Shown here piece after piece: positions 1 through 64,000 of a stretch of 64,000 nt of DNA (its first letter is position 1; each line of letters opens with the position of its first letter). Both the position numbers and the translations under genes were made by a program. The stretch lies in the NCBI GenBank assembly GCA_011109175.1, contig RDEW01000010.1:1309238-1373237 (forward strand), written 5' to 3'. The DNA comes from Dicyema japonicum (taxonomy: Eukaryota > Animalia > Dicyemida). The notes beneath the pieces were generated by a model. That model was not told the DNA's origin. It searched no databases and saw only the letters and a list, made by a program, of their open reading frames with translations.

Positions 1-129
1 TTACAATTTTAAATGATAGATTTTATCATTTTAAGTGCTAACTTTTTTAATTATAATTGCTAGATTTTATAGATTTTTTAGCGCTAACAAAATTTTTTTA
101 AGTGCTAAAAACAACTTGCCCTAGTTATA

Positions 130-600
130 ACAGTGTATGGAGATACCGATCAAAATTGGCAAAGGAGTAATACAAGGATGCTAATTATCTCCCATCCTAT
201 TCAATATTTATGCCGAAATGATCATGACTAAATTGGATACTGTATATAACGGGATTAAAATTGGAGGCAAGAACATCAATAAGTTTCGCTATGCTGACGA
301 TACAACCTTACTGGCTGAAACAGAGGATGACCTCAGGGAGTTGATTCTAAGATTCAGAGAAGAGAGCACTGTCTTTGGTTTATTGCTAAATATCAAAAAG
401 ACCAAAATTATGACGACTGCTAATAATGGAATAATGGAACTAAAAACTGGGAATGAGAAAATAGAGAGTAGCGATAATGTTGTCTTTCTGGGATGTCTAA
501 TCAATCGGAATGGTGAGGGAGGCTTGGAAATTAAGAGGTAATTTTCCTTCCAGAGAATGAATAGAATTTGGAAAAGCAAAGATATTTGCTTAAGGACCTG
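130..600 (+). mobile_element. RTE/BovB-like LINE reverse transcriptase fragment
   Basis: QGCLISPILFNIY and RYADD RT motifs in and just upstream of ORF 218-541; truncated. Confidence 0.8.
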
Positions 601-999
601 TGTTGTTTCATTATTATTGCAAGAACATCCTACACTATACTTTGATAATCTTCAAACGTCATTAAGTCACGATTAATGGACTTGGGAATGGTTATTATAA
701 AGAAGAGATTTCTCCCAAATACATTCTGAATCTTCATGATGTAACGTAGATCGCGTTGGGGATCGCGAAAATATAAAAAACTACCTTTTTAAGCCCTTCA
801 CTTGTCACTTAAATTATTGAACCAGAAACCACTGCCATAGCCAAAACTAAAAGATTCAGGTGGTCCCGGCCTCCCTAAGCTTTTCCTGGTTTTTGATTGA
901 ACATTATTGATTGTGGAAAAGTAGGTTGAGGTAAGGTTTTTCATTAAACAGCACATGCATACTAAATTGTAGTTTCAATATACCGCTTGTAGAGGGTAT

Positions 1000-1960
1000 C
1001 CAATCCATTTAGACCTATTTAGTCTCTGATTTTCCAGAAAAACCTTCATGATGTTAATCCTCCACATACAAGTCGCTACTATATTTTCAAATATATGTTG
1101 AAAGGGTTAAGGTGTTGAAGGCAATTTCGAGGATCATCTTGGTTTTGTTATGCGGGATATCAATTAATAGAATTCCCAGTTTAACGTGAAGAAGGTCAAA
1201 ACTAACTTTTCCAGCTTGCTCTCAATTGATTTTCATAAAGCCACAAACTCAGATTATTAAGGTAGTCCTGTAATCTTCGCGTGGATAATACTCATCCCTC
1301 GATGCAACGACTGTATCATTTGCATAAGATAATAATATGTGGTTATCACCTAATGCAATTGATAGGCCATTCGTCATAAGATTGAAAAGAGGAACGATAA
1401 TATGGAACCCTGAGGAACACCATTTGTAATAGTCTCAATGCGGAACATCGATTACCCTGGCATACTTACCCTCGGAGACCGCTCAAAAAATTCCCCAACC
1501 ATAACTTTAGGTTTGCGTCAATTTTCGGCGAATAAATATAGTGAATGATGATCTTTTTAGGAACAGAGTCAAATGCCTTATGGATGTCGATTTAGCAGAC
1601 AATCGACTTTTCCTGTCTTTTTTGTTTAGGCCATGTGTTATGAATTCCTTTAATATATTTAGTTGATCCCCCTTCTTTGAAGCCATGGTAAACCTGGCGT
1701 TATGGGGAAGGGTGGATTCTTTTCTGGACACACAAAAGCGACACTGTTTTTTAGGAACCTGGATTCTACTTTGGTTTCCCAGGCTTCGGAATTGGATGAA
1801 TAAGTTTCCATATATCGGGGATTGAGTTGAAATTGATTGAAAATGTTCATTAGTGCAGAAACAACCACAGCGCCCAATTTTTTCAACAGGATCGGTGTGA
1901 TCGGAGTCAGTGATGTCCAGGTTTAGAAGCCTAATTTTACAAGAGTCAATAGGAAACAAT
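1000..1960 (-). mobile_element. degenerate APE-type LINE RT relic
   Basis: minus strand reads GVPQGS-like (ggtgttcctcagggttcc, about 1405-1425) and YADD-like motifs, with stops and frameshifts. Confidence 0.55.
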
Positions 1961-2039
1961 AGTCTCAGTTTCCTGGTTTTTTAAATTGTGGTTTAGTTGG
2001 TTTTAACACTTTCTTAGACTGTTAAAACTAATAATATAT

Positions 2040-2160
2040 TTACGTAAATAAAACGCGCTTTTTTTGAGAACCATAATACTTATTGCTTCCCGCAGCAGGA
2101 GAAACACTTTATTAGAGTAAAGAACAGTTATGATAAATAATCGTAGAAACTTTTATTCTC
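2040..2160 (-). mobile_element. degenerate 3' part of the tRNA-SINE/LINE-tail family seen at 35670-35990
   Basis: shares actgttctttact...taaagtgt..tcctgc...gaagc.aata...atgg with the SINE 3' region. Confidence 0.55.
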
Positions 2161-2727
2161 TTCAATATACAAAAATACATTTTTCTTAAGACAAAGATAA
2201 CCTCTATATCAATACTAAAATTTTCGATAAAAACCATTCTCCCAATACTAAAAATCTCTAGAGTCCGTAAAGGTCAGCATGCACTATCAGCTCTGTAAAA
2301 CAATCCCCAGAGCTTCCATTTCTACAACCCTTATTGGTAAATGGAAAGAAATTTATTATCTTCAAGGTAAGAAAGCCTATAATAATAACTCTTTCCATAA
2401 TCTTTTAAATATTGAGGATAAGACTATTTGACCTATAGTTTATGCATTTGGTGTAGACTTGACTTTGTAATAATTCTAACTATTGTCTCTTACAAGTAGA
2501 AGGAATATGTCCTTATCTCCATAATTTCGCATAACAATGAATTAATAGTGACAAACATGCCTTTTTGTAATTTATTACTGAAATAATGTCCTAACCAGAA
2601 GCTTATTTTTTACATTCTCTGATTTATAGCTTATATTTCTCCCAAAGAAAAGGTTTCAAATAACGACCCTTCTAAAAATCAAATAAAATTTTGACTTTAT
2701 CGACCAGTTATTTCATAAAGTAAAATA

Positions 2728-2913
2728 TTATTCATTAACTATGGGGAGAGCGGCTGCTGACATTACGGAGTAAGCGTTTCCGCGGACAACTGCAATCTCA
2801 ATTCGTTGCCTCAGCCAGACCGCTCCCCCACGTTTTTTACAAGACCTTCTCCTTACAAAACTATTATCAAACTCATTTTGAATCCCATGTGGACTAATGG
2901 ATGATGTATTCAC
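2728..2913 (-). mobile_element. CRE-clade LINE 3' fragment (end of RLE domain)
   Basis: WLRQRIEIAVVRGNA matches the C-terminus of the full-length CRE at 52000-54910 (WLFERISLAILRGNS). Confidence 0.8.
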
Positions 2914-3719
2914 CCCTTGAATCTTTTATAACGTTACTGGCATTTCTTTAGTGATTAAAGCACCATCATGAGATTTGATAATTATCTCTTTTCCCTTTTT
3001 ATCGGAACAGCATATTTTTGAAATGAGTTTCAAAAAATAATCGAAAAGCATTCTCTTCCCACTTTATCATCTTTTTCTTAGCAACTTGGATAATTTTTGT
3101 CTTAATGAGCTTATTTTTTCTTTAAGAAAACTTAATTCTTAAAATCCCAACTTGTTTTCTAACCTCATTTTTCACAAACCAGATTATTATGGTAACTCAT
3201 CAAACATAAATTACTCCAATAGAGGTTATTAATTGACATTACACACGTTGTTAACTTGTTTAAATTTTTCTTGTAATTAATTGATGAACGACCAAGGGCA
3301 CAGGTCCCCATGGAATCAGATTTCTTCATTATGTCTCATTAATAACTAGGATGACTGTACAAGATAAGAGTTACCATCTACAAAGTCCGTTTTCTAAGAG
3401 AGTGGGCATTAACCAGGAATATTTTGGTTACTTCAGATTTAACAGGTGGCTGTCCTCTTTTTTAAAGCACCATCAGACCAATTAAAAATTTGGTATCTTG
3501 TTGCTTACAAATTCTTAATCCTTTATCCAACTGGTTATATACATTAATCAGTGAATTTCTTGCACTATTAACAATACAAAGATCTGTGGACATTTGGTCA
3601 GACGAATCAGTACTCATTTGTTTACGAATTTCACCCGTTTCTCTATCAACTTTTCCGAACGATACTTATTTCGTAAAATCCTTGTAATTTTATGGACAAA
3701 TTATTAATTTTTTTATTTT

Positions 3720-4200
3720 TACGTTTTCTGGATTCGATTGTCACAGAGAACCCTAATAATTTGCTGTGACCACTAAACTACAGTTTATACACTTTTTTAT
3801 TTCAGTTACACATACTTTACATTCTGTCATAGAGTAAGGCCCAGAACACAACAAACACTTTGTTTGAATCTCACAGAGAAATCTGGCATCTGTAACATAG
3901 GATCTCTGACTACCTGTACCACATAGCACTCACCTTTGAGAAACCAATTTTATCCCCAATCTAACAAGATATTGAGCTTCTCCTTTGTTGGACTACTTTC
4001 ACTAATTGTAATTTAACTCCCTTTTTAACAAATCGTTTGCTTTCCCGAAAGTTTCCCATTAAAAAAGTTTCAAGTTCCTAAGTGTTCATTCATAAAGGGA
4101 CGTTCCTTAACACAACTGCAACAGGAACAAGATTTCTAATACGAATGGCCTTTTTTAGGATTATATTTATCAAGGAGGACTTGAAAATCCTTCAAACCAT
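3720..4200 (-). mobile_element. possible LINE ORF1 (gag-like zinc knuckle) relic
   Basis: decayed Cys-rich stretch (CLLC...ECKVC...KCINC) on the minus strand, interrupted by frameshifts. Confidence 0.35.
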
Positions 4201-4698
4201 TCATATTCTGAAGAACAAATTCTTTTAAATAACTGTGACAATGAACATTAAAAGCGGAGAGTTCAAGGACTTATTCAGCATTGTAGAATTAACAGGAGAA
4301 ACAGTAGAAGGAAAATTAATAGAAACAGTTACTGTATGACAAGGAATATTATTAGAGACATTGATAGTCTTCCATGTATAACAGCTTGTATAAGTATTAC
4401 ATAACATATTAGACGATTCTTTATTACGCAACTCACAGTTCAATTGTGTCACATTCACAGAATTACAAGTCATTTCATGTTTGACACTAACATTCTTTAT
4501 CACAGTTATTTATTATGAACTTGCATTCGTGTTGCTTCCATCATCAGAGGACCCTGCGACCGTGACAATATATCATAAATTCATTATTTTGATTAAAATC
4601 CAAATAATTTATTATGATTTTAAATATTTAAATTATTATTTTTAAACAAATTTAATAATATTTCATAAATAATTATATATTGCACGTGATTATTTGTA

Positions 4699-6638
4699 AT
4701 GAACGTTGAACTTAATAAACTTATTCTTGGTTATTTAAATGGCAAATATCCTGAACAAACACGACAACTATCCAAACTAATGAACATTGTATAGCCATAA
4801 ACTAATTTTAGAACAAAAGTGACTACATGTACTCTCTCTCAAACGTGTACGACTTTTACAAACAGTTAAATGATTTATTTACATAGAACTGACAAATTAA
4901 TGTCACAAATTAAGACAGATTCTACACAATCAAAGTCTATTATTAACACAACTAAAGACTCATCCCTTAAAAAGTCAAAACAACCCAGCAAGGATGAACA
5001 ACCACCTGCTAAAGTCCATAGAAAGAAGCAAGACACTGACTCGACCATTATTGAACCAACAAGTGAGGAGTCTTCTGTCTCTATTCTTCGAAGTAAACAT
5101 CTGAAACCTCAGAGACAGGAGTTTAACAAAACTGTTAATAACGATGATAACATTTCGACTCCCTCAATTAATTCCAGAAGTATTAATGACTTCGTTCAAC
5201 AACCTCCCAAATTTGTGACCCCTAAATCTCCCAAAATCAATGTCTCCAATAAGAAGTCTACTCCTATTCCTTTAAAGTCTTCTATTGCCGATGAATCCTC
5301 TTCTGAGAGTTCGAGTGTCTCTGACTGTGTCCCCACTAAATCTGCAAAGACACCTGAAGTGACCAAACCTAACGAGGACTCGACATCTTCTGACAGTTCA
5401 AGTGACTTACAACCCTCTAATAAAAATGGAAAACATAATAAAGATGTCAAGTCCTCAGCATCAAAAACTGTAAACAAAATCCAAAACGTGACTCAATCCT
5501 TGAATGTTGTTGATGATTCTTCCTCTGAGAGTTCAAGTGACTCTGATTCTGTTCCAGTAAATTCGGCGAACGAATCAAAGACAATTGAAAAGACCAAACC
5601 TAAGGAGGATTCAACCTCTTCTGATAGTTCGAGTGATAAAGTCCCTACTTCCAATAAATTTGGAAAGTCCTCAGTATTAAAAAATGTGAAGAATAATTCC
5701 ACTGAAACAAAAAATCTTGTCGAACAATCCTCGTCTGAAAGTTCAAGTGAGTCTGATTCTGCTCCCATGAAGCCTGGAAACACATTAAAGGTTCCTCAAG
5801 TGCCAAACCTACTGAAGACTCGACATCTTCTGACAGTTCAAGTGACGGTGCTTCTAATAATAATGAGGAGTCTAATAAGTCTGTAATGTCCTCAGTGTCC
5901 AAAAATGTGAAGAAAATTAAAACAATGAGTGAACTGATGGAGATTGAAGGATCTTCATCTGACAGTTCAAGTGACTCAAATTCTGTCCCTGTTAAGTCAG
6001 GTAACACGTCAAAAACAACAGAAGTAACTAAATCTTCTATGGAATCGACCTCTTCTGATAGTTCGAGTGATGATGCTTTTAATAAAAGTGAACAAATTAA
6101 GGCTGAAAAGGCCCCATTATCAAAGACTTCCAAGAAAGTCAATAAATTATCAGAATTTACTGATAAAACTACCAAAAAGTTTAATACCCCCACTAGTGAA
6201 TCCATCAAGAGGCCAGCCAAGAAGGAATTGAAACATTCTGCCAGTAAGAAACCGACGAAAGAGGTAGAATTGTTATTTCTTAGTTTATAGGCTATAATCC
6301 CTGTAAAACTCGGTGAATCCTCGTTGTCCGACAAAGTAAACAAAAAGACGGAAAAGCCATCAAAAAAAGACAAGGTGGACAATTCAGTCGATGTGGTAGA
6401 AAAATCAAGGAAGAGTCCTGTGAAAAGATTGGATGACGTGGTTATTCCCGATAACCTGAGGAATAATTCATTTGAGGCTAAATCAGGAGCGAGGGGGTCA
6501 TGGGGAGAGAAAGCAAATGATAAATTAAAGAAAGTGAAGGGGAAGGATTTCAAGAGAGAAAAGACTAAGAATAAGAAAGGGAGATATTCAGGAGGTGTAA
6601 TTGATACTTCTGTTCATTCTATTAAATTTGATGATTAA
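4699..6638 (+). CDS. NOLC1: nucleolar phosphoprotein Nopp140/SRP40-like; introns 4789-4811, 4865-4886, 6264-6290; apparent 1-nt deletion near 5800
   Basis: spliced N-terminus MNVELNKLILGYL...SLSNVYDFY (LisH-like), alternating acidic Ser-rich (SSSDSSSD) and basic repeats, and C-terminal SRP40_C motif SWGEKANDKL...KTKNKKGRYSGGVIDTSVHSIKFDD. Confidence 0.9.
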
Positions 6639-6767
6639 TTTGATTATAATTTTGTTGTCTCTTTCCCTCACATTTCCTTCAATTTTGGTCTACCTTCTCT
6701 GTTCAGAAATAAGTTTTATTAAATGTTTACCTCATTCCTCCATAATCACAAAAAGATGGAAGACAAT

Positions 6768-8300
6768 TAGTGGTTCTCAACGGGGGCGCTGGAGTTCTAA
6801 TTTTTTAGTTATAAATATTTCCATTAGGTTTTGTAAATCATTTATCACGCGCTTATCTAATGAATTCTACTTGTCTTGTGTTTACTTTTCTAAAAAAATT
6901 ATTTACTGATATTTTTATAAATAATTTCTAATTGTGTGATAAAAAAGTAAAACGACGTATAAAAAAGTTAAGGGAAGACATGAAAATTCGCTTTATTGAT
7001 TTAGAAAATTTGAAATTTTTTAGTTGATATTTTTAATCCATTTGAAGCTGAAAACGTTAATATCTCCAGAAATAATAGAAAATTTATTAAATCTAAAATA
7101 TGACTTTGAAGCAAATATGGATATCAACAATTCTGGATTACTCAGAAAATTTATCCTCAATTGTCGAATGAAATCGAATCACTTATAATAGCATTTCCTC
7201 CAACATATCAAGTCGAAAGAGAATTTAGTGCAGTCTCTAATATTTTGACCAAAAAAAGAAATAAATTACAAATTATGACTAGCGGAGATTTGAGACTAAG
7301 TCTGTCAGCTATGGAAGCTGACATAAAGGGATTGATAAATTCTCATCAAATACAACTACGCGACTGATTCGCGTTCTATCCCATTGTAGTCGAGACAACT
7401 AGAGGAATAAGTGGGAAATCCTTCGCTTCCTAAAGAAACATAAACGCCCAACTACACTAAAAAACCACGACGCATGTGAGACCCGGTGGCCTCTCCAGTT
7501 AATCTCTGTTGAAATCGTGAGAGGTAACGCAACGTCGGTAATGTCGGCGGGAACAACTTTGGCAGGACGCACTCTCGTGTTCCTCCATGGGGACCTTTTT
7601 GGACGATGACTGCATTCGGATTGGAACCGCACAGCGCTTGGGAGTTGATGCATGCGTCGAACACTAATGTCGTTTTAAAGGGATCGTCGATACCAAAGGG
7701 CTGCATCCGCTTTCGTGCAAGAGGAGTGCGGGTAGAACACCCCGTACGCTGCTATGAACAACATTATCATGCGTCTTCCCGGCAGTGATGGAGCCCGTGG
7801 GATTGGACTCCGGAGACGGGAAAAGACCGGATGGGCTAACAATCTTTCCGTTCATTGATGGAAAATCTCTCGTAAAGGACTGCACTGTTGTGGATTCTTT
7901 CCCGAACTAGATGATGCTAAGCTCGGCGCAGTCTGCTGGTACGGCAGCCGATCTGGCCGAGAAAATCAAGATTAAAATTATGGTGAAATTGGAGATCGCT
8001 TTCGTTTTGTGCTGGTGGTAATCGAACGGCGGGAAGTTTCACAGCCTCTTTCCTGAAGGAAATTGGTCTTTATAAAAAAGATTGTTAAATAAAACGTGTT
8101 ATAACTAAGAAAAAAAATTAAGTGGTTCTTAACTAATTTGAGTTAACATTGCACTCTATTGATGGCAAAACAGTTTCTACATAAAATTTGAGAAAAATGA
8201 CCAAATAAATTTTCAATTGGAGAAATTAAATCTTACGGGGGTGCTGAAAAGCTTCAAAATTGTATCAAAAGGGGGCGCTGACTTAAAAGGTTAACCACTG
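6768..8300 (+). mobile_element. hAT (Buster/Charlie-like) DNA transposon relic with a nested CRE fragment
   Basis: left end tagtggttctcaac; right end reads cagtggttaacc on the minus strand; transposase C-terminus FPPTYQVEREFSAV..ILTKKRNKL..GDLRL at 7161-7367; no TSD found. Confidence 0.7.
7370..8060 (+). mobile_element. CRE-clade LINE fragment (RT C-terminus to RLE) nested in the hAT relic
   Basis: GLHPLSCKRSAGR and GKRPDGLTIFPF motifs, with frameshifts. Confidence 0.8.
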
Positions 8301-8420
8301 GTATATCTGAAATGAATTTGTTGACTAGTACATCTCACTCATTGTGGGACAAGTATACTAATATTCTACTATAAACACTCCCCTTATATAAGAAAACACT
8401 GACAAACAATTAATATGAGA

Positions 8421-10124
8421 TTAAAGATGACCACTTAAATCATTAAATCTGCACATTGGAGTACTCCTTATATTATTAAGTCCAACACGATGTCCCACCA
8501 AATCCCTTATATTAGTCATTTCATATAAAATCATGGTTGGTCTCTCCAATGAAATCCCCCATGCAATACAATTCACATTATCTGGGAATCCCATTGGTGA
8601 CAATACCTCCCTTCTGATTACTCCACTGTTCCCTATCTCCACCAACTTGTTTAATTCTACAATAACACAACACCAACGTTTATGGTAGTGGAATATCTCC
8701 ATACTTGGTTCCGTATACGGATTATAGGCAGCCTTAAACCGCAGATCCGTTATCCCTAAACTCATTCAAACTCAACAACCCAGCTTATTAAAGAAAACGG
8801 TCACTAATCCCATCAAATCTGAGAGAGATATATCATAATCGATCACAGATCCCTCAATTTGGTGGAATTCTGCCAAATGTGTCGCATCCACTGCTTCATT
8901 ACGGAAAACACGGTCGATCGAAAAATACTTCATAGGTTTAAACTCATTCTGGGCCAGTTTATACAACATCTTGGCAGTTGTAGCTGTCGTGTGGGTCCTT
9001 AAAATGTTCTTCTTCGCCTCCTTGTAATGCCAGTCCGACTGATATCTCATAATAACCCGAGTGCCTCACCCAGACGACCCACTACCTCCAGACATATGCA
9101 TCTCCCTCACCTTCTCGCAGTACTCCTTCTCTCTAAGCGAAGATTCCGAGGGGTTTGAAAGGAAGAAGGTATCGTGCATGTCACGTGCGGGGTGCTTCTG
9201 AGGCTGAAAGAGCGCGTCAAAGTTCCAGAAAGCTCTCAACGTAATTGTCGGTTTCCATTTCCTGAAAACTCACAAATTAGCCTAATGGTACCCCATTTCG
9301 AAGAAGATCTGCCTAATAGCACTTTTCACTTTCATCAAAGGGTGTAGGCAACCCACTTGTGGTGGTACCCCGAGTGAGGAAAAATTGAATGGTTTCAGAT
9401 TAGCAATTTTCCACGAATCACTATAATATAACCAAAGAGATCCTACTCTGCAATCATAGAGGTCGTCAAATCAGTCTGCTGCTTAGAAACACACGTTCTA
9501 AAATCTGGTCCACGTGTCAAGAGATAGTAGCTCACTTTACTACAGATTAGTTTAACACGTGCTTTTTAGTGACAAGTTTCCGTTTAATCAGTTCAGGAAG
9601 CACGGAAGCGTCGTGACAGGCCTTAGATGACTGAATGTCTCGTAGAAGAGCAACTGTAGTGTCCTCAATTTTATCAACATTTGTGAGGAAACACGTGTCC
9701 CCGTCACATTTCTCAACTTTGACCCATCCAAGGGAAATTGCGTTGTTTAAGCCAATCAAGGCGTTCGGAAAGGCATTCTTAGTGTGAAATTAAAACTACT
9801 TCAATCATTACCCTCGTTATTTTGGGCTGGCATTTCAGAAGTGAAAAGACACGTGCTTCAAGTGTACCTTCATTGATAGTCTCTAGACCATGGTCGGTGA
9901 GCTTGATTTCTATGTCTGATTTTAATTCAAAATTTATAATCTTTGTAAGAATATAAACAAACCTGCGAGTCTATGGAGGATATGCTTTTGATTGCTCCAA
10001 CTATCTTTTGATGGTCAAAATTGAGCTGAGAGGCTAATTTTATGGAAGATAATGCTCCCTCGTTGTTTGACAGGTAATTTAGTAAGTCACTACATATGTC
10101 TAATGACGACTTTAATCCATTCAT
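8421..10124 (-). CDS. FARSA: phenylalanyl-tRNA synthetase alpha subunit; 9 exons; introns 9941-9962, 9778-9799, 9540-9562 (GC-AG), 9421-9446, 9269-9291, 9046-9069, 8756-8779, 8657-8677; apparent 2-nt deletion near 9231
   Basis: motifs [69 protein letters not shown] and [11 protein letters not shown]; the spliced product is collinear with eukaryotic FARSA. Confidence 0.95.
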
Positions 10125-10247
10125 TTGTGCCACGTTAGTTTCTACGAGAAGCAATAAATAAATTTGAAATTAATATTGCATCATTTAATTAATAAAATCT
10201 AATTATATTTTATTAAATCAAATAAAAAAAAGGACAAAACATTAGTT

Positions 10248-10410
10248 AGCTGTCGCCCTCACTGCGTGGCTGTCCCTCTCAGAATTGCGAGCGAAATTCA
10301 TCAAACAGCCAGCGGCGTTCGCGGAGATTTCCAGTGCATGAGGTGATCCGGTTTCCAAGACGTCCGAAAAACTATACTGTTGAGGGGAGTAGGATCCGGA
10401 AGTCTCCATA
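10248..10410 (-). mobile_element. CRE LINE 3' end, near-identical to 52008-52172
   Basis: direct nucleotide match over about 160 bp to the 3' end of the full-length CRE. Confidence 0.9.
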
Positions 10411-10469
10411 GCAAAATCTAATTTATAAATTAAATAAGAATAGTCAGGATGAGAAATTTGTTGCTGAGA

Positions 10470-11440
10470 AAAGCTATCTTCTTCAACCCCTTTTGAGGAG
10501 AGCCCTGTGAATTATCCACAATACGAACCTTGAATACGGTACTCCAACCCATCTCTTTATTGGTGATGGACTCAATAAATCATCGACTGGGATCCAACAA
10601 TGTGATCTATTGTCCGCTTCTTTTTGATTTGGCAGTTGATGAGGCTGCCATTTAGACGATGCTACGATCCTTGGATCATCTGAGTCGTTTATGAAAAGTC
10701 TAGGAATACTTCTTTCCATTCTTAGCAGTTATGGAATCAACATTAAAGCGCGACAATTTGAAATTTGTAATCTGGAACTTTCGCAAGATGAATTATTTAA
10801 ATCACTATGCAGGTCTTTTCTCCCTGATACAGCTATTACCAATGTGTAACATTTTATGATATTGGGATCACCTACTTCCACGGGAATTATTGGAAATTAG
10901 TGGAGTCACTGTTAGTAGACGAGCTTGATCCACACATTCGTTTTTTCTTTTGAAGAATTATCTTTTCCTTCCAAGATTAATGTTTTTTGACGTTCCTCTC
11001 TTTGTTACCTCTTTTCGGAATGCCTGGAGAATTTAAATATTCTTATCGCCAAGTCTATTGAATAAATTGTGAATATATAGTTCTATAAAATTCGATTGAT
11101 GCAAGCATTCTTACCCTTCAGATTTGGGGCATCTGCCTAACTTCTCTCGTGGACGTTTCATGGCATCCTTCATGTCCTCTTTATCAAGATGGCATTTCTC
11201 ATCCGGACCATTCTTAGAGATTTAGCAAATCCGCTCTGGAGGACAAAATTGCTGATTGGTTGAAGAATTGGTCAGTGGCTTTTAAAGAAACCCCTTTTGA
11301 TATACACCGACTGAGGAACTGGACCAGCATTATGTACGAGAATACTCATTCAACCCTTTTGGACATGAACGACTTGTAGCGTCGGTTCCATCACCGTCAA
11401 TTGGTTCATTTCTGAAACAGAACGAATAGGATATCAATCC
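10470..11440 (+). mobile_element. degenerate CRE LINE RT region
   Basis: YGTPTHLFIGDG..SSTGIQQ.D.L and LDDATILG motifs, as in the CRE RT. Confidence 0.7.
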
Positions 11441-11499
11441 GTCTCTGGATCGACTTGTGCCAGTCTCATTACTTGATTATCTCTTAATCTTTGTCTAGT

Positions 11500-12250
11500 G
11501 GTTCTTTAACATGTTTACTTGGTCAAACAGAATCACATCCGACCCTTAATAAGGATGGGAATTAATCTTAGGATTGAGTGAACAGCCTTTACAATGTCAA
11601 CATTCTAAGGTCGTTTAATTTGGTAGGCAATATACGGTTAAGCTTTTCTGTGTTGGAAGGGATGAGGATTGAGTTGAGTCAGTTAAATGAGCTTTTCTAA
11701 GTTTATGTAGAGACTCTTATCGTTCTTAAAGAAACCATTTCCTATAGCATATATCAATCGACACAAAATCATATTGGATCTAAAAAATGACAATTCACAG
11801 GTTTTCGCCACAGAAAAGTACGTGTCAGTTCCAGTTTACGTCCACAGAGTCATGTACATCAAATTTTGAAGTTTCTCCACACTTGATTTTTGATTCATTA
11901 TGGGGTCTGTTTGTTTGGTCAATGAGGTAGCACACTATGCCTCTTCCTTGCGAAGAGGCATGTTGAATAGCAATATTTTGAGTCTAAGTCACTTTTTGGT
12001 AGTTTTGAGAAAAGTCTGAACCAGATTATTGTAAAAATATGGTCACTGATTTATTAAAAGCTGATATTAAATTGTATAAGCTTGATCTACCATCCAATCA
12101 TTTAATAATCTACTTAATATGCTCCATGTCTTATCGCAGAAGCGAATATTGAATTAACTATTACTCTCTTACCTGCAGATTACGTAGTCCATTTGGTTAG
12201 AGTCCCATGATGACTTTTTCTCTACTATCCACATGGTGATGTGCTAATAC
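11500..12250 (-). mobile_element. very degenerate LINE RT relic
   Basis: fragmentary AFxKISD-like motif on the minus strand; many stops. Confidence 0.3.
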
Positions 12251-13519
12251 CTCTCACATCCAAATTCTAATGTACTCAATTTTTACATGATTTCACAATG
12301 TACAAAGTTTATGTATTACGAATTGTCCCGACAATTAAATATAAAATTATTTTACCGTTAATGTTGCTTTCATCTATAATTGTTTGTTAAAAGTATTTTC
12401 TGTAGTTTTATAATATGAAGATCATGGTTTATGCATATTATTTTCGGATTGCTGTAATAGACGGGATATTATAATTTAGTTTAAAGAATAGCTTTTTTAT
12501 ATAACTATTCCCTTATTTTTGAAGTGCAATATCGACATTTAAAAATGCTTTAACCAAAAAGATATCGGTTTTCTTCGTTATCTTTAGTAAGAAAAGGTTA
12601 AGTGGTCTCTACATTTAGTAATTAATCTGATGTCTTTTTTTATTAAGATGAAGTTCAGTGTAGTATTGTTAAATGATTTTATTATTTTTGAATATTTTGG
12701 CAAAATAAATCTCGTATAGGTGTTCTTGTGAATATGTATGAGTTTTTGGAAATTGCTTTTGAAATTCGTTCCTTAGTTTTGTTGAGTTCTAATAGTTTTA
12801 ATAATGTAGAAAATACAAACCTGTCATTAAATGAAGACTGCTACAACAAAAAACAAATTATAAGGTGTAAATTAAATGAAATGGACAAAAACTAAAAAAT
12901 AATTATAATAATTATGTTCTATTTTAGAACAATTTTATCTTTGAAATACGACAAATAGGACAATTTCGTCCTACTAATCACACTGCTTCATCATCAGCAG
13001 GTTGCCAATTTCATTTATTTTAAATACAATTTTTTGACTGTTCGTCGTTACCTCAAAGGAGGATAGGATCTGATCGGTCAAATATAATAAATTCAAAAGG
13101 AGTATTGAAAATATAATTAATTCAAGTTTTACTTTATGGAATATGTCTAATTATAATGATTTATATGCACATGCTTATTATTATTAAGAACTCTTACATT
13201 GTAATGAAAAAACATGTGCATATCTAAGAACTAGTCATCTTATTCCACGTTCATCTGTCATAAGCAATCTCTCATAGTATATCACATCCTCTCAGTATCT
13301 CAGGCTTTTCCCGATCTTTTGAAGGTACCGTCAAGGCAATCTGAAGGGTGATGCTCGGTCGTTCATAGAATCGTGGTACTTCAGGCGAAGTAATTAATGG
13401 TTGTCTGTATGTTATTATAATTTTATATTAATATTAGAAAATGAAGTTTATGTTTAATAAGGAAAATAAATATCACAGTCATTGTGTTATGTCACAGAAG
13501 AGGCAAATATAGGTTATTG

Positions 13520-14243
13520 ACTAACACTAATTAAGCAAAAACTGACATTGTGGAAATCAAAAGAATGAAAAGCAGATCGAGTGAAACATGGCGAAAAACA
13601 AACTTGGCTCTTTACTTGAAGACAGTCAAGATTTTGCCAGATGGAAGGCCCTCGCTTGGGTAACAATAAACAAGTTGAAGAAAAAGTGGATTGGCAAACG
13701 ACGATCCTTCACATCACTTCGCTTGAGACTGTATGAAGCCTTTGTCAAGCCGATCCTAATTTACAATTCATCTACCTGGGGAACGTCCAAAACCGAACAA
13801 CTTGGACTAGACACTTACCATCGAAGACAACTTAGATCCCTACTGGACTAAACTGGCCAGCAAGATTTAATAAAAGTAATCGCTGTACAAGAAATGTTGC
13901 ACGGGTCCACTGAGTCTCGAAATTGCTGATATGCGCTGGAGGCTATTTGGACATATCTTGCGTATGGACTTAAGCTCTCCAGCAAACATTGCAATGGAGG
14001 ATTACTTCATGTGACAGGGACCGTGTTTTCGTGGACGCCGGCGTATTACACTACCTGAAACACTTGACGGATATCTAAAGCTTGTGAACAAAAGTCTAAG
14101 AAGTGGGGACGACCTGGACGAGTTGAGGAAACTCTGTTACAATCAAAAAGGTTAGAAGAAGCTGGTTCGGAGGATTGTTTTGAATTCTGCACAAGTAAAA
14201 TTGTAACTATTATAATTTTACTAATGTTGCTTATAATAATAAT
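13520..14243 (+). mobile_element. RTE-like LINE 3' fragment with (TAA)n tail
   Basis: RLRLYEAFVKPILIYNSSTWG and RWRLFGHILRM, then a terminal hairpin and TAA repeats at about 14232-14243. Confidence 0.85.
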
Positions 14244-14540
14244 GCTAAAGCATTTTAATTTAAACACAAATTCTTAAATATATGGATTGCCGCATTTCCA
14301 ATGAGTTTTTTGCATAATATCGTTGATTTCCATGAAGACTTTTTACATGTCACTGGTTTTCTTCAAGAGTGTTACTCATTCTTGTATTTAATTTACTACA
14401 ATAAAGTGATTAAAAAAAAAAATAATAAATTTTATAAAATTTTAATTAAATTAAATTTTAATAATTTTTATATAAATTATGTATTTATATAAAATATTTA
14501 TCATTCATAAAATATATAAAAATAAATATAAATCCCATTG

Positions 14541-15561
14541 ATGAACTTTATAATCACAAGTTTGTTATATTAAATTTTTAGCAATTGTGCTGTCCTTAAG
14601 TATTATAGCAGTTGTTAACACTTTTACTATTAAAATATCAAATGCGACCGTTCCAACGTGGAAAATTATTATACATGACGAGTTATCCCTGTTATTTTCC
14701 GGAATCATTAACTTGAGACTGATGTACGATGAAAATGTAAGCAAATATTATTATAGTAGGATCAAGTTATTAATTTCGATGACTCAGACGTCGAGTATAG
14801 TAATTTTGGAAATGGAGTACTTGTCTTAAAATTCATCGTTGAAAATAAACTCGTTGGGTTTAGAATTAGAATTACTGATAATACGACTTTTGTGGATAAC
14901 ATTTATGTCGTCGTTAGGGGTTTAGTGTTGGTTGAAAGTAGGGGATTTTATTCGGCAATCTTCTACTGACCTAACTGAAAGTTTCGACATTGGAAATTCT
15001 TATCAATGCAATTATTTAAAACACCAGTTTAGGGAACATTTTATTCTCAACGTGCTTTACTTAAAGTTGCAAGTGTTTCAAACCCTTGAAATTTCATCAT
15101 TTTCCGAGCAAGGTTATTCCTATAATTATTTCGAGCTGATAATTGCAGTTCTGTATTATCGAGTGATGAACCTATTGAACCAATAACTGGTACCTAAAAT
15201 TTATTTTAATTATATTTTTTTATTTGTAGAAAACACAACTCCTACTATAACTTCTCCCACGACTTCAACAGAAAGTAAGATATCTTTATGATTAATCAAT
15301 TATTGATTGTTACCTTCACTCATAGAATTGTCAACTACGACTTCTCCCATTACCACAACTCTTCCTTTGACTGAAGGTAAAATTTTTAATTTTATAAATA
15401 ATTATTATTATTTTATTTAAAGATTCAATCAACACAGGTTCAAATAGTTCTAAGTGATAGTAAGCACTCATTCTCGTAAATTAGCTACTTCCTCTGAAAC
15501 TCGTCCTTTTGAAGTAAGTTTCTTGATGCTTGCTTGGATGTTAGTTGTCATATTAATTTAA
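14541..15561 (+). CDS. LAMP-like domain surface glycoprotein with Ser/Thr-rich stalk and GPI-type C-terminus (about 256 aa, 9 exons)
   Basis: 8 GT-AG introns (14560-14581, 14737-14759, 14920-14941, 15113-15135, 15190-15229, 15275-15325, 15377-15422, 15438-15460) give one open frame: signal peptide, GNSYQC...LKLQVF...F..ADNC (LAMP-like), Thr/Pro stalk, hydrophobic end FLMLAWMLVVILI*. Confidence 0.75.
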
Positions 15562-15669
15562 CTGATATTAACATTGATTGGAGTTGGTTAATTAGTTTTC
15601 AAAACTGATATGAAATTATTATTATTAACCCAAGAACACCAATAGTTAATTTAACGGTCCTTCACTCTA

Positions 15670-16520
15670 CTTCCGGACTAAACGTACCGCTGACGCCGTC
15701 GGGAGCCTGGGATGAATGGATGAATTTGTACCTAAATGCTCCGGTCAATTGTGATAAGCAAAAGTCCTATTTGTTTTGTGTCTTCGAAAAGAAGAAAGAA
15801 TCCCTTGAAAAGACGGAAGATATAAGAAGGCTTGCTTGCCTCAAGACAGCCAGTTGTCACTCGACGGGGGCCTGGATGAACGCTTTTCCATCTGCTGAAA
15901 TTGGAAACCTGTTGGATGATGAGGCTGTGAGAATAGCTACCTCGCTTCGTCTTGGTCTTAAATTGTGTGCCGAAGAAAATGCCGCTGTGGACGTTGGATC
16001 GATCCTTTTGGTTATCATCCCTTGTCATGCAAGATGAGTGCGGGTCGTTTCCCCAGGCACTCCTGCCTTAACATGACATTAAAGAATTCCCTTGCCTCTG
16101 CTGGACACCATTGCCTGTTAGAACCTGCTGGTCTTTCTCGAAACGATGGAAAACGCCCTGATGGGATGACGACTTTTCCATTCGCCAACGGACGAAACCT
16201 GATCTGGGACGCGACGTGTATTGATACTTATTCCCCGTCTAATTTGGTTGCTTCTGCTTCAGACCCAGGACATGCTTCGAAGCAGGCCGAGGAACGAAAG
16301 AGGAGGAAGTACCAGAGAATTTTCTGAGGAGTATATATTTGTTCCATTCGCGGTGGAAACGTCAGGAATCCTTGGCCCCACAAGCAGATGAGTTGGTTTC
16401 GTAAGATCGGCTCCATGATTCAAGCTGTGACCAAGGATCCGCGAGAGACTGGTTGGTTCCGAGAACGTATCTCGTTGGCTATTGTTAGGGGAAATAGCAT
16501 GGCCATTCAGATGCTTAATT
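15670..16520 (+). mobile_element. CRE-clade LINE 3' portion
   Basis: GAWMNAFP, GYHPLSCKMSAGRFPRH, GKRPDGMTTFPF, WDATCIDT and SLAIVRGNS motifs. Confidence 0.9.
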
Positions 16521-16599
16521 TAATTTTTATTATTTTGATAATAAATTTCTTTTATTAAAAAAAAAAAAATTTAACTACTAAATTAATTAAGTGATCTCA

Positions 16600-16990
16600 A
16601 AGGCCCCAATCAGAATTCTCATTTTCTCCTCGTGCGCCTTCTGGGATCCAACACAACTTTTCTGTGGCAGGGTGGTTTCGGGAAATAGGAATTGGAGAGG
16701 GGGTGATGCATACTTTTCTCATAAGACACGTCGTGGCTGTGTATTGTTGATAGCTGCACTGCTGCACAAGGCAGCAAATCCCTTACCATTTTGTCGGATA
16801 AGGTCTCCAATTGATGAAGTGCGTTTATACAATAGAGGCACGTCACCACCTCAACCAAACAGCTGTATGAAGATCTCAAGGCAACCAACCGGAGGCTAGA
16901 GGATCTGATGCTATAAGAAGTTTGGTGTGTAACAGGGGAGGATGTACAAGATTGGTCCGATAAATTGCTTAAGTGCCGCACGTGTGGAAA
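16600..16990 (+). mobile_element. possible Ty3/gypsy integrase relic
   Basis: GC-richer patch with frameshifted DAYFS..., TILSD and TSPPQPNS (cf. TSPYHPQSNG) motifs. Confidence 0.35.
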
Positions 16991-17187
16991 TATAAAAAAT
17001 TATTTTTCTACGATAGTTGATTAATAATATAAAATATAAGCGATTAGGAAAATTTGAAAGTAATTCGTGTTAGCACTATCGGGGGACAAATTTATTAACT
17101 TTGTCGATTGACAGTAGACAGAGAAATATTTAGTATTCAACCGACCAAGCATTACCACGGTTGAGGTCAGAGACGAATTTTTTAAAC

Positions 17188-17660
17188 CAGTGGTTCTCAA
17201 CTTTTTTTGTTCTGCAGGCCAAATCAATAATTAACAATTGGTTCGCGGGCCACAAAATTTTTTTTAAAGAAAATTAAACTTTATTAACTAATTAATGTGA
17301 GCATTGAATCTGCTTTCCTTAACTATTCTTTTAAAACAGGGACTCTAATTTGATGACGACGTACGAAAGAGTTGCATAAGATGTTCATCAGTTAATTGGT
17401 TGCGAAATTTTATTTATCCATGTGATCTGCTGAAACAGAGCTTCACAAACATACGTTTGATCCAAAAACAGATGCATTTTCATACGCAATCATAACCAAT
17501 TTGAATATTTTAAATTAAAATTCTACTCCAAAATTATAATAGTTGACATTCTTAAATATTGCGATGAGGTCTATACCCGACTTAACACGTTTTTCAGAAA
17601 TCACAAAAAATATTAATGATATTAATTGTGACAGTTGAGAAAAAGTTTAGGATGAGTAAG
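17188..17660 (-). mobile_element. hAT transposase C-terminal relic with terminal repeat
   Basis: minus strand resembles VFGS.YVCEALFS...NQLTDEHL (frameshifted); cagtggttctcaac TIR at 17188. Confidence 0.7.
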
Positions 17661-17689
17661 TTCCGCAAAAATCGTTTGTGCCATTGCAA

Positions 17690-17815
17690 CGCTCTACTCA
17701 CAGTTCTTCGAACCATGCATTTCATATGCGTTTGCTTTATGGGGACCAGATCCATTTCGTCGAGATCACTTTGTTTAGTTTTTTCGGTTTAACAGTGGTC
17801 TTTAGAATTAATTTA
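17690..17815 (+). mobile_element. Vingi-like LINE extreme 3' end
   Basis: near-identical to 61835-61900; carries the terminal hairpin. Confidence 0.6.
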
Positions 17816-17899
17816 ATTAACATAGAAAATTTTAATTTTTTAGAATGGTTTACCTCTAATGAAATAAAAAATAAACCACCACGCTATAATAATTGTTTT

Positions 17900-18560
17900 T
17901 TTCTGCCAGTATTGGTCTTATTCGTCAGGTTCTAGTATTTAAAAGTTGAACAGTAGCAGCGTAACTTAAGAAATTTGGACGTTTCTAAGCCTAGGATCCC
18001 CGAGAACATTAAAACAATGAGCCTAAAAAAGAGATATGTTCAAAAAATATACTGGAATCGAGATCAAAAGGAAAATCATATAAATGCAATTTCTCTGTTA
18101 ATTGGGTTCCCTTAAGGGTAAGTGGTATCCCCACTCTTGTTATTCCACAATTGAAAATAATATTCCTTAAATAGAAAACAGTCAATACTTCATTTTTAAC
18201 CTTGGACGAGATCAGTGAAAATAAGCAGTAATCTCACTGTAAAAGATACCGAAATCCTCTTTAGTAAATTACGAAATACCTTGGGAGTAACCTTCGACGA
18301 TAAATCCACTGAAAAGCCTGTCATGGCTCTACGAAAGATCATAATTTGATAAAGTTAGGCATGTTGGTGTTCAACGTACTTTATAATAGCTGACGAACAT
18401 CACTTTTATGGCTGAATAAGTTCCCTCAAATAGAGATCTTGTCATCAGTGATGGAAATCGAACATTGTATAATTTGTATTGAAAAGAAGGGTCTGGTAAA
18501 GCTAGAAACCGATGTTTTATCATTTTCAATAATTTCATTCTATTTGAGACTTTCATATTA
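17900..18560 (+). mobile_element. degenerate LINE RT relic
   Basis: decayed G.P.G..VSPLLF and YLGVTFDD motifs. Confidence 0.5.
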
Positions 18561-19829
18561 TATTCATGATCTACGTTTTTCAGAGATGCAATGAAAGTGT
18601 AAAGGAAGTAAATTCGTCCACTATTATATCCACATTAACAGTATCATTTTTGAGTGAACGCTTTACATAAATTATCTTACTTTTTGTAAGTTTTAGAGAT
18701 TTCAGTTTGGCCAAAGAAAGAGCCTGCCTGACCAGGTACCTAAATTTCGCTTGTACTCTTTAACCTTGAAAAAAGGAGTAAATAATTGATAGATTGTCGA
18801 GCATAGTCTATATGTTTACGTTTTCGTACTCTGAGGCTTTCTTCTAGACGGCTGAGTTGAGATTTTCTTCCTTCATATCAGTTAGGGGAATAGTAGTAAT
18901 TGATTTTGATGTTCCTCGTTTGGGCACAAATTTGGCAGAGGAGGCTATCCGGGAAGAGAGTGGTCGGAAGTCTTGTTTCTTTTTGGGGAGAAACAATAAC
19001 AACACCATGTATTTTCGTAATTGCAACATTTACCTGATAGGATAATCAGTTATTTTACCATTGTTCAATATTAACAGAATAAGTCTGGAAACTCAAGACC
19101 AACAACTTTTCCAGATTCTGATTTTTTCCATTCCTTCCCTCATATACAAACAATATATCCTCCCAAATATCAAACACACATGTCCAGCATAAATTACACC
19201 GTTGTCTATATTCGCACAAAGCAAACTTGAATTTAAATCAATCTTCGAATTCTGCAACAAAAAAACGCCTACCTTATTAAGGTGAACGATTAATGTTAAA
19301 ACAGTGAACATTTGACGGACAAACAACGGAATTTTATTAAAAATACGAAATCGACCATAAAGAATAGATACTTGTGTACATGGAATATTAATATATATTT
19401 GAAAATAAAAAATCTCCTCTCTGGAGGCTAATGAAAGACTTTAGACAACACCGAAATGTGGGAAGAGACACCAGGATCACTTTAATTTTCTATTTTATGT
19501 TCCTGGGATTATAATTATAAGTCTGGAAACCAAATGTCACAAATCAACTATTAACAGAACATCAAATTATTATTAACTACACGTGGATACTCCCGTGGTG
19601 TAAACGTTAGTGATGCTATGTGGAAGATTTATGGTTGTTTCTTATGTTCTTTTTCTAATAGAATAGTGTGATCGACTCGTGTGGAAGGACTCTGTTAAGA
19701 GGAAACTGGATAAACTTAGTTGTTAACAAACTTATGTGAATAATGGTAGTTAATATTTGTAATAACATATTTTGTATGTTAAAATATACATAATACTGTT
19801 AATGATTAAATTAAATGTTTGACATCAAT

Positions 19830-22132
19830 TCATTTAATACTTTTTAACTTTTCGTCCAATTTATCCAGTGATTCCAACAAACGGTTCTCCTCTATTGAAA
19901 GAACTGATGGATCTGACTAATTAAACAATAATAACTGGTTTGTGGAGAAGATGCGGTACTCACAAGTCTGTTCATCAAACTCATAGATAGATTGTCGTAG
20001 TTTACGTACTTTTCGGCTGCATTGAAGAAGGCTATACTGTCCAATGCTACTTAATCTCATATTCAACTACTTGGGAGGGAATTGACTCTTGTATTCGATT
20101 TCTTTGGAATAGACGATGACTTGGGAGGATTAACCAAGTAATTGAGTGAATGAGATGATCCATGTCTTTAATTGTATACCTGTATTACCTTCCACTCATT
20201 GTACAGGCAGGTCGTTTGTCAGAGGTTGGACTCGTTCTATTAAATACAGCTGTTTGGGGACGTCTCTCACTAACTTCTCTCCCTGATAGAAGGCTTCCAT
20301 CGAAATCAACGAGGTTAGGCATCCTCAATTGCTGGTTCTCATACAGTGGGTTGAGGAATGGTTTCTTGTCTATTATCAGAGGCACGTGGAATGGGATTTC
20401 TGTAACATCAACTACATTCCTTTACTTTTATATTTTTCTCTATAAGTTTGCACTTGTTTCACTTCTTCCTTGGTTTGTTGTTCCATGGTATCTACATTTT
20501 CTGATGGTTCTAGTAAATGTTGAGCTTTTAGTAATTATACATTTACTTGTTTGTAATATATTTTTTGATTGGACACGTGGAGGATGCTGATCCGCAAATC
20601 GAACAGATTTGACCTTCAATATTACAATAGTGGATACGTTCTCCTCAATGGTGGTCTTTGAACGGACTTTCATTACTTCAATGCTGTCGAATATAACTGT
20701 TTTGGACTTTTTAAACTGTCCTGGTGATTTTTTTAAGATTCCTTTTATGATTTTACTACTCTGATTCTTTCAAGAATATTCATTACCTGCTCAGTCGTAT
20801 TGCTCTTTGGATAATGTAGTCGAGGACTGAGGAATGAGTTATCACAAATGCCAAATTCTTTATCGGGAACATTTTCTTCCAATTTTGGCTGTGTGTAGCT
20901 CTTTGTGAGACCAGTCTTTGGTTTATAAAACTTGTTTTGAGTTGTCGTTGGCTGAGTTTTTGACAGATCGGAAGACGGAATTACAAGATCAATTGATATG
21001 TCCTCGGGGATTTCTGTTATCAGTTCTGGCATCTTAGAAACATTTTTCGTGGGCCTTGATGACTTTGGTCTCATTATTATATTTTTAACTTCTTCCTTAA
21101 CAGTTTGTGGAATTTCAGACGTAGTTTTGATCAAATCGTTGGGATTCGATGACTTTGCCTTTTCATTCATAAGATGCGATGTCTCTGTTTTTTGATTACT
21201 GCAATCCTCGGGGCATGCTCGTTGAGTAACCGTGGTTGATTGAGGATGAGAAGTAATGAGTAACTGAGGACGTTGAAACATAGTTTGACTCAACGGACTT
21301 CGGGAATATGTTGATAGCTGATGATTTTTAAACTGTGGTTCACTTGCATCTGTTTTTCTCGTATTTTCTTTTAAAATATCGAATGTATCCTTTGGAGGTT
21401 GAAACACAGGAGATCTGATGATATGCGTGTTGGTCCTCATTGTAGGTTCAGGAGTACTCCTATATCTCTTATCTTCCCAATCAGTTTTATTTCTCCTTAA
21501 TCCGTTGGTTACTTCTTCTCGAATTTGTGCAATAGGACTATGGTGAAATGATCTTGTAGATCTTTCACTCCCACATGATGAGGCCGAGGTTATTCTATAA
21601 ACGTCATATTTTGCTGATTTGTCTGTAATACTAAACCAATCAGTACTGCTGGTATTCTGAATTGGAATGGAATGTGAGGCCGAGGATATTTGACGTTGTG
21701 TATTAATCTTCATCATTCTTTGGGAATAAATCGATTTCAAATGCACTAAAATAATACTTTTGGAAAATCATTACGGAGCCTGGATGACGGCGTTTGTTGC
21801 CGTTTCTTAACGTACGTGGCCCTTTGGTACTTTTCCGTGATCTCCTGAATACGTTGGTGACGTTCTGCCAGGACCTTCTTTCTGTACTCTTCTTCCTCGG
21901 CTTGTTGTCGGAGTTTCTTTTCTTCGTAATTTCTACAATTATATTCCATTAAATTAAAATTATGTTAACGTTTAATACTTTTGCCGTCTCCGCGTTTCCA
22001 ACTCATTGCGGTGGTCAAATCTCAGTGGAACACTTTGTGGGATCTCCCTTTGATTACTCCCATAGAAATGTCTCTCAATGTTCTCTCTAAGCAAATAACA
22101 TTAAACACTACAAATAGGACATTTTACATCAT
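19830..22132 (-). CDS. CEP126: CEP126/KIAA1377-like centrosomal/ciliary protein (multi-exon; internal exon boundaries only partly resolved)
   Basis: N-terminal coiled coil ETRRRQKNYEEKK...ERHQRIQEITEKYQRA and C-terminal SVLSIEENRLLESLDKLDEKL resemble the two conserved CEP126 ends as recalled; introns 22087-22127, 21933-21978, 21746-21774. Confidence 0.6.
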
Positions 22133-22540
22133 TTCTGAATGGAAACCTTGGTTTTTAATATTGTCATTTGAATCCAGAAAATTAATTAAAATAATTAATT
22201 TAAATATGCATTTTTAATTATTCTTAAAATTGATCATTTCCGTGTTTTTATCGACAGCCGTTGACAACCAAAATCTTAAAAATCATTACATGATATAATT
22301 TTAGTCTCAAATTATATTCAACAAATTTGAATCATACAGTTTTAACTTTTGTGTGGAAAATTTAGATTTTTGGATATTTTGTGATTAAATTCATCAAAAT
22401 GCATGGTGTCGAAGTAGTCAAAACAGTCAAAATATAATTTTTGTGAAAATTGATAATTTCATATATTTTACGAAATTTCAGCGCAAAAGTTCGATTCGGA
22501 ATTATTATATATACGGAAATGATGATTTGGAGACGTGTAA

Positions 22541-23443
22541 ATGGATTATCCACACAATTATGATCTCGACAATGGTAACAAGCCGGAAAACCAATTCTCC
22601 AGCCAATATGGAAATCCAAAGTTATTTTACAACAATTTCTTTTACCCATCTGAACCCCCAATAAATAATGATGATGTATTCGGACTCATCCGCAACCAAG
22701 ATTACTACCCTAGACTGTATGAGATCCCACATGGGGGAGGGGAGGACTATTGGAATTCGTACCAAGTAAATGAAATAAATAATTTTAACTTTTTGTGTCA
22801 CACAAAACCACAAATGGAAGATCAAAAGTTCAACATTGTAACACTGTGCAGTGATAAAAATACTTGCAATGAGGAATATGTTAAAATCACCTCAGAAGAA
22901 CTTATTGAGTTTGCAAACAAATTCAAACAAATCAGAATTAGAAATGGATACACTCAGGCTGACGTGGGGAACTCATTGGGGAATCTCTATGGAACCTTCC
23001 TCTCCCAGACGACCGTGTGTCGTTTCGAATCCCTGCAACTCTCCTCAAAGAATATGTGTAAACTGAAACCCCTAATGGAAAAGTGGATAAAGGAAATCAC
23101 GTTCAATAATGTTGATTTTAATGGATCAGAAAAACAGTTTATATTGGGAAGTAAACGGAAAAAGAGGACTCCGATCGACAGTTCCGTGAAATATATGCTT
23201 GAAAAGTACTTCTCTCAAAATCAAAAGCCTGGATCGTTGATTATCCGCCAGATTGCTAATACCTTAAAACTCGACAAGGATGTAATTCGAGTCTGGTTTT
23301 GTAATCGTCGACAGAAAGAGAAGAGAAACTTAGGATACAACCATTCCTTACCGGGCGAAGGGAATTTTTCCTTGGACAATCCCTTCAGTGAAACCAGGGA
23401 GGATCCCTTATATTACGGAATGAATGGTAGTCGACATGTTTAA
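22541..23443 (+). CDS. POU3F: POU-domain transcription factor, class III-like, apparently intronless (300 aa)
   Basis: POU-specific domain (FANKFKQIRI..GYTQADVG...SQTTVCRFESLQLS.KNMCKLKPLMEKW), about 17-aa linker, homeodomain KRKKRT...VWFCNRRQKEKR. Confidence 0.9.
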   Translation: MDYPHNYDLDNGNKPENQFSSQYGNPKLFYNNFFYPSEPPINNDDVFGLIRNQDYYPRLYEIPHGGGEDYWNSYQVNEINNFNFLCHTKPQMEDQKFNIVTLCSDKNTCNEEYVKITSEELIEFANKFKQIRIRNGYTQADVGNSLGNLYGTFLSQTTVCRFESLQLSSKNMCKLKPLMEKWIKEITFNNVDFNGSEKQFILGSKRKKRTPIDSSVKYMLEKYFSQNQKPGSLIIRQIANTLKLDKDVIRVWFCNRRQKEKRNLGYNHSLPGEGNFSLDNPFSETREDPLYYGMNGSRHV

Positions 23444-24229
23444 TTATTTTCATGCTTTATTGGAGTTTTACAAGTTAATAAATTATTATGTCAATCAAAA
23501 CGTCCACTCGACAGTTTGTATTTATAGTGTTAGGTAATGAATATTCACTTGTGACCACACGTTTGCGACACATTGTGCATAAATTATTGGAAAACAGGTG
23601 TATCTCATTAAAGAGGTTAAGTAATAAAATTATTTTTACATTGACAGGTCCCTCGTTACTTAAAACACTGATTAACCGGGTAAAGTTTACAAATTAAGTT
23701 ATTACCATTCATAGCTTAATTGACAAAATACATCATGTTCACACTATAATCACACGATCGGAGGTATCCACGGTTTTAGAAGACCTCCGTGTCATTCTCC
23801 TGTTTTTGATGGTCTTGGTTATACCTCTAAGTTCGACCTAGATTTTGTTTTCGTTGAATGAGCTTTCAAAAATTTATTAACCAGGGCAAAAACCCGGAAG
23901 TGATGGAATTGTGTTTCTTAAAGGCTTTTTTCTCGAAGGATTTCCTTCTGCACTTTTTAACGAGAGGCTGAGGATCCTCGATTCGTTCTTGTGGAAAAAT
24001 TATCTATTCATCCACAAGTTAATTTTTGCTCTTAGGTGCTTGCTTGCTTTCAGGCACTGTAAACACCGTCGATTTAACCTTAAAATCCTTAGTGGAAGAT
24101 GTTATAAATGTCATGATCGTGGATGTAAAAACTCCACACTTTTAGCAATAGTCAACATAGCAATCACTTGACACTCTCTAAAGCGAAGGAATGGAGAATA
24201 GTAGTCGTGAAGATGCCTACCCAATTTCT

Positions 24230-24700
24230 GAGATGAGGACTCTGCTCAACAACGAGAGCCCTCTCATTGGCATCTCATGATGTCTGTGAGACTCCACATT
24301 CACTTCTGCAAGAAAAGTTCTGGAAGATTTTCCAGCTTGCGGCCCTAAATGATATTATTAAATATGCTCTTGAAGGTGCTGGTTTCCCTTTTATCATTGA
24401 ACCTGTTGTACTTGATGTGACCAGAAGGATGGCAATCTTTTCATTTCCAAGGATGTTCTCTCATATATGATGTTACTTGTGTTTATACCTTTTCCATGAC
24501 TAATATATACTCAGACTGCGTTTGGGGCCTTTCTGTTTTGTCCTAATAGCATTTGAGACTTTGAATGTGGGCAGGCCTGTCACCAGAGGTGCTCTTGGAA
24601 GCACAATCTCGTTCAGGTTTGGGAATTCTCGGAGCAGTGTTGGTCGTGCGAACGTCTTAGAAATTCCATTGCTTGCCGCACTGTCTCTTGGTAGTTAATA
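24230..24700 (+). mobile_element. degenerate CRE LINE 3' fragment
   Basis: ALNDIIKYALEGAGFPFIIEP matches CRE ALNEIVRRAMDAAGYSAILEP. Confidence 0.7.
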
Positions 24701-25091
24701 CCTGATTCGCTTCTTTTGTAAAATAATGATGATTTTTATATAAAAATCATAATTAGAATATCTGTTTAACAATTGATATTTCTCTCAAGGATGAGACTAT
24801 AACTTTGAGTCTTGGTGTATCCAACAATATCAATATACAAATTAGTCGTATTTGTTTAGTCCACTTTAGACTTTAACGAGAGTTATATTTTTTGATTTAA
24901 AACGTCAAAAATCAAGTATTTATATTGATTTCCATTTTTGTCTAAATTAAACTAATTTCATTAAGTTGGCCTGACAATAATGATCGGTAGTGTTGTAGCT
25001 CACAGAATTATATTTCATTATACAAACTAAATGCATATAAAAATAAATTAATATATCCAAAAAATAAAGTTATTAACGTTTTATTGTATTG

Positions 25092-28000
25092 AGTAAAGTT
25101 ATTAACTTTTATTTTTTATAATTTTCGATGTGTTCACCTTTACGTGGAGAAAATTGGATACCAGTATCAATCTGGCAACTAAAAGAACCACAATTATTCC
25201 CCTGTCAACCTTTTCAACGACCTCTGGGAAGTCGGACTGGATGATGGTTGCTATTGAGCGGGCGCGTAGCTTTCGCTCCCAAAGATCGGATTGGCTACTC
25301 CTAATCCTTGCTGGGGACATCAAACAGAACCCCGGAACCCAAAAGAACGGGAAAATCCTCAATATCATGCAATTCAACATAAACGGCCTCACACACAAAT
25401 CAAATGAACTTTTTGCATTTCTAACTTCCCACAAAATAGATATTGCCATGCTACAGGAAACGAAACTATCAAGAAAGTCAACGCTTCCACACTACAAAGA
25501 CTACTCAATCGTCCGCCATGGTCGACCAAATTCAAACAGAGGAGGCGGTGTTCTCATACACAAATCTATTCCATTTTCCGATACTTTCGCTCAGACACAA
25601 GCTCTGTTTGAAGATGACGATCACATCGAACTTACTTCCGTCTTGGTGAAAATAAACCACACAAGGTATACATTTGTAAATATCTACATCCCGCCACCAA
25701 GTCCCAGTATGAAACATTACTCCCAAAACTAACCGAATTGCAAAAGATTGAAAATGTGATAATCTGCGGACACCTAAATGCAAAAGATCCTATCTGGCTA
25801 ATCGGCCAAAAGATTAATGGAAGGGGGCTTCAGGTCCTCTCTCAACTAGAACAATTAGTTATCCTCAATGACAGGAAATCACACACTCGAACAGCTTTTA
25901 GACCTGAAGACTCTAATACATCACCTGACTTCACACTATGTTCTCCATCACTATCTTCGACGATATCTTGGAGAATTGTATATGACCTACACTTGGACCA
26001 TAATCCAATTCAACTGTCAATCGAACTACTCTCGCCTATTGTTAGGCATCGGAAAACTATAACGAATTACAAGCGTGCAAAATGGGATTCATTCAGAAAA
26101 GAAACAGAAAAATTTCTATCCGACTTTTCCGTTGAGAATTTCAAATCGCTTGACGCCGCAATGAAATTTTTTAATGAGGTCATCCTCAGTGCCGACAAGA
26201 AGTACATTCCAAGAGTACTCATTGCAGAATATAATCCCAATTTCACTATGGAAATTATCGAAAAGATTTACAAGACGGCGACTCAAAAAATCAAGAATTT
26301 ATACGGCCGAACTATCCAACCTTAATAGCGATATTACAGAATTAATCAACAAGAGGAAATTGGACCGTTGGAACAATTTCATCACAAAAATTAACCACCG
26401 AACAAAACTAAAAGATTTTTGGGGCACTTTACGTGGAATTCAGTCGAAACAAAATAGAATGGAGACAACCCAGGCCACCAGTATTGACAAGAATCAAACA
26501 CCACGTGATTTCACTCATCAGGCAAATGTCATGATGGACCACTACTCAAAAGTGAGTCACATAGATATGAACAAATACTCTCGTCCATGCAAATTGAAAA
26601 ACGTTCAAACTCCTCAAAGAAAAACCAATTGAAATTAGTACGTTGGATGTCGTAAAACTAATCAAAAACGCCAAAAACTCTCCTTCCAAAGGGCTTGATG
26701 GAATCTGCATTTAAAGCACCTGGGAATGCAAGGACTTAAATCAATAACAGACATAATTTCTGTGTCCATCTGCAGAATTCCTGCACTATGGAAAAATCCA
26801 AAATAATCCCAATCCTGAAACCCAAGAAAGATCCTTCGGATCCGGGATCTTTCAGACCAATTTCACTACTATCTGTAGGATCGAAAATTGTCGAATGTGT
26901 TGTACTGAAACTAATATCGAAGTATCTTTTCTTCCCTGATTTTCAACATGGCTTTCGTCCACAATACTCAACATTAACACATCTCTCTACCTTAACTCAA
27001 TATCGCTGATGGTTTTAACAATTATAATCCTTCAAAACGGACTATCCTTGCATCGATCGACCTAACCAAGGCGTTCGATCGAACATCAAGGCGCGTGATA
27101 AACAACAAAATTCTTGTATCTGGAATTTCTCCACGTCTTCAGAATTGGTTAACAAATTTCCTCTCTGGAAGAATTGGTCGAGCTGAAATTATGTCATGTC
27201 TATCTTATTACAGACTCCTTCCAAATGGAGTTCCCCAAGGCTCCGTTTTATCACCCACCTTATTCAACTTACACCTAAGCGACATTCCAATCAATTCCAA
27301 GACACTTCTCCTATTGTATGTGGATGACATGATTGTTGCCTCTAAAGACATAGTCGTCAACGAAGCAACGAAGGATGTTCAGATCCACTTGAACACTCTT
27401 AAAGAGTGGCATGGAGCTAACCACCTATCCCTCTCTCCATCGAAATCCACCGTCACTGTATTCACGTCCAACCGTCGCCAACTAAATTTTCAACCTATTT
27501 TAACAATCCATGGACAACCACTCACCTTTACGAAACATCCCAAAATACTTGGAGTTATTTATGACCAACTACTAACCTTTTCTAAACATGTGGAGGAACA
27601 ATGTACAAAGGCCTTTCAAAAGATTAACATACTTAAAGCTGTGTCAGTCCATTCCTTTGGTCAAAGCAAAAAAGCCCTAACCATCATAAACAATTTATTC
27701 GAACAACTATTAACTATGCAAGCCCTTGCTGGTCGACCTCTGCCTCTCTTACTTCTATTGACAAACTACAAAAAGTACAAAACATCGCGCTCAGGATAAT
27801 TACTGGATGTCTCAGATAAACTCCTGTCGATCATCTACATTGGGAGTCAAAGATCCTTCCAATTGGAGACCATCTGGAAATGAGAGCCCAGCAGTTCCTC
27901 TCTCAAGCCTACAATCTAGAACATCCCTGCCAATCCCTATGCAAGCAGCAAAACAAAAGGAAAATTATTATGACAACCAGTGATTTGTCTCGAATGTTAT

Positions 28001-28404
28001 CATCCATTCCTTCCATCCCCAATGACAGGAGTCGTCTGAAACAGATACACGATTTTGTTTCTACGAGAAGCATCCGAAGACTCGGAGACAATAAAATACT
28101 ACAGCGACCCCCTCCTCCAATAGACCAATCAGAATATTCTTTTTCAAGGGACGTGCGAGTAAACCTGCCTCGTCTACGATGTGGGCACCACCCATATCTA
28201 CCAACATATGATGTACTCTGCCCCTTTTGCAACTTCCATGTGCTGACAACAAATCATCTATTTCAATGTCATGAATTGGCACAACACTTCTCCACAATGC
28301 CGGAACTGACCGATCTATGGGAGCGACCAACATCTGCTGCGTCCTACTTAATAGCTGCTGGCCTCCTACAAGTTAGTGAGACTGGGGTTACTTAACTAAC
28401 TAAC
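25092..28404 (+). mobile_element. full-length Vingi/Ingi-like LINE (2A-like peptide, APE, RT, C-terminal CCHC region), frameshifted
   Basis: QFNINGL, LQET, GHLNA and LDHNP (APE); GVPQGSVLSPTLF and YVDD (RT); RLRCGH..CPFC..HLFQC..DLWERP; 13-bp TSD ttttattgtattg at 25079-25091 and 28405-28417; (CTAA)n tail. Confidence 0.9.
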
Positions 28405-28469
28405 TTTTATTGTATTGTTGGTTGAGGTTGTGACGTCCCTCTTCTGTACTATGTCTAATGCACACACTA

Positions 28470-28960
28470 GAAAACTCGTGCTAATAACATTCAATGTGAG
28501 AGGGATTGCAACCTCACTAATAATAGATAAAACTTGAGTAAGTAGTAACTTTAAAATATAACTCAATGTGTTTCATGTTGCTAGTAACATTAGAATAGTT
28601 CATTTTAGTAAAGGCATAATGATTTTGGTCTAAGAAATTGTGTATTTACTAGCAAATAATAATAGTGGATAAATCATCCCTTAGAGTATTATTACGACTA
28701 CTGAAATGAACATGGTAGAACAAAGAATGGATAAGATTCTCTTAAAATGGAGAATTCTCAAGACAAACCGTAGGAAGAAGTTAATCATTGAAACCACTGA
28801 ATTAGCTGATAACTCTTATCTTCTTTTTGTGGTTCTCGTGGTTAATAGATAACAAATCAAAGTTAGGATTACATTGATAAATCCCCAAAGTAAAGGAATT
28901 AATAAATTATTCCAAAGATCAAAGGAAAAACCATACTAATTCCTTTATCCTGACCCCTTG
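28470..28960 (+). mobile_element. degenerate LINE endonuclease relic
   Basis: LITFNVRGI start motif; otherwise decayed. Confidence 0.35.
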
Positions 28961-29329
28961 CAATAGAACCCTCACCCAAGCATAGTAATCCAGAGGACGT
29001 TGTCCATGAAGATGATGTCGTTTCCAGAACTCGTCGCCAAAGAGTGAAATTGTCTCCCGGTGGAGTTAATCTGCCGATCAGACAATAGGCGCCCCCGAGT
29101 AAGGTAGATCTAACGACAGCACCAGAGAGAAGGAAGAAAAACTTTAATCAATTAGCCACATGGCAATGGTCAATTTAACATAATTCTAAGGAATGTTTTA
29201 TAACTATGTAACCAGTTTATTTTACAAAAGTAATGTTAATAATTTAGTTAGAAATATTTCCTTTTTTTAGCAAAGACGTCTTTTCTACGAGCAATTTAGT
29301 ATTTGGGGTTCTCCAACACACTCTAGATC

Positions 29330-29710
29330 ATCCACAAATTTCGGTTCTGAGCAGACCAAATTACTTGTTCCGTCGTCCTGAGAGTCTTTGTTATCTATTC
29401 TCGTTTCCTTGTTTAGCTCCTTAGTTCTCTCACAAAACCCGTTTTATTCCTGTATGAAACAATCATCGACTCTAAAGTTTTACGTATAACCAATGATTGA
29501 ATATACGTATAGGTTCTTTCGCTTATGTTCAGAGATCTGGAATGTTCCCACGAGTGTTACCAATCCATCCCAGGTCAGTACTATTGAGACAATCCTCACT
29601 TTCGCATGGTGTATTGATTCCAGTTCTTTCGATAAAAAATCATACTTTCTCAATTTTTCGAATTCTACTTGTTGGAGATTTTGGGTTGATGTAATACCCA
29701 CTTCAAATGT
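29330..29710 (-). mobile_element. R4/NeSL-like LINE restriction-like endonuclease 3' fragment
   Basis: EVGITSTQNLQQVEFEKLRKYDFL...IVLTWDGLVT...YIQSLVIRKTLES. Confidence 0.65.
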
Positions 29711-29779
29711 TTTATTTATTATTAATTCAATGTATATATTAAACTTTGAATGTCGTTTTTTATCTTTGTACTTAAAATA

Positions 29780-30840
29780 GTAAATAAACATAAAATGGAA
29801 TACTCTGATTGCCTCAAAAGATGTACTGAATTCGTACTTAACGTTTCTCTTGACACCCCTGGATGGATACAGACTCAATTACCGATATCATTGGGTGGAA
29901 TCGGTCTTACTACTCCCTGCCAAATTGCTGGCCCGGCGTATTTTGCCTCAAAACTTTCATGCAAAAACCAAGTGGACTCAATTCTTTCAAAGCTTCCATC
30001 TCGGAAACTGTCCAATGACTTGGTTGAATACATGGACGTGTGGCGAAGTGAAGGGCTTAGCGAGCCGCGTAACCCAGACCAACAATCGTCTTGGATGATC
30101 CATAGATGGAATGCTCTGGCATCCAACCTAGTCAGCCGGCTCTCTGGACATCGCCTGGATTGTTTCCAAAATTCGAGGGAGGCGGTTGATGGATCTTGGC
30201 TTGGGGTTTACCCATGTCAAGAAGTTGGTGGATTGTTGGATGATGACTCACTTCGTACAGCTGTATGTCTACACCTCGGATTGCCTGTTTGCACCAAATC
30301 GAAGTGCAAATGTGGCTGTCTATCGGACGAACTGGGTCTCCACCTCCTCTCATGCCGGAGCGGAATTGGCAGATCTTCTCGACATTCGGCAATGAACGAC
30401 ATCATTAAGAGGGCATTAGAATCGGCTGGATTCCGTTGCCGGATCGAACCGACTGGTCTATTTGACAACGGAAGACGCCCTGACGGCATGACCTCCTTTC
30501 CTTTTGAGCGAGGGCGAAACCTTGTATGGGATGTGACCTGTGTCTGCTCTTTCGCCCCAAGCAAAAAAAATAATTCACCAGGCAGACCTTCTTCTCAAGC
30601 AGAGGAAGTAAAAAACGCTAAATATTCGGATATCAGCGACAGGTACATTTTCGCACCTGTCGCGATTGAAACTTCGGGGAACTTTGGCCCTAAAACGCTG
30701 AAGTTCCTGAACCATTTGGGAAAATTACTCACTGACAAAACTGGTGATCTTCGTGAGACGAGATGGCTCAAGGAGAAGCTCTCGTTGGCTGTTGTCCGTG
30801 GGAATAGCTTGTGCATCTCCCAACAGCTGAATTAACTATT
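29780..30840 (+). mobile_element. CRE-clade LINE 3' 1 kb, frame still open
   Basis: QLPISLGGIGL, GLHLLSCRSG.GR..RH, GRRPDGMTSFPF, WDVTC and LAVVRGNS in ORF 29750-30835. Confidence 0.9.
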
Positions 30841-30959
30841 CTTTTTCCTTTTCCTTATAATAATAATGAGTTAAAAATAAAAAAAATAAACATAAAATTG
30901 AAGATCTAAATATAAACGAAATATCAACAAACGACAAATAATAAAGATTTATTAAACTT

Positions 30960-31200
30960 CCAAAGTGTTACTACTAAGCAGCCCTTGTCAGTCCATCCTT
31001 GTAGGATAGGAGCAGTGTAACTCTTTTCTTTAAAATATATCCAGTTTGGTGAGTTATATTCAACCAACCACAAAGCACTTTTTTCCTTTTTTTAACCCCA
31101 CCAGACTCGTCCTCTCCTTTGTCGGTCTGGGATCACTTAGTTAGTTGAGAACTTTTTATTTCTTTCTCTTTGATAGTGATCCTGAAGGTAATAATAATAC
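30960..31200 (+). mobile_element. Vingi-like LINE 3' end with hairpin and (TAA)n tail
   Basis: ...GIT* ORF end, inverted repeat 31128-31137/31175-31184, TAA repeats. Confidence 0.65.
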
Positions 31201-32659
31201 TAAGCAGCCATCCTGATTGCAAAAGCTTTCCCCTACGATTTCCATAGAAATGCCCTCAATCAACCATCCCTCTTCTCAGCTGTCTCTCTTTTTGCTACCA
31301 ACGATCTGTGAAAATAGTGAACTATCCTTTTACAAGATTAAATGTCTGTGAACTAAAACTGCGACTATGTGATAAATTGTTAACTAATGAGTCAATTGTC
31401 TAGTAATGACTGTTGATGATATCACTTCGTTGTATTCTGCAACCATCAGTCCCAATGATAGTCCTGATAATACTATTTTTACTATTTCCATAAATTTCTT
31501 GCATTCTCGTCCTGCCTTCCTTTGGATTATTTATAGTAGAGTCTTCTAAACCAAACATTCTAATCAACAAAATTTACCTTATTCCTAAAACATTTTATAG
31601 CATTTTTCCAATGCAAGCTTTTCTCCCTCAATGAACTCTTTAATGGACTCAAACTCACCAGCAACCTTCATTGATTCTGTAAACTACTACATTTTTATAT
31701 TTAGTGGGAAAGCCTGAGGAATTGTAAATATGGTTAATATTACCTCAAAAACATAAATTTTTGTTAGCCCAATTAATAAAATATTTCCTACAAAACTAAA
31801 TTTGTGGAAATTGGTTATCTCTATTTGTGACCACAACACTGCAGATATTAACAATAATCATTAAATATGTACTTTATCATTTGGTTATCAATTAACAGTT
31901 CACACCAATCTATCTTATGATATACATGGCCCTCATCACCTCTACTTAGTATTTGATACTTATCTACACCCCACTTAGGAGTAGCAAACTGAAAGCGTAA
32001 GAGGAATACATTCACTATACACACCAAGGTCTATTCAACCAGTCTGACAGTTAACCAACCAAAACCGCTATAAAGTAGATTGGTCTTCTGGTTGATGCAC
32101 TCACCACTGAGGTCACCAATCAATCACACGTGACCTATATTACCAAATAAACCAAATTATATAACATTAAACAAAAGACATGTTCAATAATAAATTTAAA
32201 GGTTAACGTGTGAGGGTAACGAATTCTTTGTTCTATTTTTTTAATGCCATGTTTTTTAGGGCTTCAGACAAACTAGATGAGTAAACCGGACTGTTGTTGT
32301 GGACTCCTTCCACGTGGAGAATATTGGAATAACGGAATAAGTCATCGGTTGAGTCTTTTCCCTTTATAAATCAGAGAGGCTTTCTATTGCTTGAAATGAA
32401 ATGATACTTCAATGATTCCAATTTGATCGCTCTAACAATTCCCGAGATTTGATCATCACCAGCACCTGTAGAGCCACCAAACCTATATATCATATATAGT
32501 TCCCTCAATTCCTTCTCCTCTTCCGTTCATTCAAGTAAATTGAATATTTACCAACATAATGGTGATGTTATATCGTATCAATTAATTTGGTTCGCCAATA
32601 AAAAATAATATTATAATTTTAATAATACATTTTAATATTATAAAAATAATTTTTATCTA

Positions 32660-33320
32660 ATTCAATATTTATTCAAGTAGATCCCTGCTTGGTGATAAAG
32701 AAGACATCATTGCACGGAAGATTAAAGCAAATACGGCCTTATACAACTTGAGAAGAAATTGGTTTCTAAGAAAGAAGGGCTTGAATCGAGAGATCAGAAC
32801 TCGACTATACAATTCGTTAGTCAAACCAATACTCCTATATAATGCAAGTTCTTGGTCATTAACCCTAAATGACATTGAAAAACTAAACTCCTTCCATCGG
32901 GGACAACTACGGAAGATTCATTCGTGCTGGGACCGTATGAGAACAAAAAGTCAAGAACTATACTCTATTACGTCTTCTAAACCGATTTCACTAGACATCA
33001 TGGAATTTCGTTGGAGTTTATTTGGACACATCCTACGGGGAAATATCGAAACTCCAACTAATATTGCCATGGAGGAATACTTTCAAACCGAGGAGGTGAA
33101 TTTCCGAGGACGTCCGAGAGCATCACTGGCCACGACACTGAATGAAGACCTGAAAAGAATAGGATTATCTCTAACTACGGGAGATGACCTGGATTACTCG
33201 AGGGATTTGGCTCAGGATCGTGGAAGTGGAGAAAATTAACTAAAAAATTAATGTTTGGTACTGCACTGGTTTTGTCATTTCCAATGGCAAGACGTTGTGC
33301 TTTATAATAATAATAATAAT
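32660..33320 (+). mobile_element. RTE-like LINE 3' fragment with (TAA)n tail
   Basis: RTRLYNSLVKPILLYNASSW, RWSLFGHILR and RGRPRASL; TAA x5 tail. Confidence 0.85.
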
Positions 33321-33515
33321 TCAAGTAAATTTTTATGTCAAAAATAAATTAACGTCAGTTTGCCAGGTTTCTACATATTAGCGAAACTTGGTTAATAATT
33401 TAATTTAACGCCAGTTTTTATTAAATCGAGTTAATTTTGTCAATTTTTAAATATTTTCAATAATTTTAATAGTTGACCTTGTTTAAATTGATTTTCAAAT
33501 GCCCGATGTTAATTT

Positions 33516-33755
33516 ATACGGACGAAACCTGATCTGGGACGCGACATGTGTCGATACTTATTCCCCGTCTAATTTGGTTGCTTCTGCTTCAGACCCAGGA
33601 CATGCTTCAAAGCAGGCCGAGGAACGAAAGAGGAGGAAGTACCAGAGAATTTCGGAGGAGTATCTTTTTGTTCCATTCGCGGTGGAAACGTCAGGAATCC
33701 TTGGCCCCCGATGAGTTGGTTCGTAAGATCGCCATTCAGATGCCTTAATTTAATT
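33516..33755 (+). mobile_element. CRE 3' fragment, near-identical to 16187-16525 with an internal deletion
   Basis: direct nucleotide identity. Confidence 0.9.
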
Positions 33756-33819
33756 TTTATATTTATGACTTATTTTATGTAATTTAATTTTGTGATTAAT
33801 TTTTTAAAAGTTTTTATAC

Positions 33820-34150
33820 ACCACGCAGAGGTCAAGATTGTCCCGATTGTAATCAGTTGGGATGGACATTCGTGGAAGTATGCCAGATCTTTGAATATAA
33901 GTGAAAGAACGTATGCGTATGTTTCAATCGCTGGTAATCAAGAATACTTTGGAGAGTATGATTGTATCATAAAGGAATCAAGTCGAAGTTTCGCGGTGCT
34001 ATGATCAACTTAATGATGGGATAAAGGATATTCACTTTCGGTCTGATTAGAAAGAAATCCAAGAGAAGAGTGTGAGCGAAGTGATGACAATATATATTGA
34101 GGAAAAGGAATGTAGTTGCTCGAAAAGGAAACGAATTGGATAGACAACAT
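33820..34150 (+). mobile_element. second R4/NeSL-like RLE LINE 3' fragment
   Basis: EVKIVPIVISWDG...ERTYAY..SLVIKNTLES, homologous to 29330-29710. Confidence 0.6.
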
Positions 34151-34289
34151 TTTAATTAGAATTAACTTTTAAGAAAAAGGGAATAATTGTTTTATTTTTA
34201 AAAAGTTAATTAAATTTTGCGGTTTTTCTTCAAAGCCTTTATTTGATAATAAATATATTCAGAAATTTAATTGCTGTCATGATTGCAAG

Positions 34290-36350
34290 CGAGATTCTCT
34301 CAAATAACCAGCAGCGCTCACGGGGGTCTCCTGATCGTGTATAAATCCGATTCCCTAGACGACTCAAGAATTCCAGAGTCGCAGGCGCAATGAACCAGAC
34401 GTCTCAACGGCGATCGGAACGAACAAAAAATCATTGAGTAGGATCGTGTACTTTGCAAGTTTCAACCTCTCGGCCTCTTCAGTGGCAGAACAGGCTCAAG
34501 AGGCACTCTGGAGTAGGTCGCAAGGGCAAATGTGTTGGTGCAGGTGACGTTCCAGGCGGTTTCAAGAAGGAAGATTGTCATCCCATCTGGTCTTTTTCCG
34601 TCACACCTGCAAAGACCAACTAGTTCAAGCATCGAAGAGTATCCGGCAGCATCCAAAGCTCACCTAACGACTTTGTTCAAGGGCATGTGTCTGCACTTTC
34701 CCTTAAGGAGAAAGGGTGTAGACCAAAACAGTAGACCTGGTCTCCGCATTGGCAAGGATGTGGAAAAAAGACTTTTAATCCCAATACGGAGGTATTTAAC
34801 ATCAAGTAAGGTACCCAAAACACGATTGGGAATGGCGTTGAGCTAGGCACCGCTCTCGGAAGACGCCCCCGACAACAAACAGGCACGTCGATGTTGGCTA
34901 GATGACATTAGTAAATCTTCAAAAGAATTCCAGCATATAGCATCGTCCAGGCCCCGCTGAGAGAACGCGGAAGACTGGGAAAGCCGATAAGTAAGGCTCC
35001 AGGCCTCACGAGGCTAATCGGTGTTTTGGTCAATAGAGAATTTAGGGAGGGAATGTAGAATCCTCTTGACAAGCCTGCTACAAGCCATTAGCGAAAGTTT
35101 GGTGATTTTCTCTATTGCAAGACAAAACAAAAGAATCCAAAAGGATCTTCCTGTTGCAAGTCGGAATACGAAGGAATTAAGTAGTTCCCGAAAAGTAAGG
35201 ATAAAGGTAGACTGTATGACTGATTCACAAATTCGAAAATGTTAGGCATCTCTCAATACACGCCTCCAGGGTATTGTCTCTCCTTAGACAATTGAAGGCG
35301 TTCTTGATGTCCAGTTTTACCAGGACATGCCTCCGGGAATCTTTTATACTGCGGTTTAGGAGTGTCCTCACTGAATGGACAGCGGTCTCGCATCCCAGGT
35401 GAGCTCAAGAATTTTGTGACGAGTGAAATAGAATGTCTGGAGGAAATTTTAGCAGCCAGTCTTCTGAAGACAAACCCGACCTCAACAGGTAGTACTCTGC
35501 CGCCTTTTTTATTGAAGGCTATCAAATTGGCGGATATCTACGGGAAGTAATCCAAACAGGATCCGGTTCATAAGTGAAGTTCGTAAGACGAAGTCCCTGG
35601 TCGCCTACGGATAAAGAGGTTAGATTTTTCAGATAGCCAGGTCTCATTCCATCGAGCCCGTCACTGCTAATAATAATAACAGCCTATTTCACGGAGCCAT
35701 GGTATTAGCTTCGCATAGGCAGGACACACACTTTATTTAAGTAAAGAACAGTTAATTTTAACTAATCGTAGAACCAAGGAATGATCTTCATTTTTTTTTT
35801 CTTTTTCTTGTGTGTGGGTCCTTTTCTAGACAATCCAGTTCCGCAGTGAGAGTTCACTGATGACGGCGTCACTCGTAAAGCCTTTTCAGCATCGTAGATG
35901 CGTGGAACCTTCCACCAGGTGAACAGCAGCGAGATTTGAACCCGTAACCTAAGTCACTTTAGCCCGACACCTAACCACTATCCCACCCGGCTGCTACTAG
36001 GGCCAAAATTCCGTATTGCGAGGAGAACTTCATCGTTCGATGCAGTCAGGGGACTCCCTCCGAATGGGGGAGCGACTAGACGTAGGTTGTGGGGTGGCAG
36101 AGGATTCTTGTTCAATAAAATATTGTAGGTGTCGGTCCACTTAAGGAAAGCGCCTTGATGGCTGCGCGTACCATCTTCGATTAACTTCGACCGAACAGTT
36201 CTTTTGAGACGGAGCAATTCGACTTCCTCGTTCAAACTACGTGTCTCCCGCGTACGGTTTGAAGGTGTGGGGCAACTGGGGATGTGGGTTCTTCCCATAA
36301 AAGAACAAATGTTAGTCTCCATGGTGGTAGAGAGAGACTCCTTTCTGTGA
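34290..36350 (-). mobile_element. CRE-clade LINE, decayed and interrupted by a SINE
   Basis: LKRTVRSKLIEDGTRS, VGFVFRRLAAKISSR and GKRPDGMTIF, homologous to the 52-55 kb element. Confidence 0.85.
35670..35990 (-). mobile_element. tRNA-derived SINE (about 321 bp) with (TTA)n tail and 6-bp TSD
   Basis: A box tgggatagtgg (35975-35985), B box ggttcaaatc (35933-35942), TSD ctgcta at 35664-35669 and 35991-35996; removing it restores the host CRE sequence. Confidence 0.85.
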
Positions 36351-36399
36351 CCGTCTCGATCAAGTCCCAGTGCGGTGCACCAATCCTATACTGCGTTAG

Positions 36400-37300
36400 T
36401 CCTATTGGTAGATGACAAAAATGATAGGGGAGAAACTGGAAGGGTAAGTGTTGTTGATAAGAAATTTGAAGTAAATTCTATAATTTAGACTGTTAGTAGT
36501 GGGTCTCTACCAATAAGCAGTTCATTTTAATTAATTAGAAAAGCCCTTTATGAGATTTATGAGCATCACTTTAAGTCCTACTATACATTTATTATATTTT
36601 TGGCATAAAACCTTAGACTGTATCTGCTCAACCGCTCTCCTGCAGTTTACTTATTCTATTATCCCTACAGTTTCCAAAACATTTTTTTGATTTTGAGAAT
36701 TATTCTGATACACGTTTTTGGTGCTAGGCAGTTATCGTTTATTATTTTTTATATCACTAATCACTGTTTGTGCAGATTTGTTATGAACTATTGTGTTTTC
36801 CAGCCTTTTACCTTATAATTTATTTGACTTTTAACATTTTAATTCCAATCTTATATTTATCGACTTGTTTGATCTGTTTGTTGTCTTTTTTTACATCTGG
36901 TCTTTTCTAACTCTTGATTTCCGCAGAAACAGTGGACAACCAGTAACTCATATTAATAATCAGCGTGTTCATTTGTAATTTCAAATTCGTTTTTATAAAA
37001 ATAAGGATAATATTTCTTTACTGTTGTACTTACTAATTTGGTGACAGTGTTTATCAAAGCAGTTTGCTTCATTGCGAGTTAACATCTCCCCACAAATTTC
37101 TTGCTTTAATGTTGTGTCAAATTTTACCAATCCTTTTCAGTAATCATCCTTGTTTTCTTATATACAATTGTCTTAAGAAGCGAGTAATTACCGATTTATG
37201 GTCACTGAATGTTTCAACATCATCTATAAATGTTATAAATGACCATGAAATAAATAATGAATAGAATTTGCTTAGCGTTCCTTGTAAGGTAAATCACATG
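36400..37300 (-). mobile_element. degenerate LINE (APE end and linker) relic
   Basis: FSDHKSV motif near 37190-37210; otherwise decayed. Confidence 0.35.
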
Positions 37301-37329
37301 ATCATTCTTGGGAATTAAAGAAATAACCA

Positions 37330-39970
37330 AAAAGTTAATTATAAAAAAGACACCAGATGAACCCATCTTCTCTCAGAGGCGTCCTCATCCTCTCTAGATC
37401 CAACAAAGTCTCGATAGGTACGTTGCTCCAGTGATTTCCCACGTAAGATGCACGCGACGTGACCTCTTTACAAGGTCCTCGAAAGAGATTTCCAGTATTA
37501 TAACGCTTGTTATTCAATAAATAGACTGGTTAACGATGTTCCCATCATGTAGATATATGGGAGAATGTTGGGCCAATAATAGTCTTTGATGCCTTTTGAA
37601 TAGTTGATGGTCGATGTTCTTGAAACAAACAAAGACCAAGCCTCACTTGCATGGGGCAACGTCGGCTGGACAAACTATTTGTAGATCATCTGAAAGCATC
37701 TAGCGTCACTTCTGAGAGCCTTGAAACGACTTTTAATAATCGTCATCCTTTCAGTGCAGCCGTTACTCGGTTATCCAAATGCTTTGGGAAATAGAGTCCT
37801 TGGTCGAGTGTCACTCCAAGTATATTTGGTGTGTAATTGATGGGAATTACTCTGTTATTGAGAGAAATGTTAGGTTTCAATAAATAGTCCCTCTTGCACG
37901 TTGTAAATAGAATAATGTAGGATTTTGTAGGGGAAGCTTCAAGAGGGAGTTTCTTAAGCTAAGAAATTAAATTGTTAAGCATGTTCTGGGCAATCGTGGT
38001 AGCAGACTTTTTTTCCTTTGCAGCGATAATGATATCGTCCGAGTATGATAGTAGAAGACAATTTTCGTAGTGCGGTTTCGGAATGTCATTGATGTACAGG
38101 TTGAAAAGGGCTGGCGATAGTGGGGATCCTCGAGGGATTCTATTTGGTAGGAGACGGGATTTTGACTTTATGTTATTGCAAATCACTTTTCCACGTCTCC
38201 CACTTAAGAAATTGGCAATCCATAGTTTTATGTTTGGGTGGATGCATGTATCGTAAATTTTCTCAGTAAGGAGTTTTCTTGAGACTGTGTCGAAAGCCTT
38301 TGTTAAATCAGCAGAGACCAAGACTGTTCGTTGGTCTGGTTTAGTGTAATTGAATCCCTCCGCAATGAACTGGCACAGGGACGTTAGGTATGTTGCTGTG
38401 GAGTGTTTAGCCCGGAATCCACGTTGGAAAAGAGAGAGCAGGATGTAGTCTTTGATATTTAAAAAAACTAATCTTTGGAGTATTCGGGAAAATGAACATA
38501 GGATCTAGATTGGTCTATAGGAAGAGGAGTTATTTTCGGATTTTCCTGGCTTCAAGATCGGTTTGATGTATGATCTCTTCCAGACATCCGGAATAATGTT
38601 CCTATTTATTGATATTGTGAATATGTAAGCAATTAAATCTAAAACAAGTGGTTCTAGATGCATTAGTTCCGTTGTATAAATATTTTCTGGACCTCGGGCT
38701 TTGGAGTTTCGGGCCTTTGATATTGCTCACTGGACGTCCTTCGCCGTAAATATGGTCCACACATATGATCTTTTCGGTTTTATTCTGTTTAAGAGTACTT
38801 AGTGTTCTTTGGAGTAGTTTTTGTGTGCTATGGAAGCATAGTATTTCATTAAGGTGTTTGGTTTTAGTGATATCCCATTTCATCTAAAGACCTTTTGATA
38901 GACTTGATTTTGTTCCAGACCTTCTGTACCGACGGATTTTCTGTTAGGACTTTGATAGTTCTGTCCAGCGTTTCTCGTTTGTTTTACTAATATATTTGTT
39001 GATCTCCTTGTTTAGTGTACGAATTCTTATTATATCCTCATTCGACGGTATGTTCTTTTTCTTTAAATAGTTTTTCTTTGACTAAATGTTTGGTTGTTGA
39101 ATTGAATTGCCTGTTTGTCGGTTGACTTCCCATTGGAATTTATATTTTTCTAGCTTCTTGAATTAACGTGAGCTTTATAATGCTGTTTAGTGATGAGGCA
39201 TCATGTAGTTTTGATGACTTGATCTGCATGTCAATAACTCGCAAATCTTGTCCAGTCAGCAAGGTTATAGTTTATCAAAGTATGGAGTGACCTTCGATAA
39301 GTTGATCTTGTTTTTATTTGTAAAATGATCGGATTATGATCACTCAGAGTTTCGTATTTCACGCTCCATGAAATTGAAGAAGCCAGATTGGGAGACGCGA
39401 TTGAAACGTCAGGGGATGACAGTTTATCATTTTGTCTTGAAGGGGTTCTTTTGTGAAAGTTAGGGTCGTTTAGGATGCAAAAGGTTCCCAAGTCTTCGAT
39501 TAGCATATCTCCCCGCCTGTTTGACGTCTGACCTCTCAGCAATAGCGGATATTTTGTATTTAGATCATCGCAAATAAGAACGTTCTTGAGCTGATCGACG
39601 AAAGTTTTAGGCAATTGGCTGATGATGAAGGAGTAGATATGAATTGATCAGAGGGAGTTGGATTTTTGTGTACAGAATTTCGATACTTTCATGGTTTTGG
39701 AGATGGTTGTAGACGTATTTGGTGATATCTTCATAAAGGATCCCGTTTCGTATGATAATTAGTAAGCCTCTCCCAAGTTTTCCACGTCTATCTCTGCGGA
39801 TAACTGAGTATCCAGGAAATTTTGAAGTTGTGTTCGCACTTCTGAGTTTAATTTCTATTCATTTTTAAATAAATGTTAGACCCTTCACAATTTATTTGGA
39901 AGCCGCTATGAAGGAACTTCAAAAAGGAAAAAACATCGAAAAAGCCGCGTGGCGCATGTGGTGCTGCGTG
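37330..39970 (-). mobile_element. near full-length Vingi-like LINE, frameshifted
   Basis: ICDDLN..SDHNP (APE); ADLTKAFDTVSR, IPRGSPLSPALF and YSDD (RT). Confidence 0.85.
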
Positions 39971-40019
39971 GTTAATTGGTTGAAGTTTTCCGCTTGCTTG
40001 TCTGTTCCTCCTCTCTCTT

Positions 40020-40256
40020 CCTATTAGAGTGGCGTCATGTGATCCACCTGTCTAGGTGACGCCCAGTGTCAGGCCGGCACGAAAAAGGATCATTTGCTCT
40101 TCCCCACTCCAGTGGAGGGGTTTCCACAACTGCATGTAATGGACGTCTTACCTTTTATGCTGATTCCGGATGGACTCTGTAGAAGTGGAAACTGGATACA
40201 CTTAATTAGTTGTTTACTTTAACTTCTTTCTCGGTGTATCCGGGGTTAATAAATAA
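40020..40256 (+). mobile_element. 5'-truncated Vingi-like 3' end with hairpin and (TAAA)n tail
   Basis: ...ETGYT* ORF end, inverted repeat 40192-40201/40234-40243, TAAA repeats. Confidence 0.7.
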
Positions 40257-41107
40257 ATGAAGGAACTTAGACCGTTATACCAAGGAAAGACGAAAGAAGT
40301 GATCTACGCGAACGATGTATACCTAATTTCTGAAGACAAAGTGGTCCTGGAAAACCTATTAGAAAAAGCACCAGATGTACTAGGAAAATGGTTTCTTACT
40401 GTGAACAGAATGAAAACAGAACTCACAGAGATAAGAAGGATGAGTAACGTCCTAGAAGAGAAGTGGCGACAAGTAAAGAAACTCGGTTCACTTATGGGAG
40501 ATAGCGAAGATATCTTACGTAGGAAAACTCTAGCCAATGCTGCGTTATATAAACTGAAGAAAATATGGCTTTATCAAAGAGGTATCGACACGAAAATGAG
40601 AATCCTATTATACGACTCATTCATAAAACCCGTACTTTTATATAACGCTGGAACTTGGGCGACCTCATCAGCGGATATGGAATAACTAGACTCGTTCCAC
40701 AGAGGTCAGTTGAGAAAAATAACAGAACTACTTGGACTACGAGAATATCGAGAAATGCTTTATATAAGAGATGCATTACTAGACCTATCAGCTTAGAAGT
40801 ACTGGAATCCCGATGGATGCTCTTCGGACACGTACTGAGGATGAAATTAAATCCCCACCGAACATATCTATGGAAACATACTATGTTAGTCAAGAAGGCA
40901 GCTATCGTGGAAGACCTAGAACAACACTGCCAATAGCCTTACAAAAAGACCTGGTCAATATCAAAAGAAATCTAAAAAATGCCGACGACCTGGACAACAT
41001 GAGAGCCTTGGCTAGGAACAGGGGAGCATGGAAAAGGATGACATTTAACCTTGTTTCTTTTGCTGCACATAATTAGTATGGCTCTCGTGAAGTGCTTAAA
41101 TAATAAA
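40257..41107 (+). mobile_element. RTE-like LINE 3' portion
   Basis: YAND, RILLYDSFIKPVLLYNAGTW and RGRPRTTL; short TAA tail. Confidence 0.85.
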
Positions 41108-41170
41108 TGTTAGACCCTCATTATTAATCTAATTTATTGTATAATTTTTAAATAATTAATATTCATTGTG

Positions 41171-41735
41171 ATGTCATTCTCATCGTTTTGGAAAAGCTCA
41201 GTAAAAGAAACTTACAGAATATTTGACGTTGTTGAACGGAATTTTAGTTCAATCTTAACATCTGAGGCTTTGGTAATCAAATTATTAACAAACAGGAAAA
41301 ACTAAACAACGACAAACGCGTGCGACTTCTCTCCCGTTCAAGCGGTATGTTCTTGAGAATAATAAGGACTGATAATGCTGGACTTGCCATTGATTTGACG
41401 GTAGAAGAGAAGGACGCTGTTTTGTGGGAGGTCATCAACTTTGGAAGAAATGTGGTGGCTTTACATAACAACAGCAACTATTTGTGTATGAGAGAGGGAT
41501 CCCTGATTGTGATAAACTTTGTAATTTTTGATTACTCACGCTTTAGGGTGGTGAATGTCGAATACCCCCGTCGTGTATGTTTTTGGGCAGATCTACTAGT
41601 GGGAAGTTTGTGTCATTCGAGAATGAAGGATACAAGAAATCATTCATGGGAGTACTTCCTCATGGACAGTTGAAAAATGGATTTGCTGGGCATAAAGACG
41701 ACGCTGATTGTCACTTTTCTGTTATTTCCGAATAA
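41171..41735 (+). CDS. fibroblast growth factor, FGF8/17/18-like; introns 41273-41295 and 41509(or 41521)-41546
   Basis: spliced product RVRLLSRSSG...EVINFGRNV...YLCMREGSLI...SCMF...FENEGY..FMG..HGQLKNG...CHF aligns with the FGF core; the second intron is at the conserved FGF position after YLCM..GxL. Confidence 0.8.
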
Positions 41736-42240
41736 TATTATTTATTACTTAATCATGACAATAGCATATTGAGAACCACATGAATACACTAGTATACAAG
41801 ACCTATGGGACTATGAACATTATTTGCCTTGCCGCTAACACACACCTTGGAATGCGACAACGGACTGCTGGAAACATGTCACTGGGCCACCCAAAATCGT
41901 TATTACTGGCAAAACAACAACGAGAAATATGGATAGAGTCTAAATACGAGCTGAAAGAATTATTATCAAAAATTATGAATTGAGAAAAACGGAGAATGTC
42001 AACTGAGAACTATGGACCTGTATAGATCTGTATTAGCTGGATAAACTTGAGATGATTTCTAAAACTGTCAGTCTCTAAGTGCTGCTGTCACCCAGTTATC
42101 TATTCGCCAGGCGAAAGATAGTCTTTGATTGAATATAACTGCCAGAATGATAGCCACGCAGTCAGGGCAAAAACAAAATGAAGTAAAAATGTATAAAAAA
42201 ATAATCATTTTGTCCAAATTAAAATATAAAAGAATTAATA

Positions 42241-42586
42241 TTAAACTAAGGATAATAGAAGTAAGGATGGTAGTAAGTAATTTAGGAATCTATTGGGTTT
42301 TTCAGAAGATGATTTTATATCAGTTTCAGCATTTTCCAGATGCATCATACTCATAATAAAATCAGAAATTATTGGAATTGTGGTGAGTTTTTCTGTTGTA
42401 GTGGTAGTCGTGCTATTAATGGTTGTAGTAGTTTCTGGTTCTGATCCTCCTGATGGTGGGTTAAAAATTGCATCAGCTGTAAGACTGATAATAATTCCTG
42501 CGATTATAGTTCCTGATGAAGAAGGACAAAATAATAAAAAGCCTATGTTAACTTTAAATTCTACCAATTAAAATTGTACTCATCAT
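42241..42586 (-). CDS. small mucin-like protein, predicted secreted and GPI-anchored (107 aa); intron 42543-42564
   Basis: after splicing: MMSTILIGFLLFCPSSSG signal-like start, poly-Thr tract, hydrophobic C-terminus FLNYLLPSLLLLSLV*. Confidence 0.6.
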
Positions 42587-42657
42587 TTTATTACAAAAAT
42601 AAGTGACTATTATATATTAAATGAAATATTATAATATTCAATTTAATTATATTTCAA

Positions 42658-42723
42658 TTATTAAATTATGTAATTTCATCCCCATATTATTAAATTATGT
42701 AATTTCATCCTCCATATTATTAA
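42658..42723. repeat. about 29-bp tandem duplication upstream of the mucin-like gene
   Basis: ttattaaattatgtaatttcatcc(c/t)ccata occurs twice. Confidence 0.8.
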
Positions 42724-42819
42724 CCGGTTGCTTTGACTTTGTCTAAGGTGGTTTATAGAGATATGGTTTTATTAAAATCATTTTAATTACTTTTTCTTGC
42801 CCTCCCCGTTGTTAGTGTC

Positions 42820-43260
42820 AGGACCTTGATGACGATACTGTCCGCACCTGTATCTCCATCAGACTTGGACTGAAGATTTGTCAGACTCACAGGTGCTGGT
42901 GTGGTGGACCTCTAATACACTGTAAACGGTTGGGATTTGAATTTAAAAAAATATATTTATATTTCGAAGAAAACAGAGAATAGTCGTAGAGCGAGAGATA
43001 ACTCCACCATATCAACTAATTTATTGGAGACATTCTGACTGGACTATCCAACAAAAGACCTGACAACTATCTTCCTATGGGAAAGGGGTAGTCGCCTTGG
43101 ATGCCAACTGTGTGGATGGATTGCATTTCCTCCTTCAGCCTTTCGTATACGGAACTCACCCAGGGTCGGAAGAGTCGATATCCTTAGGAAAAAGAAATAC
43201 AAAAAATCTCGACAGTTCATATTCTAGCCAGTCTCCTCGAAACATCAGAATATATTTTTG
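42820..43260 (+). mobile_element. degenerate CRE fragment
   Basis: LDDDTVRTCISIRLGLKICQTHRCWCG, then a frameshifted KRPD..DANCVD motif. Confidence 0.75.
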
Positions 43261-43980
43261 TTAACTTGAATATTCCAAGTGAATTATTAAAGCATAGTAA
43301 TTAAATATATTTATCATTTGGATTTATAGAGTAATTGGGTATGCCACAATATCCCCCTACAAAATCCACTGGTGAAGATTACCATTATCCAAACTCTTCC
43401 GTCATTAATGGTGATCTCCGGAAAGGTAGGGCGTGTGATGAAAATGCAAGAGGGCGACCAACTTGACCTCTCTTCGGAAGCCTGTAATGGAATATGAAAG
43501 ATAAATCGGTCGACACAAAAATAAATTCTCTGAGTTTTTTCCTTGGACCATTTTTTTGAAAAAATAACAAAAAAATAAAAAATATTAATAATTTATGACA
43601 GTTTGTGGGGTACAAAAGATAAATGAATAGAATAACTGCCAGAATATGGAATTGCAGCTATTATTCAGAAATATATTCAAAATTCTTTATTTTCAAATTG
43701 TATTCCAATGATCAGGAGACGAGCACGACAACGAAAAGATGGAGAAGACTAACGGAAAGGATAGTCGAAAACATGGTATAAGGGAAACCATAAACAGTGT
43801 TTACTGGTAACGCGGATGTGCTTTAACTAACTATTCCAATGATTATTCAATTGATAAAATTTTGTAATAAAAAACAATTAAATACAGTAAACCACATTAA
43901 TGAATCGAACTTTAACGATGATTCCATAAAACAGGCTTCAATAAACCTGAAACTGAAATCCGCAGTCCGAATGACATTTA

Positions 43981-46500
43981 TTATTATTGAAACCAAAAAT
44001 CACCGACAAATTAAATAAATACATATCCGTCAGGTGATTCCGGTCGCCTCGACTAGCCATCTCATTCTTGCTCGGTGTTCCTCCAAGGATCCAACGCATT
44101 TCCCGATCGGGTGGGGGTTTCTATCTTTTTTGGGGGTAGTAAGGCTCCGATTTTCCTCACTAATTCCTCAAATGGTGTAGGGTTTAGAGGTTATTGGGAA
44201 AACCTTTGCAGAGCCTTACTGGCCGTTTTTTGGAATGTATGGATTTTTTTCATATTCGCGTTTGATAGTGTGGTTCCCCATGCAGCACACCAGTAAGTTA
44301 GAGACGGTTGAATATACTGCACGTAAAGCGAGTCCAAATTTGAGTTGAAACACCCCTTATATTGTCCAAGGAGTGTTTTAATAGAATTTAGCTTCATTGT
44401 GTGGTGACAGTGAGATCCCTGAAGGACCTTGATCATCGACCTAGTTTTTCACTCTTCCTCTTCTTCCATTTAGAAAATTAGCATCCAGATTTTCAGGTTG
44501 TTTGGGATTTTTGACGTGAAGATCTTCCTTATCAAAAGCTTTCTTGAGACAGTGTCGAAAGCTTTTTCTATATCGATGGGGCATATCAATGACTTCTGAT
44601 GAGGTTTGCGTTTTAGGCCATCCTTGATGAAATTTGTAAGGCATGTAAGATACGTTTCTGTAGAGTGCCCTTTTCTGAATCCGTGTTGAAAAGGTGCATC
44701 CAAATGGTTTGATTAGTTCAAGAATCAGCTTTTCCAAAATTTTTGATGTAACACATAGGAGAGATATTGGTCTGTATGAGGCTGGTGATCCCTTTGGTCG
44801 CCTGGGTTTCAGCTTCCATATAGTAGGAATACAATTTTCGTTGATTGAAAAATTTGGTGAGGTCTATGATAGCAAGGGGCCTATATTTTTCAGAACTATT
44901 GCAGGGATTCCGCCCGGACCGCAGGAATAAGTCGACTTTTGACCCTTAACCAATTTCTGCACGTTCTCCACAGAGAGGATAATCGGGGAGGTGGCTTTTT
45001 TAGGTTTGAGGGCTAGGATGGGTGGACCTTCTAATTTCTTGTGTGGGATGAAACTCGTGGAGGAGTAGTACTTCATAAGTTTGTTTAGGAAGATCTTGTT
45101 TCCATTTCTTCACGTGCGGCCGGGTTGTCAGCGTTAATAAAGCTTCTAAGTGTTTTCCACATTTTTGTAAGGGAGTTCTGCTTGTTTAGATTGGACATGA
45201 GGTTTTTCCAAACTTTCTCTTGTTTTTTTTGCATTGTTCCTGATCTCTCTTTCTAATTTACGAATTCTCAATCTTGTTTCCCAGGATTGTTTTTGGAGGC
45301 TTTTTAGGTAATTTCTTTTTTTATGAGTGGATCGGCTCTGGGAGAAGGCATCTTTCTTGAACTCAGTGGCCTTCTTTTAATACAAATTTTCATTCCCTCG
45401 CGTACCACTCTATTAAAATAGTGTAGTGCTTTATCGATGTTGAAATTAGATAAATGAAAGTCAAATACATAATAGTCGACAAAATTTGATAAATTTTCCA
45501 GTCGACATTTTTGTAGTCGGTAAAAATAACAGGTTTCTTTACAATTGACACTCTTCCTTCAAACGTAATCATAACGGGATTATGGTCACTGCTGGTCTCG
45601 TATAGCACTGTCCATTTTGTTAATGTTGAGATGTTTGGTGAGGCAAGAGTGAGATCGGGGGACGATGTCTTGTCATTCGCTCTGTAAGGGGGAGTCCTTG
45701 TATTGAATAGAGTTGTAAAATATTACCAGGTCATCCAGATTTGATAACAATTTTTCCTCTGACATCGCATGATTGGTTCTTGAACCATGTCGAATGCTTT
45801 GCGTTTAGATCTCCACAAAGTAACATATTTTTTGATTTGTCTTCGAAAGAAACTGAATTCCTTGGGGCATGAGTTAGGGTGGAACATACACATTCAAAAT
45901 GTTTATGTTTCCGATACTTGTCTGACTGAAATACCAATATATTCGACGGGAGACATGAGATTGACAAAAGTTTCGTTTGCGTACGGAATTTCTTTTTTGA
46001 TAAGGTAAGCAGTCCACCCCCGCCCAGCTGGGCGGTCACGCCTGAAGACGGGAGTGGAAGAAGACGTAGTTTGTCTTGTTTCTTGGAGTAGGCAAATGTC
46101 AGTATTATACTTTTTAAGAGGTTTCTAAATTCGATGATTTTCCCTTTCACTCCATTTATGTTTAGTTGAATAAAAATAAGGGGTTTTAGAGGTCCAGGAT
46201 TAGGGTTTACATCGCCGGCAAAGCATTAGGTGGGCTTCCATCAAGACAGGAGAGAGGTCAGTGGGCGACCGTCCGAGAAGGACATTCCTCTTGGATTGAA
46301 CGTAGTGCATGGTTCTTTTGTCTGGGATATATAGTCCACAGTTTACGTCACCAAAAACAGCGTACCACATGACGAATAATTAAAATTAAAAATTTCAAAT
46401 TAATTTATTTTGTGTTTATTCTACATTTAAACGGATTTACATTTTAAATTTAAAATTTTTCAAAAATCGTCGCGTGGCGTTATGTGGTGCTACTTTTTGA
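43981..46500 (-). mobile_element. Vingi-like LINE with 2A-like motif, APE, internally deleted RT, terminal hairpin and (TAA)n tail
   Basis: AGDVNPNPGP, QLNING, CGDLNAKH, SDHNP, QHGFR and DIEKAFDTVSR; ...TGIT* end; (TTA)n runs on both flanks. Confidence 0.85.
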
Positions 46501-47007
46501 TTATTATTATTATTCTTATATATGAATACAAATAAATTACAATGAATTTAGTATATTTATTCCCTTCACAATCTAAAAGGCATCGAAATTTGTTTTGTTT
46601 GGAATAATGAGGGTTTACTGGGATTACCTAAATGTCTGACTTTTTCTTTCTTTCTCGGTCATCCCGTGGTTCTAAATAAATGATGAATTACTGCATTGCA
46701 AGTTATGCTAATTATAAAGTTCTGCTAATAAATTATGAAAATGCTAATAAATTCTAATTAATCGAATTTCAATGACTATTTTATGCATGAAAGGATAAAC
46801 CTATACTGGAAATACTTTCGGATGCCTATGATCCCCCAAGTTTGACTGCTACTGAATATCCTCCTGGTTATTGATTATTTATATTTTAAAATATATTAAT
46901 GAATTTATTTAATTAATTTAAACTGGGTTATTGAGAGTTATTCTTTGTGTGGTTTGTCTCCGGTTTTTAACATTTTATTACAATCTGTCTTATTTGTACT
47001 ATAGAAG

Positions 47008-47454
47008 ATGCCTACAGCGAGAAAAAGCAGTAGACCCCGAGTTCATTCACGTCAAATCCCTAGAATAGAGCAAACCCCACAAAGACATCGATTACAGTAC
47101 ATTTCTGTCGGAAGTCTTTCATTTTTTGTGAATGTCTTGGAAATAAATTCCCCATTCGTAGTTTTGTAGTAAAATTTGTAGCATAGACCTCTCACACGGA
47201 AGAAAATATTGGAGAACTTCAAGATTGTATACCTGCGTACCCTGAGGCCAGATCTGAACCCAAAGGAAATGGGATGTTGTTCTATTTGTCTGAAAGACCT
47301 GTTACCGAGATCCCAAGTCATTGAATTGGATGTAAGCACTACTTTCATCAATTCTGTATTTGCAAATGGCTCACAGTAACCAATCTCCTTATTGTAGGTT
47401 CATTATACCCCTGAATGTCCCGTCTGTAGAGCCCACGTGGATATTCTTAGTTAA
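47008..47454 (+). CDS. RING-H2 zinc-finger (E3 ligase-like) protein; introns 47158-47181 and 47376-47397; apparent 1-nt deletion near 47328; 5' end uncertain
   Basis: CSIC...GCKHYFHQFC..KW...CPVCR after splicing and restoring one G. Confidence 0.75.
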
Positions 47455-47499
47455 ACCTATAGTTTATTATGTTTTTTCTTAATGAATAATTTGTTAGTT

Positions 47500-48830
47500 A
47501 TTGTAAGATTGAGAGTTTGTTGTGGGTCTCTTATTGAGATTAGTAAGATTGATTTATACTACGTATATATTATGGAAGGTTCATTTTCAGATTTTAATAT
47601 ATGAACATAGAGGACTGGACAGATGGAGGAATATGCAGTCATTCCTTAGAATCGATGACTCCGACAGGGAAGTGAGAAGGTAGGGTCTGTTCGACTCTGT
47701 AAAATGTGTAGTCCTGTTGTGTAAGGAGCTAATAAGTTAATAGCGCACAGTTTATTACGTGAGACTGTCACAATATACCTGAACTACCATGATCACCATG
47801 GAGTGGGAACTGTTCCCACAAGTGATATCATCAGCATAGGATAAAATTAATGTTTGTGAATAGTCAATATGTTGGAGAAGGAACAAATTAAATAATTTGC
47901 GGCAAGTCCTATAAGACTCCATATGGAAAAAGTCAAGATCTTGACCTGCTGTTACCCAGGTATACTCTCCCACGTTTGTCGGAATAATAGGGATGATGTT
48001 GGAGTCAAAAATCTTTTCTGTAACGATATGTCCTTAAGACATAGTTAACTCTTTTTGAACATGAATAGAAGTCAACCCTTGTGCATAGGGGGATTTAGAA
48101 CATTAAAGGTGTCCATAATAAATTCCGATAAAGTTGTCAAGTGCGTTGTAGTAGATCTACTAATTTGGAAGTGAACAGATAGACCCGGCAGGTCGAGAAT
48201 AATCGTCATAAGAACTGGAGGGTGTTCATATTAACTGATAAGTTGTATACACACGTATTTAATCCATCAATGCTTCAGGTGAATTGAAGACACTTTTTCG
48301 AGGAAACAGAGGAATTTCATAGAAAGCCAACTGTCTTCTTGCTCTGCAGTAAAAAATGCATAATGAATTGGAATTATGTAACAAAACAATCAAAGTAATC
48401 CAACTGAGATAATTGACTGCTTGTTTCCCCTGCCAACTGCCAGAGAAATCCTTTAGAACAGCCACACGGTTTCCTAAGAAATATATCCTAAGTCACGGTA
48501 TAAAGTAAAAAGCCGCAATTTCTGTCGAATAGAGTTCCCCAAAATCCTTTCAACTTGTACATAATATGATTTTCTTGTTTTATTACGCCGACAACATTGT
48601 CCATGCTTCCAGACATCAAGACTATTAAGTTGCCATGGAGTTGTCCAGACATGTTACATCAGCTAACACATGCTCCTTCCAAATCGTTTATGACACTTAT
48701 CACTACGGGCAAAACACTTTCATATCCAATCAAATATCCTACTCGATAACTACACTGTCAACTGGGGACCTATGGGCAGACGGTTACATTTTTTACTTTG
48801 AAAAGGTAAATTCAAATAACTTTAAATTTT
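47500..48830 (-). mobile_element. degenerate Vingi-like LINE
   Basis: YADDI and decayed GVPQG-like motifs. Confidence 0.55.
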
Positions 48831-49989
48831 ATTTTTTATAGTGACAACCATAAATATCTAGTTTGATTTCCAGCGTGATTCAGAATATTTTTTGTAGTGG
48901 CTTCCTACAGAGGTTTCGTAAAAGATAGTTTGGAGTAAGAAATTTTGAAAGATGATGTGCAAAATAAATTCCCTGAACATATTACGAGGCAAAGAAAATA
49001 TAATGAAAAATAATGTAATTATCAGAAAAGTCACTCGAAAATGTAAAGTTTGTAAATTTTCGTATCCATTAAAAATTTTGATTTTTTTAAATTGTGGATT
49101 AGACATATAAATCACCATATTTTTGCTTCTTGGACGAATGAAAGATTAAACGAAAATCATCGTATGTACGAACGTTCCGGAATTCACCCCCTGACAGGTA
49201 GGGAGCTAATTCCTATACTTTGGTTCCATACTCCCCGTAAACCCAATATGAAAGATTTTTTACATGTTATTTCTAGATAACAGAATAGATCTTAGCAGTC
49301 ATTGACATAGTATGCTGGTTTTTTATTTATTTTATTTAACAACCCAAAACCACTATAAGACGAAACTAATTAACACGTGATACATTCCGACAGCGACCTC
49401 GTCTTTAAATAATTTTAATAGATTTGCATTTGTCAGACCACTCTAATAAGTTTGCAAATAAATTTTGTGAAAACTTAAGATCTTTATTTTTTGAATTGTT
49501 CGACTCCTGAGCAAATAAGAGATTCAAAGAATTGTTCGAAATTAGATAAAGATTCCAAGGGGAAATATGGAATGTGGGAATGGTAAGAATTATAATGGTT
49601 AATTTAATTACTAAAATTTTTATTTTAACTTTATAAATTAATTAGTAAATTAAACTTAGTTGAAGGTTCAAAGATAGAAAATCACAAAAATTGATAAAAC
49701 AGACATTTTTATTATTACTCCCATGATCAATGTGTCATAAGACATAAATCAAAGTTCTCAACTAACTAAGTGATTCCAGGCAAACAAGGGCGAGTACGAG
49801 TCCAGCGGGGTCGAAAATTATGTACAACTCTTTATATCGGACATGGCTCATTGATAAAAAAAATCTGGTCATTTTCATGTTATTTTGTTTTTCTTCGATC
49901 ATCATAAAAAATCTATAAATTTTCATTTTCTAATTATATCCTGATTAGTTTGGCTGTCTTTTTAATCATGTTGTTTTCTAGTGACATAA

Positions 49990-50620
49990 ATTCAGGCCTT
50001 AATTCTGATTTATTTCGTCTACTAGACAGGTTGCATTATCTTTGGTAGAATGCCTACTTGCAATAATAATATGTTGATTATTGTTCCACATTGTGGTCCC
50101 AGCATACGTATTGTTTTTATTTTTGTTCCACATTGTGGTCCCAGCATACGTATTGTTTTCCTTTGCAGTAAGTTTAGTTTTTGGATAGTGGCCTCTGATA
50201 ACGCGAGTCTCGACGCAGCATAGGCATATTTCACGGCCAGCGCGATTGTCTGGCGCTATATGATTTTGATTGCTTTATTCATATTCACTGGGGTCTTCTG
50301 GATGAGGTGATGACCTGTTTGGCATGGTAGGTAAAATTAAGCAGCCTGTTGTATGTCACTCCCAGGATTGAAAGGTTTCTTGTGACAGGTATCCGATTAT
50401 GTCCGATGAAGATTTCTGGTTCTTCTTTGAAGCCGATACCGAGAGACGGTTAGTTATCAATCAATCGTGGATACAATCCACTTTCTTCCGTGCGAGTTAG
50501 ACTGCTTCTGATGTCGAACTGCTTCTTGTTGCAATGATGATGTCGTCAGCATAAGAACGCAGTAGGAAGTTCTTGTCAATGTCTGCAGGCAGGTCCGGAG
50601 GAACTAAACCATTATGGCAA
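49990..50620 (-). mobile_element. LINE RT 3' relic containing a 42-bp tandem duplication (50081-50159)
   Basis: RSYADD, LSLGIGF and YAYAASRL; repeat ttgttccacattgtggtcccagcatacgtattgtttt occurs twice. Confidence 0.6.
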
Positions 50621-50691
50621 GGGGATAAGTGCTTATAATAATAATAATTTATATTAATAATTATTATAAAATAATAAAAGATAACCTATAA

Positions 50692-51465
50692 ATGACTTTA
50701 TTCTCATGTGGATGTGAATTATTAATTATTTTAATAAACCGTGCAATTCTATATCAAACGGTATATACTGATTTGAACACGAATCATTTGAATAACTATA
50801 AGAGTGTATGCCATCCTATAGAATCAAAATCCATTAGTTGGAATGTAAAAAATGAATCATTTTTATATGCGAATATAAATGTAAATTATAAAAAAGTCGT
50901 ATTTTACTTTGAATTATTAGATAATGAATTATATGTTGAATAATGAAAATGCAAAATTGAGTAGAATTTCATTAAAACATAAAATTGTCCTTGTTTTGTC
51001 ATCACAAGAGTGTAATGTGTATTTTACATTTTGTTTGTTGTCTGGTAGACAATATTACCTTGAAAAGATAGAACTATCTATTTGTAATTATAATTATTTA
51101 TTCGTAGATAATATTAATTATACGATTACTCTTAATAGACAATTGATTCATTATTTAAATGATTATACTTGTCAAATAATTTTTAAAAGGTTTTCTTTTG
51201 ATGTTTCCCTCAATATTTCTTGTTTAAAAACCATAATAATCTATGGTGAAGGAACCAATAAATTCCGTAACAGTTTTTATTTATTTTAGTGGGATTTTGT
51301 TCAAATTCGTCTCATAATATTGTCTCTCCAATTAAAAGTAAATCACATAATCGAACAGTGATAATCGTCAGTATTATTATAATATTTATTATAATCATGC
51401 CATTGTTTATTTCAAAAGAGAAGGGAAACCTAGAACTTAGTAGATCAATATTACTTAATTTTTAA
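50692..51465 (+). CDS. second LAMP-like protein, type I membrane; introns 50896-50920 and 51267-51289
   Basis: ungapped match N.Y.C......F.....LN[VI]..LK...........F to the 14.5-kb gene, a similarly placed phase-0 intron, then Cys, TM VIIVSIIIIFIIIMPLFI and a short tail. Confidence 0.6.
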
Positions 51466-51699
51466 TATTTATTTTAAATTTTTTCATGGTTTATTCTGCT
51501 GTCATCTTGTTATTAAAATTGGGTAAGTAATGTTAAAATAACCATAAACAGTAAACCCTCGCAAATCGCAAATCTTTAAATTGTCCATTTTTTTTAAATT
51601 TTCTAAAAATCCTATTCACTTATTAATTGGCCAGTATTTTTAATTTAGTTTTTAACACAAATTGGAAAAATAATAATTTTATTGGTACGTCTTTCAATG

Positions 51700-51960
51700 A
51701 TTCATGTCTTTTAGTTATACAAGGTCGACATCCTTTTCAACAGATGACAAATGATCGTGGGTGTGACACTTGATGTGCCTTTCTGTCTGACACCACACGT
51801 AGAAAACATCCTTTTGAAATGCGAGAATAAACTGAACATAGTGAAAAGTTTATTGGAAATATTGAGAAGTGGTTCTCACTCGATCCTGATGAACTTGTAC
51901 ACACAGTACATAAAGACATGTTTCTCATATGCATGCGTTTCGTTGGGACCTCCATATCTT
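51700..51960 (+). mobile_element. LINE RT fragment cut by the CRE insertion
   Basis: GVTLD..L.PHVENI..KCENKLNIVKSL...LYTQYI. Confidence 0.55.
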
Positions 51961-51974
51961 GGACAATTTAAATT

Positions 51975-54900
51975 TATTTATTAATTTAAACAATAGAAGT
52001 CAGGTACTTGCCGCCCTCACCGCGTGGCTGTTCCCTCTCAAAATTGCGAGCGAAATTCGCTCAAATAGCCAGCGGCGTTCGCGGAGATCTCCAGTGCATG
52101 AGGTGATCCGGTTTCCAAGACGTCCGAAAAACTCGAGTGTAGAGGGGGAGTAGGATCCGGAAGTCTCCATAGCAAGGGGAACAAATTTGACATCATCGGG
52201 AAGGTCGGCGTATTTAACGAGTTTGGCCTTCTCCGCCTTTACGGATGCTGAACAGGCCCTTGTAGCACTCTCGTGAAGATTTTTCTGGGCGAACGTGTCT
52301 GTACATGTCACATCCCAAACCAGTGGTTTCCCGGCCTCAAATGGAAATATGGTCATCCCGTCCGGTCGTTTCCCGTCACTTCTGCATAACCCGACCGGTT
52401 CAAGAATGGCCGAGTATCCAGCAGCATCCATAGCTCGCCTGACAATTTCATTCAGAGCCTTGTGCCTTGGGGATCTGCCAGCGCTCCTCCTGCAGGCGAG
52501 AGGGTGCAGGCCATAGCAGTCTATCAGGATGCCACATCGGCACGGGTGAGGTACACATACTTTTAGTCCCAGCCGCAGAGAGATACCAGTTCTAACGCAT
52601 TCATCATCCAGAAAAGTGCCCAAAGCTCCATTGGGATGGCGTTTAGCCAAGCTCCGCTCTCAGGGGAAGCCCCCGAAAGCAAACAAGCGCGTCGGTGCTG
52701 ATTGGCAGATTCTAGTAGGAGTCCAAATGATTTCCAGCATAATAAGTTGTCCAGGTTTCGCTGGCGATCTTGGGAAGGAGGCAGGGGGAGGTTGGTGGCA
52801 TTCCAGGCTTCTCGTGCGTGGATTATCTCTTGGTCAGTTGAGAATTCGGGTGGGGAGTGTAGAATCCTCCTGACCAAAGGTTCGCAGGCCGTGAGTGATG
52901 ATAAATGAGCGGGAAGTGAGACGTCCAAAGTTCGACGGATTCCAAGACCCCCGAATCTAACTGGGAGTGTAGCCTGCATCCATGTATCATCGTCGAATCG
53001 GACATTAAATATTTGCTCCGTCGAGCTGAGGAGAGACAAATCAAAATTCTCGAGCAGCTCCAGTTGAGAATAATATGGAGCTGTCCTTAGTAGATAGGAG
53101 ATTCTCTGGATGTTGAGACTTCTTTTCAATAGGAATAGTGCTGTGTGCAAGTCCAGCAGCTGTAATCTTTCCAGCGAATCGCATAGGAGTCGTTTTTTGT
53201 CAAGGAGGACATGCTTCATCGCATTACTAGTGATCGGGGATCCAAGAAAAATCAATTCATTTTCAGGGGTCGAAATCCCACCGGAAACAAGGAGTAAAAT
53301 TTTTGAACAATTGAAGAGAAGTCATCGTCAGCAAGACCACAGTTTGTTATTTCACATTTCGTTATATTCAACTGAAGACCCACCTCGGACAGCGCGGGGG
53401 TGAGTACTTCTAAGTCCTGGAAGACCGTTTCCGGGGGACCTCCTAAGACAGCGTCATCGAGGTACCAGATGTTGAGTGGGCATCTAGAGAGCTTCGTGAT
53501 CCTCTCAATGCCGAGGGAGAACAGCAGTGGTCCGAGGGGGTCGCCCTGTTGAACACCTGAGGACGATGGAACTATGAAATCCCCGTGCAATAGTGATGAA
53601 GGTTTTCCGTATGAATAATTGACCAGTTCAAATATGTACGGACATCTTTCCTTGCAGGCCTCCAGAATGCAGTCTCTTCTTAAGCTGTTAAAAGCGTTCT
53701 TGATGTCCAGTTTTACCATAATGTGCCTTTTAAAGTCTTGAATGCTGCTGTTCCTGAATCTTCTGACGGAGTGAACGGCTGCCTCACATCCAAGACGAAC
53801 TCCGACTCCAACTTGACTGGGAGGTAAGGATTTTGACAAGATTGACGTAGAAAATCTGGAAGCAATCTTGGCTGCTAGTCTTCTGAAAGTGAATCCGACC
53901 GCGATCGGGCGGATTCCACCTCCCTTCTTGTCGACGGCAATCAGACTAGCCGAAAACAGGATATGGCGTATCAAATCAGGCAAATGTCCAGATAATATCC
54001 TGTTCATAAGAGAAGTGAGTGAGTATGAAAGACGACTTGCTTGGTCTCCAATAGTCGGTGAAATAAGGTCTTTAAGATGGCCGGGCCTTAAGCCATCGAG
54101 ACCTCCACAGCTACTTGGTGCAAAGTTCCATAACGCCGTGATGACATCCTCAGGCGACGTGGTCAATGGGGGCGAGCAATGGCGTAGGTCATTCGGAGAG
54201 GGTGGATGTTTCCCCAATAGCGTCTTGTAAGTATCAATGGTTGGATTGCGTGGTCCATCTGAGAGTGAGAGGGCCTTCAATGCGGATCGGGTTCCTCCTT
54301 CAAGCAACTTCGATCGTACGGTCTTTCTTAGGCGAAGAATCTCCGTTTCCCGAGTTGAACTCCGAGTCTCAGTTGAACGGATGCAGAAGGACGTGAGGTC
54401 CGTAAAGTGAGTTCCATCCATAAATGCGCGGATGTTGTTCTTCATCTCAATCGAGAGAGACTCCTTCCCATTGCGATCTCTAGAGGAGCCAAGAGCGAAA
54501 GGAGCAAAATTAAACAAACGTATCCAGTCGTTTATAGAGTCGGAGCGGAGTGCATCGTCGATTGCTTTGGTTAAGGCTTCGGTAGCTAGGGGGCGGGCTG
54601 CTTTAGGGATCTTCACCGGGATACTCCTCGATGACCGGCGTTCATTGATAATTTTGAGCAGCGAATCTGGATCCAAATGGGAAAGGTCTGCCCCGGAGGT
54701 ACATGCACTCGCGTGACCATTAGGAAACCCCGAACCAATTCCAAGGCACGAGCGGCAGTGCCATACCCCAAGAGCACGGATAGAGGCCTGAGAGAGCTTC
54801 AAACACCCGAGGTGAAAGAAGACTCCACAGGCAGAACAAGAAATTCCAAACTTTCTCAAATTGCTCATGTTGCAGGCAGAGCAATTAGACGATGACTTTT

Positions 54901-55260
54901 CGAGTAACATTCCACTGAATCAACAATAGGCGAAAATCAAGAATAGGGGAATAATCTCAATAGGCGAAAATCAAGAATAGGAGAATAGTCTCAATAGGCG
55001 AAAATAGTCAATAAGAGTCAATCTTGGACAATTATGAGGAAAATCGAGGAAATGCAAAAGAGTGCTTTCAGAGTAACAGAGCGTCGGATTTGTGGAGATC
55101 ACCGAACCGGGCCGACACCCTCTGGAGGAGCCTATGAGACTAGACTCGAAATCACGGGTAGTTGGCCCTGAAAAATCAATCAGTCCTGTACATTCGTGCG
55201 CGAGCACGAAGGAAGAACACCGGGCAAAAATGAGATCGCTGTTAAAATGTATCGGAATCA
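51975..55260 (-). mobile_element. full-length CRE-clade non-LTR retrotransposon: PHD finger, RT, CCHC and RLE; single ORF 54910-52000 (about 970 aa) if two 1-nt deletions are restored
   Basis: C4HC3 PHD at the N-terminus; GGGIRPIAVG, KLDIKNAFN, GVQQGDPLGPLLF and WYLDD (RT); CRCG...H..C...RH and KRPDG...WDVT...ETSG (RLE). Confidence 0.92.
54924..55019 (-). repeat. 34-bp tandem repeat (2.8 copies) in the CRE 5' UTR
   Basis: caataggcgaaaatcaagaatagg(g/a)gaata(a/g)tct units start at 54924, 54958 and 54992. Confidence 0.9.
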
Positions 55261-55559
55261 CGTGATAATTATTTGGTTTTCAGTGGTCTTGGGTTGTTAA
55301 ATAAAAGAATGCTTCTCGTGGACGCTATAATCACCTTACTTTTAATGAAAAAAACTCAAATTAGAGAAGAAAGTGATGCTATTTTGTGGATTATCTATTG
55401 GAATGATGATACTCCTAATTTTAAATGACTTTAAATTCACAAAATATAATATTTCTTATGATTTAGAGTTATGTTACTAATCAGGTCAATTTTTGATGTG
55501 ATATATAAATTATCATAACTTCTCAACTCTATTAAGAACTAATGAAAATCGATAAACTA

Positions 55560-56000
55560 AAGGTTAGGGGAAGTGTCATGGAACTTATTTAACTCAATAA
55601 AATTCATAGTACCTGACATACTCGCATCTTCCATCTCAGTTAAGGGGTTGTCATAATGGCAGATATGATTAGATGGGATGCTGAATAAGTACGCGTCCCA
55701 CTCCGACCGTGGGAACTACATAAATCAGACATATCCGGGTTATTAAAAGGTTGAAGTGAAATGCTGACTAAAAAATCTGATCTCTCATGCCGAATGGTGA
55801 TATTGAAGTCCAGTAATAAGATTAGTTTATGTATGATTGTAGTTAATTGGTTCACCATGTTTTATAGCCTATAGTAATATCTATTATTTGTCAGATAGAA
55901 ATAAGGAAATGTCCAAGAATCATCTGTCTTAGGTTTTTAAAAATAAGACGGATCAAATCCATATAGAATCTTCAAAAAGGGTACAAATTATCCAACATTG
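55560..56000 (-). mobile_element. degenerate LINE RT relic
   Basis: decayed GVPQG..G.VLF-like motif. Confidence 0.35.
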
Positions 56001-56236
56001 CTATTTGAGTATAGTTTAATGGAATTTAATACATATGGAATTATTTATAAGTTTTATAAATTACTAAAATCAATATAATGACTTCTTCGATTTCCTTTAC
56101 TTCTTAGCTGAAGACGCCATTCTAAATGGGGTCAGTTTGCGCACTGCTTTATAAAAATACAATTTATTAAAAAACAGCCCACCCGATAAGTAATAGGTAA
56201 TATTTTCATTATTTAAACCTCACCTTAGGCAGAGCT

Positions 56237-58133
56237 GGTTGAGCTGGTGATGTGGCTCTATTGCACACATGTCTTTTTCGTGCTTTTCTTCGGATCTTTA
56301 ACTGTTAGCTTGTTCAATGTAAGACGATTAAAATCGGATACTAAAAGAAGAAATTTATGCGTGGATCTAGGATCGTACAAGGTAACCGTGGCGTGCTGGA
56401 GTAAAACCGAAGCATTTCAACGGACACTATAACCACGAGATTGAAGAACTATCCAAATTGCAGAGGAACCTACGTTTACAGGTCGAAACCTGTCAAAACC
56501 AGGCAAATGAACACACTCGAAGAGTCATGCGGAACCAAACCCTGTATAAAATAAAGATAAGAACGAGGGAAATAAAGGAAAATAAACTTGTTGGAATTTT
56601 AAAGAAATAGAAAGGCTCAAAAACGGAGCGCAGATGTTCAAGGCTGTTCACCTACTACATAAAAACACGCAGTCATCAAAAATCACAATACATGATCAGT
56701 TTGGAAAGTACAAAAATGAAATTTTATCGTCCATATCCAGGCACTATCAGCAGGCCTTCAATCAAAACCACGGGGAAAACATCAAACAATTCGATGGTGA
56801 AGCACGAGAACTGAATATTCCGATAACGATTCTGGAAACAAAAAAAGCCCTGGATAAACAGAACAACAATAGAGCTGCTGGCCCTGACAACATAAATGCA
56901 GAACTTCTCAAATATGACCGAGATTTCTGAGCTATTAACTGAAATAAACAACAAAACATTCAAATACAACTCACCACTGGTAATAAATTGCACTACAAAA
57001 ACCGGGCAAAGCTAAAGGCCCCTTAACGAATTTAAGACCCATCGTACTATTGACGACTCTACGCAAGACACTATCACTTATAGTGCTGAACAGGATTAGA
57101 CCTGACATCGATAACTTTCTCTTTCACAATCAAAGCGGATTCAGGTCAAAGAAATCTACAGCTGATGTGGTCTGGAGACATTTGAGACAACGTTCAGAGT
57201 ACCGCTTGTCACCGGTACTTTTTGTGACATATCTGGAGGCAGCACTCAGAGACTTCAGACTATTAATTGGCGATTTACCCTCAAACTGAAGTGATTTATG
57301 CAGATGATATCGACTATATATCCAGGGACGAGAAAACATTAAACTATATACGGACAAGGATGCCAGATGTCCTAGAAAAATGGTTCATCAAAATCAATAC
57401 GGAAGAGACGGAGACAACAACCATACGCCGTGAATTAACCCGAACTGATAAAAATGGAGATACTTTAAAAAATTGGGGTCGTTGCTCGGAGGTGCTGAGG
57501 ATATCACTAACAGGAAGATGTTGGCCGTCGCGGCCTTTAGAAAAATAGGAGTAGTCTGGAATCATCGTAAACAAATTAGCACACAATTACGTGTAAGACT
57601 ATACAATGCCTTCGTGAAACCAGTTATAATGTACAACGCTGCAACCTGGGGAGTCTCAGAAGCGGTAATGGATAAACTAGATGCATTCCATCGTAAACAA
57701 CTCCGACTGTTGCTTGGCATCAACTGGCCGAAAAAAATCAAAAACAAGAATCTATAAAAAGTATGTAATACAAGACCATTGAATCTGGATATCCTTGAAT
57801 CAAGATGGCGTCTGTTTGGTCACATCCTTCGAATGAGCCAGATGACGCCTGCTTAAATAAAGAACTATTTCTGCCCAAAAGTGAATACCTCGTTCCGTGG
57901 AAGACCTCGCATAACTTTGCACAAGGATCTGACCAATGTAAGACGAAAGCTGAAAACAGGAGATGATCTGGATACGCTCAGAATAATTACCAGTAACCGT
58001 GGAGCATGAGGAAGTTAGCTAAGAGAATTGTGGGAGAAAGAATAACCTGAAGAAAAATACGGCACAAGCGGAACCTTAATTAAATAAATTACATTTTTGG
58101 TTCTTCGAAAGTGCTATTAATAATAATAATTAT
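56237..58133 (+). mobile_element. RTE-like LINE, full span but internally deleted, with 8-bp TSD
   Basis: LFNVRRL (APE start), AAGPDNINAELLK, YADDI and RVRLYNAFVKPVIMYNAATW; (TAA)n tail; TSD gcagagct at 56229-56236 and 58134-58141. Confidence 0.85.
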
Positions 58134-58141
58134 GCAGAGCT

Positions 58142-59000
58142 CGACTTTACTTTAAGAAGTAAGAACAGTGATGTTAATTAATCCAAGGAATATCCAAGAC
58201 ATTGAAAGTGTTATTGATTTGTCGTTATTTTCTTTTTGTTTGTGTGCGAGATCCAAGAATCCAGTTACAGTGTTTAGACACTTATGGACTCACATGCCTG
58301 CTATAGATCATATACGTCTTCTAATGCCATTTTAACATGTTTTAGATATATGTTCATTATTGTTAACTAAATTGTTCGTGGCTTCCTTCTAAAAGCCCTT
58401 GAGCAGAGGAAGTATGATTTTATAGTATCGTAAGCGGGAACGGCATGATTCATCTGTAATTAGTGCCCAAATAATCCCTATTGGGTCTGTGTAATAATTG
58501 TATCCAAGTGCTCCTATTTGCAAGCTGTGTATAAGTCTTAGTTATTGATCATTGTAGTGTATCCTAGTAGATTCCTTAGTTGTTTTCTGTGAACAGCATT
58601 CAAGTTATCAACACATGAATGAGTTAGTCCCCATTCTATTATGAAATCATCATTGGAAGTTATAATTGACTTGTACTCATGATTAATCAATTTATATTGG
58701 TTAATCAAATCAATAAAGCATAAAAATAAACGGTTGCATCCCTAGTCTCAAATAGTACATCTAATTGCCTGTATGATTAGATCAAGTCATTGAATACTTA
58801 TTGTGATTATATTAAAAGTTCTTTTACTATAAGCCCAAATGGTATTATTGTTGGAAATTGAAAAGATGTTGTCCTTGGATATTAAATTGGACGTGTGGAT
58901 TGGTGTTATTTGTTCTCTTTACTTAAATTATATGGAGAACTAAGGAAAATAACTACGACCAACAAATAACTACGTCACTGACCTCTTAAAGAAATATCTG
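58142..59000 (-). mobile_element. older RTE-like LINE whose 3' UTR resembles the SINE tail; it continues at 56228-56165 on the other side of the younger insertion
   Basis: LNAVHRKQLRNLLG, GLFGH and GFRRKPRT; 3' region aligns with SINE 35670-35850. Confidence 0.65.
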
Positions 59001-60413
59001 GAACGATTTACATGGATAGTTTATAATAAAGACAGTAATGACTCCAAATCATATTGGAATGAAGATTACTTAAAAAATTATTCCACTCTAAGATGAGACA
59101 TTATGTGACATTCTAGATTGTTATAAGGCCCTACCGAAACAGCTTTGGCGTGCAAGTACACTGATTTGTCTGTATGATTAAGTTTAAGCTTTCCTGTGTG
59201 CAATAAAATCGATTGTAAAGCATTAACTTAATATATTTAAACATATTTCTTTATAAAAGGCTGCTAGATCTGCCCTGAACCCGCTTAATTTCAAAATTTT
59301 TTATGGATGAATACTCACAGTTAAAATACGATGATACATAATTGCTTTCTTATGCTGACAATGTTCTCGCCTAGAAATTGGAGTTTTCTGAAAAAACTTT
59401 GGATAAATGAACTGCGTAATGTTGAATGAGAGTTCTAATTATCGATCGAGAAACGCTATTCGTATTTCCAATCTCAAAAATTCCATTCGGATTTTAACCT
59501 ACACGAGGTAAAGTCTGCACATTTTCTTATTTCAAAGTAACAAATCAATGTAATGCAATCAAATCCACCTAATTAAGGAAAGAAACACTAATTTAGATTA
59601 ATTCATTAAATAGTCAATAAAACTAGAATTATGGTGATTTAATATTAAGGTATTTGCAGAGGCGATTCCATCTTAACTCCAAATTAGCCAAGGCCAGAGA
59701 CTCCAAATATTTTAAATGTCATATTTCTTGACATTTTAAGGCTTTTGATAGTTTAAACTACGAATCTATGTATGCTGGTTGAAGACGATCATTGAATCGT
59801 TCCTCAGTGGAATGGTACTTTGTTAAAAACAAGAAGTCGATCGGAGAGGTAGTAAAGAAAAGGATGAGGGAACATAAAAAGAAATGGGATCCTTTATTTT
59901 TACATAACAGTCAAAATGAAATATGAGGATGAGGAATGAGTTCGCAGGACTTGTGCTGCAAGAAGCGTCAACAAAAATACCCTTTTAAAATCTTGAGAGT
60001 TAATCCCTAATCATATATTAGAACTGACATGTGTCCCCTCATGAAAGAGAAAAAGTGGTCATTTTGATGAGAGAGAAAGTTTACAATAAACTCTTCTAAG
60101 ACTAATTCATAAGTAGTAGTAACATAAGGTTAATTTAATTAACCAACAAACTATAAACAAAACAGCACTTCATAACAATTGGACTCCCATGGAGATAATT
60201 CAATATTGTTTAAATTATGAGAGAGTATCGATTTAAAGTCATATGGCTGCCACTCAAATTAAAATTCAAGCAAATAATTATATAATAAAATTAATAATTT
60301 AAAAATAAAATATTTTTATTTAAAAATATTAATTATTTAATCTAATTAAAAATTCAAATATAAATAAAATATAATAAATTTAAATAATTTATACGTATAT
60401 TGTTACTACATAA

Positions 60414-61673
60414 ATGAATTACCTTGTGAAAGAAGACATGTTCAATAATTACGACCCGTTTGACTGTAATGACCTATTCTCTGAATATAACCCATTTCAC
60501 GAGGGATATTCTGGTAAATTAAATTGTCATTCTCAGACGATTCTAATGAATTGTTTAAAAATAATTTAAAATTCGATTTTCCTGAGACATCTGCCGACAA
60601 TGGTCTTCTATACGACTTCCCTCCTCTCAGAACAAATGAGGACCCCAAAGACGACTTCCCACCTCTCAGACTAACCGAGGACCCCCAAGATTACTTCTCT
60701 CAACTCAAGACAACCGAGGACTCTGGCTTTTCTAAACTGAAAACACGTGTGAACTCTAGGGACTATAACTTTCCAATCAGAGCCACGAATGGTTCAAAGG
60801 GGAAGAACGTCTCTCATAGCAGGACAAGTGAGGACTCTAAGAATTACTTTCAACTAACAGAGGAACAGCAGGATATTTTCAATTCAATGAAACTCCCAAA
60901 TTCTGACCTACTTTTGCCTATAAGCAAGAAAACCGAGAAAATGATAGCCCAGATTAACCGAAGAATAAGAAACCGAGTTTAAATAGGCATAATTGGTAGA
61001 AATCAGCCAAACGAAGTAGGGACACTCGTAAACAGAAGCATTTGTCATTGGAAATGAGGGTGCAGGAACTTGTGAGGGAATGTGACTCTCTGAAGGATTT
61101 GGTGGACTACGAAAGGGACAAGAAAATAGAAGTTGAACTGGAAAATGATTTACTGAGGAAACAAGGAGATTATATTTTGACGAAGCTGAGACACGCCAAC
61201 GAGGACAAACAGTCATGAGTTTGGTTATTTGTAGGGATTTGTTGAGAAATATTGATGACTCCAAGAAAAGGAATTATTTCCCAACCGTTGGAAGGGTCCC
61301 TTACATGATATTCATTATTTTTGTGTCCTTCTATTTGATAAAGAGTTGGTCATTCACTGGAGTTCCCCAGTTGCTGACGTCTGATGGGCTTCCTTTGGGG
61401 AGTGACGAAGGTTCGGATGTAAAGTTCGACATTTCCGAGTCTTTTGGAAAGACATTCAATGAGAGTTTGTTGAAGGAACACAACTATGGGATATATTCCT
61501 TCTCCAAACGAGACACCACGTGTGACTATTCTACCAAAATCAGGGATTCTGTTGAGAATTACGATACTGGGAGTTTTGGGTTTACTGAAAGTGATGACAG
61601 TTCTCCCAAAAGACTGGCCTTTGATAATTATTATGGACAGTCAGATTTTTTATATTCTCCACTAAAGTCGTAA
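60414..61673 (+). CDS. membrane-tethered bZIP transcription factor, CREB3/OASIS/ATF6-like; introns 60514-60536, 60977-60999 and 61212-61234 (all 23 nt)
   Basis: spliced basic region RRIRNRKSAKRSRDTRKQK, zipper LEMRVQEL..ECDSL, then TM YMIFIIFVSFYLI and a lumenal tail. Confidence 0.8.
60614..60870 (+). repeat. about 39-bp (13-aa) degenerate coding tandem repeat in the bZIP N-terminus
   Basis: DFPPLRTNEDPKD / DFPPLRLTEDPQD / YFSQLKTTEDSG and further diverged units. Confidence 0.85.
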
Positions 61674-61779
61674 TTTACAATTTGAGGGGATTTGAATTCT
61701 ATTATTTTTGAGTTTTTGTTTTTTAATTTTATTAATATAAATAAAACATTGTGGTCATCTATAGTACATGATATTTCCA

Positions 61780-61900
61780 TTAAATTGATCTTATGTAGGC
61801 TCAAGGGATCAACACCGAGCAAAGATGAGAGCCTTGATCCAATTCGTCGGGATCACTTAGTTTAGTTTTTTCGGTTTAACAGTGGTCTTTGAAATTAATT
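61780..61900 (+). mobile_element. Vingi-like LINE extreme 3' end
   Basis: ...VGIT* end and hairpin; near-identical to 17755-17815. Confidence 0.65.
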
Positions 61901-62799
61901 TGATTTCTACAAAACCACTTGACTTTCATTCTCTTAGGTTAAACAGTTGAAATTCCATGAATGCTGCCTTTGGGGACCTAAACTCTTTACTCGGGTACCT
62001 TTTTGATTTCGATTGGCGACTGTAATATATTGTATTTTAGGATAAACTACGCACGTGCAAAAAGTAATAGTGCATTATTGAACGTGGCTGTGGTTGTGGT
62101 AATTCCGATTATAATTTATGGATTAGTTATTGGATTAAATTTTTATTTAAAATAATCAGTTCATATGTAGTGCTCAGAGAATATCCAAGACAAAACAACT
62201 TTCTCAATATTGGTATCTTGAGAATGCATTCTAATTGTCCCCAAGTGGAGTCTAAATAACTGAATATTTTGTGAAATGTAGTAAAATCCAATATACCAGT
62301 GATTATTTGAACAAAGATTATCAGGATTATTATAGTCATTAGTACTCATCAATTTATGAGTAATAATTGTTGTAACATTGTTTTAGTCAAGAATGTTGAA
62401 AATATAACAATTAGTAACACCTGGTGAGATAATACTAGGAATGATGACCATCAGGCGATTAGTAGTTTCTTCATTCTTATTGATGTTTTTCTTGAGATAC
62501 AACACACTTTAGTAGGTATGACTGACAGGGGATTTTCCACTAATGGAGTAATGGCCTCAAAAGTCCATTTAGTGGGTTTTGATTGAAGGTCAGTCTTTTT
62601 TAAGATATGCCTTTGCGAGTTTGTTCAACAGTAGCAACCGTAGTTGATGGTTGATGTACTGTGTGTACGTTAGCGTCGAACTGGAAGTATCTTTGTGCTT
62701 TATTACAGAACTAAGTTTTATTGAGAAAATAATTTCCCAAAAGTCACAAACGAAATAAATAACAGGAATTTTATTTATTTAACCCCAAAAATGAAAAGT

Positions 62800-63300
62800 A
62801 CAGGATTCTGCGGCTACCATGCCGACACAAACATAAATTACTGATGAACAAAGAAGGAGGTATTCAGTGCGGATCAGTGTTTATTTGTGAGAATAGGGTT
62901 TATTTACATTGGAAATTAGAAGACCGAAACTCCAAGAGGCAAATGCATACATTACTGTGTGCTTAAGAAGTTGAATGCATGTGAGAACCGAACATTCCTC
63001 GACGGTTGGCGCAGATACGTAAATAGCGATTTTATAATATTCAGTTTACAAAGTCAGGTAATCAGAACCTTTTTGGTGGAGAACGAAAATAATAGACCAA
63101 AAGTTACTCCCAATAATTTAGGATTTCATTTATGTGGGATAGGCTTTCCATATAACATGAATCCAAATCTTCTTTTCAATCTTCGATAGATAGAGATGAT
63201 CTTATAGGAAGATTCTTTAGACGACACTGACAGTCGGTTCGCTTTTAACTAGGCCTTGAAAACTCGCAGTTCTGTCGCAGTCCCGTTTGTAGAACTGCTA
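62800..63300 (-). mobile_element. Vingi-like RT fragment
   Basis: GKPIPH..NPKLLGVTF. Confidence 0.55.
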
Positions 63301-63699
63301 CAACATCCAATAATCAAGTCAACAGCAAGGAATTGATTATCTTAGGATGTGGAATATTGTGTAGAAATATGATAGAGAAGGGTGCTGTCATGTGGCTATT
63401 TGGTTGAAAATTTATTCTACTTCATTCTGTTCATGATATTTCCCTGAGTTTCGTAATTTGATTCACCATTCTCAGTTAGCGTCAGTACCGAAGAAGAATG
63501 GTTGTTCTTTCTCACTATATTTAAAAATATTATCAAGTTGATCGATTGCATGCTTTCTTCTCTTCCCGTTGGTTCTTGATGGACTTGAGATATTGGAAGG
63601 AGTTACTACATATTTGATCGTGGGACCTGAAAGCATTTGATTTTTTAAAATAATAAAACAATTTTCACCAAAAAAGATTTAAATAATCCTTTGCAGATA

Positions 63700-63982
63700 G
63701 GATTGCGTATACGTTTCCACGTAATAAGGAAATCCCAATTCGTTGTCTTAGCCACAAAGATTCGCGGGGTTCATTTTTTGGCTCGCTAGTTTCCATCCTA
63801 TTTCTTTTAGAAAGGCCGCAGTGATGGTATCCAAGAAGTGTTTCTACTTCTTGGATGCAAATAAGGTTTTTTGCATCACCTGAGACAGGTGGACCAACAA
63901 ACGCATCTTAGGTCAACTGGGATCACTTAAATAGTTGACTTCAGTCTTTCTTTCTCGGTAATCCTGAGGTTAATAAATAAAT
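63700..63982 (+). mobile_element. Vingi-like 3' end with (TAAA)n tail
   Basis: ...TGIT* end; 3' UTR similar to 40200-40255. Confidence 0.65.
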
Positions 63983-64000
63983 CTCATGAACATTTGTGAT

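Follow-up and report, generated by a model that had tools for sequence, protein, structure and literature searches.

Very short introns in a Dicyema japonicum contig and the first AG at least 21 nucleotides from the donor

What designates the 3' splice site when an intron is hardly longer than 20 nt? The window studied here, a stretch of 64,000 nt of Dicyema japonicum DNA (contig RDEW01000010.1, positions 1,309,238 to 1,373,237), raises this question. An initial annotation had modelled 32 introns in nine genes, none shorter than 21 nt, and held that every one ends at the first AG at least 21 nt from the donor, regardless of the base at -3. It proposed that acceptors are chosen by a minimum distance plus scanning. 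We find that a minimum distance with first-AG choice describes every firmly placed intron. That part of the proposal stands; the pattern does not amount to an alternative to known mechanisms of splicing.

Placement of the introns

We re-derived 28 introns in six D. japonicum genes (NOLC1-like, FARSA, LAMP-like, MAP7-like, FGF and bZIP; Table 1), and none is shorter than 21 nt; about four of the original 32 fall outside this set. Fit to the rule was tabulated for 25 D. japonicum introns and for eight from a second dicyemid, whose contigs are contaminants within an octopus assembly and supplied FARSA and MAP7-like genes for comparison. These genes lack some of the D. japonicum introns and have others at the same positions, and several junctions could thus be fixed. 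Throughout, positions within an intron are counted in nucleotides from the donor, and an AG is located by its last base.

Nine FARSA and MAP7-like junctions are fixed, independently of the rule, by homology or by the second species. Of the 25 tabulated D. japonicum introns, 16 have reading frame as their sole basis, as do the two FGF introns; for the eight introns of the LAMP-like gene (14560-15460, plus strand), the basis is frame and stop codons only. Four sequencing runs were compared with the window. Three are DNA, and the fourth, X5, is RNA-like, as judged from coverage that is restricted to exons. X5 covers only 4922-6601 and 8479-8656, so that most FARSA introns have no RNA support and RNA support extends to two introns in all, 6264-6290 and 8657-8677.

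Table 1. Introns and assembly indels in the window (lengths in nt; AG positions counted from the donor)
Feature	Position	Strand	Length	Remarks
NOLC1-like intron 1	4789-4811	+	23	TAG acceptor; AG ending at 6 skipped
NOLC1-like intron 2	4865-4886	+	22	forced by reading frame
Missing base, C after 5802	5802			C inserted by all four runs, DNA-like and RNA-like
NOLC1-like intron 3	6264-6290	+	27	TAG at 20 skipped, TAG at 27 used
FARSA intron 8	8657-8677	-	21	GT-AG, in frame, no stops; shortest intron seen
FARSA intron 7	8756-8779	-	24	GAG at 19 skipped; top HMM score; same position in second dicyemid
FARSA intron 6	9046-9069	-	24	GAG acceptor; HMM lead 12 bits
Two missing bases, FARSA exon 6	9230-9231			X3 DNA contig inserts AG after 9230
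FARSA intron 5	9269-9291	-	23	GAG acceptor; AG at 10 skipped; CAG 9262 (position 30) unused
FARSA intron 4	9421-9446	-	26	HMM lead 21 bits; position and phase same in second dicyemid
FARSA intron 3	9540-9562	-	23	GC-AG; top HMM score, 671.1
FARSA intron 2	9778-9799	-	22	AAG acceptor; HMM score 5 bits better
FARSA intron 1	9941-9962	-	22	AAG acceptor; top HMM score; same position in second dicyemid
LAMP-like intron	14560-14581	+	22	
LAMP-like intron	14737-14759	+	23	TAG at 20 skipped
LAMP-like intron	14920-14941	+	22	AG at 19 skipped
LAMP-like intron	15113-15135	+	23	GAG acceptor
LAMP-like intron	15190-15229	+	40	
LAMP-like intron	15275-15325	+	51	
LAMP-like intron	15377-15422	+	46	AAG acceptor
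LAMP-like intron	15438-15460	+	23	AGs at 10 and 17 skipped
MAP7-like last intron	19913-19935	-	23	TAG at 19 skipped, CAG at 23 used
MAP7-like candidate exception	20047-20070	-	24	TAG acceptor; AAG ends exactly at 21
MAP7-like intron	20166-20188	-	23	AAG acceptor; sole GT/GC-AG solution joining both frames
MAP7-like intron	21933-21978	-	46	no internal AG
MAP7-like 5' intron	22087-22127	-	41	TAG at 20 skipped; forced by reading frame
FGF intron	41273-41295	+	23	
FGF second intron	41509-41546 or 41521-41546	+	38 or 26	neither version with internal AG
bZIP intron	60514-60536	+	23	forced by frame, alternatives enumerated
bZIP intron	60977-60999	+	23	forced by frame, alternatives enumerated
bZIP intron	61212-61234	+	23	forced by frame, alternatives enumerated

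In the NOLC1-like gene, intron 1 is forced because exon 1 otherwise meets a stop at once, and the spliced product has a LisH-like N-terminus. The X5 contig omits exactly the 27 nt of intron 3. ORFs 4870-5886 and 5757-6287 are joined by the C missing after 5802 and not by an intron; a supposed intron around 5747-5772 is false, the X5 contig spanning 4922-6547 with no junction there.

For FARSA intron 2, the spacing of 17 residues between EARVF and FPNA agrees with the second dicyemid, and a 34-nt version (donor 9811) was rejected on this spacing and by 5 bits of HMM score. The second dicyemid has no intron 3, and its spacing and the residues VS match only the 9540-9562 model. A 17-nt version (HMM 666.7) and a 26-nt GT-AG version that skips an AAG at 22 (665.2) both score lower and are contradicted by this intronless ortholog. 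The intron 3 donor adjoins a CACGTG palindrome. Intron 5 has a counterpart of identical position and phase in the second dicyemid. The earlier preference for its GAG at 9269 over the CAG at 9262 is borne out, the next in-frame alternative lying 34 bits lower, provided that the two bases missing at 9230 are restored; it is only through that assembly deletion that the 30-nt CAG version has an open frame, and with AG restored exon 6 reads ESSFWNFD, as in all homologues and in the second dicyemid. At intron 6, where the second dicyemid is intronless, the residue spacing of GGxGSxGYxxDW agrees with homologues. Intron 8 is likewise absent from the second dicyemid, in which HYHKQL(D/N)KLVEIGNSG is uninterrupted, and an X5 contig runs to 8656 and continues with nine bases of 8678-8686, that is, with 8657-8677 spliced out.

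In the MAP7-like gene, the intron at 21933-21978 matches a 23-nt intron of the second dicyemid in position and phase, with a gap-free protein alignment across the junction, and the exons flanking 20166-20188 match a continuous ORF in that species. The last intron, 19913-19935, was found with a model restricted by the rule and gives the top alignment to the C-terminus of the second dicyemid (249). A 38-nt version with a GC donor (244) and a 47-nt version with a canonical-looking GTGAGT donor (236) were rejected on the same alignment. For one further junction, at about 20400-20550, there was no single-intron solution that obeys the rule.

A dynamic-programming gene finder based on codon usage did not discriminate, with the rule or without it; it chained transposon debris and produced spurious "introns" of 11-20 nt, and its total score showed no peak when scanned against the threshold. 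In protein searches, neither the 340-aa exon of the MAP7-like gene nor the C-terminal exon of NOLC1 retrieved any protein of D. japonicum or the second dicyemid, and a search of representative protein sequences with FARSA gave no 100% match. Pfam scans of about 40 ORF pieces returned mostly LINE/RT debris. The FGF gene was detected by combining a rule-based gene model with Pfam (exon 3, E = 4.6e-4, below the curated cut-off) and was not detected by a PROSITE-style regular expression. In the second dicyemid's filament gene, the NCBI model, rebuilt from its range and product length, is ambiguous: it requires either a GT intron of 19 nt or a GC intron of 25 nt, together with an in-frame intron that could not be placed.

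Position and sequence of the acceptor

All 25 tabulated D. japonicum introns, and all eight from the second dicyemid, end at the first AG whose last base lies at position 21 or beyond. A threshold of 21 fits 25/25 of the former, against 22/25 for 20 and 24/25 for 22. Twenty of the 25 are 21-27 nt long and five are 40-51 nt, with a median of 23 nt. Before position 21 there are 20 AGs in 424 positions, three of them exactly at 20, and from position 21 to the acceptor there are none in 137 eligible positions. As originally described, the three introns with a TAG ending at 20 are present (6264-6290 and 14737-14759 on the plus strand, 22087-22127 on the minus strand). At 14737-14759 only the downstream TAG can serve, because splicing to the TAG at 14756 would make the exon begin with an in-frame stop. 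Skipped AGs end at positions 4-20; one such skip is seen in RNA-like contigs. The rule also picked two non-obvious junctions that ORF logic had missed and that cross-species alignment later favoured, the GC-AG intron at 9540-9562 and the cryptic last MAP7-like intron at 19913-19935.

Statistical support for an AG-free zone is modest. When intron interiors are shuffled, P is 0.013 for the whole interior and 0.024 for the zone from 21 onward, a signal that stems mainly from the five long introns; for the 20 short introns alone, statistical power is low and the absence of an extra AG is unremarkable (P = 0.32). This last value is what would be expected if the pattern were an artefact in which the shortest frame-restoring GT-AG segments had been chosen, so that the rule was partly built in, with short introns leaving little room for a second AG. 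The many introns placed by frame, the indels at 5802 and 9230, which can mimic or distort introns, and the spurious short "introns" of the unconstrained gene finder point the same way. However, both limiting cases, the 21-nt intron and the bypassed TAG at position 20, occur in RNA-like contigs, the nine firm junctions owe nothing to the rule, and the shuffle over all introns retains its signal. We regard an artefact as very unlikely.

One intron may depart from the rule. At 20047-20070, the 24-nt version yields LPTLDSIA, identical in the second dicyemid, whose counterpart is a 25-nt intron in the same phase with no other AG. The 21-nt alternatives that obey the rule (20050-20070 and 20047-20067) each leave a one-residue gap and lower the alignment score by 10-15. 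On this alignment, the TAG at 20047 may be used in preference to the AAG at 20050 (position 21), breaking the rule.

Among the 28 re-derived introns, 27 donors are GT and one is GC (9540-9562), and all acceptors are AG. In 23 of the 25 tabulated introns the third donor base is A or T. The base at -3 is T in 17 (68%), A in four, G in three and C in one, and in the second dicyemid it is C or T in seven of eight. All six non-YAG acceptors reported earlier were confirmed (GAG at 9269, 9046 and 15135; AAG at 9941, 9778 and 15422), and the AAG at 20166 makes a seventh. Nevertheless, the claim that the -3 base plays no part goes too far, given the excess of T, the pyrimidines of the second dicyemid and the TAG favoured over AAG at 20050/20047.

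The same observations bear on a softer rule, in which the spliceosome favours an AG lying roughly 22-24 nt past the donor, the choice between close AGs is made by the -3 base (Y over R), and 21 is only an approximate limit. Lengths peak sharply at 22-23 nt (15/25) and do not decay from 21, as such an optimum would predict, and in mammals the preceding base does decide between close AGs (PMC1431707). Yet the GAG at 9269 is used despite a CAG 7 nt beyond, the GAG at 15135 is used despite a CAG 13 nt beyond, and no AG at or after 21 is firmly shown to be skipped. We consider a soft optimum of this kind unlikely.

Possible mechanism

On balance we lean toward regarding these as ordinary U2-type GT(GC)-AG introns near the smallest spliceable size, in which classical scanning from branch point to AG is compressed. 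The branch point would lie about 14-17 nt from the donor; the only internal A of the RNA-supported 21-nt intron at 8657-8677 is at position 15. Once the first catalytic step is complete, the first physically reachable AG downstream of the branch point would be taken, whereas AGs upstream of it or within about 5 nt could not dock, presumably for steric reasons, and would be skipped. Because the distance from donor to branch point would be minimal and nearly constant, the DNA would read as "first AG ending at or after 21 from the donor". With no space left for a polypyrimidine tract, the -3 base would be weakly constrained, and GAG and AAG acceptors would work. Selection would then keep positions 21 onward free of AG.

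A different reading takes the very sharp 20/21 boundary, counted from the donor, at face value: the distance to the acceptor would be measured directly from the 5' splice site, and a branch-point sequence, or even the AG itself, would count for little. We know of no spliceosome that measures the acceptor directly from the donor. No branch-point motif stands out in the 28 short introns, aligned from either end, as a donor-based measure would allow (cf. PMC2483917). However, the boundary would be equally sharp if the branch point kept a constant, minimal spacing from the donor, and the longer introns, of 40-51 nt, likewise stop at the first AG, in keeping with scanning and not with measurement. 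We judge this reading improbable. We are just as doubtful of a physical ruler that would count from the 5' splice site and cut at whichever acceptable dinucleotide comes first some 21-23 nt on, with no branch-point sequence, polypyrimidine tract or U2AF-type recognition and with non-AG ends such as TG tolerated. Such a way of defining splice sites by distance is not known from any animal. Genes for U2AF, SF1, Slu7 and Prp18 were not found within the window, and our literature search returned no report of a simplified spliceosome in Dicyema.

Compressed branch-point scanning would predict the pattern, and current models of splicing are not overturned. If the rule holds genome-wide, almost all acceptors of an animal genome could be predicted from a donor and the first AG at least 21 nt away, and dicyemid gene annotation would improve at once. 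If true, it would also make these introns a natural system for studying minimal spliceosome geometry, with about 14-15 nt from donor to branch point and about 6 nt from branch point to AG.

Relation to known introns

Smith et al. (1989 and 1993) reportedly also dealt with scanning from branch point to AG and with the AG exclusion zone in U2-type introns. Scanning to the first AG with bypass of nearby AGs is established (Gooding et al. 2006, PMC1431707). As with the AG exclusion zone, the introns described here use the first AG past a reference point and have an AG-free stretch up to the acceptor, and the AGs that they skip may be bypassed for lying too close to that point. In contrast, the whole intron here is 21-27 nt, the implied distance from branch point to AG is about 6-8 nt, counting from the donor suffices to locate the boundary, and RAG acceptors make up 28% of the tabulated D. 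japonicum introns. Two pairs of AGs 3 nt apart (AAG/TAG at 20050/20047 and TAG/TAG at 14756/14759) resemble NAGNAG tandem acceptors, but at the second pair the upstream TAG would create the in-frame stop noted above.

Micro-introns in dicyemids are said to have been described by Ogino in 2010. That Dicyema has short introns with weak splice motifs has been reported before. In the portions available of three papers (Lu 2019, PMC6736024; Zverkov 2019, PMC6543705; Hadjez 2026, PMC13644364), median lengths are about 26-27 nt and the motifs are reduced to GTa at the donor and AG at the acceptor; for D. japonicum, the 3' motif is just AG, and weak A residues lie farther from it in longer introns (Hadjez 2026, PMC13644364). 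The 25 tabulated introns share this architecture, with a median below 30 nt and motifs reduced to GT(a) and AG, and the published growth of the A-to-AG distance with length is a further likeness. Those portions give length distributions and logos, without an explicit first-AG rule at 21 nt or more, skipped AGs at 19-20 or an AG-free zone, and an explicit 21-nt rule was not found in what was available of the literature searched.

Tiny introns have evolved elsewhere, at 15-16 nt in Stentor, about 25 nt in Paramecium and 18-21 nt in the Bigelowiella nucleomorph (PMC2483917; PMC13644364). Compared through that literature, the ciliate and nucleomorph introns share with those of D. japonicum a hard lower limit on length and very weak internal signals. 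They differ in lineage and in the limit itself, and D. japonicum has, alongside its short introns, others of 40-51 nt that keep to the first-AG pattern as well.

A 21-nt boundary in acceptor choice

The initial annotation had proposed that every intron in the window ends at the first AG lying at least 21 nt from the donor, whatever the base before that AG (the -3 base). We tabulated 33 introns, 25 from Dicyema japonicum and eight from a second, related dicyemid. The D. japonicum introns are 21 (one), 22 (five), 23 (ten), 24 (two), 26 (one) and 27 nt (one) long, with longer introns of 40 (one), 41 (one), 46 (two) and 51 nt (one). The shortest is thus 21 nt, and the furthest internal AG, found in three introns, ends at position 20 from the donor. 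When the acceptor is taken as the first AG ending at or after position d, only d = 21 fits all 33 introns; of the 25 D. japonicum introns, 22 agree with d = 20 and 24 with d = 22. There are 20 AGs in the 424 positions before position 21 and none in the 137 positions from there to the acceptor. This AG-free zone is unlikely under shuffling of the whole interior of each intron (P = 0.013) or of the zone from position 21 onward (P = 0.024). It is the five long introns, which are AT-rich, that provide the signal (P = 0.04), and the short introns by themselves carry little weight (P = 0.32).

The second part of the proposal, that the -3 base is irrelevant, was not established. The -3 position is not neutral: in D. 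japonicum it is T in 17 of 25 introns, A in four, G in three and C in one, and in the second species C in five, T in two and A in one. RAG acceptors (28%) are nevertheless tolerated. No branch-point motif emerged when the introns were aligned from either end, and such a motif was absent in earlier work on dicyemid introns too (PMC2483917). The internal AGs of the 33 introns are unevenly placed, with 14 at positions 4-10, five at 19-20 and just two at 11-18. Their scarcity at positions 11-18 may mark the region of the branch site, or it may be chance.

Micro-introns with weak motifs are already known in dicyemids. A related Dicyema has a median intron length of ~27 nt (PMC6543705). In D. japonicum (67.5-Mb genome, 36.7% G+C, 1.24% heterozygosity; PMC6736024), the donor motif is down to GTa and the acceptor motif down to AG, and in longer introns weak A residues sit further from the AG (PMC13644364). 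An explicit rule of the first AG at 21 nt is not stated in those parts of the literature that our search reached. The window (36% G+C), whose composition and intron size fit D. japonicum, consists of LINE/RT debris interspersed with a few host genes that carry very small introns. At its 5' end NOLC1 has another two introns (23 and 22 nt), and the bZIP gene has three of 23 nt each, with essentially unique solutions. Eight introns of 22-51 nt were modelled in the LAMP-like gene on frame and stops only. The FGF gene at 41171-41735 was located by a Pfam match that is weak (E = 4.6e-4) and falls short of the curated cut-off; its second intron is 26 or 38 nt, as in the initial annotation, and has a single acceptor, and neither version contains an internal AG.

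Transcript evidence and assembly errors

Sequencing runs were compared with window positions 4400-10399. Runs X1-X3 cover introns and intergenic sequence alike and are therefore DNA. Run X5, from a different study, behaves as RNA, judged by coverage confined to exonic stretches. A 1,600-nt X5 contig spanning 4922-6547 lacks exactly the 27 nt at 6264-6290; in this intron a TAG at position 20 is bypassed and a TAG at position 27 is used. Another X5 contig stops at 8656 and resumes with nine bases matching 8678-8686, which removes FARSA intron 8. Because this intron keeps the frame and contains no stop codon, open reading frame logic is blind to it. Together the two introns bracket the threshold: a 21-nt intron exists, and an AG at position 20 goes unused. 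The sole internal A of the 21-nt intron is at position 15. If this A is the branch point, the distance from donor to branch would be 14 nt and that from branch to AG 6 nt.

The reads also reveal bases missing from the window, at two places where the coding frame is shifted. After 5802, in a coding exon of NOLC1, each of the four runs has an additional C, so that the two large reading frames of this gene join without an intron; the missing C explains the join, and the 26-nt intron at 5747-5772 called by a gene finder is false. An X3 DNA contig inserts AG after 9230, in FARSA exon 6. Separately, X2 and X3 DNA contigs part from the window just before 8905, within a FARSA exon, and read depth rises 10- to 200-fold across 6800-8400 and 10200-10400. 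The rise and the divergence, noted for 8905 and for 7110-8290, suggest repeats, possibly together with structural variation or a second haplotype.

FARSA junctions in two dicyemids

For each FARSA junction, all in-frame GT/GC-AG alternatives were scored against an HMM built from the full-length members of 150 fetched relatives. The eight-intron model with the 2-nt correction gives 501 residues and 665 bits. The key case of the initial annotation, a 23-nt intron ending in the GAG at 9269, was upheld: it yields the protein found in all homologues, and the in-frame alternative ranked next scores 34 bits less. The competing CAG at 9262 is not in frame with this GAG; only through the 2-nt assembly deletion does its version look open in the uncorrected window. 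At intron 2, the HMM prefers the 22-nt version (donor 9799) over a 34-nt version. Intron 3 is a well-supported GC-AG micro-intron of normal length; the 23-nt model outscored two GT introns, one of 17 nt and one of 26 nt, the latter of which would bypass an AAG at position 22. As a separate observation, the window holds 20 CACGTG sites against 5.7 expected, a number reached in 0 of 100 shuffles; five lie in FARSA between 9182 and 9855, and one of these is immediately adjacent to intron 3's GC donor.

The second species comes from two large contigs of the octopus assembly GCA_006345805.1: L001 (VCDQ01005081.1, 668 kb), with the best FARSA match (P0001), and L002 (VCDQ01002782.1, 374 kb), with the best POU match (P0158), a POU factor that its NCBI name makes an Octopus sinensis protein. 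The contigs carry FARSA, POU and MAP7-like orthologs. From their G+C content (~35-39%), the transposon families they have in common with the window, and genes that contain the same micro-introns and whose proteins are 66-82% identical to the conserved parts of FARSA and POU in the window, we conclude that these contigs in the O. sinensis assembly are contamination by a related dicyemid parasite.

Comparison of FARSA (window 8424-10124, minus strand, with L001:9220-10826) shows intron turnover between two dicyemids within one gene. In the second species the gene carries six introns of 22-25 nt; window introns 3, 6 and 8 are missing from it, and it has a 24-nt intron of its own, in SLE|RPTM, that is absent from D. 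japonicum. Where an intron is absent in one species, the junction in the other is fixed, almost as by a cDNA. The uninterrupted KRKLVARTRVSHILVTRG of the second species agrees only with the GC-AG model of intron 3, and its uninterrupted protein across the junction confirms intron 8. A further GC-AG micro-intron is likely in a filament gene of the second species, where the sole GT alternative would be 19 nt.

Coordinates of selected introns and genes in the window and in contig L002
Feature	Position	Strand	Evidence
FARSA intron 8, GT...TAG, 21 nt	8657-8677	-	X5 contig jump
FARSA intron 6	9046-9069	-	
FARSA intron 3, GC-AG, 23 nt	9540-9562	-	Beats both GT versions; second-species sequence
Intron in MAP7-like coiled-coil gene	22087-22127	-	
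POU class 3 gene, no introns	22541-23443	+	Pou E = 1e-29, Homeodomain E = 4e-18
Likely GC-AG intron, second-species filament gene	L002:12705-12729	-	

The MAP7-like gene and a scanning interpretation

The MAP7-like gene, which runs from ~22200 down to 19830, adjoins the POU class 3 gene, and the same neighbourhood is kept in the second dicyemid, where the ortholog adjoins POU in L002. For its last intron, the model restricted by the rule picked GT19935-CAG19913 (23 nt, with a TAG at position 19 bypassed). This choice has the best alignment score against the conserved C-terminus of the second species (249; a 38-nt GC intron scores 244, and a 47-nt intron whose donor is a textbook GTGAGT scores 236). 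Around 20400-20550 no single intron obeying the rule was found; it is obeyed there by solutions in which two introns flank a small exon.

The penultimate intron is a possible failure of the rule. Its 24-nt version (20047-20070, ending in TAG) gives LPTLDSIA, the same as in the second species, which has at this junction a 25-nt intron of the same phase and no other AG. In this version the final base of an AAG falls exactly on position 21, and each of the two 21-nt versions that obey the rule needs a gap of one residue and loses 10-15 in score. The junction may reflect NAGNAG-type competition, with TAG chosen over AAG. The regularity put forward in the initial annotation is real, useful and testable, and its universality was not established.

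In the classical second step of splicing, a linear search runs from the branch point to the first AG, and AGs that are too near are bypassed (PMC1431707). If the distance from donor to branch were squeezed to a minimum in this scanning model, a sharp boundary that can be counted from the donor would result; AGs upstream of the boundary would be bypassed, and the zone downstream would be free of AGs. Since such a squeezed classical model predicts the pattern observed, we read the rule as a compressed variant of the known scanning mechanism rather than as a new one.
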